This document shows, in pieces, positions 1-64,000 of a stretch of DNA of 64,000 nucleotides. The position numbers were made by a program, and so were the translations under genes. The first letter of the stretch is position 1. Each line of letters starts with the position of its first letter. The notes beneath the pieces are model-generated. The model searched no databases. It worked only from the letters and a program-made list of their open reading frames with translations, and was not told where the DNA came from. The DNA is from a phage. The stretch lies in the NCBI GenBank assembly GCA_027262695.1, contig GCA_027262695.1_4722.1; one strand, written 5' to 3'.

Positions 1-17
1 CCTCCCTCGGTATTCTC

Positions 18-452
18 TTGGACGAAGAAAACCCACAATCGGATATTGTTGCGAACCGTTTGCTGTCCGATAAAGCCTTGAAAGCTTGGGTGACCCATCC
101 ATGCAGCTTTTGGGTTTATATCAAAGCAACCTCGATTCAAGTTACGCAAGAACCGCTACCGCGCAGTGGTGTGCCAGGACAGTATTTCTTAGGCAAGAAA
201 CCGGAAGGATTAATTCGCGCGGATCTTGGAGAACTACCTGCGTACGTACAGACTTACGAGAAACCACTGTGGGTACTTCATTCACGATGGGGACTTCGTA
301 AGAACATGCTGTTTGAAAACACGTTATACAAACACACACGTGTTAAACGCCTCAATGATACACCGTATCTCCATCAGGTATGGTTGGAAACGCATGCGAC
401 GTTACAAACCGTACACAAGCTGGAACTGATCGATTCCAGTCAGAAAAAATAA
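18..452 (+). CDS. hypothetical protein, probably 5'-truncated at the window edge
   Basis: 144 aa ORF; the track start is TTG and the frame stays open back to position 3, so the true start is likely upstream of the window; followed by hairpin 468-499. Confidence 0.45.
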   Translation: MDEENPQSDIVANRLLSDKALKAWVTHPCSFWVYIKATSIQVTQEPLPRSGVPGQYFLGKKPEGLIRADLGELPAYVQTYEKPLWVLHSRWGLRKNMLFENTLYKHTRVKRLNDTPYLHQVWLETHATLQTVHKLELIDSSQKK

Positions 453-467
453 ACACGGCAAACATAA

Positions 468-499
468 CCCTCCTCCAACCCATCAGGGAAGGAGGAGGG
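468..499. terminator. conserved GC-rich hairpin (family copy 1) between convergent genes
   Basis: ccctcctcc-aaccc-atca-ggg-aa-ggaggaggg inverted repeat; lies between the stop of the + gene (452) and the stop of the - gene (509). Confidence 0.6.
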
Positions 500-508
500 C
501 ATATGCCG

Positions 509-1414
509 TCAGGCTACGTATAACGTTAGATAACCTTCAATGAGGGTGTTCATTACACTGAGTTGGAGAACGACAGCTTTACTAACATCCGTACGCACCC
601 CGAACGGTAGCGTTTTGAAGTGCTCTGGATCCGTAATAACTTTCGCGTTTTGTAGGTTAAGCGATCCTGGTATCGCTGACAATACCCAACGATCGTTAAC
701 CGTCAGACCAACGATCTCTTCAGAAAGTCCTAACTTCAGAGTGTTCATTTCTGCAATCAGGGCTTCTGAATGCGCATCGCCCGATGTTAACGTGTAACCA
801 TCGGTTAACGCCGTCAACACCGCATCCGATACGAACCAGTTGTACGATACGATCGCACCTGGTAGCTTATCGCTATCCCGATCGATGATGTAGTTAAGAC
901 CAGCTAACATGTTGTTACGGATGAGGTTGTTCAGGTCGTTATGACCTGATGTCAACTCAACAAGCAGTTGACCGACCCAGACTTGGTTACCGGGTTTCGG
1001 TGTTATTACAACCTGTATCGGCTGTCGGGATTTGTCCAGATCAGCATCAACGATTTCGGTTTTATTCAGCAGGATACCGTACGTTGAGGCTAAGACAGGC
1101 AATACCTCAGAAACCTTGGTCAGTGTATCTAAGGTTTCGATTTCTATCGGCCAACGATGTTGCCCACCAGACCAAATACCGAGTTTGCTAAGATCGATAC
1201 GGTTGTAATAGATGTCGACGGAGTTCACGAGCCCGGAACCCGGTTGTGGGTGCACGGTCAACATACTGTTGCGTTTGTATCCCGTGCTTTCAGAAGCCTC
1301 ACCGATAACCAGCTTATCCAGCGTCACACCCCGAGCATCGAAATCGCTATGTTTTCGAATCAGTCGGAAGAGAATTTCCTTTGATTCTAGCCCCAGGATT
1401 TCACTGTACTCCAT
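509..1414 (-). CDS. hypothetical protein, paralogue family A (possible virion/tail protein)
   Basis: 301 aa ORF; shares YYNRIDL, STYGIL and NDRWVLS motifs with the ORFs at 2331-3182 and 3193-4128. Confidence 0.6.
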   Translation of the reverse strand: MEYSEILGLESKEILFRLIRKHSDFDARGVTLDKLVIGEASESTGYKRNSMLTVHPQPGSGLVNSVDIYYNRIDLSKLGIWSGGQHRWPIEIETLDTLTKVSEVLPVLASTYGILLNKTEIVDADLDKSRQPIQVVITPKPGNQVWVGQLLVELTSGHNDLNNLIRNNMLAGLNYIIDRDSDKLPGAIVSYNWFVSDAVLTALTDGYTLTSGDAHSEALIAEMNTLKLGLSEEIVGLTVNDRWVLSAIPGSLNLQNAKVITDPEHFKTLPFGVRTDVSKAVVLQLSVMNTLIEGYLTLYVA

Positions 1415-1429
1415 TTAACACCCCTTAGG

Positions 1430-2314
1430 TTACGGTAGGATTTCTGCACCGGTTGGACCTGCCTTACGGGCTTCCAACGCACCAAGGTCGTATTTCAACG
1501 TTAACGTATCGTTGGTGGTGTAGAGGTTGTGGTACGTTGAAATCAGGTCGGTAACTTGAGCTCCTACGATTTCGTTCATATCGAAGTTGGAACCTTGACC
1601 GTCATCAGCACGAACGATTTTATCGCCCGCAGAGACTATTCCAATTTCAGAAATAACCGCGTACTCTTCACCACCCTCGGTGAGCTTAGCCACATTGCGG
1701 TATTCGTTAATATCCCACGGTGTCCAAACCAGAGACACCTTGCAGCTGTAATCGTAATACTCACCTGTCGCCACTAAAATTCCGGTGGTCGGAATATCCG
1801 GTCGTGGCGGGTTGAGGTTCACATCGGTGGGATGCCATTCGATGGTCTGAGCAACACCATCAATGTATTTGGTATAACGCATGGAGCGGACAACGTTATC
1901 GAAATCGATGCGGCGACCGTAATAACAGATGTACTTTTTACCGCTTTCCAGCGTCTCGATACGCCGTAACCCAAATTTAGCACGTTCGTCCGTGGTTAAA
2001 TCGTTACCCACTTCACGCATTACAAATGGCTTGATCTTCCACGGTGAAAGATTGCTTGCTTCATGGGCGATCGGCATCGAGGAAGGGATACCGTTCGCAT
2101 TACGGATGAATTCATGACCCAGGTTACCGATACAGAAGTAACGTACGGCAGGATTACCTTCAGGGTAGATCTTCGCTTGGATCTGAAGTTTTTCGTTCAG
2201 GGTGCTATGTTCTTCCCACGCGTGAGGAAGTCCCAACGTCAGGTTGGTTTGTACTTGACCACCGATAATCGTACGAACGATACGATCGGTAGCACGGATT
2301 TGTGTAGAAGCCAT
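1430..2314 (-). CDS. hypothetical protein, distant member of family A
   Basis: 294 aa ORF packed tightly in the same minus-strand operon; contains YYGRRIDFDNV resembling the family A YY(D/N)RI motif. Confidence 0.55.
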   Translation of the reverse strand: MASTQIRATDRIVRTIIGGQVQTNLTLGLPHAWEEHSTLNEKLQIQAKIYPEGNPAVRYFCIGNLGHEFIRNANGIPSSMPIAHEASNLSPWKIKPFVMREVGNDLTTDERAKFGLRRIETLESGKKYICYYGRRIDFDNVVRSMRYTKYIDGVAQTIEWHPTDVNLNPPRPDIPTTGILVATGEYYDYSCKVSLVWTPWDINEYRNVAKLTEGGEEYAVISEIGIVSAGDKIVRADDGQGSNFDMNEIVGAQVTDLISTYHNLYTTNDTLTLKYDLGALEARKAGPTGAEILP

Positions 2315-2330
2315 GTCTTTTCCTATTTAA

Positions 2331-3182
2331 TCAGTTATATTGCATCAACAGGATACCGCCGTAGTTCGTGCAGTAATCTTGACTTAGTGTAACGATAACC
2401 GCATTAGCGAATGCTGGGTTAACCGGATAGCCCTGGGCGATAAGGTCGGTTGTTTTACCTGTTGCGAGCACGGTTGCCCCATACAGGTTGTTTTCGTCCT
2501 CACGACCGTTATAAACCCAAGGGGTTGGTGCAACGTTGTTGAATAAACTCACCAGTGCGCTTAAGTTACTACCAACCTTTAATCCAGCAAGATCGGAACG
2601 GATGGCTGTACAATCAATAGCGTAACTGTAAACCAATGCCTGGATACGATTTGCGGTGTAGTACGGGAAATTGAGGCCGGTCATCACCGTGGTCTTCATC
2701 ATCCCTGCAATATCGCGTGCGCTATCGAGAAGATAAAATTTAACACTCCCTGTCCAGGCTAATCCGGTTGTTTTCAATTCTACGACATGAGGGAACGGAT
2801 ATTCATCACCTCGAACAATCGGAGAATCAACGCAGCTTTCCTGATCGATAACGATTCCGTACGTTGATTGGATCAGCGGGATAAGATCGTGCGTGGTTTT
2901 AACACCGGCATCGATTGCAAGCTTCGGCTCCATTCCCAAGAAGAAATCCTGGATTGGAATACGATCGTACCATACGTAGCTGCTTTCACGGTACTGCGCT
3001 GGTGTTACGGTTGCCGAAGGCGATACTTTAGCGCGGGTATTTCGATTATACGCGTGGTTTCCGTTTTCAGCAACATCCGTGATATCAAGTGCATCGAAGT
3101 TAAAGTCGAAGTCAGGATTGGCTACCTGAATAAGTTCGGCGACCAGTACTTTAGGACTTTTGTTTAACAATTTCTGACTCAT
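2331..3182 (-). CDS. hypothetical protein, paralogue family A
   Basis: 283 aa; WYDRIPIQDF, LIPLIQSTYGIVID and TDRWVLTDNTAPYNLYNAKV align with neighbouring paralogues. Confidence 0.6.
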   Translation of the reverse strand: MSQKLLNKSPKVLVAELIQVANPDFDFNFDALDITDVAENGNHAYNRNTRAKVSPSATVTPAQYRESSYVWYDRIPIQDFFLGMEPKLAIDAGVKTTHDLIPLIQSTYGIVIDQESCVDSPIVRGDEYPFPHVVELKTTGLAWTGSVKFYLLDSARDIAGMMKTTVMTGLNFPYYTANRIQALVYSYAIDCTAIRSDLAGLKVGSNLSALVSLFNNVAPTPWVYNGREDENNLYGATVLATGKTTDLIAQGYPVNPAFANAVIVTLSQDYCTNYGGILLMQYN

Positions 3183-3192
3183 TGTTTATTCC

Positions 3193-4128
3193 TTAGCCTT
3201 GTTCTTTCGGGGAACGGCCCTGAAGGCTTGCGGTATGCCCGTCGACATTATAATAGAAAATCAACGGACCGCCAACAGCAGTACAGTAGTTTTCATCCAG
3301 ACTGATTTCGATGCCGTATTGGTAACCTGCGCGAGCCGGGATACGTTCGCCTAACTCACCGTTGAAATCCACCTTCGCGTTATACAGGTTGTATGGCGCT
3401 GTGTTATCGGTTAATACCCAACGATCGGTGGTCATTTCAGCCAGAAGGTCAGCAACCATCACATCGCTAACAACGGTACCTGTTACCAGCGAAGCCAAAA
3501 GCTCACCGTACTCAGACGTATCGCGACTGTAACTGTAGATTTCACCGCTTGCACGTACACCCTGTCCAAAGAACTTAAGACCGTCCAGCTCTTTGATCGC
3601 GATGATATCATCAAGATTCGGTACACGCGATTTCATCAGGATACGAACGCTCCCCGTCCAAGCCAGGCAACTAGATACGACGCGAAGCAACTGTCCGTTA
3701 ACGGTATCCCAGTTAAGTTCATCGTTGACGATTTCTTCAGCTGTAAGGCCAAGACCGAAACGTTCCTTGATGATAGGCCAGATATCACGCATCTTGGTGG
3801 CGTCTGGCGCATCAATAAGAATAGGCGCTACGTTACGCAGATACGCGCCGATATTAATACGATCGTAATACAGCGTCGTCGAACCTTCATAATCGTCTAA
3901 CTCAGTAAGCTTAGCGGTTGCCGTTGCCGTAATCTGGGTGTCGCGCTCGTAGGCGCTTTGGTTAGTGGTTGGTGTTCCTAAAACCAATAATTCAGGTGTC
4001 AGGACGTGTTCTCCGTTCTGAGGTGGGTTATCGTGGTTGATAAGACCGTACACGAGATCGGATGAAGGTAAAGAGACGTCAACCGGGTAAAGTTCGGTGC
4101 CGTCAGTAGTTGTTACCGTATCACTCAC
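3193..4128 (-). CDS. hypothetical protein, paralogue family A
   Basis: 311 aa; GTG start preceded by gaggagg SD; YYDRINIGAY and TDRWVLTDNTAPYNLYNAKV motifs shared with 2331-3182. Confidence 0.6.
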   Translation of the reverse strand: MSDTVTTTDGTELYPVDVSLPSSDLVYGLINHDNPPQNGEHVLTPELLVLGTPTTNQSAYERDTQITATATAKLTELDDYEGSTTLYYDRINIGAYLRNVAPILIDAPDATKMRDIWPIIKERFGLGLTAEEIVNDELNWDTVNGQLLRVVSSCLAWTGSVRILMKSRVPNLDDIIAIKELDGLKFFGQGVRASGEIYSYSRDTSEYGELLASLVTGTVVSDVMVADLLAEMTTDRWVLTDNTAPYNLYNAKVDFNGELGERIPARAGYQYGIEISLDENYCTAVGGPLIFYYNVDGHTASLQGRSPKEQG

Positions 4129-4187
4129 GGTGGCCTCCTCGCCAGAAATTAGTTAAAAAAGAGTTTGCGATATGCTGCGCTATCACG

Positions 4188-6479
4188 TTAAGCATCCTCG
4201 GTAGGTAATGGTTTCACAATCAAACGATTGAGCGGATTCGATAGGCGCATACTGATAGGCTTATACGCAGCATGATTCGTTTCGCTCAATACAGCGGATC
4301 GGAAGCGACCTTCAACACGTTTATAGATTGGGTTTATCCAAAGACCCTGAAGACCCGGTTGACGGAAACGTTGTTCGATAGGTTTAATCGGTTTCACGGT
4401 CAAACCACGTACCGCTTCTGACGGTATACGTTCGCTGATGTCGCGAGGCGCTCGACCTGGGAATGGAGCCAACCAGAGACCATCCAGCGGGTTCTTACGG
4501 AAACGCAACGAGATAGGATCGCTGATAACCTGCGCCCAGTATTGCGTGCTGAACCGTACCGTCTGGGTATTCTCGTAACCGCTGCAATCGCACCAGGTGG
4601 GTTTCGGCGGGGCTTCTAAGCTCTCAACCGCGGATTCACGCCAGTTCGTCATTGGATTGTTATCATGGACGAATTTGATAACTTCCGTAGCCTGGTTATC
4701 CGTATCGTGAACGTTTGCTTGTGCCCAGTCCTCCCACAGTTCTTCACTGCCGCTTACCAAACTTGAACCGAGTCGAACGGCAATTTTGTTCAGTGGTTTG
4801 ATCGGATCACTGTTGATTGTCTGGATAAAATGGATGGTGTAACTGCTCAGTGTCTTAAGCAGCTGTAGCATCCCGTATTGAATATCCTTAAGACTGGTAA
4901 CGTCTTCCAAGTCTTGACCGGTGGCCTTCGTGAAGATATCGAGAGCCAGAATCCCTGCTTCTTCTTGACTGATTGCGTCAAGTTCCCAATCCATCGCTAA
5001 GAACCATTCCTTGTAAAGCTGTCCAATACCGAAATCAACCCCAACGTCCATGTAGAAGTTTTCAACGATCGCTTCAGCCATACCTCGAGCCTGGTAATGC
5101 TCCTGGAGCTGATACATGAACTGATGACGACGCCAACCCTGGTAAATTTCGGTAACGATGTTAAGAAATTCCTCAGTACTGACGATAGGACGTAATGTCA
5201 CCTGTTTATCTAAACACCACCAGATCAGTTTGTCAGGAATGATAACCGGATCGGTAATGCTACGAAGATGCTCGAATGTCGGTAACGTTAAAACGCGGAC
5301 GTGGTTAGCATGGATCTTAGGCACTTCAATCAGCGTCATACCCATCGAATAGTTCAGCAAATACAAGAATAGCTTGTAGGCATCTTTCATCGACATGGTC
5401 ATGGTATCACCCGTCACCGGGTTGGTGGTGGTTAACCGTGACTGATACATGCCGATGGAACTCAGATGGATCCATTCGTTGAGCAAGAAATCGTATTTCG
5501 GGTATAACTCACTGTCGGTAAGATCTTCCGCTTCACTTTCCAATACCTTGGTTGTTAAGGTATTATTGTCATGCATCGACATCTTCTCTATTGTGCGGTT
5601 AAGCTCGGTATAATACTCCGCTTCGTTATCCCGCGCTAGAGGGAACTGTTGTTGCATTACGGTGGTGACCTTACGACGTACCGTCCCGTTACCAACGATC
5701 TCTTGAAGGTTAAGCGGTTTACGTTCCATGTAAACAGTGGGTTTTAACGTCTGAGGTATTTCGGAAGCGTCTTGTTTGATCGAAAACGCACCGATTGGAA
5801 TGCCACGATCGGTTAATACCTTTTGAATGAGCTTATCGTAGTTTTCCGTTCTACCCATGTTCCTTTCGACGTAAGCGATGTTACGATAGAACCAGAGCAT
5901 TTGGGATTCTGTCATGTATCGCTTGAATCGATCAAGACCTTGATGGCTTGCCAGATAACTCCAGATATGGAAGCTATGGGCATAATGGGTATGACAGTTT
6001 TCCCAACGAATACCTTTTATCATCTCAGGTATTTGTGTGAATAGAATAGCATATAACGCAGGCCAATGAAGCATATCGACGCTTTCATATGCCGGATGTT
6101 CCCAGCGTCTGAAGTAGTCGTCGATTTCTTGCTGTAATCGTGGAATAAGGTTGGCTTCGCGTGATTCAACCTCACGGGTATCGTACCAGAGAATCTCGTG
6201 ATTGCGTGCAGCAATGGCTTTCTCGATATCGATGGGGTTAAGGATACCCAAGATCAACATACGTTGTTCCGGGTACCGTGCAATTAGACGATTGAAATAA
6301 TCTCCGCCGTACGCGTATTCCCTTGCGGTCATGCGGTGCCGTAGCATGTTTTCCTTGGTGAACTCGATCTCTTCGAGCGTATCCAGGGAATTGACGGTCA
6401 TCATTGTCTGACAAGGATGATACTCGCCAGCGAGATTCATGTAGTATAACCACGTGCGTGGGTCGTCCCCGACGGCCAT
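4188..6479 (-). CDS. large hypothetical protein (possible virion protein) with C-terminal short repeats
   Basis: The track ORF 4188-6668 begins with TTG and overlaps the + gene start at 6627; the first ATG at 6479 is the more plausible start; C-terminus carries repeated P-x-x-G-L-W-(L/I)-x-P motifs. Confidence 0.55.
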   Translation of the reverse strand: MAVGDDPRTWLYYMNLAGEYHPCQTMMTVNSLDTLEEIEFTKENMLRHRMTAREYAYGGDYFNRLIARYPEQRMLILGILNPIDIEKAIAARNHEILWYDTREVESREANLIPRLQQEIDDYFRRWEHPAYESVDMLHWPALYAILFTQIPEMIKGIRWENCHTHYAHSFHIWSYLASHQGLDRFKRYMTESQMLWFYRNIAYVERNMGRTENYDKLIQKVLTDRGIPIGAFSIKQDASEIPQTLKPTVYMERKPLNLQEIVGNGTVRRKVTTVMQQQFPLARDNEAEYYTELNRTIEKMSMHDNNTLTTKVLESEAEDLTDSELYPKYDFLLNEWIHLSSIGMYQSRLTTTNPVTGDTMTMSMKDAYKLFLYLLNYSMGMTLIEVPKIHANHVRVLTLPTFEHLRSITDPVIIPDKLIWWCLDKQVTLRPIVSTEEFLNIVTEIYQGWRRHQFMYQLQEHYQARGMAEAIVENFYMDVGVDFGIGQLYKEWFLAMDWELDAISQEEAGILALDIFTKATGQDLEDVTSLKDIQYGMLQLLKTLSSYTIHFIQTINSDPIKPLNKIAVRLGSSLVSGSEELWEDWAQANVHDTDNQATEVIKFVHDNNPMTNWRESAVESLEAPPKPTWCDCSGYENTQTVRFSTQYWAQVISDPISLRFRKNPLDGLWLAPFPGRAPRDISERIPSEAVRGLTVKPIKPIEQRFRQPGLQGLWINPIYKRVEGRFRSAVLSETNHAAYKPISMRLSNPLNRLIVKPLPTEDA

Positions 6480-6626
6480 CTGGTAGACTTCGGAAACCTT
6501 GAGGTTTAACCGTTCTGCCGTGATGTCGCTTTTAATAATCAGGGTGTCCGTTAGACGCTGCACGCTTTCCGAATAAAGCTGATAGTCAGTGTTGGACACG
6601 ATCGGTCCTCCAAGGAGCCAGTGTAA
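6480..6626. promoter_or_regulatory. divergent intergenic region between the 4188-6479(-) and 6627-9545(+) genes
   Basis: 147 bp non-coding gap between divergently oriented genes; aaggag SD 8 nt before the ATG at 6627; no promoter consensus could be assigned. Confidence 0.3.
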
Positions 6627-9545
6627 ATGAACGATATAAATAAAGGGCGCGTCGCCCTCGAACGTCAAATGAGCAATAATGACGTTGCGAAGGCACTCAT
6701 GAACAAATTTGTCGCTCCTGCTCCGCAGTCACGTCTTTATAACACACGTGAAGCGGAAGGAGCGAGCGGTCGTTTCGGGTTAGTTGTTCCCGACCAGATG
6801 ACGATGAACACGGTGACGCGTGCGACCGCAACAAACGTCGAGGATAATAAAAACATCCTCGAGTTGTTCCCTGAACTTAAACGCGTGATGCAGATCTATG
6901 TTGCCGCGTTGACGAACCCTAACGATCTTAAGACGGTCGAGATGTTCATCGACAGCGAAGATTTCCCCGGCAGAGTCGCAGAAATCGTTCAGCCGATGAT
7001 CGATACCATCGACACGCATTTTAAGAATATCTATAAAATAAAGACGCTTATCCCTCGTATCATCGAAGATGTCTTCTTTATCAAGGGCAGCTATAACTTC
7101 GTTGTTCTGCCTGAAAGCACGCTCGATCGTGCTATTAACGGCAACGGCCAACTGAAACTCGAAGAATACGGATTTAAAAACAATCATTTCGCCAGCTGGG
7201 GGCTGCTGGGGAATGACAGCCGTATACGCAGTCAACATCAGTTACCGACAACGGTTTCGATGGAAGATTATTTTTCAGGCGTTAACGAAACCATCCCGTA
7301 CGATCCGGTTGTCCGTATCGATAGCATCAAGTTTACCAACACGATGCTCCGTGATAAAGACGGTAAATTCATTGAAGCGAAGGTCGATATTCCGGATATG
7401 GTTACGGTTGTTGATAACCCAGACATCCTTCGCATGCCGATTTTACACCAACGTCGTGCGTCAACAGCCGTGCAACGTGCATTACGTGCAAACACCTTAG
7501 GCGGTAACGGCCTGGTGACGTTATCAGGCGATCCGACGCAAACCGCGAATCGACGTGAGCTGACACAAGAGCAAGTTAATGAGATCTGGAATAAACTAAA
7601 CATCCAACGTCATACCAAGGTATCGCCTGTGTACGCACTAGCAACCCCGGATACCCTTGACCGTCAAAGTGTCGGTCATCCTGGTGTGATGCACGTACCA
7701 CCTGAGTCATTAGAACCGGTTCATGCGCCTGGCGATCCAGAGAACCATATCGGTTATCTCGTCCAGCTGGATGAATTCGGTTACCCAGTACGTTTGGTTG
7801 AAGATGCTGCGTATTACAAACAGCTGGAAGGTCGACTGTCGAAGATCACGGCGGATATTGCCGGTACATCAAGCAACGGAATGGCGAGTGAGATGATCGG
7901 GGCAGCGAAGAACATGGTTCAAGGTACGTCGTGTAACCAAGTCGATATGTCAGCGTTTGTCTCGTCGTACGAATCACTGATGCAACGTTATATCGTTGAA
8001 CGTATCGTTAACGGTTACCTCGGCAGTGCGGTAGAAATCGGTGCAACGTCGTCGTTCTATCTGTCGATGCTTGCCCGCAGTCTTGCTCACAAGCAAACCC
8101 GTGTTTTGTTTATTCCTCGTGAGATGGTGACATACATCGCCTACGAATACAACAAATACGGGATTGGACGTTCCTTGCTTGAAAGTACGAAGATGATCTC
8201 TTCGCAACGCGCGATGCTCATGGTTCAGGAACTGATGGCGAAAATCAAAAGTTCGTTGAACTATACGACGCTGAGCGTGATGCTCGAAGACACCGATAGA
8301 AACCCGGTTGATACCGTTGAGCAGGCATTGCACAGTTTTGCTCGTGTTTATCAATCTGGTTTCCCGTTGGGTGAAACCAACCCAATGGATATCATCAATG
8401 CATACGAACGAAGCTCGATTCGATTGAAGGTTGAAGGGAACAACCCACGCTTCCCGAAACTGAACACCGACGTTAGCGTTGAACAACGTAACTACCAATC
8501 CCCGGATGATGAGCTGATGGATCGTTACCGTCGTGATCATTTCATGGGTCTGGGTGTTTCTCCAGAGATCGTTGATACGTCCTATCAATCTGAATTCGCG
8601 GCGTCGGTGATTACGGCTAACGCGATGCAAGAGAAACAGTTCACGGTTTGTCGTGAGGTCGTCACGAATGGCTTAACTGATCACATCAAGAAGTATACGG
8701 CTTACAGTCCTGTGCTTCTGACGTCGTTACGCAATACCGTTCGCGCGAATATGTCAAAGCTCTCTCAAGCGCAGCTGCAACAGCTCTTTGGTAGCGACTT
8801 CGAAAACGGTGTTATTCGTAACGTGAACGCGTATCAGGAGATTGATGATCGATCGGTGACAATGGATCTGGATTACACCAAACCGGAAGTCCAGGAAGTG
8901 ATTGCCGACGCTTATGTCTCCATGTTCTTAAACAGCTTGCAGGTACGTTTACCGGATAGCAACGCGCGTCGCCTTGAAGATCAGGTACGTGAATATAATC
9001 AGTACAAGGAAGCGATTACAGCACAACTTGATGATTATTTAACACCGGATTATGTCATGGGTCTGGGTGGGGTCGATGAAACAACCCTGCAGATGATTCG
9101 AGCGTGCATCATTGGTACGGCGATGAGGACATGGGCGAAAGAAAACAACTTCAATCAGGAGCTGGCTGATCTCTTTAGTCTCGACGATAAGAAGAATGCC
9201 GTCCAGGATTGGAAACGTGCATCCATGGAGCATATTGAAATCATGGGTAAATGCATGGGTGATTTCGCACTCTATATCCAAAACCTGACGAAGCAAATCG
9301 AAGAGAAGATGGGCGACCAAGCACAAGACGGTAGCGTTTCATCTGACGGCTCATGGTCATCGGATTCCGGTTCGGATAGCGGTTCTTCCGATGATTTCGG
9401 TGGTGGTGATGACTTTGGTGGCGACGACGATTTCGGAATGGAAGAAACCGAAGAATCCACCGAGGAAACCACTACGGAAGAAACAACCGATGAAACTGGT
9501 GATAATGCCGCATCAGAAGACGATACCGCAGGTGATATTGTCTAA
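6627..9545 (+). CDS. large hypothetical protein with acidic Ser/Asp/Gly-rich disordered C-terminal tail
   Basis: 972 aa ORF with good SD; C-terminus SSDGSWSSDSGSDSGSSDDFGGGDDFGGDDDFG followed by a Glu/Thr-rich tail. Confidence 0.65.
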   Translation: MNDINKGRVALERQMSNNDVAKALMNKFVAPAPQSRLYNTREAEGASGRFGLVVPDQMTMNTVTRATATNVEDNKNILELFPELKRVMQIYVAALTNPNDLKTVEMFIDSEDFPGRVAEIVQPMIDTIDTHFKNIYKIKTLIPRIIEDVFFIKGSYNFVVLPESTLDRAINGNGQLKLEEYGFKNNHFASWGLLGNDSRIRSQHQLPTTVSMEDYFSGVNETIPYDPVVRIDSIKFTNTMLRDKDGKFIEAKVDIPDMVTVVDNPDILRMPILHQRRASTAVQRALRANTLGGNGLVTLSGDPTQTANRRELTQEQVNEIWNKLNIQRHTKVSPVYALATPDTLDRQSVGHPGVMHVPPESLEPVHAPGDPENHIGYLVQLDEFGYPVRLVEDAAYYKQLEGRLSKITADIAGTSSNGMASEMIGAAKNMVQGTSCNQVDMSAFVSSYESLMQRYIVERIVNGYLGSAVEIGATSSFYLSMLARSLAHKQTRVLFIPREMVTYIAYEYNKYGIGRSLLESTKMISSQRAMLMVQELMAKIKSSLNYTTLSVMLEDTDRNPVDTVEQALHSFARVYQSGFPLGETNPMDIINAYERSSIRLKVEGNNPRFPKLNTDVSVEQRNYQSPDDELMDRYRRDHFMGLGVSPEIVDTSYQSEFAASVITANAMQEKQFTVCREVVTNGLTDHIKKYTAYSPVLLTSLRNTVRANMSKLSQAQLQQLFGSDFENGVIRNVNAYQEIDDRSVTMDLDYTKPEVQEVIADAYVSMFLNSLQVRLPDSNARRLEDQVREYNQYKEAITAQLDDYLTPDYVMGLGGVDETTLQMIRACIIGTAMRTWAKENNFNQELADLFSLDDKKNAVQDWKRASMEHIEIMGKCMGDFALYIQNLTKQIEEKMGDQAQDGSVSSDGSWSSDSGSDSGSSDDFGGGDDFGGDDDFGMEETEESTEETTTEETTDETGDNAASEDDTAGDIV

Positions 9546-9578
9546 CCGTTCGTAAAAAAAAAAAATAACACATAGTTA

Positions 9579-9613
9579 ACCTTCTCCCCAACCCGGAAGG
9601 GAAGGGGAGAAGG
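9579..9613. terminator. conserved GC-rich hairpin (family copy 2) with upstream A13 tract
   Basis: ccttctcccc-aaccc-ggaa-ggg-gaa-ggggagaagg; A-run 9552-9565 gives a U-tract after the hairpin on the minus-strand transcript; lies between convergent genes. Confidence 0.65.
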
Positions 9614-9630
9614 GCTATGCGCTATTTAAC

Positions 9631-9906
9631 TTATCTCGAGTTTAACCACGATTCAATTGTGGTGAGGTTGCTTCGCAATACGCGCCAACTAGGGTGTGGT
9701 GGGATCACAGCACCTTTGTCGATTACGGTTAGCTGAGCCTGGTACTTCTGTTTCATACGGGCTACCGTAGCGCTTACCGAAAGGAAAAGCTGGTAACGTT
9801 CGTACACCGTCAGTTCATCTTCCCGTCGAACTGCTCCTGTTGCTAACGTAATTTCGCGTAAGTCCTTTGCGTCCATCGGGACAGTAATGAGTTTATAATG
9901 ACTCAT
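9631..9906 (-). CDS. small hypothetical protein
   Basis: 91 aa ORF with ATG start and aaggaaa SD. Confidence 0.5.
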   Translation of the reverse strand: MSHYKLITVPMDAKDLREITLATGAVRREDELTVYERYQLFLSVSATVARMKQKYQAQLTVIDKGAVIPPHPSWRVLRSNLTTIESWLNSR

Positions 9907-9926
9907 AGGGGTTTCCTTATCAACCA

Positions 9927-9948
9927 GGGTATTGCGTTAACAATACCC
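9927..9948 (-). terminator. hairpin downstream of the 863 aa gene
   Basis: gggtattg-cgttaa-caataccc perfect 8 bp stem, a few nt 3' of the stop at 9957 on the minus strand. Confidence 0.4.
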
Positions 9949-9956
9949 ATCGTCAA

Positions 9957-12548
9957 TTACTGTTCGTCGCGTTCCAACAGGTACTCGGAAGCCGTAACAC
10001 CGTTTACAGTACGGATGGCTTTCAGACGTGTATCATCGTTCAGAATCACGGTAACAGACTGCAGACCTTTTACCTTGGTTTCGAAGGTTTTGAATACCTG
10101 GTCTAACATACGTGCGATGCTTGGGTTGGTGGCAGCTGATGCGTGGGTATACCCACTCTGATTAAGTTTCAGAATCTTCGCGTTGGTTGGTACACGAACG
10201 ATAACATGCGGACGCATAGCGAACACGCTGTGGTTGAACCAGTACGCATCCGGGCTGTCTTCATCGGTCACGAGGTCTGGATGGGTCTGCATATCTTCAG
10301 CTGCAGCATCCGCCAAACGACGTTCGATTTCGTCAGCATCCAGAGAACCATCTTTCTCCAGCTCGGCACGATACTCATCCATGATTGCTGCACGACGCTC
10401 TTGATTTGCGACCATCTTATCATGAGCCGCATTCAGGTAGTCGTTCATGCTGTAAAGCTCTGCCATGGAAAGACGGATGTTCCACTGACCACCACCGTCA
10501 CGATTGCAGTAGAGGCATTTCAACATATTGCCCCAGGTGTGATAGCAACGGGTGAACTCGTCTTCGATGAACTTCTGATCCATTTTAAGTTCGTTGATCA
10601 GCCAGCTATACAGCTCACCGACATCATCTACGAAGCTTGCAATGGTGGTTTCAGAGAAGTTCTTAGGTACAACACGCTTGATCCATTTGTTGATGTCTTT
10701 GGTCATGCTGTCGTTCAGGAAATGCCAGATACGCAGAGGGATAACCTCTCTGTGTTGTTGCATGACCTGACGATAGGCTGACACACCTTCAATATGACCT
10801 TTATCAATAGACAGGGCATCCAGGAATTCCTGGATAGCATCAAGCTGTTTATCGGTGTAGGTTCCCAGGTAGGAATTGACTGTGGTCAGGAACGCCAAAG
10901 CATCGTTCTGGTTGACGTCGGTATTGGTCTGCTGGATGATCGCAACCGTCGCTTTGGTTTCAGCGTCTTCGATGCTGGATGCCGGAACCATGTCAGTGAC
11001 AGTGAACAGTTTCATCTCACGCTGTTCGCCAACAACAATCGGTTCACGTCTAACCGGTTTGTTCAGGCTAACACGCACAACTTCTGCTTGCGCGATACGA
11101 TCCCATTCTGCCATTTCCAGCTCCGCCATACGACGTGCGGTTGGATCTGTTTCAAGTTGAATGTATTCCATTTCTTCCACCGTAAGTGAGGTAATATCAA
11201 CAATGGTTTCATGAAGAATTCCATTTTCGTCGATGCGAGCACGACGAGCGAATTGCCTGAAGTCATACGCGGTTGGCCAACGGCTATCAGGTGCGTAGTC
11301 TTTGGCTTTCAGACGCATTTGCATGAATTCTTCATGGTGAACAACACGACCGTATTGCTTCGCATCTTCGGTCGCATCAAGAGGGTCAACCGTTTTGGTT
11401 ACCGTTGCAGGACGTACGCTACGTACCGGCTCAGGTTTTACCTTCACGGTTTCAGGTTGAGTAGGCGCTTTCTGCTCAGCCTTAACATGCCATTTCGGTT
11501 CTTCGTACTGCTCAGCGAATTGCTCAGCTACCGCAAAGATATCGTTGATACCGCCGATATCTCCATCCGGATGGGTTGAGTAAATACGCGTTTGTGGTGC
11601 TTCCCGACGTGTTGCTGCCGGAGCAGGTTTATCGTCAACTGGGTCATCATCACCAACATCGTACAAACGGTTGAACGCACACTCCTTCGAATCCATATAC
11701 GAAGGTGCTTGCTGCTGAACAACCGTTGGTCGAGGTTGTGTGCCGTATCCTGGCATTGTCGGAGCCATACCACGCATAACCGCTGGATTAGGTTGGTACT
11801 GCGGCTGAGGATAAGCTCCACCGTACGTGTTATACACAGGTTGTTGAGGTTGACCGTATCCGGCGTTGACCATCGCGTTTGCTTGCGGTCCGCGATAGGT
11901 CATTCCCAACTGCGTTACCTGCGCTTTTAACGCACGTGTCTTCTGCGCGATTTGATTCAGAGTCCCACCTTGATTCAGTTGTGTATACTTATTCGCTGCT
12001 TCCGGGTTAATGCGCGTTAATTCCTTTGCACGATAATACTCAGGATATTGATTGGCCTCAAAGAGCCACTGTACAAGATGCATAAGTATCGTTGTACGTA
12101 CCGCGGTGTCGATAATCTGATCGACTGAAGCATTCTGAGGCGCTGGGTTGATGTAAGAGAATACGTTCCAGCAGCAGTCTTCAACAAGTGACTCCATCGC
12201 CTCGTTGTTATTGGCGTAACGTGCCACGAACTGTGTTTGAATATCGTCTTGCTGGGCATGCTCTTTCAGGATAACAAAGATAGCCTGACGGATTTTGACG
12301 ATATTTCCTTCGTTGGTGATGAACTGGTAGTTCTGCTGATATGCTGGATTAGGTTGGTATTGCGGTGGTTGTTGGTAACCGCCCCCGTATTGTGGATAAG
12401 CCGGTTGCTGGGGTTGGTACGGAGGTTGTTGATATTGCGGTTGCTGGTACTGTTGTTGACGCACCTGGTCAGCTGCAAATCGAACCGTGCTTGCGTACGG
12501 GTTCTCGCTATAGCCCATTTGTTGGTAAATGTTGTTACCGTTATACAT
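9957..12548 (-). CDS. hypothetical protein with Gln/Pro/Tyr-rich low-complexity (prion-like) regions
   Basis: 863 aa ORF; N-terminal QQYQQPQYQQPPYQPQQPAYPQYGGGYQQPPQYQPNPAYQQNYQ and internal GYGQPQQPVYNTYGGAYPQPQYQPNPA tracts; the DNA shows matching degenerate repeats near 12340-12480 and 11700-11900. Confidence 0.65.
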   Translation of the reverse strand: MYNGNNIYQQMGYSENPYASTVRFAADQVRQQQYQQPQYQQPPYQPQQPAYPQYGGGYQQPPQYQPNPAYQQNYQFITNEGNIVKIRQAIFVILKEHAQQDDIQTQFVARYANNNEAMESLVEDCCWNVFSYINPAPQNASVDQIIDTAVRTTILMHLVQWLFEANQYPEYYRAKELTRINPEAANKYTQLNQGGTLNQIAQKTRALKAQVTQLGMTYRGPQANAMVNAGYGQPQQPVYNTYGGAYPQPQYQPNPAVMRGMAPTMPGYGTQPRPTVVQQQAPSYMDSKECAFNRLYDVGDDDPVDDKPAPAATRREAPQTRIYSTHPDGDIGGINDIFAVAEQFAEQYEEPKWHVKAEQKAPTQPETVKVKPEPVRSVRPATVTKTVDPLDATEDAKQYGRVVHHEEFMQMRLKAKDYAPDSRWPTAYDFRQFARRARIDENGILHETIVDITSLTVEEMEYIQLETDPTARRMAELEMAEWDRIAQAEVVRVSLNKPVRREPIVVGEQREMKLFTVTDMVPASSIEDAETKATVAIIQQTNTDVNQNDALAFLTTVNSYLGTYTDKQLDAIQEFLDALSIDKGHIEGVSAYRQVMQQHREVIPLRIWHFLNDSMTKDINKWIKRVVPKNFSETTIASFVDDVGELYSWLINELKMDQKFIEDEFTRCYHTWGNMLKCLYCNRDGGGQWNIRLSMAELYSMNDYLNAAHDKMVANQERRAAIMDEYRAELEKDGSLDADEIERRLADAAAEDMQTHPDLVTDEDSPDAYWFNHSVFAMRPHVIVRVPTNAKILKLNQSGYTHASAATNPSIARMLDQVFKTFETKVKGLQSVTVILNDDTRLKAIRTVNGVTASEYLLERDEQ

Positions 12549-12582
12549 CTTCTTACAATCCTTTTATTTATTCGATTAGGTG

Positions 12583-14379
12583 TCAATCGATTATGTCACG
12601 ATCGTTAATTTCTACAATTTCTTCATCGAATCGACCGACGTCTTTCTTCAAGCCTGCGTTTGTTGCTGCAACGTCATTTGCGATTTGTGGGGTAACGATT
12701 AACCGACCACGATCGTCAATCGGTGCGTACATACTGAACTTCTGGCGTCCGGTTGGTTCGGAGTGCGGAAGATTCAGATAGCTCGCGCAGAACGGGATGG
12801 AACCGCTCACCAAACGACTCTCGTCAGCCAATGCGGCACCGCCCGCATTTTGACTCTGGAGAACAACATGTGTACTTACTTTGAACAGCATGCAGTCACC
12901 AGGTGATTGAATCGAGGTTGCCACTTTCTCGCGTTTATCACGATTGCTCTGGATGTTGAGAATCGCTTCTGTTGCAACTTGATTGCGTAACGCTTTTTGT
13001 ACATCGCGATTGGTCATCTCTTTCCGGTTGTTCTGTCGTTTACCACGTTCAGTGGTTTTAAGATGGAACCCCAGTTTAAAGATGCTCTTACGCACATCCT
13101 CCATGACGTATTCCAACACCATCAGTTCCTTACCGAACATCGTCGTGGTGTCGACACGACTCATTTCGATAGTGACGTTATCAATCAAATACGCCATGAA
13201 TTCGTAGAAGTCGTCGCACGGAATATTTTCCTGTTTGAACTTCTTCTGTTGAATTTCGTCAACGTAAAGATCGAGGCTGTCGATGTGGTGGTTTACATCA
13301 CGCAACAAACGCGCATCCGCGTTGTTGTTATTAAAGATAATCAAACCGAGTAGCGTACGCCAGTGGTCTGGCGCATTCGCGAACTCTTCAACCGGATAGT
13401 CTTCTGGAAAACGATCGTAATAACGGTCGATGAGATAGAGGAACGCACCGACAAGACCGAGCACAATACGTTCCGTGCCGCCACGTCTTACCGCGATTTG
13501 AATATCAGGATGTTTATAACGTACCGCGCTAACGCTACGACTCTTACCGCTTTTGCTAATACTAAAGCCTTTAGGAATAACGCCCATGGTGCGATAGATT
13601 ACCCATTGGTCGCGCGGAAAATCACGTTCAGCGAGATTCCGTCCGGTTATTGCTTCGACGCCTGCAAAACGCCGGAAACATTCACCCACGCCATATTTCG
13701 CAAAGAGATAATGGCCCAACGTGGTTACGCTGGTGTGGTTGATGTTGTCCCCGTTCACCTTGCTTTGTTTGGTAAGGTGATAGATTTGCGACCAGGGCAA
13801 TGACAAGTAATGTCGATAATCATTACCGGTTGGTGTATCATTGCTCAGGAACTGATACGGCGTACGCTTAACGGTGATTTTGTCACGCGGAAGCATGATG
13901 AACGCCATGTCTTTCGTGTAACTGATTACCGGGTCAGCAAGCACCGCACTGAGAATGAAGTTCGCACCACGTAGACGCATCTTGCCACCCTGACCTACCG
14001 CAGGCAATAGGAGAGGATGCCGGATGATGCAGTAATCCTTGCCGGGTTCACGACGGTCACCTGCTTCCATCGCGCCATACCAGCGGAATTCCAGCATCAC
14101 CATGAACACATCGGAAGGCGCAAGGTCGAACGTCAGCTTACCGCTATCCTTCCCTTTGGTTTTCTTTCCTCCGCTTAAGTAGTGAAACTGTTCGCGGGCC
14201 ATACAACGACGTAGGCCATGATACACCAGATCCTTAGGTAAACTATCTTTGCTGTTCCGCCAAAGACGATCGACGTAGGACTCAACATCTTGCATCTTAT
14301 CGACAACGATGTTGCGTGCTATCTTCTCGTTCATCTTCGGTGCAAGCTCAGCGACAGCTTTGCAGAATCTAGGATCCAT
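12583..14379 (-). CDS. hypothetical protein
   Basis: about 598 aa; the track start is GTG at 14382 and the adjacent ATG at 14379 is preferred; preceded by tgtaaggag SD-like sequence; no recognisable catalytic motif. Confidence 0.6.
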   Translation of the reverse strand: MDPRFCKAVAELAPKMNEKIARNIVVDKMQDVESYVDRLWRNSKDSLPKDLVYHGLRRCMAREQFHYLSGGKKTKGKDSGKLTFDLAPSDVFMVMLEFRWYGAMEAGDRREPGKDYCIIRHPLLLPAVGQGGKMRLRGANFILSAVLADPVISYTKDMAFIMLPRDKITVKRTPYQFLSNDTPTGNDYRHYLSLPWSQIYHLTKQSKVNGDNINHTSVTTLGHYLFAKYGVGECFRRFAGVEAITGRNLAERDFPRDQWVIYRTMGVIPKGFSISKSGKSRSVSAVRYKHPDIQIAVRRGGTERIVLGLVGAFLYLIDRYYDRFPEDYPVEEFANAPDHWRTLLGLIIFNNNNADARLLRDVNHHIDSLDLYVDEIQQKKFKQENIPCDDFYEFMAYLIDNVTIEMSRVDTTTMFGKELMVLEYVMEDVRKSIFKLGFHLKTTERGKRQNNRKEMTNRDVQKALRNQVATEAILNIQSNRDKREKVATSIQSPGDCMLFKVSTHVVLQSQNAGGAALADESRLVSGSIPFCASYLNLPHSEPTGRQKFSMYAPIDDRGRLIVTPQIANDVAATNAGLKKDVGRFDEEIVEINDRDIID

Positions 14380-14418
14380 CACACACTCCTTACAGAAAGT
14401 TGCTTAAGCAGATTAAAG

Positions 14419-15801
14419 TTATTTCTTCGATGACGCCTTCTCAAGAATCTTGAAAAAGGTCATACCTATACCGACAACGGCTGCGGTGATGCTTGCTGCA
14501 GCTTTCCAGACATCGACGTTACGTTGACGTCGTGCTTCTTCCGCCTCACGTTGTCTTTTTGCCTCTTCATCACGTCGGCGTATTTCAGCAGCGAATTCCT
14601 CATGCTTACGTTTCGCGTCTTCGTCTCGGCGACGCATTTCAGCGATAAGTTCATCGTGCTTACGTTTCGCGTCTTCATCGCGACGTTTGAGTTCAGCCAG
14701 ATGGTCATCTTGCATTTGTCGCCGAAGTTCGTCCTGACGTTTTATTTCGGCTCTATGCTGCTCATCACGCAGTTTTGCTTCAGCGCGATGGGTCTCTTGC
14801 ATCCGTTCGATGACGTCTTTATGTTCATCCGCCATACGTCGCATTTCAGCCATCACCCCTTTAAGGGTTTCTTCTGATGACTTACGTTCGTAGCTACGCT
14901 GGTCGAAATCATTTTTGTAGGCTTCCTTCTGGATGGGATCGCGCCAATGCAATGCCGATTCGCGGGTTGGAAAAACATTGTATTTCCACATTTCTTTTTC
15001 CAAATCTTCTACCGGTACGAAGACGGAATCATTATTCCCGAAGGTAACCAACATCCCTGGAGCACCTGCCCCGTTCGTTGGTTTTATTTCGAACGCTTTC
15101 CCCAAGACGTTAACCCATAAGCTGTACGGATTATGGAAGTCTGGTGGCGTCCAATGGATGGTGAGCTGTGTTCCGAGAATCCGGAACCCCTCTGGTTTTC
15201 CTGTTAAACTTCGCGCACATGTTGCGATATAGGGGTGATCAATCCCTTTCGTAACATGGTCAGCGCTTTTGTATTCTCCTTTAACTTTTACGATTGCCAC
15301 GTTAATTTGCGCGACATACACAGGTTGATTAAAATTTAAGGCTGTTAGGTCTATTCGACATATCTCGTCCAAGGTGTCGTACCAATCTTCCTGGTCGAGC
15401 AACCTGGGTTTTCTCTCGACGCACGTAATGCGTCGGATATGGGGTTTTCTTACCGCATAACCGCTTCGGTTTTTAACGCCCAGTATATCCCGTCGTCTAC
15501 CGTCGTAGACGAAGTTCTTGAACGCGCCATTCGCATTAGATATGTCATGGCTGTCAACTATTACAGGACTACGAAATTTTGAACGTCGTACGATCCTGAA
15601 TGTGTTACCCTCTTCGACCCTACCTGGAATGTATTGGAACATATTGTCGGATGTAATGACCAATACCGTATGCCCAGACTCATTAATACAACCCCACCCT
15701 AACTCTAAGTCATATAACGGTTCCTGGTATCCGTCGATGCTATACGTGCCTGTGCCATCCCACGGCTCAAACGGCGTATCGCAAACCGGCATAGAGGACA
15801 T
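14419..15801 (-). CDS. tail-anchored membrane protein with tandem 18 aa coiled-coil repeats
   Basis: 460 aa; four Arg/Glu/Lys-rich 18-residue repeats (e.g. AELKRRDEDAKRKHDELI) followed by a C-terminal hydrophobic segment AAASITAAVVGIGMTFFKIL; gagggagg SD. Confidence 0.6.
   Translation of the reverse strand: MSSMPVCDTPFEPWDGTGTYSIDGYQEPLYDLELGWGCINESGHTVLVITSDNMFQYIPGRVEEGNTFRIVRRSKFRSPVIVDSHDISNANGAFKNFVYDGRRRDILGVKNRSGYAVRKPHIRRITCVERKPRLLDQEDWYDTLDEICRIDLTALNFNQPVYVAQINVAIVKVKGEYKSADHVTKGIDHPYIATCARSLTGKPEGFRILGTQLTIHWTPPDFHNPYSLWVNVLGKAFEIKPTNGAGAPGMLVTFGNNDSVFVPVEDLEKEMWKYNVFPTRESALHWRDPIQKEAYKNDFDQRSYERKSSEETLKGVMAEMRRMADEHKDVIERMQETHRAEAKLRDEQHRAEIKRQDELRRQMQDDHLAELKRRDEDAKRKHDELIAEMRRRDEDAKRKHEEFAAEIRRRDEEAKRQREAEEARRQRNVDVWKAAASITAAVVGIGMTFFKILEKASSKK
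14550..14760. repeat. in-frame tandem 54 bp repeats inside the CDS
   Basis: catgcttacgtttcgcgtcttcgtctcggcgacgcatttcagc and cgtgcttacgtttcgcgtcttcatcgcgacgtttgagttcagc spaced 54 bp apart, with further degenerate copies flanking. Confidence 0.6.
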
Positions 15802-16013
15802 TGATTATCCTCCCTCAAACAGACAACATACATGCATAATGCACGTCCCTTTTCTTGTTATCATCACAACGACAGTCGACGGTTTCAGCATCATTCTTAG
15901 CGCGAGAACGACCTTACGTGTTGTCTATGCCTTTTTTCATTGAAGGCTTCTGTCACCTAGGTAATGTAAGCGTCAAATTTTTTCTAATCTAACCCAGCAT
16001 AACAGCATAATAA

Positions 16014-16043
16014 CCTCCCTCAGCCCGTAAGGACCGAGGGAGG
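16014..16043. terminator. conserved GC-rich hairpin (family copy 3) downstream of the putative major capsid gene
   Basis: cctccctc-agcccgtaaggacc-gagggagg; located 3' of the stop at 16143 on the minus strand. Confidence 0.5.
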
Positions 16044-16142
16044 TTGACTTATGTATCACGGTGCCGGATGAATGTCCGGTGTAATGAAACCATCCGCAAC
16101 GTTGTTTTCAAGAACTTCATCCAACGAAGCAGCTCCGGTATT

Positions 16143-18365
16143 TCAGTTAGTCTGAACCGGCAGCTTGATGTTTTCAGTGTAGACCTTACGCAGGTTCACA
16201 ACGTTGATCAGACCCAGCAGCGGGCAGTTGTTCACGAAACGGCAGCGCGGCTGAACCATGGTTTCTTTAGAAACCTGACCGTTACGAGTAACCTGAGCAA
16301 CGGATACCAGTTCCGGTACGTACAGGAACATACCGAAGGTCAGCGGATCCGGAGAACCCTGGATACCACGAGACAGGGTCACGAAGATCTTGTCGCGCAA
16401 CATGACGTTCGGGTTGTCTACAACCACGAAGTTGAAGCTTACACCCACGGTGCGGAAGTCACCGTCGGTCTGCAGGAACTGCGGGATGTAGTTGTCGGTT
16501 GCTACTACGCAACGCGGTTTCTCATCAGCGTTGGAAGACAGCAGCTGCAGAGCTGGCTGATAACCAGACTCGGAGTACATGCGGTACGCCATTTCACGAA
16601 TCACGTTCATGATCGCAGCGGATACTTCAGCACGACGTTCTGCAGTGGTGGTACCCTGAACGGATTTCTCCAGGTCCAGATCGATTTCTTCGAACCACGG
16701 ACGAATCAGGTAACGACCGAAACCTTCGATCTGAATGTCACCGAACTGACGGAAGCGAGAAGTTGCAACCGCTTTCAGGGCGTCTTTGTAGCTGAACAGT
16801 TTCTCAACCATCAGGTTGTCGAAACGTGCGTTAGCTGCTTGGATCAGAACATCCAGGTCAGCAGCGTTTTCTTCCCAATCCAGCGGACGAGGAATGGAGA
16901 ACGGAGCCAGCAGGCCGATTGCGTAACGTTCTTGCTTCATGTTGAAGTCAAGATGTTTACCGCGTTCACGACGGTTGCTGTTGTTACGACGGATACGCAG
17001 TTCGTAACCCACCAGTTTGAAGCTCAGGTCTTCAGCCAGATCTTTGAATTCCTGGCTCTTACGCGGTTGTTCGATGTTGTCCTGGTCAACCAGACGATAC
17101 AGTTCAGCGGTAGCGCCATTAACACGCAGACCCGCTTTCTCTACGTTGGAAGAACCGTAAACTTCGATCGCCAGCTGAGCAGCAGATTTCGCATCGATGA
17201 TGTCCTGCAGCGCTTCAGCTTTCGCACCTTTAACGTCAACGGTGTTCTCATCAACGAAGATGGAGTGGGTGTCGAACGCCAGGGTCATTTTGCGGAAGTC
17301 GCCTTCCAGGGATTTCTGGAAACCGTTGGTGATCAGACCGGATACGTCGAACGGAACGTAAGAGGTTTTGCTGTGCTTGGTGGATTTAATTTCCACCAGG
17401 ATTTTGGTCAGCGTGATCTGAGCATCCAGCGCGTCAGTGTTGTCGCTGTAACCGTTAGCCAGAATGCTATCGTCTTCAGCGATACCGATCATGTCGATCA
17501 GTTTATCAACCGCCAGGTAAGACGTTTTGTAAGTAACGCCTTTGATTTCGATGTCGCGCGGAGCAACGATGGTTTTATCAACGAAGTACTGCGCGTTAGC
17601 ATCGTCAGCACGGTAGATCGGATGCAGATCGGTCACGTCGTTGGACAGAACGTCGTTGTACATGAACGCATCCAGCAGCGGACGACGTACCCAATCAGCC
17701 GGAGTACCATCACCGTTACGACGCAGGTGGTTGAACACCAGCGGACGACGGAAGGAAACGTCATAACCGATCTGGTTCGGAGCCAGAACGATGGTGTTGT
17801 ACAGTTCGTTACCCATGCGGCTCAGACGAGACGCCTTCACGTTGAACACAACGGAGTACGGCATCATGTCACGCAGTTCTTTCTGGTCGTAGGACAGCTG
17901 AACCAGTTCTTCAGATTCACAACCGCAGGAATCCGCAGCCATCATGACGAAGTTAGCGCTGTCAACATCACGGCCGGACGGCGAGGTGCTGATGTTCATG
18001 GAACGTGCTTGTTTAGCATATTCCACCGGGTTGCCATGTGCCAGCATGATCAGCGCTGCAGCGCGAGCCTGCTGTGCGTTCATGGTGAACAGCTGTTCTT
18101 CAATACGTTGCTTCTCTTCCGGAGTTGTGGTTTCGAAGCCCAGCATGGACAGAACCGGTTCTTCAGCTTTACGGATGTCGCTGCTGAAGCTCTTAACATC
18201 CATTTCGTTAACCAGTTTGTCCATGGATTTGAAATCAACCTTAGAAGCAGATTCCATAGACAGGAAGGTGTTTTCCAGACCTTTGTCTGCTGGTTTGCTA
18301 CCATTAGCGGTCAGGAACTGGCGAGTGGCCGCGACCTGTTGGCTAAGAAGGGTTTTATCATTCAT
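16143..18365 (-). CDS. putative major capsid protein (highly expressed virion protein)
   Basis: 740 aa, the size class of jumbo-phage major capsid proteins; codon usage strongly biased to CTG/CGT/GGT/AAC/TTC unlike its neighbours; helical N-terminal region resembling a propeptide; the function is inferred, not matched to a database. Confidence 0.45.
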   Translation of the reverse strand: MNDKTLLSQQVAATRQFLTANGSKPADKGLENTFLSMESASKVDFKSMDKLVNEMDVKSFSSDIRKAEEPVLSMLGFETTTPEEKQRIEEQLFTMNAQQARAAALIMLAHGNPVEYAKQARSMNISTSPSGRDVDSANFVMMAADSCGCESEELVQLSYDQKELRDMMPYSVVFNVKASRLSRMGNELYNTIVLAPNQIGYDVSFRRPLVFNHLRRNGDGTPADWVRRPLLDAFMYNDVLSNDVTDLHPIYRADDANAQYFVDKTIVAPRDIEIKGVTYKTSYLAVDKLIDMIGIAEDDSILANGYSDNTDALDAQITLTKILVEIKSTKHSKTSYVPFDVSGLITNGFQKSLEGDFRKMTLAFDTHSIFVDENTVDVKGAKAEALQDIIDAKSAAQLAIEVYGSSNVEKAGLRVNGATAELYRLVDQDNIEQPRKSQEFKDLAEDLSFKLVGYELRIRRNNSNRRERGKHLDFNMKQERYAIGLLAPFSIPRPLDWEENAADLDVLIQAANARFDNLMVEKLFSYKDALKAVATSRFRQFGDIQIEGFGRYLIRPWFEEIDLDLEKSVQGTTTAERRAEVSAAIMNVIREMAYRMYSESGYQPALQLLSSNADEKPRCVVATDNYIPQFLQTDGDFRTVGVSFNFVVVDNPNVMLRDKIFVTLSRGIQGSPDPLTFGMFLYVPELVSVAQVTRNGQVSKETMVQPRCRFVNNCPLLGLINVVNLRKVYTENIKLPVQTN

Positions 18366-18514
18366 TGAAAGTATCCTTTACAGATTTAACTTATATAAGT
18401 CGGTCGATAGACCATAGCGTACACGCGTGCATGCGCCACTATAGTATCAGTAAACACTTACCGTTATTGAGGTTGTGATACAACACTAAAAATGCCGCAT
18501 AACTTTTCCCTACG
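18366..18514 (-). promoter_or_regulatory. upstream region of the putative capsid gene with palindromic sites
   Basis: 149 bp gap; contains the palindrome cacgcgtg (18422-18429), gcatgc, and a tatataag box about 30 nt before the ATG; tgtaaagga SD 8 nt before the ATG. Confidence 0.3.
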
Positions 18515-19135
18515 TCACAAACGACGCAGGCGATAATGGATGGAACGATTGGTGCAATATGAACGGAACAGCGGTAATTGCGCAACTTCCGCAAGACTCA
18601 TATTAATTCGCAGATGTTCGATAACCGCGCTGTAGTTATCGGCGATACGATCGCTCAGTAACTCTTCTGCCAATAAAGGAAGACAATCGACAACGATGGC
18701 GATCACATCCTCATTAACATAACGCACCCGAACATTGAGTGGACGTTTGTCTGGGCCGTAAGTTGGATCCGCCAAACGACGTTCAATATCGCGTGGATAG
18801 CTCGTCAGTAAATGGTAATAACCATTGTCATAACGATTGATGTACTCACACAGCACATCAACATTCTTCTCTGGCGGCAAACCTGTTTCGTCATAGTGAT
18901 ACGCAAACATACCACCAAGCAGGTTGTTAAGATGAACAGCCGCATTCGTTTGTTCGTGTTCTTTCGTAATGAAGAAAGGCACGTTCTGAGCTGCGAAATA
19001 AAAACCTACATCATTGGGCGATAGTATGCCGAAAAGACTTTTAGGATCCAACAGCACCTGTAAGTCATCACGCGCATTTCGCATAATCGCGTGTTCTACC
19101 CAATTCGGAACGACGAGATATCGGAGTTCCTTCAT
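18515..19135 (-). CDS. hypothetical protein
   Basis: 206 aa ORF. Confidence 0.55.
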   Translation of the reverse strand: MKELRYLVVPNWVEHAIMRNARDDLQVLLDPKSLFGILSPNDVGFYFAAQNVPFFITKEHEQTNAAVHLNNLLGGMFAYHYDETGLPPEKNVDVLCEYINRYDNGYYHLLTSYPRDIERRLADPTYGPDKRPLNVRVRYVNEDVIAIVVDCLPLLAEELLSDRIADNYSAVIEHLRINMSLAEVAQLPLFRSYCTNRSIHYRLRRL

Positions 19136-19171
19136 TATGATTACCTCTTTGTAAGTATCGAAAGGATTGAG

Positions 19172-20785
19172 TCGATGGACCCAAAACAGATAGCCATTAA
19201 GATTATTACGTTACTGTTTCGTAATGCACAATTGAACCATCCCGATCCCAGTACGATCGAACATGTTAAATCCGTCTTAGATAAAATCGAACCCCCGAAA
19301 AACCATCTCACCGTTGATGTGGATAGAGAGGTTTTCAACAACCTGATGAACACCATTCATTGGATGTTGGAACAACCGTTATCGGAACCTTTCGATAAAC
19401 AACAGTTGCTACAAAGGATACGTTTAGATTGCCTGGAACAAAGCCACGTTTACGAAATTCTCGCCGACGGATTGTACGATATCGAAGACGATGCTCATAT
19501 CAGTAAGGTCTGTTCGCTTTACTACAATGAATTACGTAATCTGATTACCCGTCGTCGTGTATTTGAAACCTTTAAAAACACGTACATGGATATCAGTAAC
19601 GGCCGCCTTGGGGACAAAGAATTTTTCGACGCGATGGCGAATTTGAAACTATCGCTAGATACCATCGAAATGGATACTGAAAACCCCGAAGAAATGTCCT
19701 GTATGATTGACGGCTTCATCGCTGATAGTGAAGACGATATTGAAAAAGTCGAACGTATGTTCGTTAAGGCGATGGAGCGTAACAGTCCTGAAGGGGGATT
19801 TGTCACCGGCTGGCAGGGGTTTAATAAAATGTTGGGGTCGGTCGGCGTATTACGTCGTGGTACTCTAGGATTGATTGGTGCGATGCAACACCGTAATAAA
19901 TCAGGGGTGTTATTAAAACTTTTCACCCACCTGGCGTTGTACAATAAACCCCATTTCTTTTTTCCGGAGCGCGCAAAGAAAGCCTTATTGATTCATCTCT
20001 CAACAGAGAACGAAGTTGAAGAAAACACGCTTCAAATCTACAAGAACATGCGAGAACAGGAAACAGGTGAATATGTCGATATTCGTAAGATTGACCCACG
20101 TGAAGCTTCACGCTATGTACTGAACGTTTTCAATAATGCGGGGTTCTCTGTCTGCATGCGTCGTGTTGATGGAATGAGCTATAAACAACTTGCTAACCTT
20201 ATCGACCATTTTGAACGTATGGGTTATGAAGTTATGGCTTTGTTCATCGACTATCTAAAAATGTTCTCGTCAGAAGGATTAGATAGGAATGGGCCTACGG
20301 GCGCTTGGCTGCAAGAACTCTTCAACAAAGTACGTAACCTCTGTAGCGTTAAACGTATTTTAGGTATGACCGTACACCAGTTGTCTTCTGATGCGAAGAT
20401 GCGGGCACGTGATGGTAACGATGAAGAATTTGTTGACCAAGTCGCCGGTTTAAGTTACTGGGATGGATGTAAAGGGATTGACCGTGAGATTGACCTTGAG
20501 GTAATTGTTGATATCGTTAAGGAACCTGGCAAACGTCAAAGCTGGCAGGTCTTTGCGCTAGGGAAAGACCGTCAACCGGATAACGGCTCAACAAAACCTG
20601 AAGATAAACATTTTGCGATGCCGTTCCAAACCATCGGGATGCTTCCTGACGATTACGGTAAGAAAGCGGTGTATTGCCGCAAGGTTGGCGGACAACCGGT
20701 CTCTGAAGGAGGCAAAGGTCCGTGGAACAAGTTTGATGAACATGCCGCACCGAGTAATGAACTACAATTTGATTTAGAATTCTAA
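19172..20785 (+). CDS. hypothetical protein
   Basis: The track ORF starts at 19091 but overlaps the minus gene; the ATG at 19172 with aaaggattg SD is the likely start; about 537 aa; followed by hairpin 20813-20843. Confidence 0.6.
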   Translation, partial: SMDPKQIAIKIITLLFRNAQLNHPDPSTIEHVKSVLDKIEPPKNHLTVDVDREVFNNLMNTIHWMLEQPLSEPFDKQQLLQRIRLDCLEQSHVYEILADGLYDIEDDAHISKVCSLYYNELRNLITRRRVFETFKNTYMDISNGRLGDKEFFDAMANLKLSLDTIEMDTENPEEMSCMIDGFIADSEDDIEKVERMFVKAMERNSPEGGFVTGWQGFNKMLGSVGVLRRGTLGLIGAMQHRNKSGVLLKLFTHLALYNKPHFFFPERAKKALLIHLSTENEVEENTLQIYKNMREQETGEYVDIRKIDPREASRYVLNVFNNAGFSVCMRRVDGMSYKQLANLIDHFERMGYEVMALFIDYLKMFSSEGLDRNGPTGAWLQELFNKVRNLCSVKRILGMTVHQLSSDAKMRARDGNDEEFVDQVAGLSYWDGCKGIDREIDLEVIVDIVKEPGKRQSWQVFALGKDRQPDNGSTKPEDKHFAMPFQTIGMLPDDYGKKAVYCRKVGGQPVSEGGKGPWNKFDEHAAPSNELQFDLEF

Positions 20786-20812
20786 AACGCAAAAAAAAAA
20801 ATCGTACGGTTC

Positions 20813-20843
20813 CCTCCTCCAACCCGGAAGGGAAGGAGGAGGG
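20813..20843. terminator. conserved GC-rich hairpin (family copy 4) with upstream A11 tract
   Basis: ccctcctcc-aaccc-ggaa-ggg-aa-ggaggaggg; A-run 20792-20802; between convergent genes. Confidence 0.65.
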
Positions 20844-20860
20844 TTATGACCGTTATGGTG

Positions 20861-21187
20861 TTAACTTATCGTCATGAATTCCGTAGGTGAGAATTTCCAA
20901 CCGTTTTCATTGAGAAGCGTGTTAAGTTTCGCTGCAACGATAAGCCATGCGTGCATGGCTGTCACATCGTATTGGCGATTAACACGGCGTTGGTTTTCGA
21001 TATCGATTTGCTCCCGTTCGGTGATGTTTGGGTAGAGCGCGACGGCGCTGGGCTTCCCTAACGCATCACTCATTACCGCCTGACATTCACTGATGATGTT
21101 ATTGAGATGATAATTGTAAACCGTTCCACGCATAACACGATGACGGCATTCAATAATAGCGTCGTAAATAATTTCTCTTGTTGTCAT
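20861..21187 (-). CDS. small hypothetical protein
   Basis: 108 aa ORF. Confidence 0.5.
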   Translation of the reverse strand: MTTREIIYDAIIECRHRVMRGTVYNYHLNNIISECQAVMSDALGKPSAVALYPNITEREQIDIENQRRVNRQYDVTAMHAWLIVAAKLNTLLNENGWKFSPTEFMTIS

Positions 21188-21193
21188 GATCGA

Positions 21194-21595
21194 TTAAAAC
21201 ACACGTTCGTTTTTAGCACGGGCATCCATAACCAAATCGTAGATACCAGCTGTTCGTAAACATTCTTCGTAATAACGGTGCGTACCTTCCTCCGCCATCC
21301 ACGATAACCCACGACTATCGGCAACAATAACCAGTTTGTTATTGTTGAATGCGCATACCACACGGTAAGTCGCATTGTTGTTTGGATCACGTGTAATCAG
21401 TTCGTAAACACCATTAACCGGTTTACTGAATTCACCGTTCAGCGGAATAAGTTCCGTTGTACCTTCAGCAAACGTTACATTGATTGATGCTGGCTCTTTA
21501 GCAATGACGGTGTATTCCACGTTGTGTTCTTTACTGGTCATGATACCGAAATAAGAACTTACTGGAGAACGTGGTACACTAAGAATATTAAACAT
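21194..21595 (-). CDS. small hypothetical protein
   Basis: 133 aa ORF. Confidence 0.5.
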   Translation of the reverse strand: MFNILSVPRSPVSSYFGIMTSKEHNVEYTVIAKEPASINVTFAEGTTELIPLNGEFSKPVNGVYELITRDPNNNATYRVVCAFNNNKLVIVADSRGLSWMAEEGTHRYYEECLRTAGIYDLVMDARAKNERVF

Positions 21596-21658
21596 GAATG
21601 TTGTCCTCTTAATTGGATATAGATTGTTGGTATGTATTTGAATAAGGTTGGTTTACTT

Positions 21659-22228
21659 TTAGACGATGAGCGTCCAGGTGGTCAGTACACCGCTTGCGAA
21701 TTCAAGCTTAAGACGTTTACCAATAAGCTGTTGTTGGATCATCTTTTCCGTGATCCGACGATCGTGTTGAACGGCTTTATCGAATGCCTCTTTTGCTTCG
21801 GCTTGATAAAAGTTCGTTTCTTCGTTCTCGTCGATATCTTCGAATGCATCATCGTCGATATCAGCAAGTTTTACACGGCCGTTTTCATCGGGTTGTTCGG
21901 CCGGTTCGTTGTCGTAAGGCGTGTCTTTTGTCGGTGCGACACGGTGCTGTAGTTCAACCTGGGTTAGCATCACTTCCATCTCACCGTCGATAGGGATGAT
22001 GTCATCAGCACTACCGTTTTCGGTTAGCTCTCGACTTTCCAGTAACGTCGTAGTAACAGTGAACACCTCCTCGACAGGAACCTCATCATCGTCGATGGTG
22101 TTAACCGTATCGCTGGTCACTTCGGCAACAACCATCAAATCGAATGCGTGAGGGTCGCCGGGCATTTTGATCCCAGGAAGTTTGTTGAGATACCAAGGAT
22201 CAAGAATCATGATTTCGGGATTAAACAT
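21659..22228 (-). CDS. acidic hypothetical protein
   Basis: 189 aa ORF, Asp/Glu-rich (DIDDDAFEDIDENEE). Confidence 0.5.
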   Translation of the reverse strand: MFNPEIMILDPWYLNKLPGIKMPGDPHAFDLMVVAEVTSDTVNTIDDDEVPVEEVFTVTTTLLESRELTENGSADDIIPIDGEMEVMLTQVELQHRVAPTKDTPYDNEPAEQPDENGRVKLADIDDDAFEDIDENEETNFYQAEAKEAFDKAVQHDRRITEKMIQQQLIGKRLKLEFASGVLTTWTLIV

Positions 22229-22303
22229 CGTATTTACCTTTTTATGTTAGGTGGGTTGCGGATAGAAGAATCAATGCATAGTCTGATTTAAGTTTGTTAA
22301 GAC

Positions 22304-23137
22304 TTACTTAGCTTTCGGATTATACGGACTAACATGTTGCTGCATTCGTTGGATTGTTTCGTAGTACGGGTTATAATGAGTGAACATATTGTTGTATGGA
22401 TGGTAGCCGTAAAGCGCATTTTGCCTTGCCGGTGAGAAACCTTTTTGAGAAGGACGATTTGAATTTACTGCGAGCACGTAGTAAACCAAATTTTGATGGT
22501 CGAATGTTCCTTCGTTTTTGAAGGTGTCAGCATAGGCGCTTACCGCAGGAGCAAGTCTATCACCATCGGTTGTAATGATCGTACCATCCGGGTAAACTTC
22601 TCGAACGATACACCATGTTCCGATGAGAACATCTTCGGGTGTCTTATTACTGTATCCGACTGTAACGGTAAGGTAAGTATCGAATCCTCCTGAGCACTGC
22701 GGATGTCGATAAATTGGGCCAGTCGTTTCTGCTTTATCGGTTACGGTTTTTTCGTAAGGACACTTCTTGATTGCTTTGATGTAAATATCGGGAATCTCTA
22801 ATACCGCCTTATCAGGATGAATTCTAAAATGATTCTTGAGTAAGCCCAAAAGGTTGGTTGCTACCACGTCGTGAGGTAGTACCCAATAACTGGTAGGGGA
22901 GTCATCGCCGTCTCTCTTGGAGAAGATGACTGCCTTGTTATCGTCGTCTGGTAGACTGAAGAAAACGATTGACTCAATAGGCATAGCCAGCTCACCACAA
23001 CAGGGGTCAGCGGATAACACCCAATTGTATTTGTTGTCCGTTTCGTATAAATGTTCTGTTCTGTCGATACTACGATCCTTCAATTGGATGTAGCGTTCAC
23101 GTTGTTTCTTGGTTAATTTACGGTAGATAGTGGTCAT
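22304..23137 (-). CDS. hypothetical protein, paralogue family B
   Basis: 277 aa; PIYRHPQCSGGFDTYLTVTVGY and REVYPDGTIITTDG align with PIYVHPECHTTYDRYLTITGG and REIYPDGRITTFCG of the next gene. Confidence 0.6.
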   Translation of the reverse strand: MTTIYRKLTKKQRERYIQLKDRSIDRTEHLYETDNKYNWVLSADPCCGELAMPIESIVFFSLPDDDNKAVIFSKRDGDDSPTSYWVLPHDVVATNLLGLLKNHFRIHPDKAVLEIPDIYIKAIKKCPYEKTVTDKAETTGPIYRHPQCSGGFDTYLTVTVGYSNKTPEDVLIGTWCIVREVYPDGTIITTDGDRLAPAVSAYADTFKNEGTFDHQNLVYYVLAVNSNRPSQKGFSPARQNALYGYHPYNNMFTHYNPYYETIQRMQQHVSPYNPKAK

Positions 23138-23185
23138 GTTAAGCTCCTTGATTACGGTAAGGATGATTTCGGTTTTGTGATGATG

Positions 23186-23213
23186 GTAGGACCACTTTGT
23201 TTAGGATCCTACC
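23186..23213 (-). terminator. hairpin downstream of a family B gene
   Basis: ggtagga...tcctacc inverted repeat immediately 3' of the stop at 23223. Confidence 0.35.
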
Positions 23214-23222
23214 AGTACGGGA

Positions 23223-23996
23223 TTATTCATGATCAGTGTAGAAATGGTGAGGATAGCCGGAGTACGATCCTGCGTTACCGGCTATGGATTCTTTCTGGGA
23301 ATCGACGACGAGCGCGTAGAACTGTCGGGAATTTGTTAACGTTGAGAAATAAGAGGAAAGGACTTTTTCGTTCAACGCATCGCACGGTAGACAGGTACGC
23401 CCACAGAACGTCGTAATACGGCCATCCGGATAGATCTCACGGATCATACGCCATTCACCGATATCAACCGGCGATGGCGCTGCTACACCACCTGTTATCG
23501 TTAAATAACGATCATACGTGGTATGACATTCTGGATGTACGTAAATTGGCTTATTGGCCTCAACTTCTTCAGGAGCATAGCGTCGACCGAGAAGTTCAAT
23601 AACCTCCAGATAGATTGTAGGCAGATCGCAAAGAACCCCTTCCTCTTTACGTTTCTTCGTGATTCGAGGACGAACCTCATTGATAACGTAGGCGAGTTCA
23701 TTCAGCGCTTCTTGCGCTGGTAGCACGAATAAACGGTCCGGTTTGTCGGACAAGTCTTCATTTACGTAAACGTAACAAACATCGTCTTTAGGCGCGTAGA
23801 AGAAGCGAGAGACCTTAAAGGTTTCCGTAGTACGATAACCGAGACGCGTTTGGTCCTGCACCAGAGAAAATATCCAGCGACGTCCTTCGTCCTGTTCAAT
23901 GATATCATTGAACATCTTTGTTTGATCAGGAAGTTGATATTCTTCCTGTAATTTAGCAAGTGCTTCATTATCCAGTTTGGTGTAAACATCAGTCAT
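23223..23996 (-). CDS. hypothetical protein, paralogue family B
   Basis: 257 aa; see 22304-23137; N-terminus MTDVYTKL resembles MTTIYRKL and MTDIYRNT of the flanking genes. Confidence 0.6.
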   Translation of the reverse strand: MTDVYTKLDNEALAKLQEEYQLPDQTKMFNDIIEQDEGRRWIFSLVQDQTRLGYRTTETFKVSRFFYAPKDDVCYVYVNEDLSDKPDRLFVLPAQEALNELAYVINEVRPRITKKRKEEGVLCDLPTIYLEVIELLGRRYAPEEVEANKPIYVHPECHTTYDRYLTITGGVAAPSPVDIGEWRMIREIYPDGRITTFCGRTCLPCDALNEKVLSSYFSTLTNSRQFYALVVDSQKESIAGNAGSYSGYPHHFYTDHE

Positions 23997-24023
23997 GATA
24001 GTATCCTCGATTAGTAAGGTTGG

Positions 24024-24428
24024 CTAGTCTATCTTAAGCCAGATTGATGGTAAATGGAAATAGACACCGTCGTCTATTTGTTTTTGTGTTAACGGGGTTG
24101 GAAGTTTAGTGATGATGTTGTCGATCGATTCCTCAATGTCACTTGTTAGAACGTCGATGTGGTAATAGCGAGCGATGCGTCCGTTACGTTCTAGCCAAAA
24201 CAGACGAACGAAATCACTATTTTTATTAATCGCATTCATAAACACGATTTGATGAAGCAGGATCATTCTTGACGAGGGGTAATCGTCAGGACGCGGAGTC
24301 ATCACCAGTTCCCAACGTTTCCGTCGCACGCCTTTTTTGAATTGACTCGTTACATTTGAACCACTTTTACCTAAGTTTATAACAAATTGCTTTAGACGAT
24401 ACGGTGTATTTCTGTAAATATCGGTCAT
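24024..24428 (-). CDS. hypothetical protein, short family B member (N-terminal domain only)
   Basis: 134 aa; MTDIYRNT start and HLPSIWLKID match the N-terminal halves of the two larger paralogues. Confidence 0.5.
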   Translation of the reverse strand: MTDIYRNTPYRLKQFVINLGKSGSNVTSQFKKGVRRKRWELVMTPRPDDYPSSRMILLHQIVFMNAINKNSDFVRLFWLERNGRIARYYHIDVLTSDIEESIDNIITKLPTPLTQKQIDDGVYFHLPSIWLKID

Positions 24429-24512
24429 TGATTATAGCTCCAGGTTATTATCACTAAGGTAATATAGTCGTGAAATAAACTGGAGTAATAGAAATAATAA
24501 GACGGCATAAGA

Positions 24513-24543
24513 CCCTCTCCCAACCCGTAAGGGAAGGGAGAGG
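24513..24543. terminator. conserved GC-rich hairpin (family copy 5)
   Basis: ccctctccc-aaccc-gtaa-ggg-aa-gggagagg; just 3' of the stop of the 24549-25916 gene. Confidence 0.6.
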
Positions 24544-24548
24544 AAGTA

Positions 24549-25916
24549 TTAAACGGTTGGACGAACGGTGTTGTCTTTTTCCGGTGCAAGCCAGAGTGTG
24601 ACGGTACCGTGGCAGGTCCATTGGGGTTCACGTACAGAAGAACCCGCCATCGTAACAGCGCAATCGGTACGCATAACAACGCCGTAAGCTTCGCAAAGGT
24701 TATTGTCTTGCATCCAAACAACTTTAGCAGGCATGCCAGGATACAGTAAATCCATGTTGGCATGTTCCCATACCAACTGCATCGTTCGACCGCGTAACCC
24801 AGCAGTATTACTTAATTCCCGCCAACGGTTATCCGTTACCCGGCCCATCCCTTTTGCTACCTTCACGTTATCACTACGTTCTTCCGTCACATACTCGCTT
24901 ACGTTCACGGTACGACTGATGATCGTATCACCGCCCTTCGATAACGTCATTCCCTGGCTCATCTGACTCGCTGAAACAAAGCGTCCACCCGCATTACCTA
25001 ACAATGAAGCTGCGTTGCTGATATCGCTGACCGACGCACCTCGTGTACACGCGATCTCCACGTATTTGTCACGATTGATCCAGGTATTTTCCATGCCGGG
25101 AAACATATCGGCCGGATAATTGTAAAAAATCGCCGTACGTCGACCGTCGGAGAAACGGGTTTCGTCATACAGAGGGTAGATATACAAATACGGTGATTGG
25201 TAATAGCAACCAACGTCCGCTGAATAAATACCGACCTGGTTCTGGATCTTATCAACAAGATCCATCGCGTTGGTACCATGAGGAAGAATCAATAACTTGA
25301 ACAAATCATTGTTATTCGGTGCGACAATATCAACACCCTGCATTTTGAAGCCGGTATCCGCTTCAACAGCAGAAAGGATTTTACTGAATTCGAGTCGCAG
25401 TACATCCAGAACTTTCGATCCAGTATAGTTCTCACCGGTTTCTGACTGCATGAAGCTTTCAAGAACAGGATCGAACAACTGGAATTGAAGATCGACCATC
25501 TGCTCGTAATCTTTCTTCGCAGAATCGGTTGCAGTACGTTCATCGGTTGCGGACATACGACTGTCTACGGTGGTTAAACAAACTGCCCGATAGACATAAG
25601 CTTGTGCGGCATCGTCTACGGTTTGGCGTTGTCCACGCATCAGACTGTACGCCTGCACGATGACGCGCATTTTAAGTTGTTGCTGGTACGGTAAAATGTA
25701 TTTTCCGTAACTGCCCGGAGGGAACTTTACAGAGATATAAAGTTCATCTCCTGCGTTACGTTCATAGTCTCGATACGTGTGGACTTGAGTCACTAAAGGA
25801 ACAGACACCGTCATTGACGGCGTGATTAATTCCGCGGTGACTTTATACGCAACAGCAACTGCTTCCTGCGCAAATGTACCGATATACCGTCCTAACGGCG
25901 TCTGTTTGTAATCCAT
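24549..25916 (-). CDS. hypothetical protein (possible virion component)
   Basis: 455 aa ORF. Confidence 0.6.
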   Translation of the reverse strand: MDYKQTPLGRYIGTFAQEAVAVAYKVTAELITPSMTVSVPLVTQVHTYRDYERNAGDELYISVKFPPGSYGKYILPYQQQLKMRVIVQAYSLMRGQRQTVDDAAQAYVYRAVCLTTVDSRMSATDERTATDSAKKDYEQMVDLQFQLFDPVLESFMQSETGENYTGSKVLDVLRLEFSKILSAVEADTGFKMQGVDIVAPNNNDLFKLLILPHGTNAMDLVDKIQNQVGIYSADVGCYYQSPYLYIYPLYDETRFSDGRRTAIFYNYPADMFPGMENTWINRDKYVEIACTRGASVSDISNAASLLGNAGGRFVSASQMSQGMTLSKGGDTIISRTVNVSEYVTEERSDNVKVAKGMGRVTDNRWRELSNTAGLRGRTMQLVWEHANMDLLYPGMPAKVVWMQDNNLCEAYGVVMRTDCAVTMAGSSVREPQWTCHGTVTLWLAPEKDNTVRPTV

Positions 25917-25918
25917 GG

Positions 25919-26524
25919 TTAACGGCCTCGTTGTTGCTGCTGAATGATAAACTCTTCGATTTTAGTTCCTTTGAACTCGCTATGGCGTACGGCTTGCAGC
26001 TGTTCTTCAACCGTCGGACCCGCATTGAGACCGCCGCGACGTGCACGGTGGATACCGATTTTACGTCGCTGACCGATTTCACGTAAACGTGAGGTTAACC
26101 CGCTCATTTCCGTCGGATCTTTAATACGTCCACGTGCAACGTTCCATAGACCACCCATGAACTCTTCGAGGATACGACTTGCTTCAAGCGAAGGCGCACG
26201 CGCGTTAGGATCGTTTTCAAGATTGTACTTTACATACTCCGTGTGCTCCAGAAGAAGCGTGAACATTTTCATCGCGTTGACATCAGGATTAGCGATACGC
26301 ATCGGAACACCACGAGAGTGTTTTTCAGCGGCTTGTGGGATGGTAAGCTGTGCCGGTACCTCTTCGTTCATCGTCATATCGTCGATTTCTGCAACCCCTG
26401 ACGAGTAGACACCACTGACTTCGTTGGTATAGTTATCCACCATGAATTTACGGGGGATCCAGAATTCGAATTTACGTTCGAAAAGACGTTTGGTTGGGGT
26501 ATCTTTAACGTGTTGTAGACTCAT
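25919..26524 (-). CDS. hypothetical protein
   Basis: 201 aa ORF; stop/start overlap with neighbours suggests translational coupling. Confidence 0.55.
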   Translation of the reverse strand: MSLQHVKDTPTKRLFERKFEFWIPRKFMVDNYTNEVSGVYSSGVAEIDDMTMNEEVPAQLTIPQAAEKHSRGVPMRIANPDVNAMKMFTLLLEHTEYVKYNLENDPNARAPSLEASRILEEFMGGLWNVARGRIKDPTEMSGLTSRLREIGQRRKIGIHRARRGGLNAGPTVEEQLQAVRHSEFKGTKIEEFIIQQQQRGR

Positions 26525-27837
26525 GGTTCAATAGCTCCTGCTCGTAACAGCATAATAACGAACGGTGTGAAATAATAACGATCTAACGGAGAAAGCAGTG
26601 GTATAGCGTCAACCATCTGCTTCAGTGCCGGATGACTGATTGCCTTTTCATCAATCATGTCGCGCACCATACTTTCAATAATCGTCATTGGCGCTTGGTT
26701 GCGATAGAACGCCTCGGTGAAAACATAGTACGGATCATCTACTACTGATGGAAACAACGGAACGCCGTCATACTCCATCGATGTAAGGTTGGTCACCAAC
26801 GGATTTGTCGGTGGTGTGCTTTCAGGTACCGCCAACTCTTTACCGACGTCTTCACCGAGCGACGTGGTCACAGGCCACATACAGAACCGCGCACCACTAA
26901 AACGAATCCCGCCTGCAGCCGGGTATTGGTAGAAACGCTTTGTTGACAACAGTGTGAATTTCACCGTCAACCGTGCTTCGTCTTCCCGACGTCCGTCCAT
27001 GACCCATTCAAAGACAGAAATCGCATTCGCTTCCTGGTTATCGTCTACGTTAAGGCGTCCAAAGTTCCATGATGGCTTTCCTTCAAGCGACGACCATAAT
27101 TTCGTAAACGCATTAACACACCAGGGATCGTAGGTTGCCGCATCCTGACCAGGAACAAGTAGTGTGTTTAATTCACGGCTGTAAAATTCGTGGTAATACG
27201 CGTGACAAAGTCCCAGTGCACGACGGAGATAATCGTACTTACGATTGTATTTCTCCGTTGCCATTACGGGATGTTTTCCGTGCTTTAACTGGTCTTGGTC
27301 GTATAGCGTATCCTCAACGATTTTCGCTTCCAGTTCGATAAGCTGTTTTTCGTCAAGAATACGTTGGAAGGAAATGTCGCATTCGTAAGCCGGTGCTAAG
27401 CTGATGTTCTTCGGCGTGATTCGGGTGATTGTGTACACCGCGATACGATGATCGAGACCGGAGATTAACAGCATGTTACCTAAAAGAGGAACCGATACCG
27501 CCGGAAGTATACACGTACCCTCTGATTGAAAACGTGCGGTACCGTTGTCGTACGACGGCGTCAATGACGACATTAACTTGATAGGGTAATGTCTGATGCG
27601 ACGGTACTGCTGTTCAGCGATATCGCGGTTAGCTTGAAAACTGCTTTGTTCATCATCGCGACCGAGAATCTGTTCGTAATAATCACATTCTACGGAATAA
27701 CCGGATGCGTAATTCACTAACCCGATTTGACTATTGTATTGCTCATCCACCACCGCAGAACGATAAACATCGTCGCGAGCCTTCGCGGGTTGTTGGGGGT
27801 TGATGATGGGTTTCGCGGGCTTCTTAGCGAGCGCCAT
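26521..27837 (-). CDS. hypothetical protein
   Basis: 438 aa ORF. Confidence 0.6.
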   Translation of the reverse strand: MALAKKPAKPIINPQQPAKARDDVYRSAVVDEQYNSQIGLVNYASGYSVECDYYEQILGRDDEQSSFQANRDIAEQQYRRIRHYPIKLMSSLTPSYDNGTARFQSEGTCILPAVSVPLLGNMLLISGLDHRIAVYTITRITPKNISLAPAYECDISFQRILDEKQLIELEAKIVEDTLYDQDQLKHGKHPVMATEKYNRKYDYLRRALGLCHAYYHEFYSRELNTLLVPGQDAATYDPWCVNAFTKLWSSLEGKPSWNFGRLNVDDNQEANAISVFEWVMDGRREDEARLTVKFTLLSTKRFYQYPAAGGIRFSGARFCMWPVTTSLGEDVGKELAVPESTPPTNPLVTNLTSMEYDGVPLFPSVVDDPYYVFTEAFYRNQAPMTIIESMVRDMIDEKAISHPALKQMVDAIPLLSPLDRYYFTPFVIMLLRAGAIEP

Positions 27838-29416
27838 AGCGTTTCACTCCTACGATGGTACCGACAAGAATTCTCGGTACGAATAAACTACGATGTTTGA
27901 ACCACGAAGCGGTTGTCGGGATACGTTTGATGGCTTCGATAAGCCCGATTAGCGTATAGCACCCCCGACTGTTCTTCTTAGGCCAGTACTTTTTATCTAG
28001 ACCTAATACTGCAAACAGCTCATCCACCAGATTGGGATAACAACACAATGCTTCAAGTGTTTCAACCTGTAACTGACTTAAATCTAACAGTATCGCCAGA
28101 CGAACGTGGTAATCACTCCGTAGGTCTAATGGATCTTTCGCTTCAAGATCGCCAACGTCGGTTAATGTCCACGCGTCTCTTGCGTAGCGGTATTTGCCCT
28201 TCCAAACTTCAAGGAAAAAAGGAGACTGGTAATGGCATTTTGACCATTCCGGGTACTCACGGAACCACCGAACAAGATCGGGATGGAATTCACCTTCTTC
28301 GGCTAACGAGTCCAACGTCACCAACAGGTTAGGTTGTTCAGGATCGATAGCGAGCAGCGCGGTGAAAAGCGTGCTTGATGGAAGCTCGGTCTCTACGCTC
28401 GATGGAGGCAGCCATTCATCCAAATCGGGATACCGATACGCTTGAATCGACGCACCCTGTTCCGGCAAGAACGAATCACGAAGAATGTCCTGATACTGCA
28501 CCACCATACCACCACGACGCGCACGGGATTTATCACGCACCGAAAGGCTCGGTTTGTAAAGGTACTCTTCGGGGAGTATCTGTTGGTGTACTTGAACAGG
28601 ATACCGCGCTACGATGTGTGTTGGCGTGTCGTATGTGTAACGGTAAGAGAAGGTTGCGTTGTACGAAGAACTGTTCTCATTCTTCTCGGGTTTCGGAGCG
28701 TCGGTGAAATCAAATTGACCAGAGATCTCTTCTTGCATTTCCCTGATAACCAATTTAACGCTCTTACCGTCACCTGCAACCGTCGTCATGGTGGTTGCGC
28801 GGTTGTCGAACCCGTCTCTAAGGTATTCGCTGAACTTATCCCCGTAACCCGCTATTGCTTCCCGGTGTGTATGAATAACTTTTAACAACATGAGAAACTG
28901 TGTTGGGATCGCATAGCTGTATTCGGCGCTAAGGAAGGCAGCGACGTGCTGACTTGTCAGCAAACGTTTCATGTCGTACCACCAACGTTCGGCGGTGACC
29001 TGATCCTCGAACCGTTTGGTGATCTGCATGGTCGCAACCATCGTACTGTAAACAGGTACTAGCGATACGCCAAGGTTACGGTCTTCAAATACGGGAAGAC
29101 TGTTTCGTTTGTAAACGGTATCGTACATAGAGGCCTGTTCTTCAGGGACAATGTTAAGCTCAATTTGGATAAACCCGTCAGCAGGCCCCTTTACATCCTG
29201 ATCAACAACTTGCGGCGGTTGCTCGTTCGCAGCACTCATTTTAGCGTGAAGAGCTTCCCCTCGAAAAAGAATGTTCTCCCGACTATAATCCCACCCGCAA
29301 AGCTCGCTGATCTGCCGTAACACCGCGATTGCAACCGGACGTGTTACCGTCGCGTATACGTCATTGATTTTTCGATCAAGTTTAGGCATCGGTGTCGTCC
29401 TCGCTAATTTCCCCAC
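27824..29416 (-). CDS. hypothetical protein
   Basis: 530 aa ORF; the start may be the internal Met about 27 nt downstream (near 29389) to reduce overlap with the upstream gene. Confidence 0.55.
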   Translation of the reverse strand: MGKLARTTPMPKLDRKINDVYATVTRPVAIAVLRQISELCGWDYSRENILFRGEALHAKMSAANEQPPQVVDQDVKGPADGFIQIELNIVPEEQASMYDTVYKRNSLPVFEDRNLGVSLVPVYSTMVATMQITKRFEDQVTAERWWYDMKRLLTSQHVAAFLSAEYSYAIPTQFLMLLKVIHTHREAIAGYGDKFSEYLRDGFDNRATTMTTVAGDGKSVKLVIREMQEEISGQFDFTDAPKPEKNENSSSYNATFSYRYTYDTPTHIVARYPVQVHQQILPEEYLYKPSLSVRDKSRARRGGMVVQYQDILRDSFLPEQGASIQAYRYPDLDEWLPPSSVETELPSSTLFTALLAIDPEQPNLLVTLDSLAEEGEFHPDLVRWFREYPEWSKCHYQSPFFLEVWKGKYRYARDAWTLTDVGDLEAKDPLDLRSDYHVRLAILLDLSQLQVETLEALCCYPNLVDELFAVLGLDKKYWPKKNSRGCYTLIGLIEAIKRIPTTASWFKHRSLFVPRILVGTIVGVKRYGAR

Positions 29417-29765
29417 CTCCTTGTTGTCGATATCCGGTATAATGAATCAGACTGCTCTGTAGAAGCTCTTTAACGAGCCCTAGACGCGTTTTATCTGTTT
29501 CATTGGACGTTTCCATTAATGTTTCTATTTCATTGTTTAAAACAGCGTATAGCGCTTCTAACGGCAATCCTTGGATGATTGGTTTGATGGTACCTTCCGG
29601 TAGTGCCGCAACAGGAATCTGCACGACGGTTTCGTGTGCGGTATGTGGGTTAATACGGCAAATATACATACCGGGTACTGAATGTCGCGGGCACGCCGCT
29701 ACCAAGCATGTCTGTTGCTGCGCACCGTTAAGTGCGAGTGAAAGAAATTTTGCTTCACGTGTCAT
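29382..29765 (-). CDS. small hypothetical protein
   Basis: 127 aa ORF. Confidence 0.45.
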   Translation of the reverse strand: MTREAKFLSLALNGAQQQTCLVAACPRHSVPGMYICRINPHTAHETVVQIPVAALPEGTIKPIIQGLPLEALYAVLNNEIETLMETSNETDKTRLGLVKELLQSSLIHYTGYRQQGGGEISEDDTDA

Positions 29766-29810
29766 CGCAGATTCCTGTTTGAAAGATAAGATATCACATG
29801 ATGGTCGACA

Positions 29811-29847
29811 GCATAAAGCCCACCCCGAAGGGCGGGCTGTTTATGCG
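29811..29847 (-). terminator. long imperfect hairpin downstream of the 1124 aa gene
   Basis: gcataaagcccaccc-cgaa-gggcgggctgtttatgc, 7 nt 3' of the stop at 29854. Confidence 0.5.
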
Positions 29848-29853
29848 TACGGA

Positions 29854-32800
29854 TTACTTGTAGGCACCGCAATGGGCTTTGATGAGGAAAAGCACCGCTT
29901 GCATCGGTTTATTGAACTGTTGCCATAACGTCAATGCCGGATGGAACAGCCAATCTTCCAGGCCAAGAACAATACCGTAGTTAACGACATTATTAACATC
30001 ATTCTCAACGTTGAGTTCACTGTCCAGGAATTTGTCGATGGAACGCAGGGTCTGCATGGCGTTATCAGCGATAAGCCAAGCTTCATGCGCTTCCCGAGCT
30101 GCACGCAGCAGTGCTTCCAGTTCGCTGGTGCTGGCAACCGGCAACTCTTCGCTGATGAGATCATCGGACACCGTGAAGCTACGGTTGATACCGGTATAGA
30201 TCCACTGCATCAGTTTCGCTGCTTCCTCGTTCGGGTTGTTGCGCGTTGTCGCATAGGTCGCGCTCATCTTCACGATATGCGTTTCACCAAGATACGCTTT
30301 GGACCCAACGCCTTTACGATCGCTGTCTTTCCACGGTTGTACGGCAGCAACCATAAGCTTATCCCATTTCTGAATAGGAATACGCTTCAGACCAACAACC
30401 GATCCGGCGGATGTTTCGGACTGGTTGCTCTTCCGCACGTCGCTGAGTTCACGATCGATAGCAACGATTAATTCACGCGTCATGTTACCAAGCATTTTGA
30501 TTTCACCCAACGCAGCGATGAGCTTCTTCACATCGGTAACAGGTTCACCACCGATGGTAAGATGACGGATGAAACGTTTCAGAATAATCCGTTCTGCTGC
30601 TGGGTTGCCGCGACGCGCTTTAGCCAATGCTTGCTGCGTTTCGGCGAACAGCTTATCCCATGGAGCCGTAGCGGCGGTATAGTAACGGTGGTTGGTTTCA
30701 ATCCAGTTACCGATACGGTTGACCGCGCTCTTAACGGTATCCATGAATCCTTCCATCGCAATTTCGGTAGCTTCGACGTTACCCTGGAAGTTATCAGGAC
30801 CGATCTCACGTGCCGCTACCAGAATACCTTCCACCGCGCTCACCGCATGACGACCGATAGCCAGATTTCGCTGCGCTTCTTCAGCACGCTCAACGAATTC
30901 CACTACCGCAGGATCGTCAACGATTTCCGCCTCAGCAACAACACGAGTACCAGCATCGCCTTCCAGTGTCTCGATGGTGACAACCGGATCGTTTTCACCG
31001 GCAACATCCTGATACTCTTCCTGTTTGAGATCACCGTTATCAGCCGCTGCGACAGCGGTGAGTATACGAACGGTGACATCGCCCAGTTCTTTTGCAGCGA
31101 ATCCGTAAACAGTACATGCGGTCGTTGCAAAGTTCATCAGGGTGCGTGTGCGCTGCGTGGTGTAACGTGCGCCTGATTCGTTTTCCACTTTGTCGAGATC
31201 ACGGAGTAACTGCTCAGCCGTCTCCTGAAGTTGAGTAGCTGCTTTCAGGAGGTCTTCGTCGAACAGTTTTGTTGACGCATCGATCAGCATTTCAACGCTA
31301 ACGTTGGACGGTACAGCATCATCCTGTTGTTTCATGGTGCTAAGTTCGTCACGGAACTCACGAATACCGTTTAACGCATCGTCGATGGAATACCCGAACG
31401 CTTTCACACCCGCCATTCCAAGAGCCGCTTTCATTTCACCCGGATGCTGAACTTGCTCGCCTTCCTTGCTGTTCTTTAACTCATCGAAATATTTCTTCGA
31501 CGCGTCCGCAATACGTTTACTGTCTTTGACCGCGTTTACGATCTTATCGACAGATTTAGCATCGTTTGCGAGCAGAGTATCCAGTTTATTCCACTCAACG
31601 TCAACCTTCTTGGCATCGCTTGGTGGTGGAAGCAGTTTCATCACTGGTGTTGTGCGTTGTTCTTTGGTGAGCTTATCGGCCTTCTCATCGATTTTCTTTT
31701 TACTAACACCGAAGAGTTTTCTTAGGCGTGCCACGATTGCTTTTAAGAACTTCGCGACCGCTTCGTAAACCGATTTCAGAATCTGTTTAAAGCGACCTGG
31801 CTGCTTTTCCCCGTCTTCCAGATTGAGATCGCTATTCAGTGCGACATCAAGCTGTTTGTACGATTCCATGATGTATTCGTCTTTGATTTCAGGACGAATC
31901 TCGAAGCTTTCCATCGGACCTTCAGCCGGACGGAATTCCATTTTCAGTTCGCCTTGCAGAGTAGGGTCGACAATGGCGATCGCTTCACCCTGACCATCAG
32001 CGTTAAAGCGTTCAGCGTAACGAGTACGACGAACAATAACACTCTTATCCCCCTCAAGACGACGGACCACCATGGTGCCAGGAATGTACGGTTGTTCTGT
32101 TTCGATGACGGTTACATCTGCCTCACCTTCGCCGAGAATAACCGATGCACGCTGTTCAACAACAGGAACATCTAATACGCCACGTGCTTCCAGCTCTTGA
32201 TGAATTTCGAACGACTCTTGTTTCAGATCTTCATCTTCTTCGTTTTCGTCTTCATCACCGTCACCTTTGGTGTCTTCATTACCCTCGGTGGTTTTGGTGT
32301 CGGTAGCATCAGCGTCGGCGTCTGTGTTGGTAGGTTCTTCGGACGCGGGTTCGGTGGTGCTATCCTCGGTGGACGTTTCGTCGGCGTTATCGACGTCAAC
32401 ATCACCTTGCAGCTCCGTTTCTTGAGCAACGGCGTCGGCTTTCTGCTCACCAGTATTGCCGTCATTAGCGTCGACAACAGGTTGTTCGTCAGCGACGGTA
32501 TCTTCAACCTTTTCTACTTTCTCCACAACACGTTTAATCACGGTGACTTTGATGGGTTCTTCCGTCGTTTTGGTTTCTGGCGTCGCCTCGGCTACCTCAG
32601 CTGCTGTTTCAGCAACAGGTTCTGCTTTTTCCGGTTCGACGACATTGCCTTTAACACCTTCGGTGGTTTCTGCAGGTTGCGTCGCCTGTTCGATTTGTGC
32701 CGGATTGGTTGGATCGATGGCGTTAGCCGCATCCTGAATCTTGTTCTTCAGGTTGTCACGGTCAGCGTTAACGGTCGGATCATTGGTCACTTTCGGTGCC

Positions 32801-33228
32801 GGTGTTTCGGTCGGTGCGTTTGCTGGATATGGGTTCTTCGGCTCTTCACCAGGTGCGGTCGGTACGGCGATCAGCACGAACGGCTGCACGTCGTTACCGT
32901 CTTCCATGGTAACGCCACCGTTGCTCGGTGTGAAACGAATTCGTAAACTACCATCGATAGGACGGGTCACAATAACAGCACGTACGACATCCTCGCCGTT
33001 CTCATCCGTGCTACGAATTACGCGAACGGCATCATCAACAGTAGCCCCTTCCTCGAGCGTATCTGATTCGATCGTCGCTTCGATGCTGTCTGGCCGTGCC
33101 GCTGTAGGTAATGCGATCACCTGCTCTTCTTTATCAGTAGAAAGCGTTGCTTTGACTTCGATCGGTGTATCGCCGCTTTCCAGGTTAAGATGCGACTTAC
33201 GCATCAGATCAGCTAACGATTTTTTCAT
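29854..33228 (-). CDS. large protein of paralogue family C with acidic low-complexity N-terminal half
   Basis: 1124 aa; Asp/Glu/Thr-rich region (EDENEEDEDLKQE); amphipathic helix ILKSVYEAVAKFLKAIVARLRKLF matches the family C signature. Confidence 0.6.
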   Translation of the reverse strand: MKKSLADLMRKSHLNLESGDTPIEVKATLSTDKEEQVIALPTAARPDSIEATIESDTLEEGATVDDAVRVIRSTDENGEDVVRAVIVTRPIDGSLRIRFTPSNGGVTMEDGNDVQPFVLIAVPTAPGEEPKNPYPANAPTETPAPKVTNDPTVNADRDNLKNKIQDAANAIDPTNPAQIEQATQPAETTEGVKGNVVEPEKAEPVAETAAEVAEATPETKTTEEPIKVTVIKRVVEKVEKVEDTVADEQPVVDANDGNTGEQKADAVAQETELQGDVDVDNADETSTEDSTTEPASEEPTNTDADADATDTKTTEGNEDTKGDGDEDENEEDEDLKQESFEIHQELEARGVLDVPVVEQRASVILGEGEADVTVIETEQPYIPGTMVVRRLEGDKSVIVRRTRYAERFNADGQGEAIAIVDPTLQGELKMEFRPAEGPMESFEIRPEIKDEYIMESYKQLDVALNSDLNLEDGEKQPGRFKQILKSVYEAVAKFLKAIVARLRKLFGVSKKKIDEKADKLTKEQRTTPVMKLLPPPSDAKKVDVEWNKLDTLLANDAKSVDKIVNAVKDSKRIADASKKYFDELKNSKEGEQVQHPGEMKAALGMAGVKAFGYSIDDALNGIREFRDELSTMKQQDDAVPSNVSVEMLIDASTKLFDEDLLKAATQLQETAEQLLRDLDKVENESGARYTTQRTRTLMNFATTACTVYGFAAKELGDVTVRILTAVAAADNGDLKQEEYQDVAGENDPVVTIETLEGDAGTRVVAEAEIVDDPAVVEFVERAEEAQRNLAIGRHAVSAVEGILVAAREIGPDNFQGNVEATEIAMEGFMDTVKSAVNRIGNWIETNHRYYTAATAPWDKLFAETQQALAKARRGNPAAERIILKRFIRHLTIGGEPVTDVKKLIAALGEIKMLGNMTRELIVAIDRELSDVRKSNQSETSAGSVVGLKRIPIQKWDKLMVAAVQPWKDSDRKGVGSKAYLGETHIVKMSATYATTRNNPNEEAAKLMQWIYTGINRSFTVSDDLISEELPVASTSELEALLRAAREAHEAWLIADNAMQTLRSIDKFLDSELNVENDVNNVVNYGIVLGLEDWLFHPALTLWQQFNKPMQAVLFLIKAHCGAYK

Positions 33229-33243
33229 AAAGCGTTATTCCTC

Positions 33244-34413
33244 TTAAAAGTAATATTTCAGCGCCTCGCGAGAGACATCAAGCATAGCCGCTGTTGAATT
33301 CGTAAAGAACTCGGCATAGCCCACAAGCGGCACCTTGATCCACGCGGTATACGCTGTAAGGTATCGAGAAAGGGCTACCATAGCATCATCAGAAGCAGTA
33401 GCAACTGACAACTGACCTTGTTGACGATAAACGTCGTTAAGTTTTGCTTGTAGATTCCCTGCGATTTCGAGTAACTCGTTGGCGTACTTTTTACGATGGT
33501 AACTAACCAGCAAATCAACACCCGTATTTACAGACTCGAGTAGCACACCAACTTGTTCTAATGTTGGCATTGTAACCACCATATCCCGTTCAACTGACGG
33601 TATATCCTGGACTTCAAACCGTGCGGATTGAATGGCGAGGGACTGTTGAATTGAACCGGAACCTGAGGCGGTAACCTGATCGAGTCGCAGCATACGGTTG
33701 CCCAGTAACGTTACGTTGGCGAGTTTCGATTCGTTCAGCGTACTGTAGACTTTATGCAATAACGTATACGCATCACGGTTAATCACATCGATTAATGCGG
33801 TATCCGTCTGTTTTAAGATAATGTCGAGCGCTCTATCTAACGTATTAGCGAACTGCTTGAAATCATCACGGAACGACGAAGACAAGAGATATTCAGCGAT
33901 CGCTAAATTCTGCTTGTATAACGTATTCCCGGTGGTGAAATCGAACCCAAAACTGTTCCCATACCGTAGGTGTGGGGCCAGCGTCGACGAAGCTTCGAAG
34001 CTTTGCGCGATAGGTTTACGACCAACGGCTTTTGTGTAATGGCGGCGGATGTTACTGAGTTCGAGTTGTAGTGCGCGACTACGATCGATAAACCGTGCGA
34101 TAAACGCGGTAATGTTCCGCAACGTTGTCCAGATTGCATCGATGATGGCTTTGATGATTTTCATCGCAAGCTGATTGTACGATTCCATCGTGAGGAGATC
34201 AGCACTTTCTGTGGTATAACTGGTTGCCAGCATCCCGCCCGCTTGCTGATAAATAAGCTGGTGAATTTGTCGTTGCGTTGCTGTCTCTGGTACAGGTAAT
34301 GTCTTTAACAAGCTTAACGCTTGAATCTGTCCGTCATAGGTCTGCAGCATTGCTGGTTTCCTCAAGTTCGAGATGCGCGTCAAGATAATCATTAAGACCA
34401 TCGATGACGTCAC
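33244..34413 (-). CDS. paralogue family C protein
   Basis: up to 389 aa, true start possibly the internal Met near 34350; AIWTTLRNITAFIARFIDR helix motif. Confidence 0.55.
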   Translation of the reverse strand: MTSSMVLMIILTRISNLRKPAMLQTYDGQIQALSLLKTLPVPETATQRQIHQLIYQQAGGMLATSYTTESADLLTMESYNQLAMKIIKAIIDAIWTTLRNITAFIARFIDRSRALQLELSNIRRHYTKAVGRKPIAQSFEASSTLAPHLRYGNSFGFDFTTGNTLYKQNLAIAEYLLSSSFRDDFKQFANTLDRALDIILKQTDTALIDVINRDAYTLLHKVYSTLNESKLANVTLLGNRMLRLDQVTASGSGSIQQSLAIQSARFEVQDIPSVERDMVVTMPTLEQVGVLLESVNTGVDLLVSYHRKKYANELLEIAGNLQAKLNDVYRQQGQLSVATASDDAMVALSRYLTAYTAWIKVPLVGYAEFFTNSTAAMLDVSREALKYYF

Positions 34414-35635
34414 AGACAGTTAACAGGAATCGGGCAAAAGCAACCGCCTGGAAGCCGACGACGTTACGCGCGATACCCACACGTTGAACGATAGCGGATG
34501 CTGCGGTATCGTTGTTGTCCATCTGTTGTAGCAAACGTTCATACGGTTGAATCCATTCGTCCTGGTCGGCAAGGCTTGCTTCAAGACAACGTTTAAATTC
34601 CAACTGTCGTAGCGTAGACCATAACGTACTTAATGCGCTGATGATCGCGTTGGTTCCGTCGATAACATCGTTTAACGGCAAGAAACGGAATCCGTCTTTT
34701 GCTGATTGGAAAGGTACAGCTTCCCATACAACACTGAACTGCGTTCCTGATGCGTCTTCGATGTTGTGTAATTTAAGATAGGAAGCACCAACAGGTACGT
34801 CAACGACCAGATCGTCTGTTCCGGTAGGCGTTAACGGCTTCTCGCATAACGCCTCGTTGATGACCTCGAGAATATTCTCCCAACAGGCCTCGTTTTCCGC
34901 AGCGATACCTTCTTTGTTATCCGCTGATGGTGCTTTTAGTAGCTGCATTAATAACGGATCAAGTTGACGATGCCATGCTGCGAGGATTCCTGTGTTCGTT
35001 ACGATGTTTTCTGCGGTTTGTCGTAAATCAGCAATACTGCTTACCGCACCGCCTTTCGGATGAAGATATCGCCAGTTGTAGGGAAAGTTCTCCCAGAATG
35101 CGTTATCTTCATCGACGTCGTATTCGGAAATATTTTTCAACGCAGCCGCTTTCTTTAATAGCGGCTTCACCTGACGAACGAATCGACGATAACAACGATT
35201 ACAGATATCGATCGCATAGCGATACAATTCGTTCATGTAAAGCCATAACGCCCGGGTTGCTTCTTTCGCGGTTTTGTCAAAACTTTCCATGTTTAGGCTC
35301 ATTCCGTTGGAAGTTTCCTCTTCCATCCCATCGATGATCTGATTGGGATCCATTCCCATCCCAGCCGCTGCGGTTGAAGCGATATGTTTAATCGTGCTGA
35401 TATCACGTTCTTCAACTTCGGTCATGTTAGGGACAATATCTAACCGGAGTTTATTTAATGTTTGAAGGTGCTGTTCACCTTCCTTCATGACGGCGTTCGT
35501 TTCATCGAGTGAGTGAAGCTGATTTTCGATATTACCGACATCGAGAATGTTTCCAGCGATACCGAATGATTCTACAGGTTCATCATCTATCCCTTGAAAC
35601 AACGCGGTCATGGGTTGTTGCAACACGTTTTCCAT
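34334..35635 (-). CDS. paralogue family C protein
   Basis: 433 aa; IKHIASTAAAGMGM and ALWLYMNELYRYAID motifs shared with 35791-37083. Confidence 0.6.
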   Translation of the reverse strand: MENVLQQPMTALFQGIDDEPVESFGIAGNILDVGNIENQLHSLDETNAVMKEGEQHLQTLNKLRLDIVPNMTEVEERDISTIKHIASTAAAGMGMDPNQIIDGMEEETSNGMSLNMESFDKTAKEATRALWLYMNELYRYAIDICNRCYRRFVRQVKPLLKKAAALKNISEYDVDEDNAFWENFPYNWRYLHPKGGAVSSIADLRQTAENIVTNTGILAAWHRQLDPLLMQLLKAPSADNKEGIAAENEACWENILEVINEALCEKPLTPTGTDDLVVDVPVGASYLKLHNIEDASGTQFSVVWEAVPFQSAKDGFRFLPLNDVIDGTNAIISALSTLWSTLRQLEFKRCLEASLADQDEWIQPYERLLQQMDNNDTAASAIVQRVGIARNVVGFQAVAFARFLLTVCDVIDGLNDYLDAHLELEETSNAADL

Positions 35636-35660
35636 TTAGGACTCCTACGTAGGAAAGATC

Positions 35661-35684
35661 ATGGTGGGTGATCATGTCCACCAT
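35661..35684 (-). other. hairpin in the 5' leader of the 34334-35635 gene
   Basis: atggtgg-gtgatcatgt-ccaccat inverted repeat 26-50 nt upstream of the start; a second hairpin (tatgaagc...gcttcata) follows at 35692-35712. Confidence 0.35.
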
Positions 35685-35750
35685 TGTGCGTGGTATGAAG
35701 CGTGGCTTCATACCCAAGTCAAAAGATAACCGGTCATCAACACCATAAAA

Positions 35751-35782
35751 CCCTCCTCCAACCCATTAGGGAAGGAGGAGGG
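35751..35782. terminator. conserved GC-rich hairpin (family copy 6)
   Basis: ccctcctcc-aaccc-atta-ggg-aa-ggaggaggg between the co-directional family C genes. Confidence 0.6.
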
Positions 35783-35790
35783 TGCTTATC

Positions 35791-37083
35791 TTATTTTGCT
35801 TTCTCGGTTACCGCGTCGAAGTATTTTGCGGCAGCGAAGACAGCTTCGGCGTACTGGCGCACCGACAGACGAAGTATTTTCGTGGAGATGGTCATGCCTT
35901 GACGTGCCATTTCTGAAACCGCTGCGATGTACGGACGTATGGTCTCTCGATCCACTTCCGGCATTCTATCGAGTATATCACCCCATTTTGATTTAATTTT
36001 CATGCCAACTAATTTCGCGGTGCGTTCTAGCGTATTTGCCAGCATTTCAACTTCGCTATGATAAGTCGGCGGTACCTTATAAAACACCCCGAGGTATCCT
36101 GTCAAGCCGGTTTCCAGATCCTTCTCATTTTTGAAAATGTTCGGATCGGTAATATCACCTGAACTGACGTCGGCTAGTTCGATAGTAATCTGTTTCACCA
36201 ATTCACAAGCCTTTATTGGGTCGCTTTCTTTTACGACCGCATCAATGCCTTTAACGACGATATGTTTCCCGGCACTTTCAGGCGCATCAAAACGTTTCAG
36301 CGAGACCCTGATGGCTTCGAGGTATTTTACCAGAATAGCATCAAGGGAAGAGATATTTGTCAGTTTTTCCAGTTCACCGTTCAGGATGGCGATATCGCTC
36401 AGGAAATCACTGGAGGAGACCGCCATCTGCGCAAGCTGGCCAATATGCACACCCATGATGTACGCGTTTGCTGATTTCGCGTTCGGGAACATCGTGAGCA
36501 TGTTGTCGGTAGGCTTCTCGATTTGCTTCAGTTTACGTTTGCCGTCCTTCACGTCATCTGCAATATCGTGGATTTTATTGTAAGCATACATCAGATTCTT
36601 GAACAACATCTTGAAGAATTTGAAAAGCGCCTCGGCGATATTAGCGATAATAATCCATACCGCATAGAGCGCTTGCGCCGCACGTTCCTTAAACCCTTCC
36701 AGCACGATGGCTTGCCCTTCGACTAACTTGTCGTTAGCCTGGAACATGTCTTCATCAGACATACCCAGATTAGCTGCCGATGTTGATGCGATTTGGCGGA
36801 TAAGCGCAACGTCGCTGGCGCGGGCTTCTGTGATCGTTGGTGCAATTACATAGGCGGTGTCTTCCAATGTTGCTGCAGTGCGCAAAGCGATTTCAGCCAG
36901 TTCGCTGTTCTCATCGATGCTGTCGTCGGTGTGACGAATCACCAGCTCAACTTCATCTTCCTCAATTTCTGCGTTAGGATCTTGTTGCTCGGGTGAAATC
37001 GATGCAAGAACATCTTCAGCGCTGAGTAAGGCGAGTTCGAAAGCGTTTTTATTGATGTTATCAAAAAGAGAAATCCGGGCCAT
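35791..37083 (-). CDS. paralogue family C protein
   Basis: 430 aa; acidic N-terminus; LIRQIASTSAANLGMSDEDMF and AVWIIIANIAEALFKFF. Confidence 0.6.
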   Translation of the reverse strand: MARISLFDNINKNAFELALLSAEDVLASISPEQQDPNAEIEEDEVELVIRHTDDSIDENSELAEIALRTAATLEDTAYVIAPTITEARASDVALIRQIASTSAANLGMSDEDMFQANDKLVEGQAIVLEGFKERAAQALYAVWIIIANIAEALFKFFKMLFKNLMYAYNKIHDIADDVKDGKRKLKQIEKPTDNMLTMFPNAKSANAYIMGVHIGQLAQMAVSSSDFLSDIAILNGELEKLTNISSLDAILVKYLEAIRVSLKRFDAPESAGKHIVVKGIDAVVKESDPIKACELVKQITIELADVSSGDITDPNIFKNEKDLETGLTGYLGVFYKVPPTYHSEVEMLANTLERTAKLVGMKIKSKWGDILDRMPEVDRETIRPYIAAVSEMARQGMTISTKILRLSVRQYAEAVFAAAKYFDAVTEKAK

Positions 37084-37092
37084 ATGGGTTCC

Positions 37093-38436
37093 TTAACCTT
37101 TAGTGTAGGCTTTAACGAGGGTGTTAATAAAAGAAGTTAGTGCACGAAGGTACTGATAAGCGAATTGGTTTTCAATACGTTGCTCTTTACTGCAAAGCAT
37201 GATCGCCCGTTTCACCAGTTTAGGATATATTTCAACGTACGGTTTATAACTGTCGTCGTATTGCTGCGTATCGAAATTTTTCATGGCTTCATACTGCAGC
37301 TTTTCCATCTGACGAACACGAGCACGATCGAAGATCTTGGAGAACGCACGTCCGCGTTGGGTGATTGCAATCAGATCTTTCGCTAATGAAAGCGGTTTAA
37401 CGCTACGGAAATCATCCGGTGTGGGTAACGTGTAGTTTTCTGGATCGCTATTCCATTCGGTCACCGCATCTTCAACCACAACATCCAATTTCAGATAATT
37501 TTCAATCGCAGCAAGAACGTTGTCTTTTGCTGCATTGAATTCTTTTAAGAACACAGCAGCATTAACATAACGAATACGTTTACCAGAAACCGCCGGTGTA
37601 ACTACGTCACTCCCGTCGACGGAACCTCTGTTCTCCAACGCGGTTTTCAATGTATCCAGAAACGACATGTAGTCCACAGGAAGTTGGTCAACACGATCTA
37701 AACGAAAATCGAATGTCTTCACACCAAGACCGGTGGTAAGGTCGTAACGTGCACCGCCCGCCATGATTCGGTTGTAGTTCTCAAGGTTCTTCTTAATTTC
37801 GTCAACACCACCGACATGATTGCGATTGGAGAAGAGGATACGCCAACCGGCTTTAAACGGCACGGTAACCGTTTCTTCTTTACCTTTCGGAAGGTTTTCT
37901 AGCGCTTTGATCGCATTCTGGAAATTGCGGGTTTCATCATAGATGATCCGTGTTAATCCTTCCAGGACAGCAGCCAGTTGCAGAACAATATCAACAATGA
38001 TATCCCAGATCTTTTTCAACGCTCGAACTACGGTGTCTTTGAACCCTTCAACAACCAACGCTTCGCCAACGGCGATGTTGTCGGTAGGACGAAGCATCGC
38101 ATCGGAAGGTAAACCTAAAGCAATTGAAGCGGATTCTTGAACGTTACGTACCAGTGCAACGTCACTGTAATTAGCCGTCTCAATCGTTGGTGCAACATCA
38201 AAACTGATTTCTCGTAATGCTTCAACAGCGGGGAAAGCACGATCGAGTGCCTCCTCATGTTCATCGATGTTCGCTAAACGGAGTTCAACGCCATCGGCGT
38301 CAATGACTTCGGTGGTAGGTTCTACGGCAAGCGCCTCGGCAACGATGGGATCCTTCTCAAAAGCTTCAAGGCTGATATCACCTTGTGTAGCAAATAGTGG
38401 TATACGTACCATGTGATGTCTCCAGTAATAATTCAA
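37093..38436 (-). CDS. paralogue family C protein
   Basis: 447 aa; LVRNVQESASIALGLPSDAML and EGFKDTVVRALKKIWDIIVDI. Confidence 0.6.
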   Translation of the reverse strand: MNYYWRHHMVRIPLFATQGDISLEAFEKDPIVAEALAVEPTTEVIDADGVELRLANIDEHEEALDRAFPAVEALREISFDVAPTIETANYSDVALVRNVQESASIALGLPSDAMLRPTDNIAVGEALVVEGFKDTVVRALKKIWDIIVDIVLQLAAVLEGLTRIIYDETRNFQNAIKALENLPKGKEETVTVPFKAGWRILFSNRNHVGGVDEIKKNLENYNRIMAGGARYDLTTGLGVKTFDFRLDRVDQLPVDYMSFLDTLKTALENRGSVDGSDVVTPAVSGKRIRYVNAAVFLKEFNAAKDNVLAAIENYLKLDVVVEDAVTEWNSDPENYTLPTPDDFRSVKPLSLAKDLIAITQRGRAFSKIFDRARVRQMEKLQYEAMKNFDTQQYDDSYKPYVEIYPKLVKRAIMLCSKEQRIENQFAYQYLRALTSFINTLVKAYTKG

Positions 38437-38460
38437 AAGATAAATCAGAGCAGCATAGAA

Positions 38461-38494
38461 CCCTCTCCCTTCCCTGACGGGTTGGGAGAGGGAA
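38461..38494. terminator. conserved GC-rich hairpin (family copy 7, inverted orientation)
   Basis: ccctctccc-tt-ccc-tgac-ggg-tt-gggagaggg, the reverse-complement orientation of the other copies. Confidence 0.55.
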
Positions 38495-38514
38495 TATGTC
38501 AGTTTGCTAACTGA

Positions 38515-39846
38515 TTATTTCTGTGCTGCGTCAGCCGGTTTTTCAGCCGCCTGGCCGCCGTACTCTTTCAGCATTTTAGCAACGCCGTCCAGTACTGCGT
38601 TACCCGCCTGAACACCGTACTTCATCAGGCTAACCTGCGGGTTGATGTAGCAAGAACGTGCGTCTTTCAGTGCAGACAGCACAGTTTTAACACGCTGTTT
38701 CTCTTGAGCAGAAACTTCGCCTTTCTTAGCCAGTTCAGCTTCCATATCGTCGCCGAATTTAACAGCGTCTTTGAAGCCCTGGGATTTCTTACCGATGTTA
38801 CCTTTCGCAGCCAGCAGTTTATCGGCCAGCGCTTCAACGCTGTTGATCACCGCAGCCATCTGGTTCGGGGACAGTACATCGGCTTCCTGTTCCATCACGG
38901 TGATTGCGTTATTGCCGCGTTCCCAGGTCACTTTACCGTCGGTGGTTTTGAATCCCCAACCGTTCGGACCTTTCACATCAGCGATCGCAGGCGCGTTCAG
39001 TTTGTCGGTGTACTCAGTATGTGATTTAGACTTAACGAGTTCAACGAATTTATCCGCACGATCGTCAGCCGCCTTCATTGCTTTCTCGAAGGTATCTGCG
39101 ATTTTGCTTGATGCACCAGCGATATCGATATCGCCAATATAACCGGTAACAGTGGTGCCCAGTTTAACTTTCGCGTTCTTCGGAGAGCCTTTACGTTTGG
39201 CGATCATTTCTTTCAGTTTAGCCGCACGTGCTTTCAGCTTGGTTGCACCGTCGAAGATACGATCGATGAACTTCACGAAGTTGTCCCAGGTGGATTTCAG
39301 GAAGTTCTTAATTGCAGTCCACAGTTTCTGCCACCATTTCTGTTCTTCCAGGAAGATCATGTTGGTTGCATCATAACGGGAAGCGGAACCGCCGAAGCTT
39401 TCGAAGGAAGGCATGGTTTCCGGCAGTTTGAAGCCGATAGTACCACACAGACGTTTCAGATTACGCATGTGTTCTTGCGCGGTCTGTGCAGACATACCAC
39501 CGTCTTTCAGATAGCTTTCGGTCGCAACAACGGTTTCCGTCATTTCGTCCATGGCTTCGTCCATGGCTTCAGCGGTTTCGTCGTCTTTTGCGATTTCGAT
39601 AACAACAGCATCAACCTGCTCGATGTCACCACGGACTTCGATAGCCAGTTCGGTTTCAGCAGCGGTGTCTTCAGCGATTTCAGCACGTTCGGTCAGTTCA
39701 GCCACAACGGTTTCATCGCCTGCAGCAGCATCGGCTGCCGGTTCTGCTTCAACGGTTGCCGCAGCTTCCGGATCGATCTCAGCAGCCAGTTGAACCAGCT
39801 GTGCGTTAGATGGATTTGCGACAAGACGATCAAAAATAGAAGGCAT
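38515..39846 (-). CDS. highly expressed paralogue family C protein (abundant virion, scaffold or internal head protein candidate)
   Basis: 443 aa; strongly optimised codon usage like the putative capsid gene; acidic Ala/Glu-rich N-terminus; KLWTAIKNFLKSTWDNFVKFIDRIF family helix; tgtaaagga-N8-ATG initiation region identical in layout to the capsid gene. Confidence 0.5.
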   Translation of the reverse strand: MPSIFDRLVANPSNAQLVQLAAEIDPEAAATVEAEPAADAAAGDETVVAELTERAEIAEDTAAETELAIEVRGDIEQVDAVVIEIAKDDETAEAMDEAMDEMTETVVATESYLKDGGMSAQTAQEHMRNLKRLCGTIGFKLPETMPSFESFGGSASRYDATNMIFLEEQKWWQKLWTAIKNFLKSTWDNFVKFIDRIFDGATKLKARAAKLKEMIAKRKGSPKNAKVKLGTTVTGYIGDIDIAGASSKIADTFEKAMKAADDRADKFVELVKSKSHTEYTDKLNAPAIADVKGPNGWGFKTTDGKVTWERGNNAITVMEQEADVLSPNQMAAVINSVEALADKLLAAKGNIGKKSQGFKDAVKFGDDMEAELAKKGEVSAQEKQRVKTVLSALKDARSCYINPQVSLMKYGVQAGNAVLDGVAKMLKEYGGQAAEKPADAAQK

Positions 39847-39887
39847 AATTTGTTTCCTTTACAATAAATTGCACATTAGCTAATGCG

Positions 39888-39914
39888 GCTTAAGCAAGCT
39901 GTAATCTTGCTTAA
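39888..39914 (-). terminator. hairpin overlapping the stop of the 39911-40441 gene
   Basis: gcttaagcaag-ctgtaat-cttgcttaa inverted repeat. Confidence 0.35.
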
Positions 39915-40441
39915 AAGCCCTTAAAACCCGGTGCCATAGGTTGCCCAAACACCGCATTTAAAGTACATATGATGTCCTGGATGCCATTGTCCCAATGGAG
40001 CCAAGTACGCACCATCTCTTCGTCTGACAACGTGATATAACTCATAAGTTTACCGCTGCTTTCCAGACGTTGGTGTGAACTTAACGACTGACGATCTGAC
40101 CAGTTATCGATCAGCTGTCCGGCAATCTGAACGTTCGTGTCCCGTCGACCCGTGTGAATGAACCGTAATGTATCACGGATAAACTCCAGGCTCGCGAAGT
40201 TCAGGTTGGGGTTATGGCTGTTCATTTCCACCCAATCGGTGATGGGGTACATCAAACGATAAAGGGTAGAAAGTACCTGACGTTCATATTTCCAGTCATC
40301 CAGAGGAGTACCATCGACCAGACGCTGATACAAACTTACCACGTCACGGTCGTAGTTCTCCTGCCGCTTTACACCGTTAACCGGAAATCCGAAGAACCCG
40401 GTACCGTATAACGTTAAAGGGACGTCACGAAGTGCATTCAT
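39911..40441 (-). CDS. hypothetical protein
   Basis: 176 aa ORF; 4 nt overlap with the upstream gene. Confidence 0.55.
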   Translation of the reverse strand: MNALRDVPLTLYGTGFFGFPVNGVKRQENYDRDVVSLYQRLVDGTPLDDWKYERQVLSTLYRLMYPITDWVEMNSHNPNLNFASLEFIRDTLRFIHTGRRDTNVQIAGQLIDNWSDRQSLSSHQRLESSGKLMSYITLSDEEMVRTWLHWDNGIQDIICTLNAVFGQPMAPGFKGF

Positions 40442-41337
40442 ACAGCCGCCTCTTCTTTTCGTTTAATATCGTAACGAAGTTTCTTCAGTCGCTCTTCATG
40501 ATATTCGATCTGTTGTTGGATCTTCGGATCGTTACCCGCGTTCTGCTGCTGTTGCTTCAATGAAAGAATCCAGTATTCCAGCGCTTGCGCTTCTTCTTTA
40601 GCGACCTGTAACGCAGCTTCTTCTTTCTCGCTACGATAGATACGGAAACGATAAATCCATGAGTTGGTCATCTGTGGGTTCCACATCCCCAGACGCATCG
40701 GGTCGGTATTACCTGCGTTGTATAATCCGTTACCCACACCGTCTTCATCAGAAACGATGACGTCAGGGATTTTATCCAGACCGGCAAGGATCTGTTGTTT
40801 CTGCCCACACAACACTTCGGTAGCGATAGCGAAACCGTACATATTTGCTGTCAGGTAAGCGATGTCGTTTTTGGTGAAGAATTCACCAAGGGCCTTATCC
40901 CCACCAGGCATGCTTTCACAGATGATTGTTGCGCGTAGCAGTGTACGAGCATAGCCGACGTAGAAACTCAAAGATTCAACAAGACGTACCAACGCGGCTT
41001 CTTTGAAGCTCAACCCGTCAGCGGCAACATCGATCTCCAGGTTTTTATTCACGCGTTTAACGATTTCTGGAATCAGCTCAACTGCGTTACGTAACGCGAG
41101 ATGAACGTTTTCTACCCAGCTTCCAGAACGCACACGCGTTAAACGTTGGTGGAGGTCTTTATCAGCCAGTTTCCATAAGGCGCTTTCCCCTTTCTGAAGA
41201 AGGGATGCGGATGTTTCGTAGTAAGGGATGGCAGTGTTGCTGATTTCGTCGCGAATCGACTCCAGTGCGTCAGCAACGCCGTTGCGTTTAAAAAGCGGTT
41301 TTAAACCGCGAATGAATTCTTTAAAATCGATCGCCAT
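40438..41337 (-). CDS. hypothetical protein
   Basis: 299 aa ORF. Confidence 0.6.
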   Translation of the reverse strand: MAIDFKEFIRGLKPLFKRNGVADALESIRDEISNTAIPYYETSASLLQKGESALWKLADKDLHQRLTRVRSGSWVENVHLALRNAVELIPEIVKRVNKNLEIDVAADGLSFKEAALVRLVESLSFYVGYARTLLRATIICESMPGGDKALGEFFTKNDIAYLTANMYGFAIATEVLCGQKQQILAGLDKIPDVIVSDEDGVGNGLYNAGNTDPMRLGMWNPQMTNSWIYRFRIYRSEKEEAALQVAKEEAQALEYWILSLKQQQQNAGNDPKIQQQIEYHEERLKKLRYDIKRKEEAAV

Positions 41338-41375
41338 GGATAAGCACCTATGCTATTTCAAAACGGTTTTGTATA

Positions 41376-42482
41376 TCAACGGATCTGTGGGATGTTTCCG
41401 GTGCGTAAAGCCTGAAGAATCGCCAACAAATCGGAACCGGAGGTTGAAGAACTGTTGGCTTTCTCCAGTTGTTTGAAGCTGACGGTGGTTCCCTGATCCA
41501 TGCTGTGGAAATAGAAGGTCGCCATCTCTTCTGCTTCATCGATGATGATCAGCTGCATCGCAAGGGCTTCAGCCATGACTTTCTGACGCACGCTGTAATC
41601 CGATAAACGACGCCCGATCTTACGCTCGATGGCTTCTTGGTTAGCCTTAGAGATGATATAGGTGGAGGCGATGGCTCCAGAAGAAGGGATCTTTGTGCTG
41701 GCTGCGGCTTTTGCTGCGTTGATACGCGCGGCATTAACAGCCTTACGGATACCTTCTTTATCCATACGTGAAATGCGTTTATGTTCACGAACCAGATCGC
41801 TCAACAGAATGATGTCACTCCAGAAGGACAGTTCACCCGCCATCATGCGATGCCAGCGTGCACGCCAGGTGTTCTGTGGACCACCGATCGCGAGAATAGA
41901 AGCGAGCACTTCTGCTGGAGAGCTCGCGATACGCATGCTGATGTTCAACGGCATTTTCATCGTGGCCTGACCGTCGGTCAACGTAACCGTCAGGAACTTC
42001 CCGGTTACTGCGTTCGCATCTTTGTTCAGCATTTCAATGGCGGCATCGCTAGCACCGACAACAATGCTATTTTTCTGTTTTCCTTGTAAGTTAAAGCCTT
42101 TCTCATCAAGGAAGACAAGACTTTTGCTATCCGCGCTTTCGAATGCGATTTTTGCGGCTTTACCGAACAGATCGGCGTTACGATTTGGGTTCACACGACC
42201 CAGAGTTTTATCCACGCTGATGTTACCGACCTGCATGATGGTATTCAACGCCAGCAGATAAAAACCGGTATACATGTTTTCAGCGGTGCGCATGCAGTTG
42301 CCTAACGCACTGCGTGCGTCGCTGTAGTACAATTCACGTTCGAAAATAAGCGGAGCAATGACACGTGACGGTTGCGAGAGTTCAACCAGCGAACCCGGCT
42401 GGATAAGTTTATTGACTTCGTAGACTTTAGCGATACCGGACGCAACAACGTTAACGGCGTCGGCAATTTCTGATGCTACCAT
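41376..42482 (-). CDS. hypothetical protein
   Basis: 368 aa ORF. Confidence 0.6.
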   Translation of the reverse strand: MVASEIADAVNVVASGIAKVYEVNKLIQPGSLVELSQPSRVIAPLIFERELYYSDARSALGNCMRTAENMYTGFYLLALNTIMQVGNISVDKTLGRVNPNRNADLFGKAAKIAFESADSKSLVFLDEKGFNLQGKQKNSIVVGASDAAIEMLNKDANAVTGKFLTVTLTDGQATMKMPLNISMRIASSPAEVLASILAIGGPQNTWRARWHRMMAGELSFWSDIILLSDLVREHKRISRMDKEGIRKAVNAARINAAKAAASTKIPSSGAIASTYIISKANQEAIERKIGRRLSDYSVRQKVMAEALAMQLIIIDEAEEMATFYFHSMDQGTTVSFKQLEKANSSSTSGSDLLAILQALRTGNIPQIR

Positions 42483-42516
42483 ATTGAAATCCTTATTTAC
42501 AAATAAAGGAAAGAAA

Positions 42517-43725
42517 ATGTCTAATTACTACGACCAAGCTATTCAAACCATTCAGGAGAATAATGCGTCGTTAACACCCGAAGCTGTGGAGGCAGCTGGC
42601 AATGCGGTGCTATTCACTGATTCGGATTGGGCAATAGCGCGGAAGAATATTCGTACCAGTGTCGGTCAGGGGACATACGAGGACAGTATCGCCAGACGGT
42701 ATCGAAATGTCTCCCCTATTCCAGGGAACAGCCCGATTCCGATTAACCGCGATCATGCCGGTATTACCTTCTTTACACGACCCAATTTAAATCTTACCGA
42801 CGCGAATTTAAAACGCGATCGTCGCTTATGGTCGTTACGTACGGATAACCCCAACAGTATTCAGGCGGTTGTCCGTGACTATTTAGACCCTGTAGGAGCC
42901 AGAAAGCGTAACCATCGAGGACGCGCCATCGTCGACGAGCGCAATCCATTCATAAGTATACTGACGGATAACCTGACGGATATCAGCGGTTTCAATGACA
43001 TGGAGATGCAGGTTTACCAGGGTAAACCGGGATTACGCCAAGAAACCGTGGTGATGGCTGACGGTTCGGTGGATATGTTCCAACCCTATAACCTGAACGC
43101 GACGTTCAAGAACATCATGGGCAATCCCATCATGTTCCTTCATTATATTTGGCTGATTTACATTGCTGGCGTGCATAATGGTGAATTGTCGCCAAGCCCG
43201 CAGGCCATCATCGATAACGAGATGGATTATTGGACACGGTGCTATCGCATCATTCTCGATCCTACTGGCATGTATGTTCGTTACATCTTTGCACCAACAG
43301 CGATGTTCCCCGTTGGGCTACCGATTGGTAACATGGCCAATTACAGCATTGATAAGCCTTTCACGCAGGATAACGAACGTATCACCATTCCGTATCAAGC
43401 GGTAGGGAACAACGCATTCGATGAAATCCTGAAGGACGAATTCAACCGTTTGGTATTGATGTTCTATTACGGTGAGAATGATACCCGTACGTTCCTTGAA
43501 GACGAAGAGGTCGTCCCGATTTCACCCTACGAACGTCGGATTATGTCTTATCGTGTCGATATGTATCCTTTCATCCATCCATTAACCTCGGAGCTGCTCT
43601 GGTTTGTTCCGGCTGATGACTATAATGAATTCTATCTGGATCTTGAACCATCTGCATTACCGCCGGATACGTTCAGTCGCGATCTTGTCCGTACCACTAT
43701 TCCGCAAAGTTACGAGGGAGAATAA
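42517..43725 (+). CDS. hypothetical protein
   Basis: ATG at 42517 with aaggaaag SD (the track ORF from 42484 is an upstream extension); about 402 aa; only 34 bp separates it from the divergent gene. Confidence 0.6.
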   Translation: MSNYYDQAIQTIQENNASLTPEAVEAAGNAVLFTDSDWAIARKNIRTSVGQGTYEDSIARRYRNVSPIPGNSPIPINRDHAGITFFTRPNLNLTDANLKRDRRLWSLRTDNPNSIQAVVRDYLDPVGARKRNHRGRAIVDERNPFISILTDNLTDISGFNDMEMQVYQGKPGLRQETVVMADGSVDMFQPYNLNATFKNIMGNPIMFLHYIWLIYIAGVHNGELSPSPQAIIDNEMDYWTRCYRIILDPTGMYVRYIFAPTAMFPVGLPIGNMANYSIDKPFTQDNERITIPYQAVGNNAFDEILKDEFNRLVLMFYYGENDTRTFLEDEEVVPISPYERRIMSYRVDMYPFIHPLTSELLWFVPADDYNEFYLDLEPSALPPDTFSRDLVRTTIPQSYEGE

Positions 43726-46719
43726 ATGAGCGTAACCAACAAAGATCTTGCCGAACAGCTCAATCGCTATATGCTCTCACCGATTGAGATGCAAGCTGTT
43801 GCAAGTGATATGATTCGCCTGGCCTCCGACGGAGAATTAACTTTGGTTGACCCAAGCTGTCCGTTTGTGTATCTGTTGGAAGTTGCCACCGCCACAGCCG
43901 CCAACCAGAATGCGCGTGATGAGTCACGGGTACGCGAACTGTATCCGAAGTTAGCAACGACCTGGAGCCAACTCTACCGTTGGATGTACGATGAGTCTTA
44001 CGTGGGTCGGTTCGCAACACCCGGCAAAACCGAAATCATCTATTCATTAGGTTACCAGGAAATCCTTGATCGCGCTGTTGAAATCCCAAGCACCGCCGCA
44101 TCGAACGATTTAAGTCGTTCTTATAGCCGTAAGTTGGTGATTCCACGTACCACGGTGTTTACGGTTGCCGGTATGGATTTTGGAGTACATTACCCGATTG
44201 AGATTCAGGTGCAAGCACACGATCAGATACGTGTTGTATACAACACGGATACCATCAGTCCGTTACAAACTCTGGAAAGCAACCAGGTTGAATACGGTGT
44301 TGTTCGTGTAAAAGCAGGTAAAGTGCTGGTGATGCGTATTCCGTTATACCAGTTTAAGACGTTAACGAAAGATGTGCCGTTTAACAGCGTTCACGGGATG
44401 AACAGCAGTATCACCTTTGAGGATCAATTCTATCATTGTCGTGCGTATATGTCGTCGGACAACGATACATGGACGGAAATCGCAACAACACACAGTCAGC
44501 AGATTTACGATCCGTTAACACCAACCATCGCATTACAGGTTGAAGGCAATACCCTGAACTGGCGTGTACCTGAAATCTACCTTTCTCAAGGGACGATGGA
44601 TAAAAGCACAATACGGCTTGAAGTCCTTACGACGAAAGGTAAGATAAGTGTCGATCCGTCCGATTACGATGTAACGGATTGGAAAGATAACTACATCGAT
44701 CTGTCGCCAAAAGCAGAGCAGAAATACAGTGCGCCGTTAAGCGCATTCAACATTAAGGGTATTTATAGCGAAGGTGCATTGTCGGGCGGACGCTCTGCGC
44801 TGACCTTCGAAGAACAGCGCGAACGCGTTATGGCGGGCGTGAACAAAACCAAGGTACCGATTACAGGAACGCAGGTGGAGCTGGTGCTGCAAGACGCCGG
44901 TTACGGGATGGTCACCACCATCGATAACGTCACGAACCGTTCGTTCCTGGCAACGCGAGATCTTCCGCAGCTGAGCGACAGCGTACCGCAGGCAGGTTCG
45001 TTGATGGGATCTTTCTATACATCGGCTGCTGCGTTGGTGAAAAGTAAATTCGTTGCAGATAATGGCGATCGTATTACGATTAAACCGGATTGCTTGTACC
45101 GGGATAGTAACGGTAACATCACGTTAATGACAGATGACGAGATCGACCGTATTAATGCGGGTAACTCGGACGTCAAACTGAACGCGGTTAATAATGCGAT
45201 GGTCATGTATAGCCCGTTCCATTACGTGTTGGACGCAACAAGTGATTTTGATATCCATGCTTATTACTTGGACGCACCGAAAATTGGTACGCAAGCGTTT
45301 CTTGATGCAAATGAAACCATCCCATTAACGGCGATGGTAACAGGTTATCGCCTTGATCGTAATGCTGAGGGATATCGTTTAAATCTTATCGTTGAAGGTA
45401 ACGATGCATGGAAATCGCTTGATGATAAGAACGTGCATGTGCAGCTTGCGTTCAATCCGCGCGGTGAAGGTGATTATGCAACGATGGTTGCATCGCCAAC
45501 CACGGATGAGCAAGGTCGTCGTTTGTTTACGTTTGATATCACGACGAACTACGACTTCACACGAGTGCTGGCGGATGATTCTACAGCGTACGAGCCGTAT
45601 ATCGCATTGACGTCCTTCTCGATGTATGAATCCACACCACGCGATTACTGGGCGTCATTACAACAGTACCTGGAAATCTTCCATGTGGTGACGGATTACG
45701 CGCCGGAGGACGTTGATGGTATTCTGCATAGTGCTTCCGACAATTACCTGGTTAAGAAACTGACGCTTCAGAATGGTTATTGCTTCTATCGTGAACGCCT
45801 CACCGCAACCTTCGGTTACGATTTGGACGGTCTCTGGATGCGCTCAAGAACGGTGGCTTCGGAAATCACGTATAAGCGTTACACCGAGAACATTCCGTGG
45901 GTATACGAAGAAGATATTCCAGCTACGGATGAAACCGGTTCGGTGATCATCGAACAAGGTGATGGTGGTACGTTGTCAGTGAAATACCTGCACCGTAAAG
46001 GGGATCCGAAATTAAACAGTGATGGTAGCCAAGCGTATCGTTATTTGAAAGGCGACATCATGAGAGATAATTACGGGAATCCTATTCCGGTCGATGAACG
46101 TGAGGTTCTGCGTAATCTGGATATGTTCTTTATTGACGCGTCGTATCTCCTGGCGAACGATACCGACGTTGCAGATTACCGTAACGCGATCCCCGCACAA
46201 CTGATTGAATGGATCCAAAACGATATCAGTACCTTCAGAACGTTCTGTTACGAAGAGACCGAGATCTCACTGTATCCGAAACAATCGTTGGGTTACGTCG
46301 ATGTTATCGTTGAAAACGGGCTGGAAACCACGCTGCCTGCTGCCTTGTCGTTCAACGTGACGTTGTATTTACCGGCGAAGCAATATGCTGACCTGGATTT
46401 ACGTCAGGTACTCCAGTCGATGGTTTCTAAAGTCATCAATGAGTGCTTAACGTCGCGTACGGTAGCAAAAGCAGAGATGATCGCAATGATCCGTGAAGAA
46501 GGTGGGGAAGATATCCTGAACGTTGAAATCGATGATTTCGGTCCAGGTAAGAACCTCAGTGTGTATACGGCGAAGAACGATGGTGTTCGTTGTGCTGTGA
46601 AGAAAGAGCTTTACGTGAAAGCAGATGGTATCTTATCGGTACGTGAAGCGATCGATGTGAGCTTTGTAAAACACGCACAAAGCAACAGTTCTGCATTAGC
46701 ACAGGGTCTTCGTATCTAA
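43726..46719 (+). CDS. large hypothetical protein (possible virion/tail component)
   Basis: 997 aa; ATG immediately after the stop of the upstream gene; followed by hairpin 46740-46771. Confidence 0.6.
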   Translation: MSVTNKDLAEQLNRYMLSPIEMQAVASDMIRLASDGELTLVDPSCPFVYLLEVATATAANQNARDESRVRELYPKLATTWSQLYRWMYDESYVGRFATPGKTEIIYSLGYQEILDRAVEIPSTAASNDLSRSYSRKLVIPRTTVFTVAGMDFGVHYPIEIQVQAHDQIRVVYNTDTISPLQTLESNQVEYGVVRVKAGKVLVMRIPLYQFKTLTKDVPFNSVHGMNSSITFEDQFYHCRAYMSSDNDTWTEIATTHSQQIYDPLTPTIALQVEGNTLNWRVPEIYLSQGTMDKSTIRLEVLTTKGKISVDPSDYDVTDWKDNYIDLSPKAEQKYSAPLSAFNIKGIYSEGALSGGRSALTFEEQRERVMAGVNKTKVPITGTQVELVLQDAGYGMVTTIDNVTNRSFLATRDLPQLSDSVPQAGSLMGSFYTSAAALVKSKFVADNGDRITIKPDCLYRDSNGNITLMTDDEIDRINAGNSDVKLNAVNNAMVMYSPFHYVLDATSDFDIHAYYLDAPKIGTQAFLDANETIPLTAMVTGYRLDRNAEGYRLNLIVEGNDAWKSLDDKNVHVQLAFNPRGEGDYATMVASPTTDEQGRRLFTFDITTNYDFTRVLADDSTAYEPYIALTSFSMYESTPRDYWASLQQYLEIFHVVTDYAPEDVDGILHSASDNYLVKKLTLQNGYCFYRERLTATFGYDLDGLWMRSRTVASEITYKRYTENIPWVYEEDIPATDETGSVIIEQGDGGTLSVKYLHRKGDPKLNSDGSQAYRYLKGDIMRDNYGNPIPVDEREVLRNLDMFFIDASYLLANDTDVADYRNAIPAQLIEWIQNDISTFRTFCYEETEISLYPKQSLGYVDVIVENGLETTLPAALSFNVTLYLPAKQYADLDLRQVLQSMVSKVINECLTSRTVAKAEMIAMIREEGGEDILNVEIDDFGPGKNLSVYTAKNDGVRCAVKKELYVKADGILSVREAIDVSFVKHAQSNSSALAQGLRI

Positions 46720-46739
46720 AACAAATAACGCAAACATAA

Positions 46740-46771
46740 CCCTCCTCCAACCCGTAAGGGAAGGAGGAGGG
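46740..46771. terminator. conserved GC-rich hairpin (family copy 8)
   Basis: ccctcctcc-aaccc-gtaa-ggg-aa-ggaggaggg; flanking aaacataac...aatatg is shared with copy 1; between convergent genes. Confidence 0.65.
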
Positions 46772-46780
46772 AATATGCTG

Positions 46781-49700
46781 TTATCTTACGTTATTGCTAT
46801 TCTGCTGTTCACTGAACCAACCATAGACTTTGAGATCGGTACCGTATCTCAGTGCAAGGTATGCGTTCATCGCAGCACAGAACAACGTCGCGTAGTGCCA
46901 TAAGAGCTCAACATCCATGTCATCGGGAGTCTTGGTAAAACCAGCACCTGGTACAAAGCGTGACGGTTCATGCATGAACGTGCGGTACCAGTCGTGCTGT
47001 TGTTGTTTCGTCGTGAAATCACGGTGTGGTTCTAACGCTTCTCTTGCAAGACGACGATACTCGAGAAGATGATGATTAGCCCGATTATCGCGAGGGTAGC
47101 TTACTTCGTAGTTAGGATCGACAGCTTGGCATAACGCTGTTGAGTCTAATAACTCGATGGCTTTGACTAACTTATCGCTCGCGTTGGTGATGAGCGCCGA
47201 TCTGTAATACTCGATCGAATTAGCAAGTTGCGAATAGAAGTCATCTAAGGCATCTGGATTTGATACCTGCAGATCAAGACCTAATGTCCACGGATAGCTG
47301 CTTTCATCATTGAGTTGCGGTACGACACCCAGGAGATGTTGGCAGATAGCTGCGTGATTATTGAACTGATCGTGGAAAATAGCTCGTGCAACTTCAATCG
47401 CATGATGATAACTCAAACGCCGTTCCTGACGTGTCGTCCTAAATGAGTTAACGGCGAGCAGTCCCGCGGTAGCCGCGCAAACATCAGTGTCGTTGACGTT
47501 GTTAAGCACATAGTTACTAAGCTGGAAAGATTCTTGCTTCAACGTTCCATTGGTCGCCGTTGCTTCGCTATTCGCTTTATCAACGATGGTGCTTAGCGCG
47601 TTAATATAACGTTTAGCGCGAACTTCCAACCACTGTGCGATCCCAAGCACATCCACAGCCGCTTTAGCAAGGTCACGTGCGTTCACGATTTCGTTCTTCA
47701 ATGCACCCAGCCCTTTATTTTCAGGCGAGGAGGCTTGTTGTCGAATCATGCTGTTTAACATCGTAAGCAGGTTATCCAGCTCGTGTCCGCTGACCTTGTT
47801 ACGTGCGTCAGTAATCGGCCCTTGCAGGAATTTACGACAACCGTCATTATACCGAATCAGTTTATCCACATCGATGGATTCGTTCGTGGTTTCCTTGAAC
47901 TGATTCTTTAATTCTTCACGGTAGTCGTGTATCTCGCTTGTAAGATTATCAACGGTGATACCATTGTGACCAAGAAGAACTTTACTGAAGTTGCCCTTCT
48001 CGAACGCCAGTGCGATGCCTTCACGAATCTTAGCCAGTTTATCCTGATCTAATTCACGACCGTTTGACAGTTCTTTCACTTCAGCACTGATTATTGCTGC
48101 AACCGTTCCAAGGTTATCGGTAACCCCTTTGAACGTGCTTGACCAAACACTTCCCGCTTCAGCGTATTTTGCGATGGTCTGGATACCGACGCTATGTAAC
48201 GACGCTAAACGTTTCTTCGTACCTTCGGTAAGCAATGCATCTTTAGCTCGCGTAAGTTGACTGTTATTGGCTTCCGCTTGCTGGATGGCCGCTTTCGCAT
48301 TCCCGTTACGCCAGCTCTTAACCAACCAATCGACCAAACGTTTCAGGATGTTGATGGTATATTCCATCGTACGTCGTAACGTTTCCCATGCGCTTTCAGC
48401 GGTATAGATCCCACCAACAGTGTACCCTTCCATCTTCAGCGCTTTGGTATCGGTTTGACGTGCCAACCATTCTACCGTCGCAGAACAAACGTTTACGAAC
48501 GCCTCCAGGTAGTTGTAATAGACCTCTGTTGCGGAGGTTTCGTTGAGCTTGGAATGCAGATAAAACTGTTCGTATAGCTCGTCGTCATCACCGAAGGCGT
48601 CGTAGTTCCACAGTTCGGTATCGCAGCCGGTACCACAGAAGACATCCGCCGTTGTAAACTCCTTAAGTGCTTTCGTTGCGTCGTTGGTCAGGAATTTACC
48701 TGTCTCAAGTACGTCGTCAACATTAAGTCTCGGGAGTTCGTCAGTAATTGGGTTTTCCAGCATCAACGTATTGAAGAACACGCTGTACTTGTATCCAAGC
48801 CATTTTGGATAACTGTTTTCAGATATCGTAGACGCCGGTTTGATTTTCTTGGCTTCAGCCAACGTGTCTTCTGCAACCTGATATTGGTTTTCCCCAGCTT
48901 TGATACGTCGTAATGCTTTTTCTTCCAACTGTTTGAGTTTGTTGTGCCGTGCTTGAGCTGGAGCCTCAACCAGTTTTTGTACCGACCGCATGGCGGAAAT
49001 CGCTTCTTTCAATGTGGTGATCGGCATACGAACTTTACCGTCATCGAAACTCAGCGCGCGAGCAATACGTCGACTTACAACAGGTTCGGTATGGATGTTT
49101 CTTTCTACCCACGATTTGTTTGCGTAGGTTTGCGTGATTTGCTGCTGGATCTTTTCAAGATAGCCCCAGCTTTTGGATGCTTTGCCGTCCAAAAGCGGAT
49201 TAGGTCCTTTCTTATCAAAAAGCTTTTTGATAGGATCAAAGAAACCTTCTTGCACGAGATCGATACGGGTGTAACCATCAGCTGCTTCGATTTCTTCTTG
49301 GGTTTTATCCCAGAAGTCGTCGCTCTTTGCAGCAACCGCTGTATCTTTAATGTCCAGGATGATCTGACCCACCGTTTGCGCAAACAGCAAGGCCGCACGT
49401 ACCGATTGTGCGAACATCCGCTGATATTTGATTCGAACGCATTGCATCTGGGTTAGCAGATTCAGTTGCGCGATCCCATCCAAGGTGCTATCTTGAGCAA
49501 GTCCTTCAGCCTTAGCGATAACCTGTTTTACACGTTCAGCGACATCAACGTATTGCTGGCATACATCCCGCAGAATACGTGCTGCGAAGACCCCGGTACC
49601 GATATAGTTCAACAGGTCTTTTAATGACCATTCAGACGGACAATCGGCTGGTGCGGTAGGGAGTAAGCAACCATCACCGTCCATGAATCGCTCTAATGCA

Positions 49701-50386
49701 CTAATATCCTGATTTTCTACTCTCATGGGGATATCAGCATCAGCGGCTTGCAGATCCAGCATCTGTTGTAGGATGTTGGTATCGGTTTGCACAAGCGTCG
49801 CAAGCGCTTGGCTGTGTGCGATTATTGGTAACGCTGGTGACCATACTGCAGCAAGCTTGTCGGCGTGACGTTGAATGGCATACCCCATATCCTCGATCAC
49901 GTCAGGATGCTCGATAACCCCCTGAAGCGTTTGATGCAGCTCACCGAGTTGTTGAGACAGATAGACCATCATGGCGTTGAAGGTTTCGCCATCCTCTTTG
50001 TGGTTGTCCAGACGCTCAAGTTCATGTTGAAGCAATGCGACGAGCTGTCCGTTGCCTTCTTGCTTCAGCTTGCTTTCCATTAACGTAATGGCTTTATCGA
50101 CGATCTGACGCGCTTCACGAAAACCGGTTGTGGAAGGAAGCTCTGTCCATAACGCCAGCGGTTTACCGTCAAGGGCTTCCGGCATCGATAACGAAAGCAT
50201 AGTCAGTTGTTGGCGTGATACTTGCTGTTCACGGTGTAATGTTTCTTTTAACGCCAGGAGATCGTCAAGAAACGCGCCGTTAAGGGCGGTCGTACGCGGT
50301 GTTGAATTAATACCGTCAGTTAATGATTCAAGCACCAGGAGACCGTTATCAGCTGAAGAGAGTCCCGCGGCAAGATATTTGTTCAT
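46781..50386 (-). CDS. very large hypothetical protein (possible virion protein)
   Basis: 1201 aa ORF, largely helical by composition; contains ILKRLVDWLVKSW helix reminiscent of family C. Confidence 0.6.
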   Translation of the reverse strand: MNKYLAAGLSSADNGLLVLESLTDGINSTPRTTALNGAFLDDLLALKETLHREQQVSRQQLTMLSLSMPEALDGKPLALWTELPSTTGFREARQIVDKAITLMESKLKQEGNGQLVALLQHELERLDNHKEDGETFNAMMVYLSQQLGELHQTLQGVIEHPDVIEDMGYAIQRHADKLAAVWSPALPIIAHSQALATLVQTDTNILQQMLDLQAADADIPMRVENQDISALERFMDGDGCLLPTAPADCPSEWSLKDLLNYIGTGVFAARILRDVCQQYVDVAERVKQVIAKAEGLAQDSTLDGIAQLNLLTQMQCVRIKYQRMFAQSVRAALLFAQTVGQIILDIKDTAVAAKSDDFWDKTQEEIEAADGYTRIDLVQEGFFDPIKKLFDKKGPNPLLDGKASKSWGYLEKIQQQITQTYANKSWVERNIHTEPVVSRRIARALSFDDGKVRMPITTLKEAISAMRSVQKLVEAPAQARHNKLKQLEEKALRRIKAGENQYQVAEDTLAEAKKIKPASTISENSYPKWLGYKYSVFFNTLMLENPITDELPRLNVDDVLETGKFLTNDATKALKEFTTADVFCGTGCDTELWNYDAFGDDDELYEQFYLHSKLNETSATEVYYNYLEAFVNVCSATVEWLARQTDTKALKMEGYTVGGIYTAESAWETLRRTMEYTINILKRLVDWLVKSWRNGNAKAAIQQAEANNSQLTRAKDALLTEGTKKRLASLHSVGIQTIAKYAEAGSVWSSTFKGVTDNLGTVAAIISAEVKELSNGRELDQDKLAKIREGIALAFEKGNFSKVLLGHNGITVDNLTSEIHDYREELKNQFKETTNESIDVDKLIRYNDGCRKFLQGPITDARNKVSGHELDNLLTMLNSMIRQQASSPENKGLGALKNEIVNARDLAKAAVDVLGIAQWLEVRAKRYINALSTIVDKANSEATATNGTLKQESFQLSNYVLNNVNDTDVCAATAGLLAVNSFRTTRQERRLSYHHAIEVARAIFHDQFNNHAAICQHLLGVVPQLNDESSYPWTLGLDLQVSNPDALDDFYSQLANSIEYYRSALITNASDKLVKAIELLDSTALCQAVDPNYEVSYPRDNRANHHLLEYRRLAREALEPHRDFTTKQQQHDWYRTFMHEPSRFVPGAGFTKTPDDMDVELLWHYATLFCAAMNAYLALRYGTDLKVYGWFSEQQNSNNVR

Positions 50387-50401
50387 AAAACACTCCGTTG
50401 G

Positions 50402-50432
50402 CCTAGGGGAAGGTTTTCAGCCTTCCCCTAGG
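50402..50432. terminator. GC-rich hairpin (family-related copy 9)
   Basis: cctaggggaagg-ttttcag-ccttcccctagg between co-directional large genes. Confidence 0.55.
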
Positions 50433-50445
50433 GTTATAAACACAA

Positions 50446-53247
50446 TTAAGCTAATTTACCGAAACCGGCTTTTTGCAGTTTCTCGTTGATGATTTTCGCT
50501 TCAGCGAAGACGTAATCGCGGTAGGCGGTCACTAACGCATCCACACGTGAACGCAAGGCTTCTTCGAAGCTATACCATGCGGCGATTTCACGAATCTGTA
50601 CGCTGATATAATCAACGGTTGTGCGAAGCTCGGTTGCGTTTTCTTGCGGGATGGCTTTCACTTGGCGAGCAACATCGCTTAAACGGCGGAACTGTGTTTC
50701 GATTTCTTTAAACTTACTGTCGGCAAGTTTGCTGAACTCATCGCCGGAACGCGTGAACAACAGATAGCTATTACCATCGAGTGCGTTAGCTAACTGCTGG
50801 AGTACATTGGTGTCCGGATACACAGGCGAACCGCTTTGCAATACTTTCTCAGCGAATTCTGCAAAGTCCTTCGGCGGTAAATGCGCAGACGTTGTCCATT
50901 CGTTGTAGCGGAAAGCCAGGGAATTATCATACAGCATCCGGTATGCTTCCATGCCCTGTTTCATGGTACCCGCTAAGTTGGCAAGACGCGGCGCAAGTTC
51001 ACCTTCTTTAGCACGTTTCTGGTCTTCTAACGCCCCTTCCAGTTCTTTGCATTGATCATTCAGATACACGATACGGTCTGGACGGAGACGACGCATTTCA
51101 CGAAGGATGGTATCCAGCTTACCTTCCTGGAAATAACCTAGCGTTAAAGACGTACACGCTTGCTGGAGGCGATCGAATACCGGTAAGGTCACCATCTCTT
51201 TACGGATACCATCAACGATCGCAGAAACAGCCGAAAGTTTCTGCTCTGTGGTTAATGGAACGTCAGAGATCGACTTGCTAGGCGCACCAACAACGCTACG
51301 CATCGCGTCGGTATCCTCGGTTTTATCAACCTCTTTACGAACGCTCTCATTCGGAACATAAACGTTTGCATTACGTTTTGCTTGCTTGATCGCATCGCTG
51401 GCCGCTTTTTCGGTGGCTGCTACGCTATCAGCACGTTTCTTCAAGAGTTCAATAATCCAGAGCAACAGACGACGAATCGCGGTATAGGCCGTTGTGATGA
51501 TAACACCGATAACAGCCATTTTCATGATACCGAACGATTCCATGGTCGGCTCTAACGCCTGGTCTGGCATATACCGTTCACGCAATTCCAGATAGATCTG
51601 TTCGTCCGGTTTACTGACCTCACCGCGATGTGAAGTACGATAAATCGCTTCATCGATCTCAACAAGATCCTTGCGGGCTTGCTGGTCTGTTTTGGACAGA
51701 TAAGCGCAGCCAGATACATCGTCTTCAAAGCTTTCGAACTTAAAGAAATCGACAACCATCTTGGCAAGCGTTTCTTTCTTCGCAGGATCGAGTGTCTTCG
51801 CATCTTCTAATTGCTTATCCGCTTTTTCCTTGAATTTCTCTTTATAGTCATTCAAGGGTTTTACCGCTCTTGCCTTCAACGCGTTATAGATAGCTTTCCA
51901 ATCATCGTCGCGTTCGAGGACAATGAAATGGTTCTTGAGTTCGAAAGCACGGTAACGGGCAACAAGCTGTTCTACCTGAACATGAGCAAGCTGTACATCC
52001 ATCAACCAACGCGACATCGCTGAAATCAAACGACTAAAAGCAAATAGCGTCTGATAAGCGAGTTTCATGTGCTTCTCGTACAGCTCTATATCACCGCTCT
52101 GGATATCGGCTGTTGGATTCATTTCTTTCGTTGCTTTGAAGACCTGCTCTGCTTCTTTCAGCGTCTTTTCGAACTTAATGTCATTAAAAGCCATGAACGG
52201 CTCAGCGAGCTCATGAATTTTATCATGAAGTTCACGAACCCAAGCTTCCTTGTTGTTGCGGATGACGCTTTCATCGCGAAGTTCGGTTTGGTGTTTCTGT
52301 ACCCATTCTTCGACGATATCAGCTGCGGCGACAACACCGATGTTTTTACCAACGAGAGGAACGATGGATTCAAGTGTGCCGCGTCGGATGCCCCATAACC
52401 GATTTACCGAGTCGTGGAACTCTCTGATTTCGGCGACATGTGGAACAATGTCTAAGAAGGTGTTCCCGTTATGGCTCATCGATGAAACCATTTCCGAGAA
52501 TTTCTGGAACTTAATGACGACCTCAGGGATCGTGTACATCAGCCATTCTGCAGTATACTTCGCTTTCTCTTTCAGATTTTTGTCAGCGATTTCCTTAAGG
52601 TTGATCGCACCACCGTATCCCGCAAGTTCGTTGTAAACGTCGTTAAGCGTCATCTGCTTATCCAGCATTTCTTTGAAACGCGGATAATCTGCACCTAACG
52701 CGTCGACGATTTCTTGGATAACGTCGTCTGTGGTAGCAATGAACTTATTTGTGCCGCCGTAATGTTTCCAGATTTTCTGTAACATCTTTTTAAAGAAGTC
52801 AAAGACGAATGTCCAGATACGCTTGATGAGTTCCCAGACTTTCTTCGCGCCATCAACAAAGAGTTTAGACACTTTGGCAACGAAGCCTTCTTGCACTAAT
52901 TCAACGCCGTTACGCGATGGAATTTCCGTGAAGAAAGCATCAGGTAATTGTTTCGGGAACGCATCACCGAGACGCATACGCAGTTCTGGAACGTCGGCAC
53001 GAGAAATCCCGCGGGTTGTTAACTGTTCGTGAAGACGAACGTTTTCTTCACCGGAAGCCACGAATTCATTAACATCGAAGGAAACCATCGCTTCCTGATC
53101 TTCGGTGGTAACGACATTGGAACCATCGCTGGTTTGGATATCTTCGTCAGGGAACGCCATGAGCATACCGTGACGCATTTCAACCACTCCGTAATCGGTG
53201 GCTAAACCGAATTCGTTGTGGTCAGGGGTAATAACTGGGATACTCAT
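50446..53247 (-). CDS. large protein related to paralogue family C
   Basis: 933 aa; LVQEGFVAKVSKLFVDGAKKVWELIKRIWTFVFDFF aligns with EGFKDTVVRALKKIWDIIVDI of 37093-38436. Confidence 0.55.
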   Translation of the reverse strand: MSIPVITPDHNEFGLATDYGVVEMRHGMLMAFPDEDIQTSDGSNVVTTEDQEAMVSFDVNEFVASGEENVRLHEQLTTRGISRADVPELRMRLGDAFPKQLPDAFFTEIPSRNGVELVQEGFVAKVSKLFVDGAKKVWELIKRIWTFVFDFFKKMLQKIWKHYGGTNKFIATTDDVIQEIVDALGADYPRFKEMLDKQMTLNDVYNELAGYGGAINLKEIADKNLKEKAKYTAEWLMYTIPEVVIKFQKFSEMVSSMSHNGNTFLDIVPHVAEIREFHDSVNRLWGIRRGTLESIVPLVGKNIGVVAAADIVEEWVQKHQTELRDESVIRNNKEAWVRELHDKIHELAEPFMAFNDIKFEKTLKEAEQVFKATKEMNPTADIQSGDIELYEKHMKLAYQTLFAFSRLISAMSRWLMDVQLAHVQVEQLVARYRAFELKNHFIVLERDDDWKAIYNALKARAVKPLNDYKEKFKEKADKQLEDAKTLDPAKKETLAKMVVDFFKFESFEDDVSGCAYLSKTDQQARKDLVEIDEAIYRTSHRGEVSKPDEQIYLELRERYMPDQALEPTMESFGIMKMAVIGVIITTAYTAIRRLLLWIIELLKKRADSVAATEKAASDAIKQAKRNANVYVPNESVRKEVDKTEDTDAMRSVVGAPSKSISDVPLTTEQKLSAVSAIVDGIRKEMVTLPVFDRLQQACTSLTLGYFQEGKLDTILREMRRLRPDRIVYLNDQCKELEGALEDQKRAKEGELAPRLANLAGTMKQGMEAYRMLYDNSLAFRYNEWTTSAHLPPKDFAEFAEKVLQSGSPVYPDTNVLQQLANALDGNSYLLFTRSGDEFSKLADSKFKEIETQFRRLSDVARQVKAIPQENATELRTTVDYISVQIREIAAWYSFEEALRSRVDALVTAYRDYVFAEAKIINEKLQKAGFGKLA

Positions 53248-53684
53248 GCATCTTCTCCTTGCAGCGCGTTAGCGAAAGCCGTTGCGAGCTGCGCAACCAG
53301 TTTCGGATCAACGCCTTCTATAACGTCAGGCAGCCCTGCGGTTTCTTGGTCACGAACAGCGGAAGCTAATAACAGCATGGTTTCAGGTGCTGTCGGCTCG
53401 TGTACCATGCGGTAACGCAAGCACCAGAAGTAGCGAGCGACGTCTAACGCATCAGCCAGTCCAATAACCAGCACCTTGTTCAGTTTGTCCAACCCTTCAC
53501 GGATTTTAGGAAGGTGTTCACGCACGAAGATGCTGTCCGCAGTCAGATCTTCCTTTTCAGCGAATACCGGCATGCTGTAACCAGCGACGTATCCAGCAGC
53601 AATACTTAACGCACGGGTTTGTTGTTCAGCTGGGAAATCACGTACCAGGTCTTTCAGTTGAACAGCGAAATCAGAAATATTCAT
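53244..53684 (-). CDS. hypothetical protein
   Basis: 146 aa ORF; ATGA overlap with the downstream gene. Confidence 0.55.
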   Translation of the reverse strand: MNISDFAVQLKDLVRDFPAEQQTRALSIAAGYVAGYSMPVFAEKEDLTADSIFVREHLPKIREGLDKLNKVLVIGLADALDVARYFWCLRYRMVHEPTAPETMLLLASAVRDQETAGLPDVIEGVDPKLVAQLATAFANALQGEDA

Positions 53685-53717
53685 GTTAAATTCCTTTATA
53701 GTAGAAGGTGAATTAGG

Positions 53718-55028
53718 TTACGCGATGATGGAGTCGAGTTTCGCTGACGCTTTGAACAGATCGTTGTTCATTGTTGAAGAAAGGACTTGCTGAATCTCTT
53801 CCTGTTTAACGGCTTTACGAACCCCAGGACGAAGGATAAGCGTAACCATCTGCGAGAAGGTACGATTATTGTTCATCACACTCAGTGTTTCATCGATTGT
53901 TTTGATGGTATCCAACGTCATGGAACGAACATCGCTTGGGATATCACGATCTTTCAGGCGTATGATTAAATCTTGTTTGATTTTACGGAATCGTTCCATG
54001 TCGTTATCGTAAATGTTGTATGTTGGATCTAACCAAACCGAAAGCGCGGTTACCGCTACAACAACTAACACGCCGATAGCACCAACAGAAGCTAAACCTA
54101 TCGCCATCATGGAGACGATAGTAGCATCCATGATGAAGGAGAGCCAGAACATCGTTTTGGACTTCATGGAGTTGGTACCATAAAGTCGAAACATTTTAGC
54201 AAGCCCGCTAACGAGATACTCCCCACCACCATGACGCGTAGCGAACTGATCAGCCATGAATTCGGAAGCAACGTCGGTATAGCGTCCAGCGTTGTTGACA
54301 TTTCTTAACTGCATCGCTTTGTTAGAAACATAAACCGTGTACCAGACATTACCATCGTCTGAATCGCTGATTTTGTTTACGTCGACGTTAGTATCCAGCG
54401 TTTTGTTTAACGCCTTAGCCAGTTCAATACGTTTTACCTTATCGGTTGTCCCTAGCAGTTCACGCTGTACAGTCATGATTGAGGCTTCAACACGAACCGT
54501 TTCCGATAATGTTTCAAGGAAAGTAAATGCGTGCCCGATTTCATGCAGCATTATGGCCGCTTTTTCTTCCGGAATAAATGGTTCTGTCGCTGTTAGCAAT
54601 TCATACGTGATGGCGGAACGAATCTTCAATTCCTCAAAGATACCGTAAACACGACCTTTTTCTAAATCGACATAACCGACAGGCGTATCTTTAATCTTCT
54701 TAAGGAGTGTGACACCATCGGCACCGCGCATCCATAATCGATGATAGTCTGCCATGATCGTGTTGTTTGTCGAAATATCCGGCGGGTACACGTAGGCGTT
54801 CATCTGGCCCATTTTCACATCAACCGAAAATTCGATGTTCAACCCTGTATAGCGTTTAACCATCTCGGTTAAATGACCGTCCTTGAAAACGTTTAAAACC
54901 TCTTTTTTATCCAGTCCTTGTTTGCTTCTGAAGAACTCGGTCATTTCCTTGAACAAAGAACCATCCTGGAATTTGATGGCCTCCATCGTTAACTCGTCAT
55001 GACCATACACACGTTGTAGTAATGACAT
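53718..55028 (-). CDS. membrane-anchored zinc metallopeptidase (HExxH, M48/HtpX-like architecture)
   Basis: 436 aa; HEIGH zinc-binding motif in MLHEIGHAF; hydrophobic transmembrane block WLSFIMDATIVSMMAIGLASVGAIGVLVVVAVTALSVWL. Confidence 0.5.
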   Translation of the reverse strand: MSLLQRVYGHDELTMEAIKFQDGSLFKEMTEFFRSKQGLDKKEVLNVFKDGHLTEMVKRYTGLNIEFSVDVKMGQMNAYVYPPDISTNNTIMADYHRLWMRGADGVTLLKKIKDTPVGYVDLEKGRVYGIFEELKIRSAITYELLTATEPFIPEEKAAIMLHEIGHAFTFLETLSETVRVEASIMTVQRELLGTTDKVKRIELAKALNKTLDTNVDVNKISDSDDGNVWYTVYVSNKAMQLRNVNNAGRYTDVASEFMADQFATRHGGGEYLVSGLAKMFRLYGTNSMKSKTMFWLSFIMDATIVSMMAIGLASVGAIGVLVVVAVTALSVWLDPTYNIYDNDMERFRKIKQDLIIRLKDRDIPSDVRSMTLDTIKTIDETLSVMNNNRTFSQMVTLILRPGVRKAVKQEEIQQVLSSTMNNDLFKASAKLDSIIA

Positions 55029-55210
55029 TTTACACTCTCTAAATTTACGTAAATTTAAGGGTTGGTTAAAAGCAGGTTGGCTGGCCTCGCCAATCTGTCA
55101 CAGCCGTTGTGCTGCAACGGCATTCATAGAAATACCTTCGGTTAAAAACAACAGAACGTGAGGATGATATAGAAATTCACCTTCTAACCTTTATTAGAGT
55201 CTATCACGTT
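55029..55210. promoter_or_regulatory. divergent intergenic region containing a hairpin
   Basis: 182 bp between divergent genes; inverted repeat gccgttg-tgctg-caacggc near 55102-55120; no promoter consensus assigned. Confidence 0.3.
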
Positions 55211-56710
55211 ATGAGCGAACAAGAACAAAAACTCAAGAAGAAACTGCTCGGTATTCAATGTCGACACATCAGTTATAACGAAGCCAACGACGGCAGTAAG
55301 AACGATCTCATGATTGCAAAAGAGATCATGTTCTTCGATGACAACACACAAGCCACCAACCTGCGGTTCTTTGAAAACCACAAACGTCCGTTTTGGGTTA
55401 CAGTTGAAAGCAAACGTAAGAACAAATATAAAAAGGAAAGCGAGAAGCTCTCAAACGTACGTCGTTATGAGGTACGCCAAAGCGAACTGGTTGAGAAAAT
55501 CAGTTCGGTGCTTTATAAACGACGTGCTGACGATAACACCCGTTTACAACAGCTTGCGCGGAGTCCTTACCTCTATGGAACGGACGTTAGCGCCAGCTGC
55601 TATTTAAAAACCCAGTACAATACAAAATGGCCGGAATACGTTGATAAACTGCCTGCTTCTATCGCATGTTTCGATATCGAAACCGACGTTGTCCACGGGC
55701 ACGGTAAGATCGTTTGTATGTCTATTACAATGGGCTACAACGCGATTCTTTGTTACACCCAGGACTTCGTTGGTCATATTCCGAATGCGATTGAGAAAAC
55801 CCGTGAGAAGATTCGTTATTACCTGGCCGACCGTTTAAACACCAAAGAGGATCCTCACGCCTTTGAAAAATACCATTACGATATTCGCATTGTAGAAAGC
55901 CCTGCGCAAGCGGTGATTCAATGCATGCAGAAGGTGCACGAATGGCAGCCGGATTATCTCCTTGGCTGGAACATCGCGTTCGATATTCCGCGTATGCTCC
56001 AGGCATTGCAGGACGAAGGTTATCGTCCCGAGGATGTTTTCTCCGATCCTCGCGTACCACCGAAATACCGTTTAGCACGTTGGGTACCCCCGAAAACCGA
56101 CAAGGTATCGGCGTCAGGTCGTAAAACCAACCTGACGCTTGAACAGACCTGGCCGATGTTTTATACGATGGCCACCTATCAAGTCATGGATGCCATGTGT
56201 GGTTATAAGTTCGTTCGTTTAGGAAGACCGGATGAAGGACGCTACTCACTCGATGCGGTGTTAGAGCGTAATAAATGCCATACGAAATTAAAAGCAATTC
56301 CTGGTACAGAAGGGTTCACAGAGCTCGCCTGGCACGAAGAGATGCAAACGAACCATCAAATCGACTACGGCGTATATAACCTTTGGGATAACCAAGGTAT
56401 TGAGGCGTTGGACCAGAAAACAAAAGACTATTCGATGACCATCCCGATTCGTTTAGCGGCGTCGGATTTGAAAGATTTCAGTTCCAACCCTAAACGTATC
56501 TGCGATAAACTTTTCTTCGTTTATCTTAACCGTGGGGAAGTCATGGGATGCACCGCCGACGACATGACCCAGGAAGAAGATAAATGGGTTATCTCACGAG
56601 CAGGACATATCGTCACATTACCGTGCGATCTCATGGCGGACAACGGCATTCATCTCTTCTGGGATATGCCGAATCTAAGAAGCTATATTCGATTATTTGT
56701 TGCGGATTGA
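55211..56710 (+). CDS. family-B-DNA-polymerase-type 3'-5' exonuclease domain protein (exon 1, split polymerase candidate)
   Basis: 499 aa; Exo I CFDIETD, Exo II LLGWNIAFDIPRM, Exo III YGVYNLWD; no polymerase motifs A/B/C present; the 3' end may include intron-derived sequence. Confidence 0.6.
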   Translation: MSEQEQKLKKKLLGIQCRHISYNEANDGSKNDLMIAKEIMFFDDNTQATNLRFFENHKRPFWVTVESKRKNKYKKESEKLSNVRRYEVRQSELVEKISSVLYKRRADDNTRLQQLARSPYLYGTDVSASCYLKTQYNTKWPEYVDKLPASIACFDIETDVVHGHGKIVCMSITMGYNAILCYTQDFVGHIPNAIEKTREKIRYYLADRLNTKEDPHAFEKYHYDIRIVESPAQAVIQCMQKVHEWQPDYLLGWNIAFDIPRMLQALQDEGYRPEDVFSDPRVPPKYRLARWVPPKTDKVSASGRKTNLTLEQTWPMFYTMATYQVMDAMCGYKFVRLGRPDEGRYSLDAVLERNKCHTKLKAIPGTEGFTELAWHEEMQTNHQIDYGVYNLWDNQGIEALDQKTKDYSMTIPIRLAASDLKDFSSNPKRICDKLFFVYLNRGEVMGCTADDMTQEEDKWVISRAGHIVTLPCDLMADNGIHLFWDMPNLRSYIRLFVAD

Positions 56711-56777
56711 GAAAGAAGTCGGTTAAGTTTTACTTCCTTATTCGATATGTATGATACTAAACGAGTAAGGAGTTGAT

Positions 56778-57884
56778 ATGTCTAGTAGTTACGAGTATCC
56801 AAATATTACTGAATGTGTAATTTCTGAAGAAGGTATCTTCGACCTTGATATGAAACCGTTACCGCTTATCGTGGAAGACGGGATTTCATACGTCAAGCTT
56901 GACTGGTATCGCGGTCCTGGATTGTACGATGCGGGTCTTGTTGTAATGCGTAAGTTACACGCTATCAACATATACGAAGACCTGTTAGATGAAGCACATT
57001 CGCTGTATATCGATGGAAACCCGGAAAACATCAAACGTGATAACCTGCTTTATCGTTTTAAGAACGGTAAGTTGGAACATAAGGGTTACCCAGGCTATTA
57101 CTACGTCCCGTTCTTTACACATTACGTGATAAATGAACAAGGCGAAGTGATCAGTCTATTAACGGGTCAGAAGAAATCGTGGACACGATCAAAAGGAGAT
57201 CCAAAGCGAAACAAACGCGCAGGGTATCTCTATCAACGTGTCGTTAACGACAACGGCTTCACAGCCCAGATGTTTCAACACCGTGCGATGGGTTACGTGT
57301 TCTTGGAATACGGTGCCGATGTGATGACTAAGATCATCAATCACAAGAACGGCATCAAATGGGATAACCGTCCCGGCAACATTGAATGGACAACCTATTC
57401 CGAGAACAACAAGCATGCGGTTGATAGCGGTCTTCGTACCGAAGGCTTGCATCCCGTTAAGGTTAAGGATTACAACACCGGTGAAATCAGGGTATTCCCA
57501 ACGATCGCTGCGTGCTGTGCTGCTTACCCTTGCTTGGAACGTAAACGTGTTTGGTATTGGATGACGCGTAAAACGAAATTCATGCCAGCCTGCAATCTGT
57601 ATTTCAAAGAAGTCGATGATGATACACCATGGCCAGAATGGCAGATTGGACAGCACCGCCGTCTTCAGGAATACGATATGGGCCAGCCTATCGCTGCTAT
57701 CGATAAACAAACCGGTAAACGTTATGTGTTCGCATCAGTCGCTCATGCACAACGAGAGACAGGTGTTTCTAACGTGACTATCACGAAGTACTGTCGTAAC
57801 AGACTCACAGAAGGTCGTTCCCCATTCATCTTCCGTTATTTCGAAGATGTCGGCTCGATGCCTGTAGGTCTTAACGACGCTTAA
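56778..57884 (+). CDS. HNH homing endonuclease (HNH_3 type), intron-encoded
   Basis: 368 aa; strong taaggag SD; catalytic motif INHKNGIKWDNRPGNIEWTTYSENNKH; located 5' of the group I ribozyme core. Confidence 0.75.
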   Translation: MSSSYEYPNITECVISEEGIFDLDMKPLPLIVEDGISYVKLDWYRGPGLYDAGLVVMRKLHAINIYEDLLDEAHSLYIDGNPENIKRDNLLYRFKNGKLEHKGYPGYYYVPFFTHYVINEQGEVISLLTGQKKSWTRSKGDPKRNKRAGYLYQRVVNDNGFTAQMFQHRAMGYVFLEYGADVMTKIINHKNGIKWDNRPGNIEWTTYSENNKHAVDSGLRTEGLHPVKVKDYNTGEIRVFPTIAACCAAYPCLERKRVWYWMTRKTKFMPACNLYFKEVDDDTPWPEWQIGQHRRLQEYDMGQPIAAIDKQTGKRYVFASVAHAQRETGVSNVTITKYCRNRLTEGRSPFIFRYFEDVGSMPVGLNDA

Positions 57885-57889
57885 CCGAT

Positions 57890-58240
57890 TTTAGGTCCCG
57901 GTGGGGATAACGCCCCCACCGGTTTCCCGTTAATTGCTGGAACCCCCTAAAGCCTTTCGACCACAGCGGATTCTGAAAAGAAAGACGTTACGGTTAGAAA
58001 ACAGAAAGGATGTTCGTAAGGAAACGATAAATGGGCAATCAGCAGCGAAGCTTCTAAGGGCATGCATAAGCAATAAGACCTAAGAAGAACGTTCAACGAC
58101 TATCCGGTCGCGCGGAGTAAGGGACAAGCGTCCTCAAACACGGGAGGGGTGCGAAAGCATTCCATGATATAGTCTGCTCCTAAGTGAAAGCTTAGGCGGG
58201 TGGAACACACCGGCATAAGAGTTGCGTCTTATGTGGACAA
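57890..58240 (+). ncRNA. group I intron catalytic core (IA-like)
   Basis: P2-like hairpin ccggtgggg-ataacg-ccccaccgg (57898-57921); P aattgctggaa (57932-57942); Q aatcagcagc (58037-58046); R gttcaacgacta (58091-58102); S gatatagtc (58166-58174); P9-like hairpin cctaag-tgaaag-cttagg. Confidence 0.65.
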
Positions 58241-58282
58241 TGGCTTGACATCTCATCATCCTACCCTAACGGGCAGATCCTT

Positions 58283-58498
58283 TTGAATCTATCCAGAGCG
58301 TGCGTATTTCGTGAGCTTTCACGGATTGAGGGCGTCTCTGATTATCAATTCAGGAAGCTGGGTATTAACTTCATCACGGGCGGTAAAACGAATGCGGTTG
58401 ACTTCTGCCGAATCGTTCACAAAGCCCCGTCGATGTTCGAACTGTTAGCGCATTTTGACGCAACACGTCCGAAGGAAGCGCCAAAGACCCTTGATTGA
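58283..58498 (+). CDS. candidate 3' exon of the intron-interrupted exonuclease gene
   Basis: The frame is open from 58196 (TAG at 58193-58195 lies inside the intron P9 stem) to the stop at 58498; the track start is TTG; same frame as exon 1 given an intron length divisible by 3; about 75-100 codons. Confidence 0.35.
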   Translation: MNLSRACVFRELSRIEGVSDYQFRKLGINFITGGKTNAVDFCRIVHKAPSMFELLAHFDATRPKEAPKTLD

Positions 58499-58536
58499 AT
58501 TGAAACATTCAAAAAAAAAAAGAAACGCATGCGAAG

Positions 58537-58568
58537 CCCCTCCCCTGGCGGAAGCCGGAGGGAGGGGT
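58537..58568. terminator. conserved GC-rich hairpin (family copy 10) flanked by an A-tract and T-runs
   Basis: cccctccc-ctggcggaagccgga-gggagggg; A11 at 58511-58521 and gttttatgcgttttatgc downstream; between convergent genes. Confidence 0.65.
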
Positions 58569-58584
58569 GGAGGTTTTATGCGTT

Positions 58585-59070
58585 TTATGCGCGTTCGCTG
58601 CTAACCATGACTTTATAATCAGCGTCGGTTAAGAAGATAGACAGGAATCCATGTTCTTTGCAAAGCTCACTAAGGACCTCGGTAATGATTTCATTGATCA
58701 ATGGTTTATTTGCGAGAGCGTAGATATACCCATCAGTAAAAGAAAGGGCATGTTTAATCATCGGCTCATGAGACACCAGGACAAGGATCACATGGTGTTG
58801 ACCATCATCGGTAACGACCGCTTGCGTCGACACAAAGAAACCAGTGAAGCCGCATTGGTAACTGGCTTTAGGGATATATAAATCACCTAAAGCTTCGTCA
58901 CGCGCTTTCATGTGGGTTTCAGGCGTGATGCTACTAAGCTGATCTTCGGCGATATCCAGAGTCTCTTCAACGGTTTTCAGAATGGCTTCTTTGAAATCCT
59001 TGCGGTAGACCTGGATAATTTCACGGTCGTTGATGTAATCGCCGGATTCGATGGTAAAGTTCAAGTTCAT
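58585..59070 (-). CDS. small protein, tandem paralogue family D
   Basis: 161 aa; N-terminus MNLNFTIES... resembles the family D N-termini. Confidence 0.5.
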   Translation of the reverse strand: MNLNFTIESGDYINDREIIQVYRKDFKEAILKTVEETLDIAEDQLSSITPETHMKARDEALGDLYIPKASYQCGFTGFFVSTQAVVTDDGQHHVILVLVSHEPMIKHALSFTDGYIYALANKPLINEIITEVLSELCKEHGFLSIFLTDADYKVMVSSERA

Positions 59071-59122
59071 TTTTAAAACTCCTGATTTATGTGTCGATTG
59101 ATTGACGTATTGATTTATGTTT

Positions 59123-59141
59123 GAAGGTGTTGTTCACCTTC
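59123..59141 (-). terminator. hairpin 2 nt downstream of the stop of the 59143-59601 gene
   Basis: gaaggtg-ttgtt-caccttc. Confidence 0.35.
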
Positions 59142-59142
59142 G

Positions 59143-59601
59143 TTAGATATCATCCGGTGTATATTCGATGTTGTAAACGACGTAACGGTCTGACGCATGA
59201 ACGACGAGCTCGACGGGGAAATCATAATGCTTGGTTTTGTCTCGAACATGCTGGGTAAAGAGATCCGTATAACGGATTAAGTCTTCCACGGTATACTCAG
59301 AAGGGAAGAAGACATCGATGGTTATTGACTTTTCATAGAGGCGTATGACCAGCTTATCCAGAAGGTTGGCATATTGGTTACACGGGGCGACGTCCAGAAG
59401 ACAGAAATCACCGTCTTCTGCGTCTCGTGGTATCCACATCGTGGTATCTTGTAACGACGTTTCAAGGATCTCGAAAATGCAGTCTGCTGTAAGTCTTAGT
59501 TTATCTGTTATTTCACGGTTAGGTGAATAATGGTCACGAATGCTTTTCACTGCGTCTTTGATGGAGAAAGTCATCGTTGATGTTCCTTTAAAAGATATCA
59601 A
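59143..59601 (-). CDS. small protein, tandem paralogue family D
   Basis: 152 aa; MTFSIKDAVKSI...FEILETSLQD aligns with SVKSIAEAA...FDYLESSLQD of the next gene. Confidence 0.55.
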   Translation of the reverse strand: MISFKGTSTMTFSIKDAVKSIRDHYSPNREITDKLRLTADCIFEILETSLQDTTMWIPRDAEDGDFCLLDVAPCNQYANLLDKLVIRLYEKSITIDVFFPSEYTVEDLIRYTDLFTQHVRDKTKHYDFPVELVVHASDRYVVYNIEYTPDDI

Positions 59602-60124
59602 GCCATGAGGATGGGGAAACCAGTTCGCTTGTAAAACATTGCGTACCGTCGGTATTTACCGCATGGGTAAGTTTATAAGCCTTAACGGCCGGTTTACTGC
59701 CGATGGTGAGGACGGTTGTCATGTCGAGCCATTCGGCACGATGGAGAAATGCCATATCAGCCACCTTCTGTAGACCATTTGCTTCAAAATCGATACGGTC
59801 GTTAAGCGGCATCAATCGGATTTCAATACGTTCTTTGAAGAGTTGAAACGTTACTGAAAACTCATGCGGTTTGGCATTAAGACATAAAGGCCCTTGATGG
59901 AAGTGTTGGTATGCTTCATTCTTGTTATGCTCGAAAACCCAGCAGTTGTGGACAAGAGAAGCGTCTTGTAACGAGGATTCCAGGTAGTCAAATACCTTGT
60001 TTATTGTTTGCTCGAGCAGAGACGCTAATGAATCTGGATATCCAGCAAATGCTGCTTCGGCGATCGATTTTACTGAAATGGTATTGTTCTGGTTCATCTC
60101 TTTATTCCTTGTCGGATTCGTCAA
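59588..60124 (-). CDS. small protein, tandem paralogue family D
   Basis: 178 aa; shares the SLQD-containing N-terminal helix. Confidence 0.55.
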   Translation of the reverse strand: MTNPTRNKEMNQNNTISVKSIAEAAFAGYPDSLASLLEQTINKVFDYLESSLQDASLVHNCWVFEHNKNEAYQHFHQGPLCLNAKPHEFSVTFQLFKERIEIRLMPLNDRIDFEANGLQKVADMAFLHRAEWLDMTTVLTIGSKPAVKAYKLTHAVNTDGTQCFTSELVSPSSWLDIF

Positions 60125-60554
60125 TGTATTTGGTGTCGTAAGACATATGCTGGATTAATTTTCTAGGCTCGATGAAAATACGACACGAGATAAATACATC
60201 GGGATCATACTGCTCTACACAACGCCCGAAAACCAGCTTTGCAGTCTGGCGCATCAAGGCTATTTCCCGATCATTCATCTCATTATCGAATTCGATGTTT
60301 ATCGTGATTTTATCAGGAAATAAATAGATAGAGTAATTGCCACTAATACCACCATCATCAAAACGATAATCGTTGTGGTAATGGTGAAGCTTACCGTCGT
60401 GTGTCGTCTGGTACCATCCGATGATACTATCAAGTCCCACACCCAAGCGGCGTTCGAATGCCCAATTAATAACATCCTCGACAACGGATGCGGGCGTGGG
60501 ACCATTGAATAATCTATCCAGACGCTTTTTCATCGATTTGGTTTTCACGTTCAT
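60102..60554 (-). CDS. small protein, probable family D member
   Basis: 150 aa ORF within the array. Confidence 0.5.
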   Translation of the reverse strand: MNVKTKSMKKRLDRLFNGPTPASVVEDVINWAFERRLGVGLDSIIGWYQTTHDGKLHHYHNDYRFDDGGISGNYSIYLFPDKITINIEFDNEMNDREIALMRQTAKLVFGRCVEQYDPDVFISCRIFIEPRKLIQHMSYDTKYIDESDKE

Positions 60555-60584
60555 TGTTTCTTTTCCTGTTATAGTCGGTATACA

Positions 60585-60618
60585 GCCCTTCCCCGGCCTT
60601 GATGGCTAGGGAAGGGGC
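60585..60618. terminator. GC-rich hairpin (family-related copy 11)
   Basis: gcccttcccc-ggccttgatggcta-gggaaggggc followed by ctatg. Confidence 0.5.
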
Positions 60619-60630
60619 TATGTTACGTTG

Positions 60631-61032
60631 TTACGCTTCGCAATCAGCTGAAGATGTTGCACGCTTCTTGCCATCAAAATGCCAAAGTAGACACGCTGGG
60701 AAGAGGCAAACATCTAGAGTGCAAGGGATGTCGTATTTTTCTTCCAGTTCGTAAAGACAATCCGCGAGCTGCTTTCGTGCATTCTCATCGTGTCGTAATG
60801 CGATATGACCTAATCGTTGTTGGTCGTTCTTTACATATACCTCGAAAAGTATGTGTTGTTGAAAAGCATTGATTCGTACCCCTTCAAGTATATCGGTGTC
60901 GAGCATGCGAGTAAAACTCATTGCTGTCGACGATGTCGAGGTTTCTTGTTTAACCAGATCGATCATGGTGGGAATATACGAATGGTCGATGTTATCGACG
61001 ACCGCTTTAGCGACGGAATCTGCAATGTTCAT
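60631..61032 (-). CDS. small protein, probable family D member
   Basis: 133 aa ORF; N-terminus MNIADSVAKAVVDNI. Confidence 0.5.
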   Translation of the reverse strand: MNIADSVAKAVVDNIDHSYIPTMIDLVKQETSTSSTAMSFTRMLDTDILEGVRINAFQQHILFEVYVKNDQQRLGHIALRHDENARKQLADCLYELEEKYDIPCTLDVCLFPACLLWHFDGKKRATSSADCEA

Positions 61033-61062
61033 CTTTAATCCTTAATGTTATCGTTACCGTAT

Positions 61063-61482
61063 TTAGGTGGTTTTCGGGTTATGTTCGTATTTGACGATCG
61101 TTACTGGAATATTACAATGGTCGAAACAGTTGAATGAAATTGTTGTTGGGATTTCGAACGCCATGACTTTGGCTTTAATATACCCGATTAAGTCGTCTTC
61201 GATAAATAAAACCTCAGGCTTATCGTTAGCATCGACCCAAACATCAACACAGAGCTTGTCGTTATTGGTCAGTACGTTGATAGTGTACGTACTGCCGTCC
61301 ATGTGAATATGCGATCTTCTACAAGAATTGAGTAGAGCAGTCGGACTATTCACAGTCGCCCGCAACTGGTTGCTGGTCTGGATCGTGTTCAGGACATCAC
61401 GTATGATGTTATCTACCAACGTAAATAGTTTCTTAGTAACGTTCTCTTTTAGAAGCTGTATCAAAGAAACAGTTGCGGTCAT
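61063..61482 (-). CDS. small protein, probable family D member
   Basis: 139 aa ORF; N-terminus MTATVSLIQLLKENV. Confidence 0.5.
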   Translation of the reverse strand: MTATVSLIQLLKENVTKKLFTLVDNIIRDVLNTIQTSNQLRATVNSPTALLNSCRRSHIHMDGSTYTINVLTNNDKLCVDVWVDANDKPEVLFIEDDLIGYIKAKVMAFEIPTTISFNCFDHCNIPVTIVKYEHNPKTT

Positions 61483-62243
61483 TTACGATCCTCTTTAACA
61501 ACAGATGTTACCCACGACGTGATGGCTGGATGAAAACAGAGGGTGAAGGTGACGGATGTTTTATATCTCGATGCGCAGTTTCGCAGTCGTGTTTCGAAGA
61601 TCCTTTTCGATTCAAGATCGTTGTTGTCGATAACAGACAAACCGCTTACTATCCCAATAACGTTGATGCCTTTGTCTGTCTGAGTTGTGACGATGCGCCG
61701 TAACGGTTCATACTCGTAGCTGTACACGCACCCATTCTTAGGACCGGGTGTCGAACTGGCTGCACGGGCGACAGCAACTAACATATCGACAATACGATCG
61801 ATTCGAGTCCTTGCGTTGTCACTGCCGGTCTCGGTTGAGATTTCTTTCGTATCGAATATTATTACTCCGCTATCGTTAGATCCCGTGGGGAAACACATAG
61901 CTAAACGAATAGGATATTCGTACATTGAGGTTCTTTTTTGGAAAATTTCAGATAGATGTTGTTCATACGTCAACACATCAACATCATCTAGAGATGGGGG
62001 TAATACAGCCTGAATAATAACGCCGTCATCGGTTAAACCGATTCCCAGGAGACGTAGTTTATTGTCGCTTGGTACTGTTTTCTGGAGATATGCTTTACCG
62101 TTAACGATATCGGTATCCCACGTATCTTCACATAACAAATTTTCAAACCGATCGAAAATATGGTCTACGGTATCGATGAGTTCTGTGACACGTCGTTGTT
62201 GGTTGGTTTCAATCAATTGTTGGATTCTTTCTTTGATAGACAT
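61479..62243 (-). CDS. protein of family D (longer member)
   Basis: 254 aa; ATGA overlap with the downstream gene. Confidence 0.5.
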   Translation of the reverse strand: MSIKERIQQLIETNQQRRVTELIDTVDHIFDRFENLLCEDTWDTDIVNGKAYLQKTVPSDNKLRLLGIGLTDDGVIIQAVLPPSLDDVDVLTYEQHLSEIFQKRTSMYEYPIRLAMCFPTGSNDSGVIIFDTKEISTETGSDNARTRIDRIVDMLVAVARAASSTPGPKNGCVYSYEYEPLRRIVTTQTDKGINVIGIVSGLSVIDNNDLESKRIFETRLRNCASRYKTSVTFTLCFHPAITSWVTSVVKEDRK

Positions 62244-62245
62244 GA

Positions 62246-62698
62246 TTACTCCTTAGTTCCTTCTTTGTCGGCTTTATACTCCACACAGTGGAATTCACAT
62301 TCATCGATAAACCTGAGTGTTACTGTAATAGGGAAATCACGCGGCGAAGCGGATTTCTTAAATGCGCTATCAGCAACATCGGATAATCGACGTATGGTAT
62401 TCACTCCTTTCGCCACGAACGGGAATTTAATGTTAATAAGGATACGGTGTTTGTAAATAGTAAAGACGACGGTGCTGTCGAAATGCACACCAGTTAAAGT
62501 CATTGTTGGGATGCGTTTTACGACAGAGAAATATGTCCCGTCAATATCGCTACTTCCCACTGACCATTCATCGGAATTGCGCAGACTTCCCTTGAGGAGT
62601 TCAACGCTTTGCGTGACCACCTCAGCAACCTGTGCGACGTAGGTGTCTTTGTGCGTATCGAACAGTTCATTTACGCTGGATTTGAATGAAAAAGCCAT
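62246..62698 (-). CDS. small protein, tandem paralogue family D
   Basis: 150 aa; MAFSFKSSVNEL closely matches MTFSIKDAVKSI of 59143-59601. Confidence 0.55.
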   Translation of the reverse strand: MAFSFKSSVNELFDTHKDTYVAQVAEVVTQSVELLKGSLRNSDEWSVGSSDIDGTYFSVVKRIPTMTLTGVHFDSTVVFTIYKHRILINIKFPFVAKGVNTIRRLSDVADSAFKKSASPRDFPITVTLRFIDECEFHCVEYKADKEGTKE

Positions 62699-62742
62699 TG
62701 CCGTGATCCTACCTTTTCTTTATCTGTGATAAAATTGTTTAT

Positions 62743-62764
62743 GTGTTCCCTCTTACGGGAACAC
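62743..62764 (-). terminator. hairpin downstream of the 62772-63287 gene
   Basis: gtgttccc-tcttac-gggaacac perfect 8 bp stem. Confidence 0.4.
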
Positions 62765-62771
62765 GTCATTA

Positions 62772-63287
62772 TTAACTATCGGCTTTGCTGTCCTCTGGAT
62801 CGTAGCGGAATTCGAATAGTTCCGATCCGTCGTGCCCTGCTATTGTCAACATAATCGGCATGTCGAATCCTCGAGCGCGCGAATGGAAACATTGCGCTAA
62901 TTTTATTTTCGCATACGCCGCTACTTCGTTGGTCGCTATACGAGACTCGCCTGAGATGCTGAGTATGATATCAATACTAACAAGGTCGTCGTGTAGCGCA
63001 AAACGCCAGCGATCGATACGGGGATTATCGGCAGCAAGCGATTCGTTTACAAGATAGACTTTTTCATCGAACGACACGGCAGGACTCCAGCATTGTTCGT
63101 TCAACAGACATGTCTGAAGTCTTGAAATCGTCAGATCGATGATGTCCCAGCACGCAACCAGCGTCATATCGGATACGAGATTGAGAAGTTCGTGTACGCG
63201 ATCTTTTATTTTTAATGCCTCTCCTTGCGGACGTCCGCAAATACCGTGTGCGTCCACTTTCTTATTAACTTCGTTACTCATAATCAC
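62772..63287 (-). CDS. small protein, probable family D member
   Basis: 171 aa ORF. Confidence 0.5.
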   Translation of the reverse strand: MIMSNEVNKKVDAHGICGRPQGEALKIKDRVHELLNLVSDMTLVACWDIIDLTISRLQTCLLNEQCWSPAVSFDEKVYLVNESLAADNPRIDRWRFALHDDLVSIDIILSISGESRIATNEVAAYAKIKLAQCFHSRARGFDMPIMLTIAGHDGSELFEFRYDPEDSKADS

Positions 63288-63347
63288 CTCTTTTTTAATC
63301 TAAATGTTCGTTGGGATTGTTTACCATTTGGCGTCAGCTTAAAACGA

Positions 63348-63953
63348 TCACATGCTTCCCAGCACGTTCATAAGCATAGAACCCATACGGGAGCTCAAAT
63401 TCGACGCGCCGGTGTATTCAGCCAGTTGGCGATAGACCTCTTCTGGGCTGTCTTCTTCGCCGTCAGCGTTGATATAGACCGAAAAAGAGAGCAGGTCAGT
63501 ATCCACGTTGACCAACAAACGTCGTTCATTACGATCCTTCAGGTTTTCGGTAATCGCAGCTTTCAACAGATCCAATGCGTTAATTGCGCGCAGGATATCT
63601 GTATCCGGGCTCTCTAGGGTGATTTTACCTTTCAGATCGATGTTGACTTTGGTGACTACCGGACTGAGATCGACTTTAACGTGTTTGTCGGGATTCATGC
63701 GAATAACCGCGCGGTCGATATCCGAACCGAAGAACGCGATGGTTGGGTCCAACGCTTCGTTGTTCGGATCCATGTTCTCATCCATACCTGCCTGCAAGAA
63801 ACGTTCTACGTTATCCAATTCACGATAAACCGACTCTTCGATTTCCTTCAGGTAGTTTGCTGCGGTCTCATGCTCTTTACGCAGCTCGTCTTTAAGGAGC
63901 TGTACGGTGGCTTCACTGGAACGAATGCTGTTAACGAATTGGGTGATAGACAT
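63348..63953 (-). CDS. small protein, tandem paralogue family D
   Basis: 201 aa; MSITQFVNSIRSSEA resembles the family D N-termini; the array probably continues beyond the window. Confidence 0.5.
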   Translation of the reverse strand: MSITQFVNSIRSSEATVQLLKDELRKEHETAANYLKEIEESVYRELDNVERFLQAGMDENMDPNNEALDPTIAFFGSDIDRAVIRMNPDKHVKVDLSPVVTKVNIDLKGKITLESPDTDILRAINALDLLKAAITENLKDRNERRLLVNVDTDLLSFSVYINADGEEDSPEEVYRQLAEYTGASNLSSRMGSMLMNVLGSM

Positions 63954-64000
63954 CTCGAATTCCTTAAATTTCTTAGATTCAATTAATACTGGAAAGCGGT

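Follow-up and report, generated by a model that had tools for sequence, protein, structure and literature searches.

We identified, in a 64,000-nucleotide stretch of phage DNA (the window), a set of intergenic hairpins that are very probably chimallivirus transcription terminators, acting bidirectionally at convergent gene junctions. That transcripts end at these sites in this phage we infer from the terminators mapped in phages phiKZ and 201phi2-1. The predicted signal combines two elements. One is a GC-rich RNA hairpin of high stability with a pyrimidine 5' arm and a purine 3' arm; the other is a short sequence, tTATG-Y-Y-G-T, that lies 1-3 nt past the stem and would take the place of the bacterial U-tract. 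Because of the pyrimidine/purine asymmetry of the arms, both DNA strands would encode a like hairpin, and tails on both strands at a convergent junction would give a CATA...hairpin...TATG palindrome and thus a bidirectional terminator.

The window is 88.9% identical to the E. coli jumbo phage Goslar in a sequence comparison, and by this measure its source is a Goslar-like nucleus-forming jumbo phage (Chimalliviridae). Goslar itself forms a nucleus and encodes RNA polymerases of its own, and RNA polymerase beta/beta' genes are annotated in its genome. At positions 12583-14382 the window holds a homolog of GP123, a subunit of the phiKZ non-virion polymerase (tblastn E = 2.7e-53), indicating a phiKZ-type non-virion multisubunit RNA polymerase; Goslar_00039 is a GP123 homolog too (E about 1e-53, 24% identity).

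An earlier note on this DNA had listed eleven hairpins, all of which we found within 1-2 nt of the positions it gave, and a twelfth hairpin-plus-tail site, absent from that list, lies at 29817-29838. All twelve are intergenic, as had been claimed for the eleven, though noncoding DNA makes up just 5.2% of the window. A minus-strand stop codon lies 4-97 nt before each of the twelve sites, and a plus-strand stop also precedes 5 or 6 of them. Similarly, a pyrimidine-first GC hairpin is present at 18 of the 20 convergent junctions of Goslar. This placement, together with the match to the phiKZ terminator motif described below, supports the earlier proposal of bidirectional terminators.

The description of the hairpins as eleven near-identical copies was overstated, since they comprise 7-8 members of one family and three other GC hairpins. 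Four sites in the window, and no others, match the consensus CCCTCCTCC-AACCC-NNNN-GGG-AA-GGAGGAGGG exactly (468, 20812, 35751 and 46740; shuffles expect 0.00). These copies share a two-tier shape, in which a 2x2 internal loop separates the outer stem, 9-10 bp of pyrimidine/purine pairing, from a CCC/GGG apical stem capped by a tetraloop. The sites at 9580, 24513 and 38461 are variants of this shape whose stems differ by compensatory C-G to U-A changes, and 16012 is a looser member, so that seven sites share the two-tier form, or eight with 16012. A covariance model (R1) built from these eight sites recovered exactly its eight source sites when run on the window (E <= 5.5e-10). Its scores for 58537 and 60585 were no higher than 16-20 bits, and it did not detect 50402.

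Within the family, the 5' arms are 80-100% C/T in all members, and every stem change is a C-G to U-A transition that keeps the asymmetry of the arms. In the covariation analysis 93% of cells are paired and 9 of 13 pairs have changed on both sides, a level reached by none of 500 shuffles. Folding of the sites gave minimum free energies of -21 to -35 kcal/mol (z = -2.1 to -7.3), and a comparison of orthologs shows that stems are kept while loops vary. The likeness of the purine arm to a Shine-Dalgarno sequence, to which the earlier note had drawn attention, is incidental, because this arm is sequestered by pairing within the stem, and phiKZ, a Pseudomonas phage, has the same purine arm. An Rfam scan of the whole window at the gathering threshold found no family covering the hairpins; the scan matched only a group I intron (57871-58196).

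The tail is the more widely shared part of the signal. The CATA...TATG flanks noted earlier proved real as an enrichment of TATG near the stem, but not as a simple palindrome: they reflect a directional tail, tTATG-Y-Y-G-T (the consensus of 37 distinct tails), that on the gene-end strand begins 1-3 nt past the stem. Of 52 tails read in the gene-end direction, 38 have TATG no more than about 10 nt from the stem, as do 6 of 17 in the other direction, compared with 2.6% of background positions. A match of at least 7 of 9 positions to the phiKZ tail TTATKYYGT is seen in 32 of 52 and 2 of 17 tails, respectively, against a background of 6.5%. At co-directional junctions a good tail is present on the transcribed strand only, and at convergent junctions on both strands; it is absent at 50402, at 60585, and on the minus sides of 20812 and 58537. 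Across Goslar, TATGCYGT occurs 40 times versus 14.75 expected by chance. Half of these copies (20 of 40) directly follow a strong hairpin (6% background), unrelated hairpin sequences included, and the hairpin-less copies in Goslar show no excess over chance. These data show that the shared element is the tail and not a particular stem sequence.

The same signal has been mapped in phiKZ. ONT-cappable-seq of phiKZ defined 61 terminators with the common motif BCCYCCCCHWWDGGGRRGGBYTTATKYYGT and, where genes converge, 6 bidirectional terminator regions (Putzeys et al. 2024, PMC10914365). In 201phi2-1, motif A (n = 59) is described as strongly resembling the phiKZ motif, and 15 terminators are bidirectional (PMC11512511). 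We scanned 50 kb of phiKZ and found 9 such hairpin-plus-tail sites, every one with TTATG or TATG; the site between convergent genes 129 and 130 carries tails on both strands. The sites in our window thus resemble phiKZ terminators in their GC hairpin with a pyrimidine 5' arm and a purine 3' arm, in their TTAT(G)YYGT tail 1-3 nt past the stem, in their intergenic position just past stop codons, with one two-tailed hairpin serving convergent genes, and in the phiKZ-type non-virion RNA polymerase that the phage encodes. They differ in their host, which is E. coli and not Pseudomonas, and in their stems: phiKZ stems are 7-8 bp with a 4-nt loop, whereas the main family here is longer and two-tiered, with an AA/AA or UU/UU internal loop. 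The simple phiKZ-like form occurs in the window only at 29817-29838, and also at some Goslar sites (for example 132985). The difference is a variation of shape, not of plan.

Most likely, then, the signal is one already known from phiKZ, and the Goslar-like sites extend a known terminator type, now to an E. coli-infecting clade. Several orthologs are already labelled putative terminators in the Goslar GenBank record; most sites are unannotated, and a simple sequence rule (a stable GC hairpin followed by tTATGYYGT) would mark transcription-unit ends in Goslar-like genomes. Like canonical Rho-independent terminators, these elements place a stable GC-rich hairpin directly after a gene, and one can serve convergent genes; unlike them, they have no U-tract directly past the stem, where tTATGYYGT stands instead. 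The three long A-tracts reported earlier (A12 at 9554-9565, A11 at 20791-20801 and A11 at 58511-58521) are the only homopolymer runs of at least 9 nt in the window, and the long T runs, found at three sites only, begin 10-15 nt past the stem.

The signal has a limited distribution. The hairpin-plus-TATG class was absent from 100 kb of the Salmonella phage SPN3US, so not every member of the phage family carries the signal. An exact-pattern scan of IMG/VR for the two-tier core returned 108 stretches, among which the real family members come from Goslar and two Goslar-like contigs only; the remaining matches are single and chance-like, without an outer stem. As to other published work, the phiKZ dRNA-seq paper contains nothing on terminator sequence, and in the ChmC eCLIP paper, which used PhiPA3 and not Goslar, no binding motif was found. 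In principle, the mapped phiKZ 3' ends could be products of processing or of exonuclease stops and not of true termination.

Five hairpins lie, or probably lie, at convergent junctions and would serve both strands. The exact-consensus two-tier hairpin at 468..499 (50.5 bits, -26 / -34.6 kcal/mol) separates a plus-strand gene ending at 452 from a minus-strand gene ending at 509, with tails CATATGCCGT (500-509) on the plus strand and TTATGTTTGCCGT (reverse complement of 455-467) on the minus strand; the Goslar record annotates the ortholog, 27746-27777, as a putative terminator. At 9580..9613, the two-tier variant CCTTCTCCCC.../...GGGGAGAAGG (48.8 bits) has the plus tail GCTATGCGCT and the minus tail TTAACTATGTGTTA followed by T12 (the A12 run). 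The exact-consensus copy at 20812..20843 (53.6 bits) has the plus tail TTATGACCGT; its minus side is without TATG and has a T11 run 10 nt past the stem (A11 at 20791). A further exact-consensus copy, 46740..46771 (54.9 bits), lies between a plus-strand gene ending at 46719 and a minus-strand gene ending at 46781, with tails AATATGCTGT (plus) and TTATGTTTGCGT (minus). The hairpin at 58537..58567 (16 bits) is a GC hairpin with the pyrimidine arm first, CCCCTCCC...GGGAGGGG, and a different inner stem. Its junction is probably convergent, between a plus-strand ORF ending near 58505, likely DNA-polymerase exon 2, and a minus-strand gene ending at 58585; its plus tail contains TTTATGCGT, and its minus side has T11 (A11 at 58511).

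The remaining seven sites are assigned to the minus strand. The looser family member at 16012..16045 (44.1 bits, -31.4 kcal/mol) follows the major head protein gene (16143..18365, minus strand) at a distance of 97 nt, and its tail ATTATGCTGTTATGC matches TTATKYYGT at 9 of 9 positions; compared with the Goslar ortholog (43309), its apical part has the opposite orientation. At a co-directional junction 4 nt past the stop of the minus-strand gene 24549..25916, the two-tier hairpin CCCTCTCCC... at 24513..24544 (51 bits) has the minus tail TCTTATGCCGT (9/9) and a plus side without a tail. The twelfth site, 29817..29838 (-20.9 kcal/mol), is a simple 9-bp hairpin with a tetraloop, reading AGCCCGCCC TTCG GGGTGGGCT on the minus strand, and followed by the tail TTATGCTGT; the hairpin lies 15 nt past the stop of the minus-strand gene 29854..33228; the Goslar ortholog, 55080-55101, is again an annotated putative terminator. 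The exact-consensus hairpin at 35751..35782 (52.4 bits; co-directional, 8 nt past a minus-strand stop) has the minus tail TTTTATGGTGT and differs from its Goslar ortholog at 61009 by one compensatory C-G to T-A change. In the co-directional two-tier hairpin at 38461..38492 (52.4 bits on the minus strand; minus tail TTCTATGCTGC), the apical segment has the opposite orientation, TT CCC TGAC GGG TT on the plus strand, and the Goslar ortholog, 63715, has the other one. The site at 60585..60617 (20 bits, -26.4 kcal/mol), at a co-directional junction 13 nt past a minus-strand stop, is a bulged GC hairpin with the pyrimidine arm first and a weak minus tail, TGTATACCG; its plus side reads CTATGTTACG. 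Finally, 50402..50432 (-23.2 kcal/mol) lies outside the family: its perfect 12-bp stem begins with the purine-rich arm, and a TATG tail is missing. This hairpin lies between two minus-strand genes and is identical in Goslar; the next start codon stands only 15 nt beyond it, and expression of the downstream gene must therefore depend on read-through.

The tail also resembles a promoter, and the earlier note had suggested a coupled late promoter. In phiKZ, late promoters recognized by the non-virion polymerase have TATG as their core, transcription starting at the G (PMC4666361), and an unlikely reading of the sites is a cassette in which the hairpin stops one transcript and the TATG restarts transcription for the next gene. 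At co-directional junctions the tail does lie 20-205 nt upstream of the next start codon, and in the window's GP123 homolog roughly 9 of the 14 listed residues of the TATG pocket are conserved. In contrast to the phiKZ late promoter, TATG here goes together with an upstream hairpin and with gene ends, convergent junctions among them, where tails stand equally on both strands, no gene lies downstream and a start would yield antisense RNA only. Moreover, the tail is much weaker on strands without a gene end, TATGCYGT without a hairpin is not in excess in Goslar, and the gene after the 50402 hairpin, with its closely following start codon, must be read through. The reference phiKZ late promoter, P119L, has no upstream hairpin, and published late-promoter logos have been described as very short and weakly defined, which speaks against a hairpin ahead of most late starts. 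The coupled late promoter is therefore not supported, although the tail may have a secondary promoter role at co-directional junctions. Hairpin promoters of the N4 type are recognized by a different type of polymerase and have a 5-7 bp stem and a 3-nt loop; on these differences we rejected them as an identity for the hairpins.

Two further readings assign the hairpins no role in stopping the polymerase. They might be RNA 3'-end stability or processing elements that block 3'-to-5' exonucleases or mark endonuclease sites; their high stability and position at gene ends would fit, 3'-end sequencing alone cannot tell termination from trimming, and 50402 lacks a tail at a place where the next gene needs read-through. 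We consider this very unlikely, because trimmed RNA would lose the conserved, direction-specific sequence downstream of the stem, which points to a function in transcription itself or at a site of cleavage, and because the presence of hairpins at nearly all convergent junctions would fit a requirement to halt polymerases that run into each other. Extremely unlikely are mobile or recombining palindromes, recently spread or homogenized by gene conversion and without a direct role in transcription. PeSL cassettes of T4-type phages and REP-like palindromes are repeated, near-identical intergenic stem-loops at module boundaries, and the hairpins resemble them in being repeated and intergenic, with some near indels relative to Goslar. 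Indeed, four identical stems occur inside one 64-kb window, the apical segment flips between orthologs, and several gene-cassette indels versus Goslar have an end no further than about 65 nt from a hairpin. Unlike PeSL or REP elements, however, the hairpins have no associated promoter motif or mobility evidence that we could find, and every site in the window has a same-junction ortholog in Goslar and, where covered, in two Goslar-like contigs. No presence/absence polymorphism was seen among Goslar and the Goslar-like contigs compared, only inversion of the apical segment. The orthologous positions in four Goslar-like genomes thus reject the recent spread that had been considered earlier. In addition, the differences between paralogs are compensatory and keep pairing, placement is strictly after stop codons with a directional tail, and in phiKZ, transcript ends have been mapped at the equivalent elements (PMC10914365).

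With terminators as the preferred reading, a testable question is why the terminator tail carries the TATG of the phage polymerase's late-promoter core. The phiKZ beta-like subunit GP123 binds TATG of the non-template strand beneath its beta-lobe, and polymerase specificity with only four bases has been called puzzling in the literature. One speculative answer, which we regard as doubtful, is that terminator tail and promoter core are the same signal, read by the same protein pocket. The literature that we searched contained no mention of a promoter-terminator link via TATG, and polymerase structure papers do not discuss termination or pausing. In such a mechanism, the elongating polymerase would re-bind TATG as the hairpin forms, making the promoter core a pause/release element that replaces the U-tract; at co-directional junctions, the re-bound TATG might let the polymerase restart, giving stop-start transcription. 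SPN3US, in which the 100 kb scanned showed no TATG-tailed hairpins, keeps about 5 of the TATG-pocket residues, compared with about 9 of 14 in the window's GP123 homolog.

A GC-rich hairpin is present at each of the eleven positions named in the earlier note, and all fold stably (-21 to -35 kcal/mol). Their description as eleven near-identical copies was overstated: seven to eight belong to one family, and three (58537, 60585 and 50402) are other GC hairpins. The exact consensus stem of the family occurs four times in the window and never in 100 shuffles; its two-tier shape is shared by hairpins 9580, 24513 and 38461, whose C-G to U-A substitutions are compensatory, and 16012 is a looser family member. 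In an alignment of eight members, 93% of cells are paired and 9 of 13 pairs show double-sided changes, while none of the shuffles or slid registers of this alignment came near the observed pairing. Run on the window, a covariance model built from the eight returns them alone at E <= 5.5e-10; 58537 and 60585 reach no more than 16-20 bits, and 50402 is missed. In the whole genome of the related Escherichia phage vB_EcoM_Goslar, the model identifies about 17 strong members, and in IMG/VR the two-tier family is confined to Goslar and a pair of Goslar-like contigs, of 237.5 kb and 182.9 kb.

Goslar is a jumbo phage that forms a nucleus, and several RNA polymerase beta/beta' genes are annotated in its record. 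It aligns with the window's first 20 kb over their full length at 88.9% identity, and the remainder of the window is collinear with it except for a few cassette indels. The intergenic location of the hairpins held up: all sites lie within the noncoding DNA that makes up 5.2% of the window. All of them follow a minus-strand stop codon at a distance of 4-97 nt; 468, 9580, 20812 and 46740 also follow a plus-strand one, at 15-34 nt. Hairpin 58537 probably sits at a convergent junction too, as a plus-strand ORF ends near 58505. In Goslar, a pyrimidine-arm-first GC hairpin occupies 18 of the 20 convergent gene junctions, the places where polymerases arriving from opposite directions have to be halted. 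The Goslar record itself annotates "putative transcriptional terminators", one of them the ortholog of hairpin 468.

To characterize the sequence 3' of the stems, we scored 24 nt beyond every stem, on either strand, at 35 window and Goslar sites. Of 52 tails on a strand where a gene ends, 38 have TATG no more than about 10 nt from the stem, compared with 6 of 17 where none ends and 2.6% of random positions; these counts are non-independent, since window and Goslar sites are orthologs, but the contrast between directions is still large. Similarly, 32 of the 52 gene-end tails match at least 7 of 9 positions of the phage phiKZ motif TTATKYYGT, as do 2 of the 17 others and 6.5% of random positions. 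Aligned on TATG, 37 distinct tails give the consensus tTATG-Y-Y-G-T, beginning 1-3 nt past the stem. The CATA...TATG flanks noted earlier are real at convergent junctions, where the predicted stem extends through them, but they represent a directional tail and not simply an extended palindrome: the palindromic appearance arises because the tails on the two strands are reverse complements. The 8-mer TATGCYGT occurs 40 times in Goslar (14.75 expected), and a strong hairpin directly precedes 20 of these copies (6% background); the roughly 20 hairpin-less copies are about the chance expectation. In the window, a hairpin precedes five of six copies. Several of the preceding stems are unrelated in sequence (Goslar 3508, 55080, 110466, 132985, 176545, 180588 and 225526), and the tail is a module separable from stem sequence. 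A twelfth hairpin-plus-tail site, at 29817-29838, was absent from the earlier list. Intergenic hairpins lacking TATG also occur at 35692-35714, 39890-39914 and 62743-62764; one of them falls within the following gene's 5' leader, some 35 nt past the 35751 terminator when read along the minus strand.

This architecture parallels that of mapped terminators in phiKZ. ONT-cappable-seq of phiKZ mapped 133 termination regions, 61 of which have in common 5'-BCCYCCCCHWWDGGGRRGGBYTTATKYYGT-3', in which a TTAT region comes after a stem-loop; bidirectional regions, six in number, were located between convergent genes (PMC10914365). In phage 201phi2-1, a motif reported as strongly resembling that of phiKZ was described (n = 59), along with 15 bidirectional terminators (PMC11512511). 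Our scan of 50 kb of phiKZ identified nine instances of the terminator motif, all with TTATG or TATG, for example GCCCTCCC TTCG GGGAGGGC TTTATGTTGT; one instance, between convergent genes 129 and 130, is tailed on both strands, an architecture identical to that in the window. The window elements resemble phiKZ terminators in arm asymmetry, tail, spacing and placement, and differ in their two-tier, longer stem, yet simple phiKZ-like forms occur in the same genomes. Their assignment as terminators is well supported by this anatomy and by signal homology to the mapped phiKZ sites. We found no hairpin-plus-TATG class in 100 kb of Salmonella phage SPN3US (positions 1-100000), also nucleus-forming, whose terminators within that span are of the ordinary hairpin-plus-T-run type, with the purine arm frequently leading; the signal is therefore clade-restricted within the family.

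The earlier note also proposed coupling of the hairpins to a late promoter. In phiKZ, TATG is indeed the core of the late promoters used by the non-virion polymerase, with transcription starting at its G (PMC4666361). However, the tails occur on both strands at convergent junctions and are weak where no gene ends, hairpin-less tail copies show no excess, and the reference phiKZ late promoter P119L has no upstream hairpin. On these grounds the proposed coupling is not supported and we read TATG as part of the terminator, with a secondary restart role possible at co-directional junctions. In a 2026 structure, the TATG of the non-template strand is held by GP123, the beta-like subunit of the core, and not by the sigma-like GP68; the binding pocket lies under the beta-lobe and is incomplete in the transcribing complex (PMC12809450). 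The window encodes a GP123 homolog (ORF 12583-14382, minus strand; tblastn E = 2.7e-53, 24% identity to phiKZ GP123). In a weak four-sequence alignment (~24% identity), this homolog keeps about 9 of 14 listed pocket residues and that of SPN3US, which shows no TATG-tailed hairpins in 100 kb, about 5; this is only a correlation. It would fit a tail that the polymerase reads as a signal to pause or release, and raises one mechanistic question, why the terminator tail shares TATG with the late-promoter core; the literature examined makes no mention of a link between terminator tail and TATG-binding pocket.

The three reported A runs were confirmed, and no other homopolymer run in the window reaches 9 nt. 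Each (A11-12; 9554-9565, 20791-20801 and 58511-58521) separates the stop of a plus-strand gene from the hairpin of a convergent junction, and minus-strand RNA would accordingly have U11-12 from 10-15 nt after the stem. Comparable runs occur in Goslar at 36846, 48107, 146605 and 200229.

An ortholog of each window site occupies the corresponding junction in Goslar, which argues against recent spread of the hairpins; neither sequence-specific spread nor Shine-Dalgarno mimicry found support. Loops differ between orthologs, and one stem pair shows a compensatory change between 35751 and Goslar 61009. At several sites, the apical AA-CCC-NNNN-GGG-AA of one ortholog is inverted to TT-CCC-NNNN-GGG-TT in the other, with outer stem and flanks unchanged. 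These inversions span the internal loop, 3-bp stem and tetraloop (window 16012-16045 and 38461-38492; L060:8898-8929 versus L076:277-308 in related genomes). Such a flip-flop would be the expected product of recombination between the two stem arms, and a segment that flips while its flanks stay put suggests that either orientation works.

Gene cassettes absent from Goslar occupy 22288-24447 (in place of 139 nt of Goslar), 59131-60084 and 60670-62255, and several cassette boundaries fall no more than about 65 nt from hairpins 24513 and 60585. This hints that repeated terminators mark or promote module exchange, in a sample too small for a test. Near 58 kb, a DNA polymerase ORF (55211-56710) is followed by an HNH/NUMOD1-type ORF (56778-57884) and, just after it, a plus-strand group I intron (57871-58196; Rfam RF00028, 69.9 bits); the plus-strand ORF continuing to about 58505 is probably exon 2. 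We rejected the GC hairpin at 57898-57922 as a terminator, as it is part of this intron. The two phages differ in the endonuclease region, and of the two group I introns annotated in Goslar's record, neither is at the DNA polymerase locus. The first ~55 nt of that record repeat its last ~55 nt (L002:1-55 and L006:37253-37307, stretches of the record). The duplicated stretch contains an A16 run as well as a portion of a terminator hairpin, and probably reflects an overlap left by assembly where the record was arbitrarily linearised. Finally, the small annotated plus-strand ORF Goslar_00145 (L004:34413-34640) overlaps both the family hairpin at Goslar 134585-134616 and the end of the adjoining minus-strand gene, and may be a spurious gene call.

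Follow-up and report, generated by a model that had tools for sequence, protein, structure and literature searches.

JADA (phiKZ gp124; PDB 9RP3) was described as an essential, abundant and early-expressed protein of the nucleus-forming phages (Chimalliviridae), properties known for Pa36 and phiKZ only (Mol Cell 2026). Its gene always follows that of an nvRNAP subunit, immediately downstream and in the same direction, and the protein accumulates at the early-infection (EPI) vesicle (Mol Cell 2026). The published plan consists of an N-terminal domain (residues 1-170), a disordered linker and a C-terminal domain (residues 270-721), the latter a rigid homodimer whose fold is novel (Mol Cell 2026). 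By mass photometry and cryo-EM, JADA was a soluble dimer; condensates were not reported and low complexity was not mentioned in that study (Mol Cell 2026). Through its C-terminal domain, JADA is sensed by the bacterial Avs5 (STAND-Sir2) systems, as shown for the JADA of Pa36 with three Avs5 clades of P. aeruginosa. Antisense knock-down of PHIKZ124 strongly altered phage transcription at 30 min. Co-purification of phiKZ gp124 with the host protein DnaX or FtsZ is mentioned in a secondary source (PMC11849849, citing Van den Bossche 2014). Published data point JADA toward early transcription at the EPI vesicle.

Results

Phage and genomic neighbourhood

The analysed window was a stretch of 64,000 nucleotides of the phage contig GCA_027262695.1_4722.1. 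Based on sequence comparison, the genome belongs to a Goslar-like phage of the Chimalliviridae, with phiKZ-type major capsid protein (MCP), portal and nvRNAP genes adjacent to the open reading frame under study. The gene order was MCP, gp122-like, gp123-like nvRNAP subunit, the 863-aa open reading frame and portal (Table 1). The open reading frame shared 81% nucleotide and 79-80% amino acid identity with Goslar gp038, and two metagenomic copies of the protein showed 99% and 90% identity. Part of the gp038 gene has been exchanged by recombination among members of the Goslar clade.

Table 1. Features of the gene for the 863-aa protein and of its upstream region. Positions are those of the window.
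Feature	Residues (aa)	Position (nt)	Strand	Description
Complete CDS	863 + stop	9957..12548	(-)	ATG start; Goslar-clade JADA orthologue (Goslar gp038 / HOV27_gp038)
N-terminal low-complexity tail	1-83	12300..12548	(-)	Q27 Y16 P13 N10 G7; 2 K/R, 3 D/E; core YQQP/PQYQ tract aa 31-76
N-terminal folded domain	~84-207	11928..12299	(-)	Predicted all-helical; AlphaFold helices 68-217, pLDDT ~55-60
Internal Gln/Pro/Gly/Tyr low-complexity tract, first linker part	208-288	11685..11927	(-)	Q16 P15 G11 A10 Y10
Second linker part	289-395	11364..11684	(-)	Mixed, acidic, Pro-rich; 22 D/E, 13 K/R
LYDVGDDDP motif	295-303	11640-11666	(-)	Within the second linker part
C-terminal domain	396-863	9960..11363	(-)	aa 403-680 (nt 10509-11342) aligns with phiKZ gp124/JADA residues 343-622
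Top family motif		10599-10703	(-)	T616-x3-N620 ... I636-x2-F639-x2-D642-x3-L646; most conserved in the family
Intergenic spacer, 34 nt		12549..12582	(-)	AAAGGA ribosome-binding-like site 10 nt before ATG, read from the sequence
Upstream neighbour, nvRNAP subunit		12583..14382	(-)	Homologue of phiKZ gp123 and Goslar gp039; phrog_2943 'polymerase', E 4e-120

The upstream neighbour held 24% identity to phiKZ gp123 over 93% of its length and 98.8% identity to its Goslar counterpart, gp039, which is labelled nvRNAP in the Goslar MS table; tblastn matches were present in 235 jumbo-phage records. The 863-aa open reading frame thus occupied the position described for JADA, immediately following the nvRNAP gene on the same strand after a gap of 34 nt. 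Because this spacer is so short, co-transcription with the nvRNAP gene is likely. The arrangement of an nvRNAP gene followed by a long open reading frame was found in 24 jumbo-phage records, Goslar among them, and also on the contig of P0005, the sole distant sequence homologue. Photobacterium phage PDCC-1 carried five small unrelated open reading frames at the JADA position.

Composition of the low-complexity tracts

The original prediction, an 863-aa protein with two Gln/Pro/Tyr-rich low-complexity tracts, was confirmed by the ORF call, the composition and shuffling. The limits of the tracts, aa 1-83 and 208-288, were set by an aliphatic-poor and charge-poor criterion. Both tracts were polar and almost uncharged, and aa 31-85 comprised 34.5% Q, 18% P and 16% Y. 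The richest 30-aa segment contained 26 Q/P/Y residues, with a binomial tail of 3e-20 per segment and a background of 12.2% Q+P+Y over the 51 ORFs of the window. Over 2000 shuffles of the 863-aa protein, the highest count was 12.2 on average and 17 at most. With a maximum Q/P/Y fraction over 30 aa of 0.87 versus 0.43 in the next ORF, the protein was a clear outlier among these 51 ORFs. Aromatic residues of the N-terminal tail were spaced 2-10 residues apart, mostly 4-7.

By the criterion of Michelitsch and Weissman, a Q/N-rich domain holds at least 30 Q+N per 80-residue window. The richest 80-residue segment here, which begins at residue 3, reached exactly 30, a borderline value. Together with the near absence of charge and the regular spacing of Tyr, it makes 'prion-like' a fair term for the composition. 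The further description as amyloid-prone probably does not hold, since a Pro content of 13-18% argues against amyloid on prion-propensity scales.

No tandem DNA repeat was found by TRF at positions 9900-12650, and the tracts are therefore not a repeat artefact. Four close homologues from independent assemblies, phage Goslar among them, also carried the tracts, so that the concern about a sequencing or assembly artefact was removed. Tract 1 of Goslar gp038 was 13 residues shorter, with two gaps and its composition kept; the additional residues in the window were QQPPYQPQQ, GGG and one further residue.

Relationship to JADA

Direct sequence searches gave no link between the protein and JADA. Single-sequence phmmer of the 863-aa protein against the PDB gave no match, and exhaustive HMMER searches over 1.84 billion proteins recovered only the Goslar clade and P0005. 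No fitting family was found in Pfam, where Phage_int_SAM_1 was hit below threshold at 14 bits, or in PHROGs, where phrog_38209 matched weakly. Word-indexed homology searches were swamped by low-complexity words and returned only four near-identical proteins. A search with the 19-sequence alignment of the C-terminal domain yielded one YC1-like protein, and scans of viral contigs yielded few additional loci. A literature lead under the name 'gp38' concerned phiKZ gp38, an unrelated ribosome-associated protein and not Goslar gp038.

Profile comparison connected the Goslar clade to JADA. With hhalign, the Goslar-clade and phiKZ-clade profiles matched at 98.5% probability (E 1.7e-15) over 253 collinear columns, aa 403-680 versus 343-622. 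An independent MAFFT alignment gave the same register, and identity between the 863-aa protein and phiKZ gp124 was 17% in the aligned C-terminal core. phiKZ gp124 itself matched PDB 9rp3_A, 'Gp316/JADA', end to end. The same entry ranked first of 177,635 PDB sequences when searched with the Goslar-clade HMM, but with an E value of 1.3. Weaker hhalign matches of 57-74% probability were obtained to the YC1 clade, Eowyn and PCH45, at aa 504-684, 596-654 and 565-655, respectively. The T-x3-N...I-x2-F-x2-D-x3-L motif aligned across all clades, and N620 was the sole invariant column in both the 19- and the 27-sequence alignments. The core-genome table of orthologues in Prichard et al. (2023) has HOV27_gp038/Goslar_00038 in the PHIKZ124 column, between the gp123 and gp129 columns. 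The 863-aa protein is a divergent member of the known JADA family and not a new kind of protein.

Outside the matched region, the N-terminal domains comprised about 130-170 aa in both proteins, that of the Goslar clade being predicted helical, and hhalign of their profiles (Goslar clade versus phiKZ group) showed no detectable similarity (probability 0.7%). About 180 C-terminal residues (aa 681-863) were not covered by the profile match. Because at least aa 700-750 had no phiKZ counterpart in the MAFFT alignment, the region looks like a clade-specific insertion.

Domain architecture

In the full-length AlphaFold model (pLDDT 39), most of aa 1-67 and of 218-392 was coil at pLDDT 21-35, aa 68-217 formed helices, and structure of a mixed type followed from residue 394. 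The N-terminal tail was modelled mostly as coil at pLDDT <50 and the internal tract as coil at pLDDT ~22. A separate model of aa 384-863 reached pLDDT 43 and pTM 0.23, and Foldseek with this low-confidence model gave no match in the PDB at E <= 0.001. For the original description of the rest of the protein as helical, the two models (pLDDT 39 and 43) provide a weak check, with helices predominating beside several strands.

Judged by composition and the low-confidence model, the order of N-terminal domain, linker of ~190 aa and C-terminal domain matches the JADA plan. The linker is most likely disordered, with the Q/P/G/Y tract followed by an acidic, Pro-rich stretch containing the LYDV motif. 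A Y-D-[VED]-[PG]-like motif was found at the matching relative place in P0005, phiKZ gp124, 201phi2-1, L023, phiHQ and PCH45. Among PDB matches outside JADA, residues 131-162 of E. coli SSB ranked first, aligned with aa 214-244 of the Goslar-clade profile. A connection with SSB based on the Q/P/G linker and the acidic motif was rejected, the match being compositional at E values of 5-7.

Linkers across the family and selection

The family comparison comprised 27 full-length positional orthologues. An aliphatic-poor stretch of 92-332 aa ahead of the C-terminal domain was present in all 27, and 11 had a low-complexity N-terminal tail as well. A long disordered low-complexity linker is the rule in the JADA family, and calling the tracts unusual for a phage protein was misleading. 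The pooled low-complexity regions were enriched in Q (11.3 versus 4.8%) and Y (5.0 versus 3.2%), and also in G and P. In the disordered regions of the Goslar clade, Tyr was enriched about threefold, 10% versus 3%. The chemistry of the linker varied widely by clade, with Q/P/Y, G/P/Q/M, N/Q and R/D/G types. Q/N content fell as the GC content of the locus rose (Spearman -0.63, p 5e-4), and Arg-rich linkers were found at GC values equal to those of Gln-rich ones.

Within the Goslar clade, at dS ~1, dN/dS was 0.12-0.14 for the tail and 0.10 for the tract at aa 208-288, compared with 0.15-0.16 for the N-terminal and 0.085-0.09 for the C-terminal folded domain. The internal tract held 81-83% identity to Goslar. 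The tracts are under purifying selection within this clade, akin to the folded domains. The doubt that homologues lack the tracts and that these reflect neutral expansion was answered: Q/P/Y or low-complexity tracts are not uniformly missing from the homologues, and dN/dS values of 0.10-0.14 at this divergence speak against neutral expansion.

Discussion

The 863-aa protein is read here as the Goslar-clade orthologue of JADA, and its Q/P/Y tracts as this lineage's version of the disordered regions of the family, with a probability of about 85%. An unrelated ORFan of the Goslar clade might instead have replaced JADA at the locus, the profile match being spurious. This would fit the lack of pairwise or HMM-level significance to JADA and of detectable similarity between the N-terminal domains, and PDCC-1 demonstrates that gene replacement at the position does occur. 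Against it stand the strength and collinearity of the hhalign match, the position of the weaker matches of other clades in the same part of the protein, and a motif that aligns in every clade. Size, domain order and neighbours are identical in kind, and the published orthologue table agrees, leaving replacement highly improbable. A different question is whether the Goslar-clade protein is packaged in the capsid at about portal copy number, injected with the DNA and active at the EPI vesicle before gene expression. In LC-MS/MS of purified Goslar virions, gp038 was detected with 26 peptides and 28% coverage, corresponding to an estimated 17-39 copies per virion, next to 11-26 copies of the portal. 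Non-virion controls were far lower, with ~0.14 for nvRNAP gp039, ~0.6 for gp175 and ~0.1 for DNA polymerase, and the gene lies among head genes, between MCP and portal. However, the same preparation contained non-virion chimallin (~126), PhuZ (~171) and ChmC (~78), so abundant intracellular proteins do co-purify. In addition, gp038 is absent from the 28-protein cryo-EM model, and phiKZ gp124 is not annotated as structural and is described as early-expressed. Packaging is accordingly regarded as improbable.

With the protein read as a JADA orthologue, its tracts would be selected, intrinsically disordered and uncharged segments and not degenerate junk. The linker may leave the N-terminal domain free to contact partners with the C-terminal dimer fixed at another place. 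Dimeric by homology, a particle would carry four tracts, whose regularly spaced tyrosines could provide weak multivalent self- or hetero-association and might help to concentrate JADA at the EPI vesicle or an early transcription site. This combination of tether and multivalency is one that we only infer, and it has to be set against a linker chemistry that is not conserved, some orthologues being rich in Arg, Asp and Gly. A generic constraint for a flexible, soluble spacer would explain both the unconserved chemistry and the trend of Q/N with GC. The tracts of the JADA orthologue could then be passive entropic spacers that do not self-associate. All that would be needed is a connector and an N-terminal extension that are long, soluble and non-folding, with residues reflecting mutational bias and host-like linker composition. 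The 13-residue difference in tract 1 between the window and Goslar is consistent with such spacers, as are the nearest non-JADA PDB matches, which fall in the host-type Q/P/G linker of E. coli SSB. Conservation like that of the folded domains within the Goslar clade is more than a pure spacer needs, and the enrichment and regular spacing of Tyr and the occurrence of Arg-rich and Gln-rich types at the same GC also argue against it. Passive spacers remain a serious contender, at somewhat less than even odds.

At the other end, in line with the original idea of a condensate-forming scaffold, the tracts might form a hub that resembles a condensate, sits at the EPI vesicle or the nascent nucleus and concentrates nvRNAP, transcripts or ribosomes. 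The prion-like composition, with 30 Q+N in 80 aa, near-zero charge and a Tyr mostly every 4-7 residues, would suit this, as would four tracts per particle. Linkers in other clades are rich in RG/RD/RS, the second classic chemistry of condensates and RNA binding. Foci of phiKZ-type JADA are seen at EPI vesicles, and transcription is disturbed when the protein is depleted, but the foci could come from binding of a folded domain to a vesicle component. High Pro disfavours ordered assemblies, and the JADA study saw a soluble dimer and reported no condensates (Mol Cell 2026). A condensate is thus unlikely. More doubtful still is the broadest version, in which JADA is an essential organiser whose function centres on its disordered regions. 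A condensate-like hub on the EPI vesicle would then link nvRNAP-dependent transcription with mRNA handling or translation, by means of Q/P/Y chemistry in the Goslar clade and in many further clades and of RG/RD chemistry elsewhere, and Goslar-type virions might deliver a few dozen copies pre-made. The original interpretation as a whole was partly supported; a role as an assembly factor found no support.

JADA matters as a protein that is both essential to nucleus-forming jumbo phages and sensed by Avs5 immunity. The findings on essentiality, early expression, localisation to the EPI vesicle, sensing by Avs5 and transcriptional effects come from phiKZ-type JADA only and would apply to the Goslar clade by analogy. 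Goslar gp038, annotated as hypothetical and beyond the reach of sequence searches, is placed in the family, which extends JADA to an E. coli model system with genetics, cryo-ET and virion proteomics. Published work treats the JADA linker as 'disordered' only. A long low-complexity region that is kept in every orthologue examined, has two distinct chemistries across the family and is under purifying selection in the Goslar clade offers a testable handle on the mechanism.

Compared with phiKZ gp124/JADA, the 863-aa protein shares membership in the Chimalliviridae, the slot directly downstream of the gp123-type nvRNAP subunit on the same strand, and a plan in which a helical N-terminal domain comes first, a long disordered linker second and a large C-terminal domain last. 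It differs by being 142 residues longer and by its 83-aa Tyr/Gln/Pro N-terminal tail, which phiKZ does not have. The linker comprises ~190 aa compared with ~100 aa in phiKZ, and its Tyr and Pro content is much higher, with a maximum Q/P/Y fraction per 30 aa of 0.87 versus 0.43. Goslar gp038 (HOV27_gp038, YP_009820723.1, QBO63831.1; 'hypothetical protein') is the direct orthologue, with the same neighbours and both tracts, differing by the 13 fewer residues in tract 1 and a synonymous divergence of ~1. The FUS-type prion-like domains of eukaryotic RNA-binding proteins are uncharged, rich in Gln, Gly, Pro and Asn, and carry evenly spaced tyrosines. The likeness of the tracts to these domains is one of composition and not of homology, and the tracts are much higher in Pro, low in Ser and shorter (~80 aa each). 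The disordered linker of E. coli SSB has similar Q/P/G sequence of the GYGQPQQP type, and FtsK and ZipA carry other enterobacterial Q/P-rich linkers. Unlike SSB, the 863-aa protein has neither an OB fold nor an SSB-type acidic tip, and its tract is followed by the acidic LYDVGDDDP.

Genomic locus and Gln/Pro/Tyr-rich tracts

The gene of the 863-aa window protein showed 81% DNA identity and 79-80% protein identity to gene 38 of Escherichia phage Goslar, annotated as hypothetical, and was flanked by Goslar-type neighbours. Goslar gp039, the counterpart of the upstream nvRNAP subunit, is labelled nvRNAP in the Goslar virion paper (bioRxiv 10.64898/2026.04.21.720040), and the portal was identified as gp36 in the Goslar cryo-EM study. 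The gp36 homologue of the window ended in an acidic Ser/Asp/Gly/Glu/Thr low-complexity tail over its last ~70 codons (SSDGSWSSDSGSDSGSSDDFGGGDDFGGDDDFGMEETEESTEETTTEETTDETGD).

The original prediction of Gln/Pro/Tyr-rich low-complexity regions in a real ORF proved correct. Gln made up 34.5%, Pro 18% and Tyr 16% of residues 31-85. Two tracts were delimited by 25-aa windows in which neither aliphatic/aromatic-hydrophobic nor charged residues exceeded 12%. Aromatic residues of the N-terminal tail were spaced by 2-10 residues, mostly 4-7, and only five residues of this tail were charged. The densest 30-aa window held 26 Q/P/Y residues, corresponding to a binomial tail of 3e-20 at a background of 12.2% calculated from 51 window ORFs. 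Its density of 0.87 compared with 0.43 in the runner-up ORF, and shuffled versions of the protein always remained at or below 17 residues. No DNA tandem repeat was detected at the gene by TRF and the tracts were present in four close homologues from independent assemblies. Together with the Q/P/Y statistics, this shows that the tracts are neither due to chance nor a sequencing or assembly artefact.

Features of the locus and of the window protein; dN/dS was calculated for window versus Goslar (dS ~1)
Feature	Nucleotides (strand)	Residues	dN/dS	Description
Window protein ORF	9957-12548 (-)	863 aa		ATG start
Tract 1, N-terminal tail		1-83	0.12	Q27 Y16 P13 N10 G7
N-terminal domain			0.16	
Tract 2, internal Q/P/G/Y linker tract		208-288	0.10	Q16 P15 G11 A10 Y10
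Rest of linker			0.13	
C-terminal domain			0.085	
LYDVGDDDP motif	11640-11666	295-303		window protein
AAYDVPGS motif		~247-252		phiKZ gp124
nvRNAP subunit	12583-14382 (-)	599 aa		34 nt upstream, same strand; phrog_2943, E 4e-120; 98.8% identity to Goslar gp039
Portal	6627-9545 (+)	972 aa		other side of the window protein gene; phrog_3004
Major capsid protein				farther upstream than the nvRNAP subunit

Homologues and assignment to the JADA family

Sequence searches with the window protein were almost blind. No Pfam family was found for it, word-indexed homology searches returned four close relatives and an exhaustive HMMER search of 1.84 billion representatives yielded a single further homologue, P0005, with 774 aa and 36% identity over aa 112-861. 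P0005 lacked the long YQQP tail and kept a Q/P/G/A-rich internal region. Gene order on its contig matched the window, with a PhiKZ-type MCP, two ORFs, a 593-aa protein sharing 69% identity with the window nvRNAP subunit, P0005 itself, a small ORF and a 965-aa reverse-strand ORF.

Using the nvRNAP subunit as anchor, tblastn matches were obtained in 235 phage records. Positional orthologues were examined in 25 phage records including Goslar. A 'hypothetical protein' of 687-981 aa directly followed the polymerase subunit on the same strand in 24 of them, with one 59-aa ORF at most in between. Photobacterium phage PDCC-1 was the sole exception to the 'invariant' JADA synteny downstream of the nvRNAP subunit, carrying five small unrelated ORFs instead (89-245 aa; locus L014, 6211-8587), none of which resembled a JADA orthologue by phmmer. 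In PHROGs, the family was spread over at least three 'unknown function' families, phrog_15010, phrog_11639 and phrog_13213 (phiKZ-, Ea35-70- and YC1-type), and the Goslar clade, P0005 and FBKp24 fell outside all three.

The positional orthologue in phiKZ was gp124, which matched PDB 9rp3_A, 'Gp316/JADA', along all 721 residues and, as phiKZ_124, is the orthologue of JADA, the Jumbo phage Avs5 Defense Activator (PMC12931631). In JADA, residues 1-170 make up the N-terminal domain, and a long linker, which is disordered, leads to the C-terminal domain (270-721), which forms a rigid dimer of novel fold and activates Avs5. JADA foci are located at EPI vesicles and a role in early transcription was suggested (PMC12931631). 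Antisense depletion of PHIKZ124 strongly perturbed phage transcription at 30 min (PMC12571901).

Pairwise BLAST of the window protein with gp124 and Eowyn gp146 aligned no more than 50-60 aa, near aa 601-666. Profile-profile comparison (hhalign) of the Goslar clade with the phiKZ clade (phiKZ, 201phi2-1, LucasX, RSL2 and RP12) reached 98.5% probability (E 1.7e-15, 253 columns), placing aa 403-680 on gp124 343-622. Weaker matches to the same region were obtained for the YC1 clade (64%, aa 504-684), PCH45 (74%, aa 565-655) and Eowyn (57%, aa 596-654). A MAFFT alignment of 13 C-terminal domains recovered the register and carried it on as far as the C-terminal end, with aa 800 opposite 657 and aa 850 opposite 711. 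At least aa 700-750 had no phiKZ counterpart in this alignment, which suggests a clade-specific insertion. N620 was the one invariant column in alignments of 19 and 27 sequences, within the motif T616-x3-N-...-I-x2-F-x2-D-x3-L. The Goslar-clade HMM ranked 9rp3_A first of 177,635 PDB sequences, but with an E-value of 1.3. Similarity between the N-terminal domains of the Goslar and phiKZ groups was undetected (hhalign 0.7%). AlphaFold models built from few sequences had pLDDT values of 39 and 43, and Foldseek with such a model gave no match. Independently of this analysis, Goslar gp038 stands in the PHIKZ124 column of a published orthologue table (Prichard et al. 2023). The window protein thereby joins the recently defined JADA family as a new, divergent member, and its assignment as the Goslar-clade JADA was given a probability of about 0.85. 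The original prediction, partly right, on composition, had missed this identity.

Linker chemistry and selection

Aliphatic-poor sequence of 92-332 aa preceded the C-terminal domain in all 27 full-length orthologues. Under a stricter polar-uncharged criterion, a tract was present there in 22 of 27 (23 of 28 with the truncated L025), and 11 of 27 additionally had an N-terminal tail. When these regions were pooled, Q (11.3 vs 4.8%), Y (5.0 vs 3.2%), G, P and R were enriched, and L, I, V, F and K depleted. The linkers showed two chemistries. Polar uncharged linkers occurred in Goslar, phiKZ, Eowyn, Ea35-70, Proteus 10, 201phi2-1, YC1, PS2 and others, and Arg-rich RG/RD/RS (RGY) linkers in FBKp24, KpLz-2_45, Haymo, RSL2 and PCH45; LucasX had a GGR/YGG linker. 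Linker Q/N content was inversely related to locus GC (Spearman -0.63), and Arg-rich and Gln-rich linkers were found at equal GC. The Goslar clade was the family extreme in Tyr (9-10% vs 3% in the remaining protein) and Q/P/Y density. A Y-D-[VED]-[PG]-like motif directly after the low-complexity tract, a candidate short linear motif, was common to the Goslar and phiKZ clades; besides the window protein and phiKZ gp124, it was present in 201phi2-1, phiHQ, PCH45, locus L023 and P0005.

The tracts were constrained as much as the folded parts of the window protein, with dN/dS values of 0.10-0.12, and neutral expansion is therefore refuted. Tract 1 varied in length, with 13 residues more in the window than in Goslar. 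An IMG/VR copy (IMGVR_UViG_3300011560_000001; L002, 8001-10589), 90% identical to the window protein, was mosaic. It was near-identical to the window from codon 1 to ~290 (dS 0.02-0.06), and much more diverged (dS 0.5-0.9) and Goslar-like in protein alignment beyond, placing a recombination breakpoint near codon 290, where the Q/P/Y linker tract ends.

Possible role of the protein and its tracts

For phiKZ-type JADA, an essential role early in infection at the EPI vesicle, a link to nvRNAP-dependent transcription and sensing by Avs5 are established; by orthology, the same would hold for the window protein. The favoured reading of the tracts is a disordered tether under selection, in which spaced tyrosines may provide weak multivalent association through four tracts per dimer. 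This reading lies within a spectrum. A pure spacer at one end is a tentative alternative at somewhat below even odds, and a true condensate scaffold at the opposite end is improbable. Amyloid formation is unlikely because of the high Pro content, which disfavours amyloid.

Packaging of the Goslar-clade JADA in the virion is possible. In purified virions of Goslar, mass spectrometry gave ~25 copies of gp038 (17-39 estimated; Table S4), far above the 0.1-0.6 copies of nvRNAP subunits, but the non-virion contaminants chimallin, PhuZ and ChmC co-purified at 80-170 (bioRxiv 10.64898/2026.04.21.720040).

The JADA paper (PMC12931631) does not discuss these selected low-complexity regions, which are present across the family in two chemistries and offer a testable angle on an essential protein. 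JADA apart, the PDB sequences closest to the Goslar-clade profile were disordered Q/P/G linkers of SSB, that of E. coli (1eqq_A, residues 131-162) and that of entry 7f2n_A, both matched at aa 214-244 of the window protein (nt ~11817-11909). With E-values of 5-7, this similarity is compositional only.

Follow-up and report, generated by a model that had tools for sequence, protein, structure and literature searches.

The 460-residue open reading frame (ORF) on the minus strand at 14419..15801 of a 64,000-nt stretch of phage DNA (contig GCA_027262695.1_4722.1, hereafter the window) is a genuine gene, early and conserved, of a Goslar-like jumbo phage that forms a nucleus. On sequence grounds its product is an orthologue of Goslar gp40, phiKZ gp122, phiPA3 gp138, 201phi2-1 gp202 and SPN3US gp76, and the phiKZ gp122 family is listed as an uncharacterised core gene of the chimalliviruses. 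The explanation that we favour, with middling confidence, is that this core family encodes an early spacer protein, tethered by an anchor, which would act at the phage-nucleus stage. As modelled, the protein has a three-part layout, with a beta-rich head of ~290 aa, a charged helix of ~130 residues and a C-terminal uncharged helix of 17 residues flanked by lysines (Table 1). The charged segment is probably an ER/K single alpha-helix, that is, a stiff spacer of ~19 nm and not a coiled coil, and the C-terminal helix shows a tail-anchor-like layout for which membrane insertion is predicted.

Table 1. Features of the 460-aa ORF and its surroundings, in the order in which they lie on the minus strand (positions in the window).
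Feature	Position	Strand	Basis and remarks
phiKZ-type major capsid protein (MCP) gene, upstream	16143..18365	minus	PF25620 PhiKZ_MCP, E 4.5e-217
GC-rich hairpin with a tetraloop, terminator-like, between the MCP gene and the 460-aa ORF	16012..16045	minus	dG, covariation
Block of ~38 nt in the hairpin-ORF interval, 100% conserved with Goslar	15949..15986	minus	candidate promoter region
Shine-Dalgarno GAGGGAGG	15809..15816	minus	strong; 7 nt before the ATG of the 460-aa ORF
Globular, mostly beta head domain	14932..15801	minus	aa 1 to ~290; hhalign homology to the phiKZ gp122 group, AF2 secondary structure
Continuous charged alpha-helix, candidate ER/K-type single alpha-helix	14548..14937	minus	aa 289-418, ~130 aa, ~19 nm
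Four tandem 54-nt / 18-aa units	14536..14751	minus	aa 351-422: AEIKRQDELRRQMQDDHL, AELKRRDEDAKRKHDELI, AEMRRRDEDAKRKHEEFA, AEIRRRDEEAKRQREAEE
Predicted C-terminal hydrophobic anchor, WK-AAASITAAVVGIGMTFF-KIL	14443..14508	minus	aa 432-453; hydropathy, AF2 helix 430-456
Basic C-terminal end EKASSKK	14422..14442	minus	compare phiPA3 ...ILEKLFKKR
Non-virion RNA polymerase (nvRNAP) subunit gene, phiKZ gp123 homologue, downstream	12583..14382	minus	BLASTP 6e-57; PDB 7OGP chain E, E 5.8e-41; phrog_2943

A first-pass annotation of the window had called the 460-aa ORF, and the frame is indeed complete on the minus strand, with an ATG start. Comparison with Goslar reveals purifying selection in every part of it (pN/pS 0.00-0.19), with values of 0.10-0.19 across the head and the helix and of 0.00 across the tail, where aa 423-460 carry 11 synonymous and no nonsynonymous differences. 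Membership of the wider family rests on the N-terminal domain, since the phiKZ gp122 group and the Goslar group align over aa 17-288 (hhalign 98.3%, E 2.2e-14), and on an identical genomic slot, between the MCP gene and the gp123-type nvRNAP gene, in phiKZ, phiPA3, 201phi2-1 and SPN3US. Members of the phiKZ gp122 group match phrog_7286, phrog_7727 and phrog_15024; the direct match of the 460-aa protein to phrog_7727 is weak (3.7e-5), as is that of phiPA3 gp138 alone to the direct profile, and phiPA3 gp138 and phiKZ gp122 find each other by BLASTP (3e-33). Searches of Pfam, NCBIfam and PDB sequences gave no match for either the 460-aa protein or the family profile, nor did Pfam give any for the protein at E<=0.1. 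In the searches for relatives, an exhaustive HMMER scan retrieved only 3 cluster representatives and the word-indexed profile search was swamped by the low complexity of the ER/K region; a profile restricted to the N-domain added only SPN3US-like and Erwinia-phage members, and single-protein scans returned only three Goslar-like loci, with none for P0015 or P0016. The literature searched contained nothing on Goslar gp40, nothing that combined 'tail-anchored' with chimallivirus, and no phage-encoded protein linking 'EPI vesicle' with 'transmembrane'. The names 'gp122' and 'gp202' occur in other papers for unrelated genes.

The head domain shares with the family the motifs F-x-N-E-S-x-H, HP and F-x-T-x-x-x-A. 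Its fold was modelled with low confidence (pLDDT ~50 in both AF2 runs, one on 8 aligned sequences and the other on 16), and a Foldseek search of the head model against PDB returned only noise (best E 0.24, TM ~0.1), so we claim no fold assignment.

The charged segment is better defined, and the AF2 monomer model draws it as an uninterrupted helix over residues 289-418 (pLDDT 70-81). Its composition is 58% DEKR and 16% ILVMFWY, and pairs of opposite charge are about twofold enriched at i+3 (39) and i+4 (34) over an expectation of 19+-3.4, while those at i+1 are rarer (7 vs 19.3+-3.5). Moreover, charge recurs with periods of 5.9 and 9.3 aa, at a periodogram power of 6.0, compared with shuffle maxima of 2.8+-0.7. 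The first-pass annotation had described heptad-like coiled-coil units here, a description that the numbers do not sustain: in the best register, the hydrophobic occupancy of a/d positions over aa 315-430 is 0.35 against 0.32+-0.04 in shuffles (0.48 when Ala is counted), with tropomyosin at 0.57 (0.86 counting Ala) and GCN4 at 0.85 as references, and the hydrophobic moment at 90-110 degrees is matched by 67 of 500 shuffles, which is not significant. Since a heptad hydrophobic core is missing and the salt bridges follow the ER/K pattern, the segment is probably a rigid spacer. Single alpha-helix domains of this kind (SAH/CSAH), as in myosin VI/X, caldesmon and a Kelch-motif protein of Trichomonas, are stiff spacers, and the phage helix shares with them the high content of E/D/K/R, blocks of three acidic followed by three basic residues, the i+3/i+4 pairs, the lack of a hydrophobic core and the long predicted helix; it differs from them in being joined to a C-terminal hydrophobic anchor and in having more Arg and Asp than the classical E/K helices.

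The C-terminal part of this helix is built from repeats. The four in-frame copies of 54 bp that had been noticed at first sight are supported by TRF on the ORF (period 54 nt, 77-80% matches), by a nucleotide-level repeat search that retrieved 3 copies spaced 54/54 nt, and by a self-comparison of the protein, in which offset 18 gives 32% identity vs ~10% at other offsets. The units starting at aa 369, 387 and 405 have 9-13 of 18 residues in common, and the unit at aa 351 matches them at 5-7 of 18 positions; the segments N-terminal to aa 351 show no repetition. Variation of the repeat number between isolates, which had been anticipated as well, is found among the relatives: Goslar gp40 reaches 478 aa through an exact 18-aa indel, and proteins of 460, 478, 489 and 507 aa differ by indels of +18 and +11 aa, all within the charged helix. 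In an Erwinia-phage lineage this linker contains independent repeats of 11 aa. Family members of the phiKZ gp122 type have the same three-part layout, with a charged helical linker and then a hydrophobic or amphipathic C-terminal tail, although the charged helix of the Goslar lineage is much longer (~130-190 aa vs ~41-95 aa) and is partly made of tandem 18-aa units. Other real ORFs of the window contain no comparable charged stretch.

The protein has a polar N-terminus without signal peptide and ends in ...NVDVWK-AAASITAAVVGIGMTFF-KILEKASSKK, with its single hydrophobic segment within ~30 residues of the C-terminus. Nowhere else in the protein does hydrophobicity reach that of the uncharged run, with Kyte-Doolittle means of 1.76 for the 19-mer at aa 435-453 and 1.82 for the 17-mer against the classical 1.6; the run measures 17 residues, or 20 if K451 snorkels. 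It is rich in A, G and S, has an Eisenberg <H> of 0.63 and gives a simple Hessa-scale sum of +2.8 kcal/mol. The low hydrophobic moment (0.29) of these uniformly apolar residues would favour insertion over surface binding, and the C-terminal position of the helix together with the lack of a signal sequence would leave the bulk of the protein in the cytoplasm. No similar tail occurs in the other real ORFs of the window. Across the family, 15 of 21 sequences (13 of the 18 distinct ones) have, at their very C-terminus, a Lys followed by a hydrophobic stretch of 16-17 aa. The tails of the Goslar, Xanthomonas, Ralstonia and SPN3US lineages are lipid-anchor-like, with hydrophobic moments of 0.23-0.34, flanking Lys and many small residues; the tails of phiKZ, 201phi2-1, phiPA3 and Serratia 2050HW, in contrast, are not TM-like, with sums of dG of ~+7 to +9 and acidic residues inside. 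If these orthologues all work alike, the tail may have a protein partner and not span a bilayer. The single hydrophobic helix and basic end pointed out by the first-pass annotation are there, but its transmembrane call is weakened by a borderline length and hydrophobicity and by the amphipathic Pseudomonas-phage orthologues, than whose tails that of the Goslar lineage is clearly more hydrophobic and TM-like.

Two kinds of bacterial membrane proteins offer a frame for this tail. ElaB, YqjD and YgaM (DUF883) are C-tail-anchored proteins of the inner membrane, and the phage protein resembles them in its charged helical and presumably cytoplasmic part, its one C-terminal hydrophobic helix, its short basic end and the lack of a signal peptide; there is no sequence relationship, however, and the phage head is much larger, the helix far longer and the hydrophobic run shorter (17 aa). 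Proteins of the MinD/FtsA type carry C-terminal amphipathic membrane-targeting sequences, like the Pseudomonas-phage orthologues, which end in an amphipathic helix and a basic end (phiPA3 ...DSILEKLFKKR). The 460-aa protein has the same ...ILEK...KK ending as the phiPA3 orthologue, but unlike the MinD/FtsA sequences its preceding 17 residues are apolar throughout.

As for the genomic context, the putative capsid gene upstream proved to be a genuine phiKZ-type MCP gene, and the adjacency reported in the first-pass annotation is correct. A link with the capsid is nevertheless misleading, because 341 nt containing a conserved hairpin separate the MCP gene from the 460-aa ORF, the linkage is tight to the nvRNAP subunit gene, only 36 nt downstream, and the phiKZ orthologue is expressed early, unlike MCP. 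The hairpin has a dG of -44.5 kcal/mol in an 81-nt context (z -6.8), carries compensatory changes in Goslar and has an equivalent at 13 of 13 loci. In the same number of genomes, the two most distant relatives included, we found the order MCP, 460-aa-type gene, gp123-like and gp124-like, with tight linkage to the nvRNAP gene in all 13 checked. The conserved block in front of the ORF has no second occurrence in the window, the promoter motif TAYATTAC is not enriched (4 found vs 3.5 expected) and a sigma-70 scan was uninformative; no promoter is claimed.

Published data on relatives connect the protein with the phage nucleus and not with the capsid, bearing in mind that all functional data come from Pseudomonas-phage orthologues to which the 460-aa protein is only 13-19% identical. 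According to the source data of PMC12571901, the PHIKZ122 transcript is early, with 3405 at 5 min declining to 945 by 30 min, and is paralleled by PHIKZ123, whereas MCP shows the opposite course; upon knock-down of chmA, PHIKZ122 remains at 2896 to 5928. Knock-down of phiKZ 122 itself was scored with a phenotype of '+' and had a strong effect on phage transcription (PMC12571901). We re-analysed the 15-min data of that source on single RPKM values for only 24 phage genes among those listed, and in this subset the 122 knock-down profile correlates with those of ChmA (0.87), nvRNAP 055 (0.86) and PicA (0.83), and PHIKZ147-152 drop by a mean log2FC of -1.32, the sixth strongest effect of 41 knock-downs. 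At 30 min, according to the authors, the 122 knock-down does not cluster with ChmA, nvRNAP and PicA (PMC12571901). The mRNAs of 122, 123 and 124 were not lowered in the knock-down, and gp123 starts 10 nt downstream of gp122; polarity or translational coupling that affects gp123 could account for the phenotype. The phiPA3 orthologue co-purifies in pull-downs of both ChmA and ChmB and was also recovered by ChmA miniTurboID (PMC10643120).

On these grounds, the favoured reading would work as follows. The ER/K-type helix would hold head and anchor ~19 nm apart as a stiff spacer, whose length changes between isolates by 18 and 11 residues, or ~5 and 3 helical turns, so that the head would keep roughly the same rotational phase with respect to the anchor. 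Anchoring through the C-terminal helix would take place after translation and leave the head in the cytoplasm; the helix would most likely be a tail anchor lodged in a lipid bilayer, and in the Pseudomonas phages the tail would be an amphipathic helix binding either a membrane or a partner. Judging from the orthologues, expression would be early and shared with the neighbouring nvRNAP subunit gene, not with the capsid gene, and the protein would lie near the chimallin shell (ChmA/ChmB) while the phage nucleus and nvRNAP-dependent transcription are set up.

Other explanations have to be weighed against it. A doubtful but real possibility is that the tail inserts into the chimallin lattice, or into a different partner, instead of lipid, with the head projecting ~7-26 nm into the cytoplasm, where it might capture, for example, cargo, a ribosome, mRNA or a capsid. 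The ChmA and ChmB pull-downs and the ChmA proximity labelling of the phiPA3 orthologue agree with such a projection, as do the amphipathic, acidic tails of the Pseudomonas phages, which are not TM-like, a constant uncharged run of 16-17 aa that is short for a bilayer, and the resemblance of the knock-down to those of PicA and ChmA; the tails of Goslar, Xanthomonas, Ralstonia and SPN3US, which look like lipid anchors, argue against it. We regard as unlikely a tether for capsid assembly, which takes the idea of the first-pass annotation further, anchored in the inner membrane, whose head would bind MCP, portal or scaffold and would nucleate or hold procapsids at the membrane. The gene does follow MCP directly in every genome, procapsids are seen partly assembled on the inner membrane, where no tether is known (PMC12908238), and capsid proteins abound in the ChmB pull-downs that recovered the phiPA3 orthologue (PMC10643120); in addition, gp198 and gp200 of 201phi2-1 are flagged as virion proteins but their neighbour gp202 is not, which would fit an assembly factor left behind. 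Against these points stand the conserved terminator-like hairpin between the two genes, the tight linkage to an early nvRNAP gene, the PHIKZ122 mRNA that is early and declines as MCP rises, and the lowering of middle-gene transcripts by 15 min, ahead of capsid assembly, in the portion of the knock-down data that we re-analysed.

A parallel coiled-coil oligomer is still less probable. The 18-residue units (7+7+4, with 18/5 periodicity) would form a straight, non-supercoiled bundle in which a narrow L/A/H/L seam and small-xxx-small contacts between the tail helices would keep the chains together. Positions 3, 10, 14 and 17 (L/M/I, A, H, L/F) of the three youngest units do fall on one face, at 160-220 degrees, and the tail is rich in small residues. 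Such a bundle is at odds with the shuffle-like a/d occupancy and hydrophobic moment, the scarcity of strongly hydrophobic residues, the strong i+3 and i+4 salt-bridge enrichment and the orthologue linkers, which are unrelated in sequence and range from ~41 to 188 aa. The chance of a spanin- or holin-like lysis protein is negligible. One hydrophobic, putatively membrane, helix combined with a long helical rod does superficially recall the i-spanins (Rz), but here the anchor is C-terminal and not N-terminal, without signal sequence, the rod would be cytoplasmic and not periplasmic and has no heptad core, the neighbours are MCP and nvRNAP genes with no lysis cassette nearby, expression is early and not late, and in phiKZ another protein, gp141, is annotated as an Rz-like spanin; topology, gene context and early timing effectively refute this role. 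A role as PhuZ anchor was dropped, since the gene, with a well-formed tail, is present in SPN3US-like phages, and for at least part of that group no PhuZ is known. Asesino is likewise described as lacking PhuZ in the title of PMC11724907.

Chimalliviruses form a lipid EPI vesicle first and then a protein nucleus, and their capsids are assembled on the inner membrane, yet the literature searched assigns no phage-encoded membrane-anchored factor to the EPI-vesicle, nucleus or capsid-assembly steps. Here we have a core gene that is early, whose phiKZ orthologue is needed for full middle-gene transcription and whose phiPA3 orthologue is shell-proximal; with its lipid-anchor-like tail and its presumably stiff, length-polymorphic spacer, the protein becomes a concrete candidate on the connection between membrane and shell. 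In a more specific version, to which we attach little probability, it would be a tail-anchored molecular ruler in the EPI vesicle or the inner membrane with its head on ChmA or ChmB, coupling the lipid compartment to the nascent shell while the genome and nvRNAP-dependent transcription are passed from the former to the phage nucleus, with a spacer tuned in quanta of whole helical turns, 18 and 11 residues. If true, phage-nucleus biogenesis would have in this ruler its first identified membrane-to-shell tether. The protein would also be a neat case in nature of an ER/K helix varying in length by tandem units of 18 aa, or five turns.

The repeat-bearing ORF lies in a region (12000-19000 of the window) with 92% nucleotide identity to Escherichia phage vB_EcoM_Goslar, a jumbo chimallivirus that forms a phage nucleus and whose gp040, labelled 'hypothetical protein', is the orthologue of the ORF. 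Comparison with Goslar revealed that purifying selection acts along the whole gene, with pN/pS values of 0.10 in the head, 0.16-0.19 in the charged helix and 0.00 in the last 38 residues, where 11 synonymous changes were found; the ORF is a real gene, and its tail is the most constrained part. Two further ORFs called over the repeat region are spurious, a result of its periodic, stop-poor sequence (14466-14877). Goslar-like phage genes also occur in many bacterial genome assemblies, including complete contigs of ~244 kb, with examples from Salmonella enterica and E. coli O157 at NCBI (relatives P0001 and P0012-P0014; the gene calls of P0013 and P0014 are truncated and begin at aa 134), which suggests either a carrier state or contamination.

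Sequence searches returned very few relatives of the protein, and an exhaustive HMMER scan led to three cluster representatives. Two distant HMMER relatives (31-32% identity) keep the three-part layout with unrelated ER/K linkers, in the gene order DnaB helicase, ~205-aa gene, major capsid protein (MCP), the relative itself, gp123-like and gp124-like. In ten other chimalliviruses MCP and the gp123-type gene, which encodes a non-virion RNA polymerase (nvRNAP) subunit, flank a single gene of 334-384 aa. These genes include phiKZ gp122, 201phi2-1 gp202, PhiPA3 gp138, SPN3US gp76, RSF1 gp123, pVa-21 012, 2050HW gp40, RP12 093 and Xoo-sp14 gp122. Profile-profile comparison matched the Goslar group to this MCP-adjacent set at 98.3% (E 2.2e-14, aa 17-288), and the set falls in PHROGs 7286, 7727 and 15024, functionally uncharacterised in all three cases. 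Annotation and BLASTP (3e-33) identify phiPA3 gene 138 as the orthologue of phiKZ gp122. Since the head domain showed no recognisable fold or family (Pfam, NCBIfam and PDB sequence searches, AF2, Foldseek), we propose no biochemical activity for it. Pseudomonas chimalliviruses have a small extra ORF (150-177 aa) overlapping the 5' end of their gp122-type gene, for which the enterobacterial, Ralstonia, Xanthomonas and Vibrio phages compared have no counterpart. Another oddity is P0028 (Salmonella phage SPFM7_00207), which consists of SPN3US gp76 sequence blocks in reversed order, probably an artefact of gene calling or assembly.

The four tandem 18-residue units of the first-pass annotation were recovered, three of them clear (aa 369, 387 and 405; 9-13/18 identical pairwise) and one diverged (aa 351; 5-7/18 identical to the others), with no unit before aa 351 in pairwise unit comparison. 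A 54-nt period was detected at the DNA level by TRF (77-80% matches), a repeat search gave three copies at 54/54 nt spacing, and protein self-comparison reached 32% identity at offset 18 against a background of ~10%. The predicted variability between isolates was also borne out: Goslar gp40 differs in length by one exact 18-aa unit, and close relatives in public assemblies occur as 460, 478, 489 and 507 aa forms, arising through indels of +18, +11 and +18 aa, every one within the charged helix, while neither the tail nor any of the last three units varies. All three Goslar-like loci from IMG/VR are of the 478-aa type. Moreover, P0007 combines a head identical to that of the window protein with a Goslar-type 478-aa linker (alignment A2), a mosaic that suggests within-gene recombination between lineages. 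The Erwinia pEa_SNUABM_8-like orthologues P0024 and P0027, from an unrelated lineage, carry in the same linker their own, independent tandem 11-aa units (RKD[ST]YDERGTV, 3-4 copies), so that expansion by tandem duplication happened more than once in the family. Linker length ranges from ~41 to ~188 aa across the family. As 18 residues make about 5 helical turns and 11 about 3, such indels would keep the rotational phase of the head relative to the anchor.

The charged segment was originally read as a coiled coil, a reading that the sequence statistics do not support. Residues 315-430 comprise 58% D/E/K/R and just 16% I/L/V/M/F/W/Y, and opposite-charge pairs are enriched at i+3 (39 vs 19.0+-3.4) and i+4 (34 vs 18.7+-3.4) and depleted at i+1 (7 vs 19.3+-3.5), with block-wise charge alternation and periodogram peaks at 5.9 and 9.3 aa. 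No heptad core was found, the best-register a/d occupancy being 0.35 against 0.32+-0.04 in shuffles (0.57 for tropomyosin and 0.85 for GCN4, used as controls), and the helical hydrophobic moment did not exceed that of shuffles (67/500). AF2 predicted an uninterrupted helix at 289-418 (pLDDT 70-81), then a break and a second helix at 430-456. The charge-pair pattern, the absent heptad core and the unbroken helix typify an ER/K charged single alpha-helix, which we infer to act as a spacer; with ~130 residues it would be stiff and ~19 nm long. A thin L/A/H/L seam in the youngest three units fits a weak straight helical bundle, which the segment may form instead.

The protein ends in ...RRQRNVDVWK-AAASITAAVVGIGMTFF-KILEKASSKK, where the 17-residue uncharged run AAASITAAVVGIGMTFF is its most hydrophobic stretch (KD 1.76-1.82). 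The proposed anchor stood as a single hydrophobic C-terminal helix with a KK end, its transmembrane character being borderline (17 apolar residues; simple Hessa sum of +2.8 kcal/mol). Most family members share a juxta-tail motif, RK[DN][ST]xE[FW][LW]K-x-[IV]P, after which a stretch of 16-17 apolar residues closes the protein. Pseudomonas phages and Serratia 2050HW have an amphipathic tail that includes acidic residues, that of phiPA3 ending ...GSVLDFMGELAKADSILEKLFKKR. A hydrophobic C-terminal element is therefore a family trait, and a true transmembrane helix is plausible in some lineages only, including that of the window protein. We take the tail to be an anchor, most likely in lipid in this protein; a serious rival is that it is embedded in the shell.

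Features at the locus (positions in the window, or in compared chimallivirus loci where named)
Feature	Position	Strand	Details
Repeat-bearing ORF	14419..15801	minus	460 aa
phiKZ-type MCP, 5' neighbour	16143..18365	minus	PF25620, E 4.5e-217
nvRNAP subunit gene, phiKZ gp123 homologue, 3' neighbour	12583..14382	minus	BLASTP 6e-57; PDB 7OGP chain E
gp124-like protein, 3' of nvRNAP gene	9957-12548	minus	863 aa
GC-rich tetraloop hairpin 3' of MCP gene	16012-16045	minus	folding and comparison with Goslar
~38-nt block TAGAAAAAATTTGACGCTTACATTACCTAGGTGACAGA, candidate promoter/regulatory element	15949-15986	minus	100% conserved with Goslar
Spurious ORF over repeat region	14524..14877	plus	
Spurious ORF over repeat region	14466..14708	minus	
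Extra ORF gp121, phiKZ	L002 7952-8404		
Extra ORF gp201, 201phi2-1	L005 6905-7423		
Extra ORF gp137, PhiPA3	L011 6288-6821		

The capsid gene next to the ORF is a bona fide phiKZ-type MCP, as had been suspected, yet a link to it weakens on closer view: MCP lies 341 nt from the ORF, with a conserved hairpin in between, and the nvRNAP gene no more than 36 nt away. The hairpin, ~88 nt past the MCP stop, is very stable (dG -44.5 kcal/mol in 81-nt context, z -6.8), and compensatory changes in Goslar maintain its pairing. In 13/13 loci (the window, L001-L003, L005-L011, L015 and L016) MCP is followed, 14-103 nt past the stop codon, by a strong GC-rich tetraloop hairpin, whose lower stem is often a conserved ACAUA...UAUGU and whose 3' side is often rich in U; it may act as a terminator, or it may stabilise the MCP mRNA, which is very abundant. 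In these 13 loci the gap after MCP is 196-341 nt and that before the nvRNAP gene -1 to 114 nt. Given this spacing and the hairpin, the gene is most likely co-transcribed with the nvRNAP subunit gene and not with that of the capsid. The block TAGAAAAAATTTGACGCTTACATTACCTAGGTGACAGA stands in an otherwise variable intergenic stretch 5' of the ORF, with no second copy within the window. Further along, the gp124-like protein has long low-complexity stretches rich in Q, P and Y (aa ~30-75 and ~215-280), as does phiKZ gp124, and its C-terminal part gave a sub-threshold match to a tyrosine-recombinase N-terminal SAM-like domain; phiKZ gp124 knock-down lowers middle-gene transcripts (mean log2FC -1.66) as strongly as that of ChmA.

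In a phiKZ antisense screen, PHIKZ122 was an uncharacterised core-genome gene with phenotype '+', and its depletion was one of those singled out for a strong impact on transcription of the phage at 30 min (PMC12571901). Its control transcript is early (3405/4255/2581/2201/945 over 5-30 min; Fig. 3 source data) and persists upon chmA knock-down (2896 to 5928), with PHIKZ123 in parallel and MCP showing the opposite, rising from 21k to 121k only with ChmA made (PMC12571901). We re-analysed part of the knock-down RNA-seq of that work (24 phage genes, 15 min, single RPKM values), where the 122 profile correlated best with those of ChmA (0.87), nvRNAP 055 (0.86) and PicA (0.83). Transcripts of the middle genes PHIKZ147-152 dropped by a mean log2FC of -1.32 (15 min, single RPKM values), which ranks 122 6th among 41 knock-downs, behind 055, 069, 054, 124 and 068. 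The antisense oligomer did not lower the mRNA of 122, 123 or 124, and the effect may pass through translational coupling to gp123, whose start lies 10 nt downstream in phiKZ. A single passage of another report, which we take to concern phiPA3 gp138, places it in pull-downs of ChmA and ChmB and in ChmA miniTurboID labelling, close to the shell (PMC10643120). By analogy with these orthologues, the gene would be expressed early with nvRNAP, its product would lie close to the ChmA/ChmB shell and it may contribute to establishing nvRNAP-dependent transcription. A role as capsid tether is possible, the inner membrane being where chimallivirus capsids are assembled according to a review (PMC12908238), but the early orthologue transcript and an operon structure tied to nvRNAP argue against it. 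The literature searched yielded no anchor or tether in the membrane, encoded by a phage, for this assembly.

Altogether, the feature is real, conserved and correctly described by the first-pass annotation, whose anchor-like tail and variability stand and whose coiled coil and capsid link are not supported. The gene, its three-part anatomy, its polymorphic repeats, family membership, synteny and strong tail constraint are established. The family was already known, only as an uncharacterised core gene; the reading as an anchor plus ER/K ruler is new for it, the design principles themselves being known. This makes the protein a specific candidate, open to test, for an early factor that acts at the membrane or the shell in the biology of the phage nucleus.
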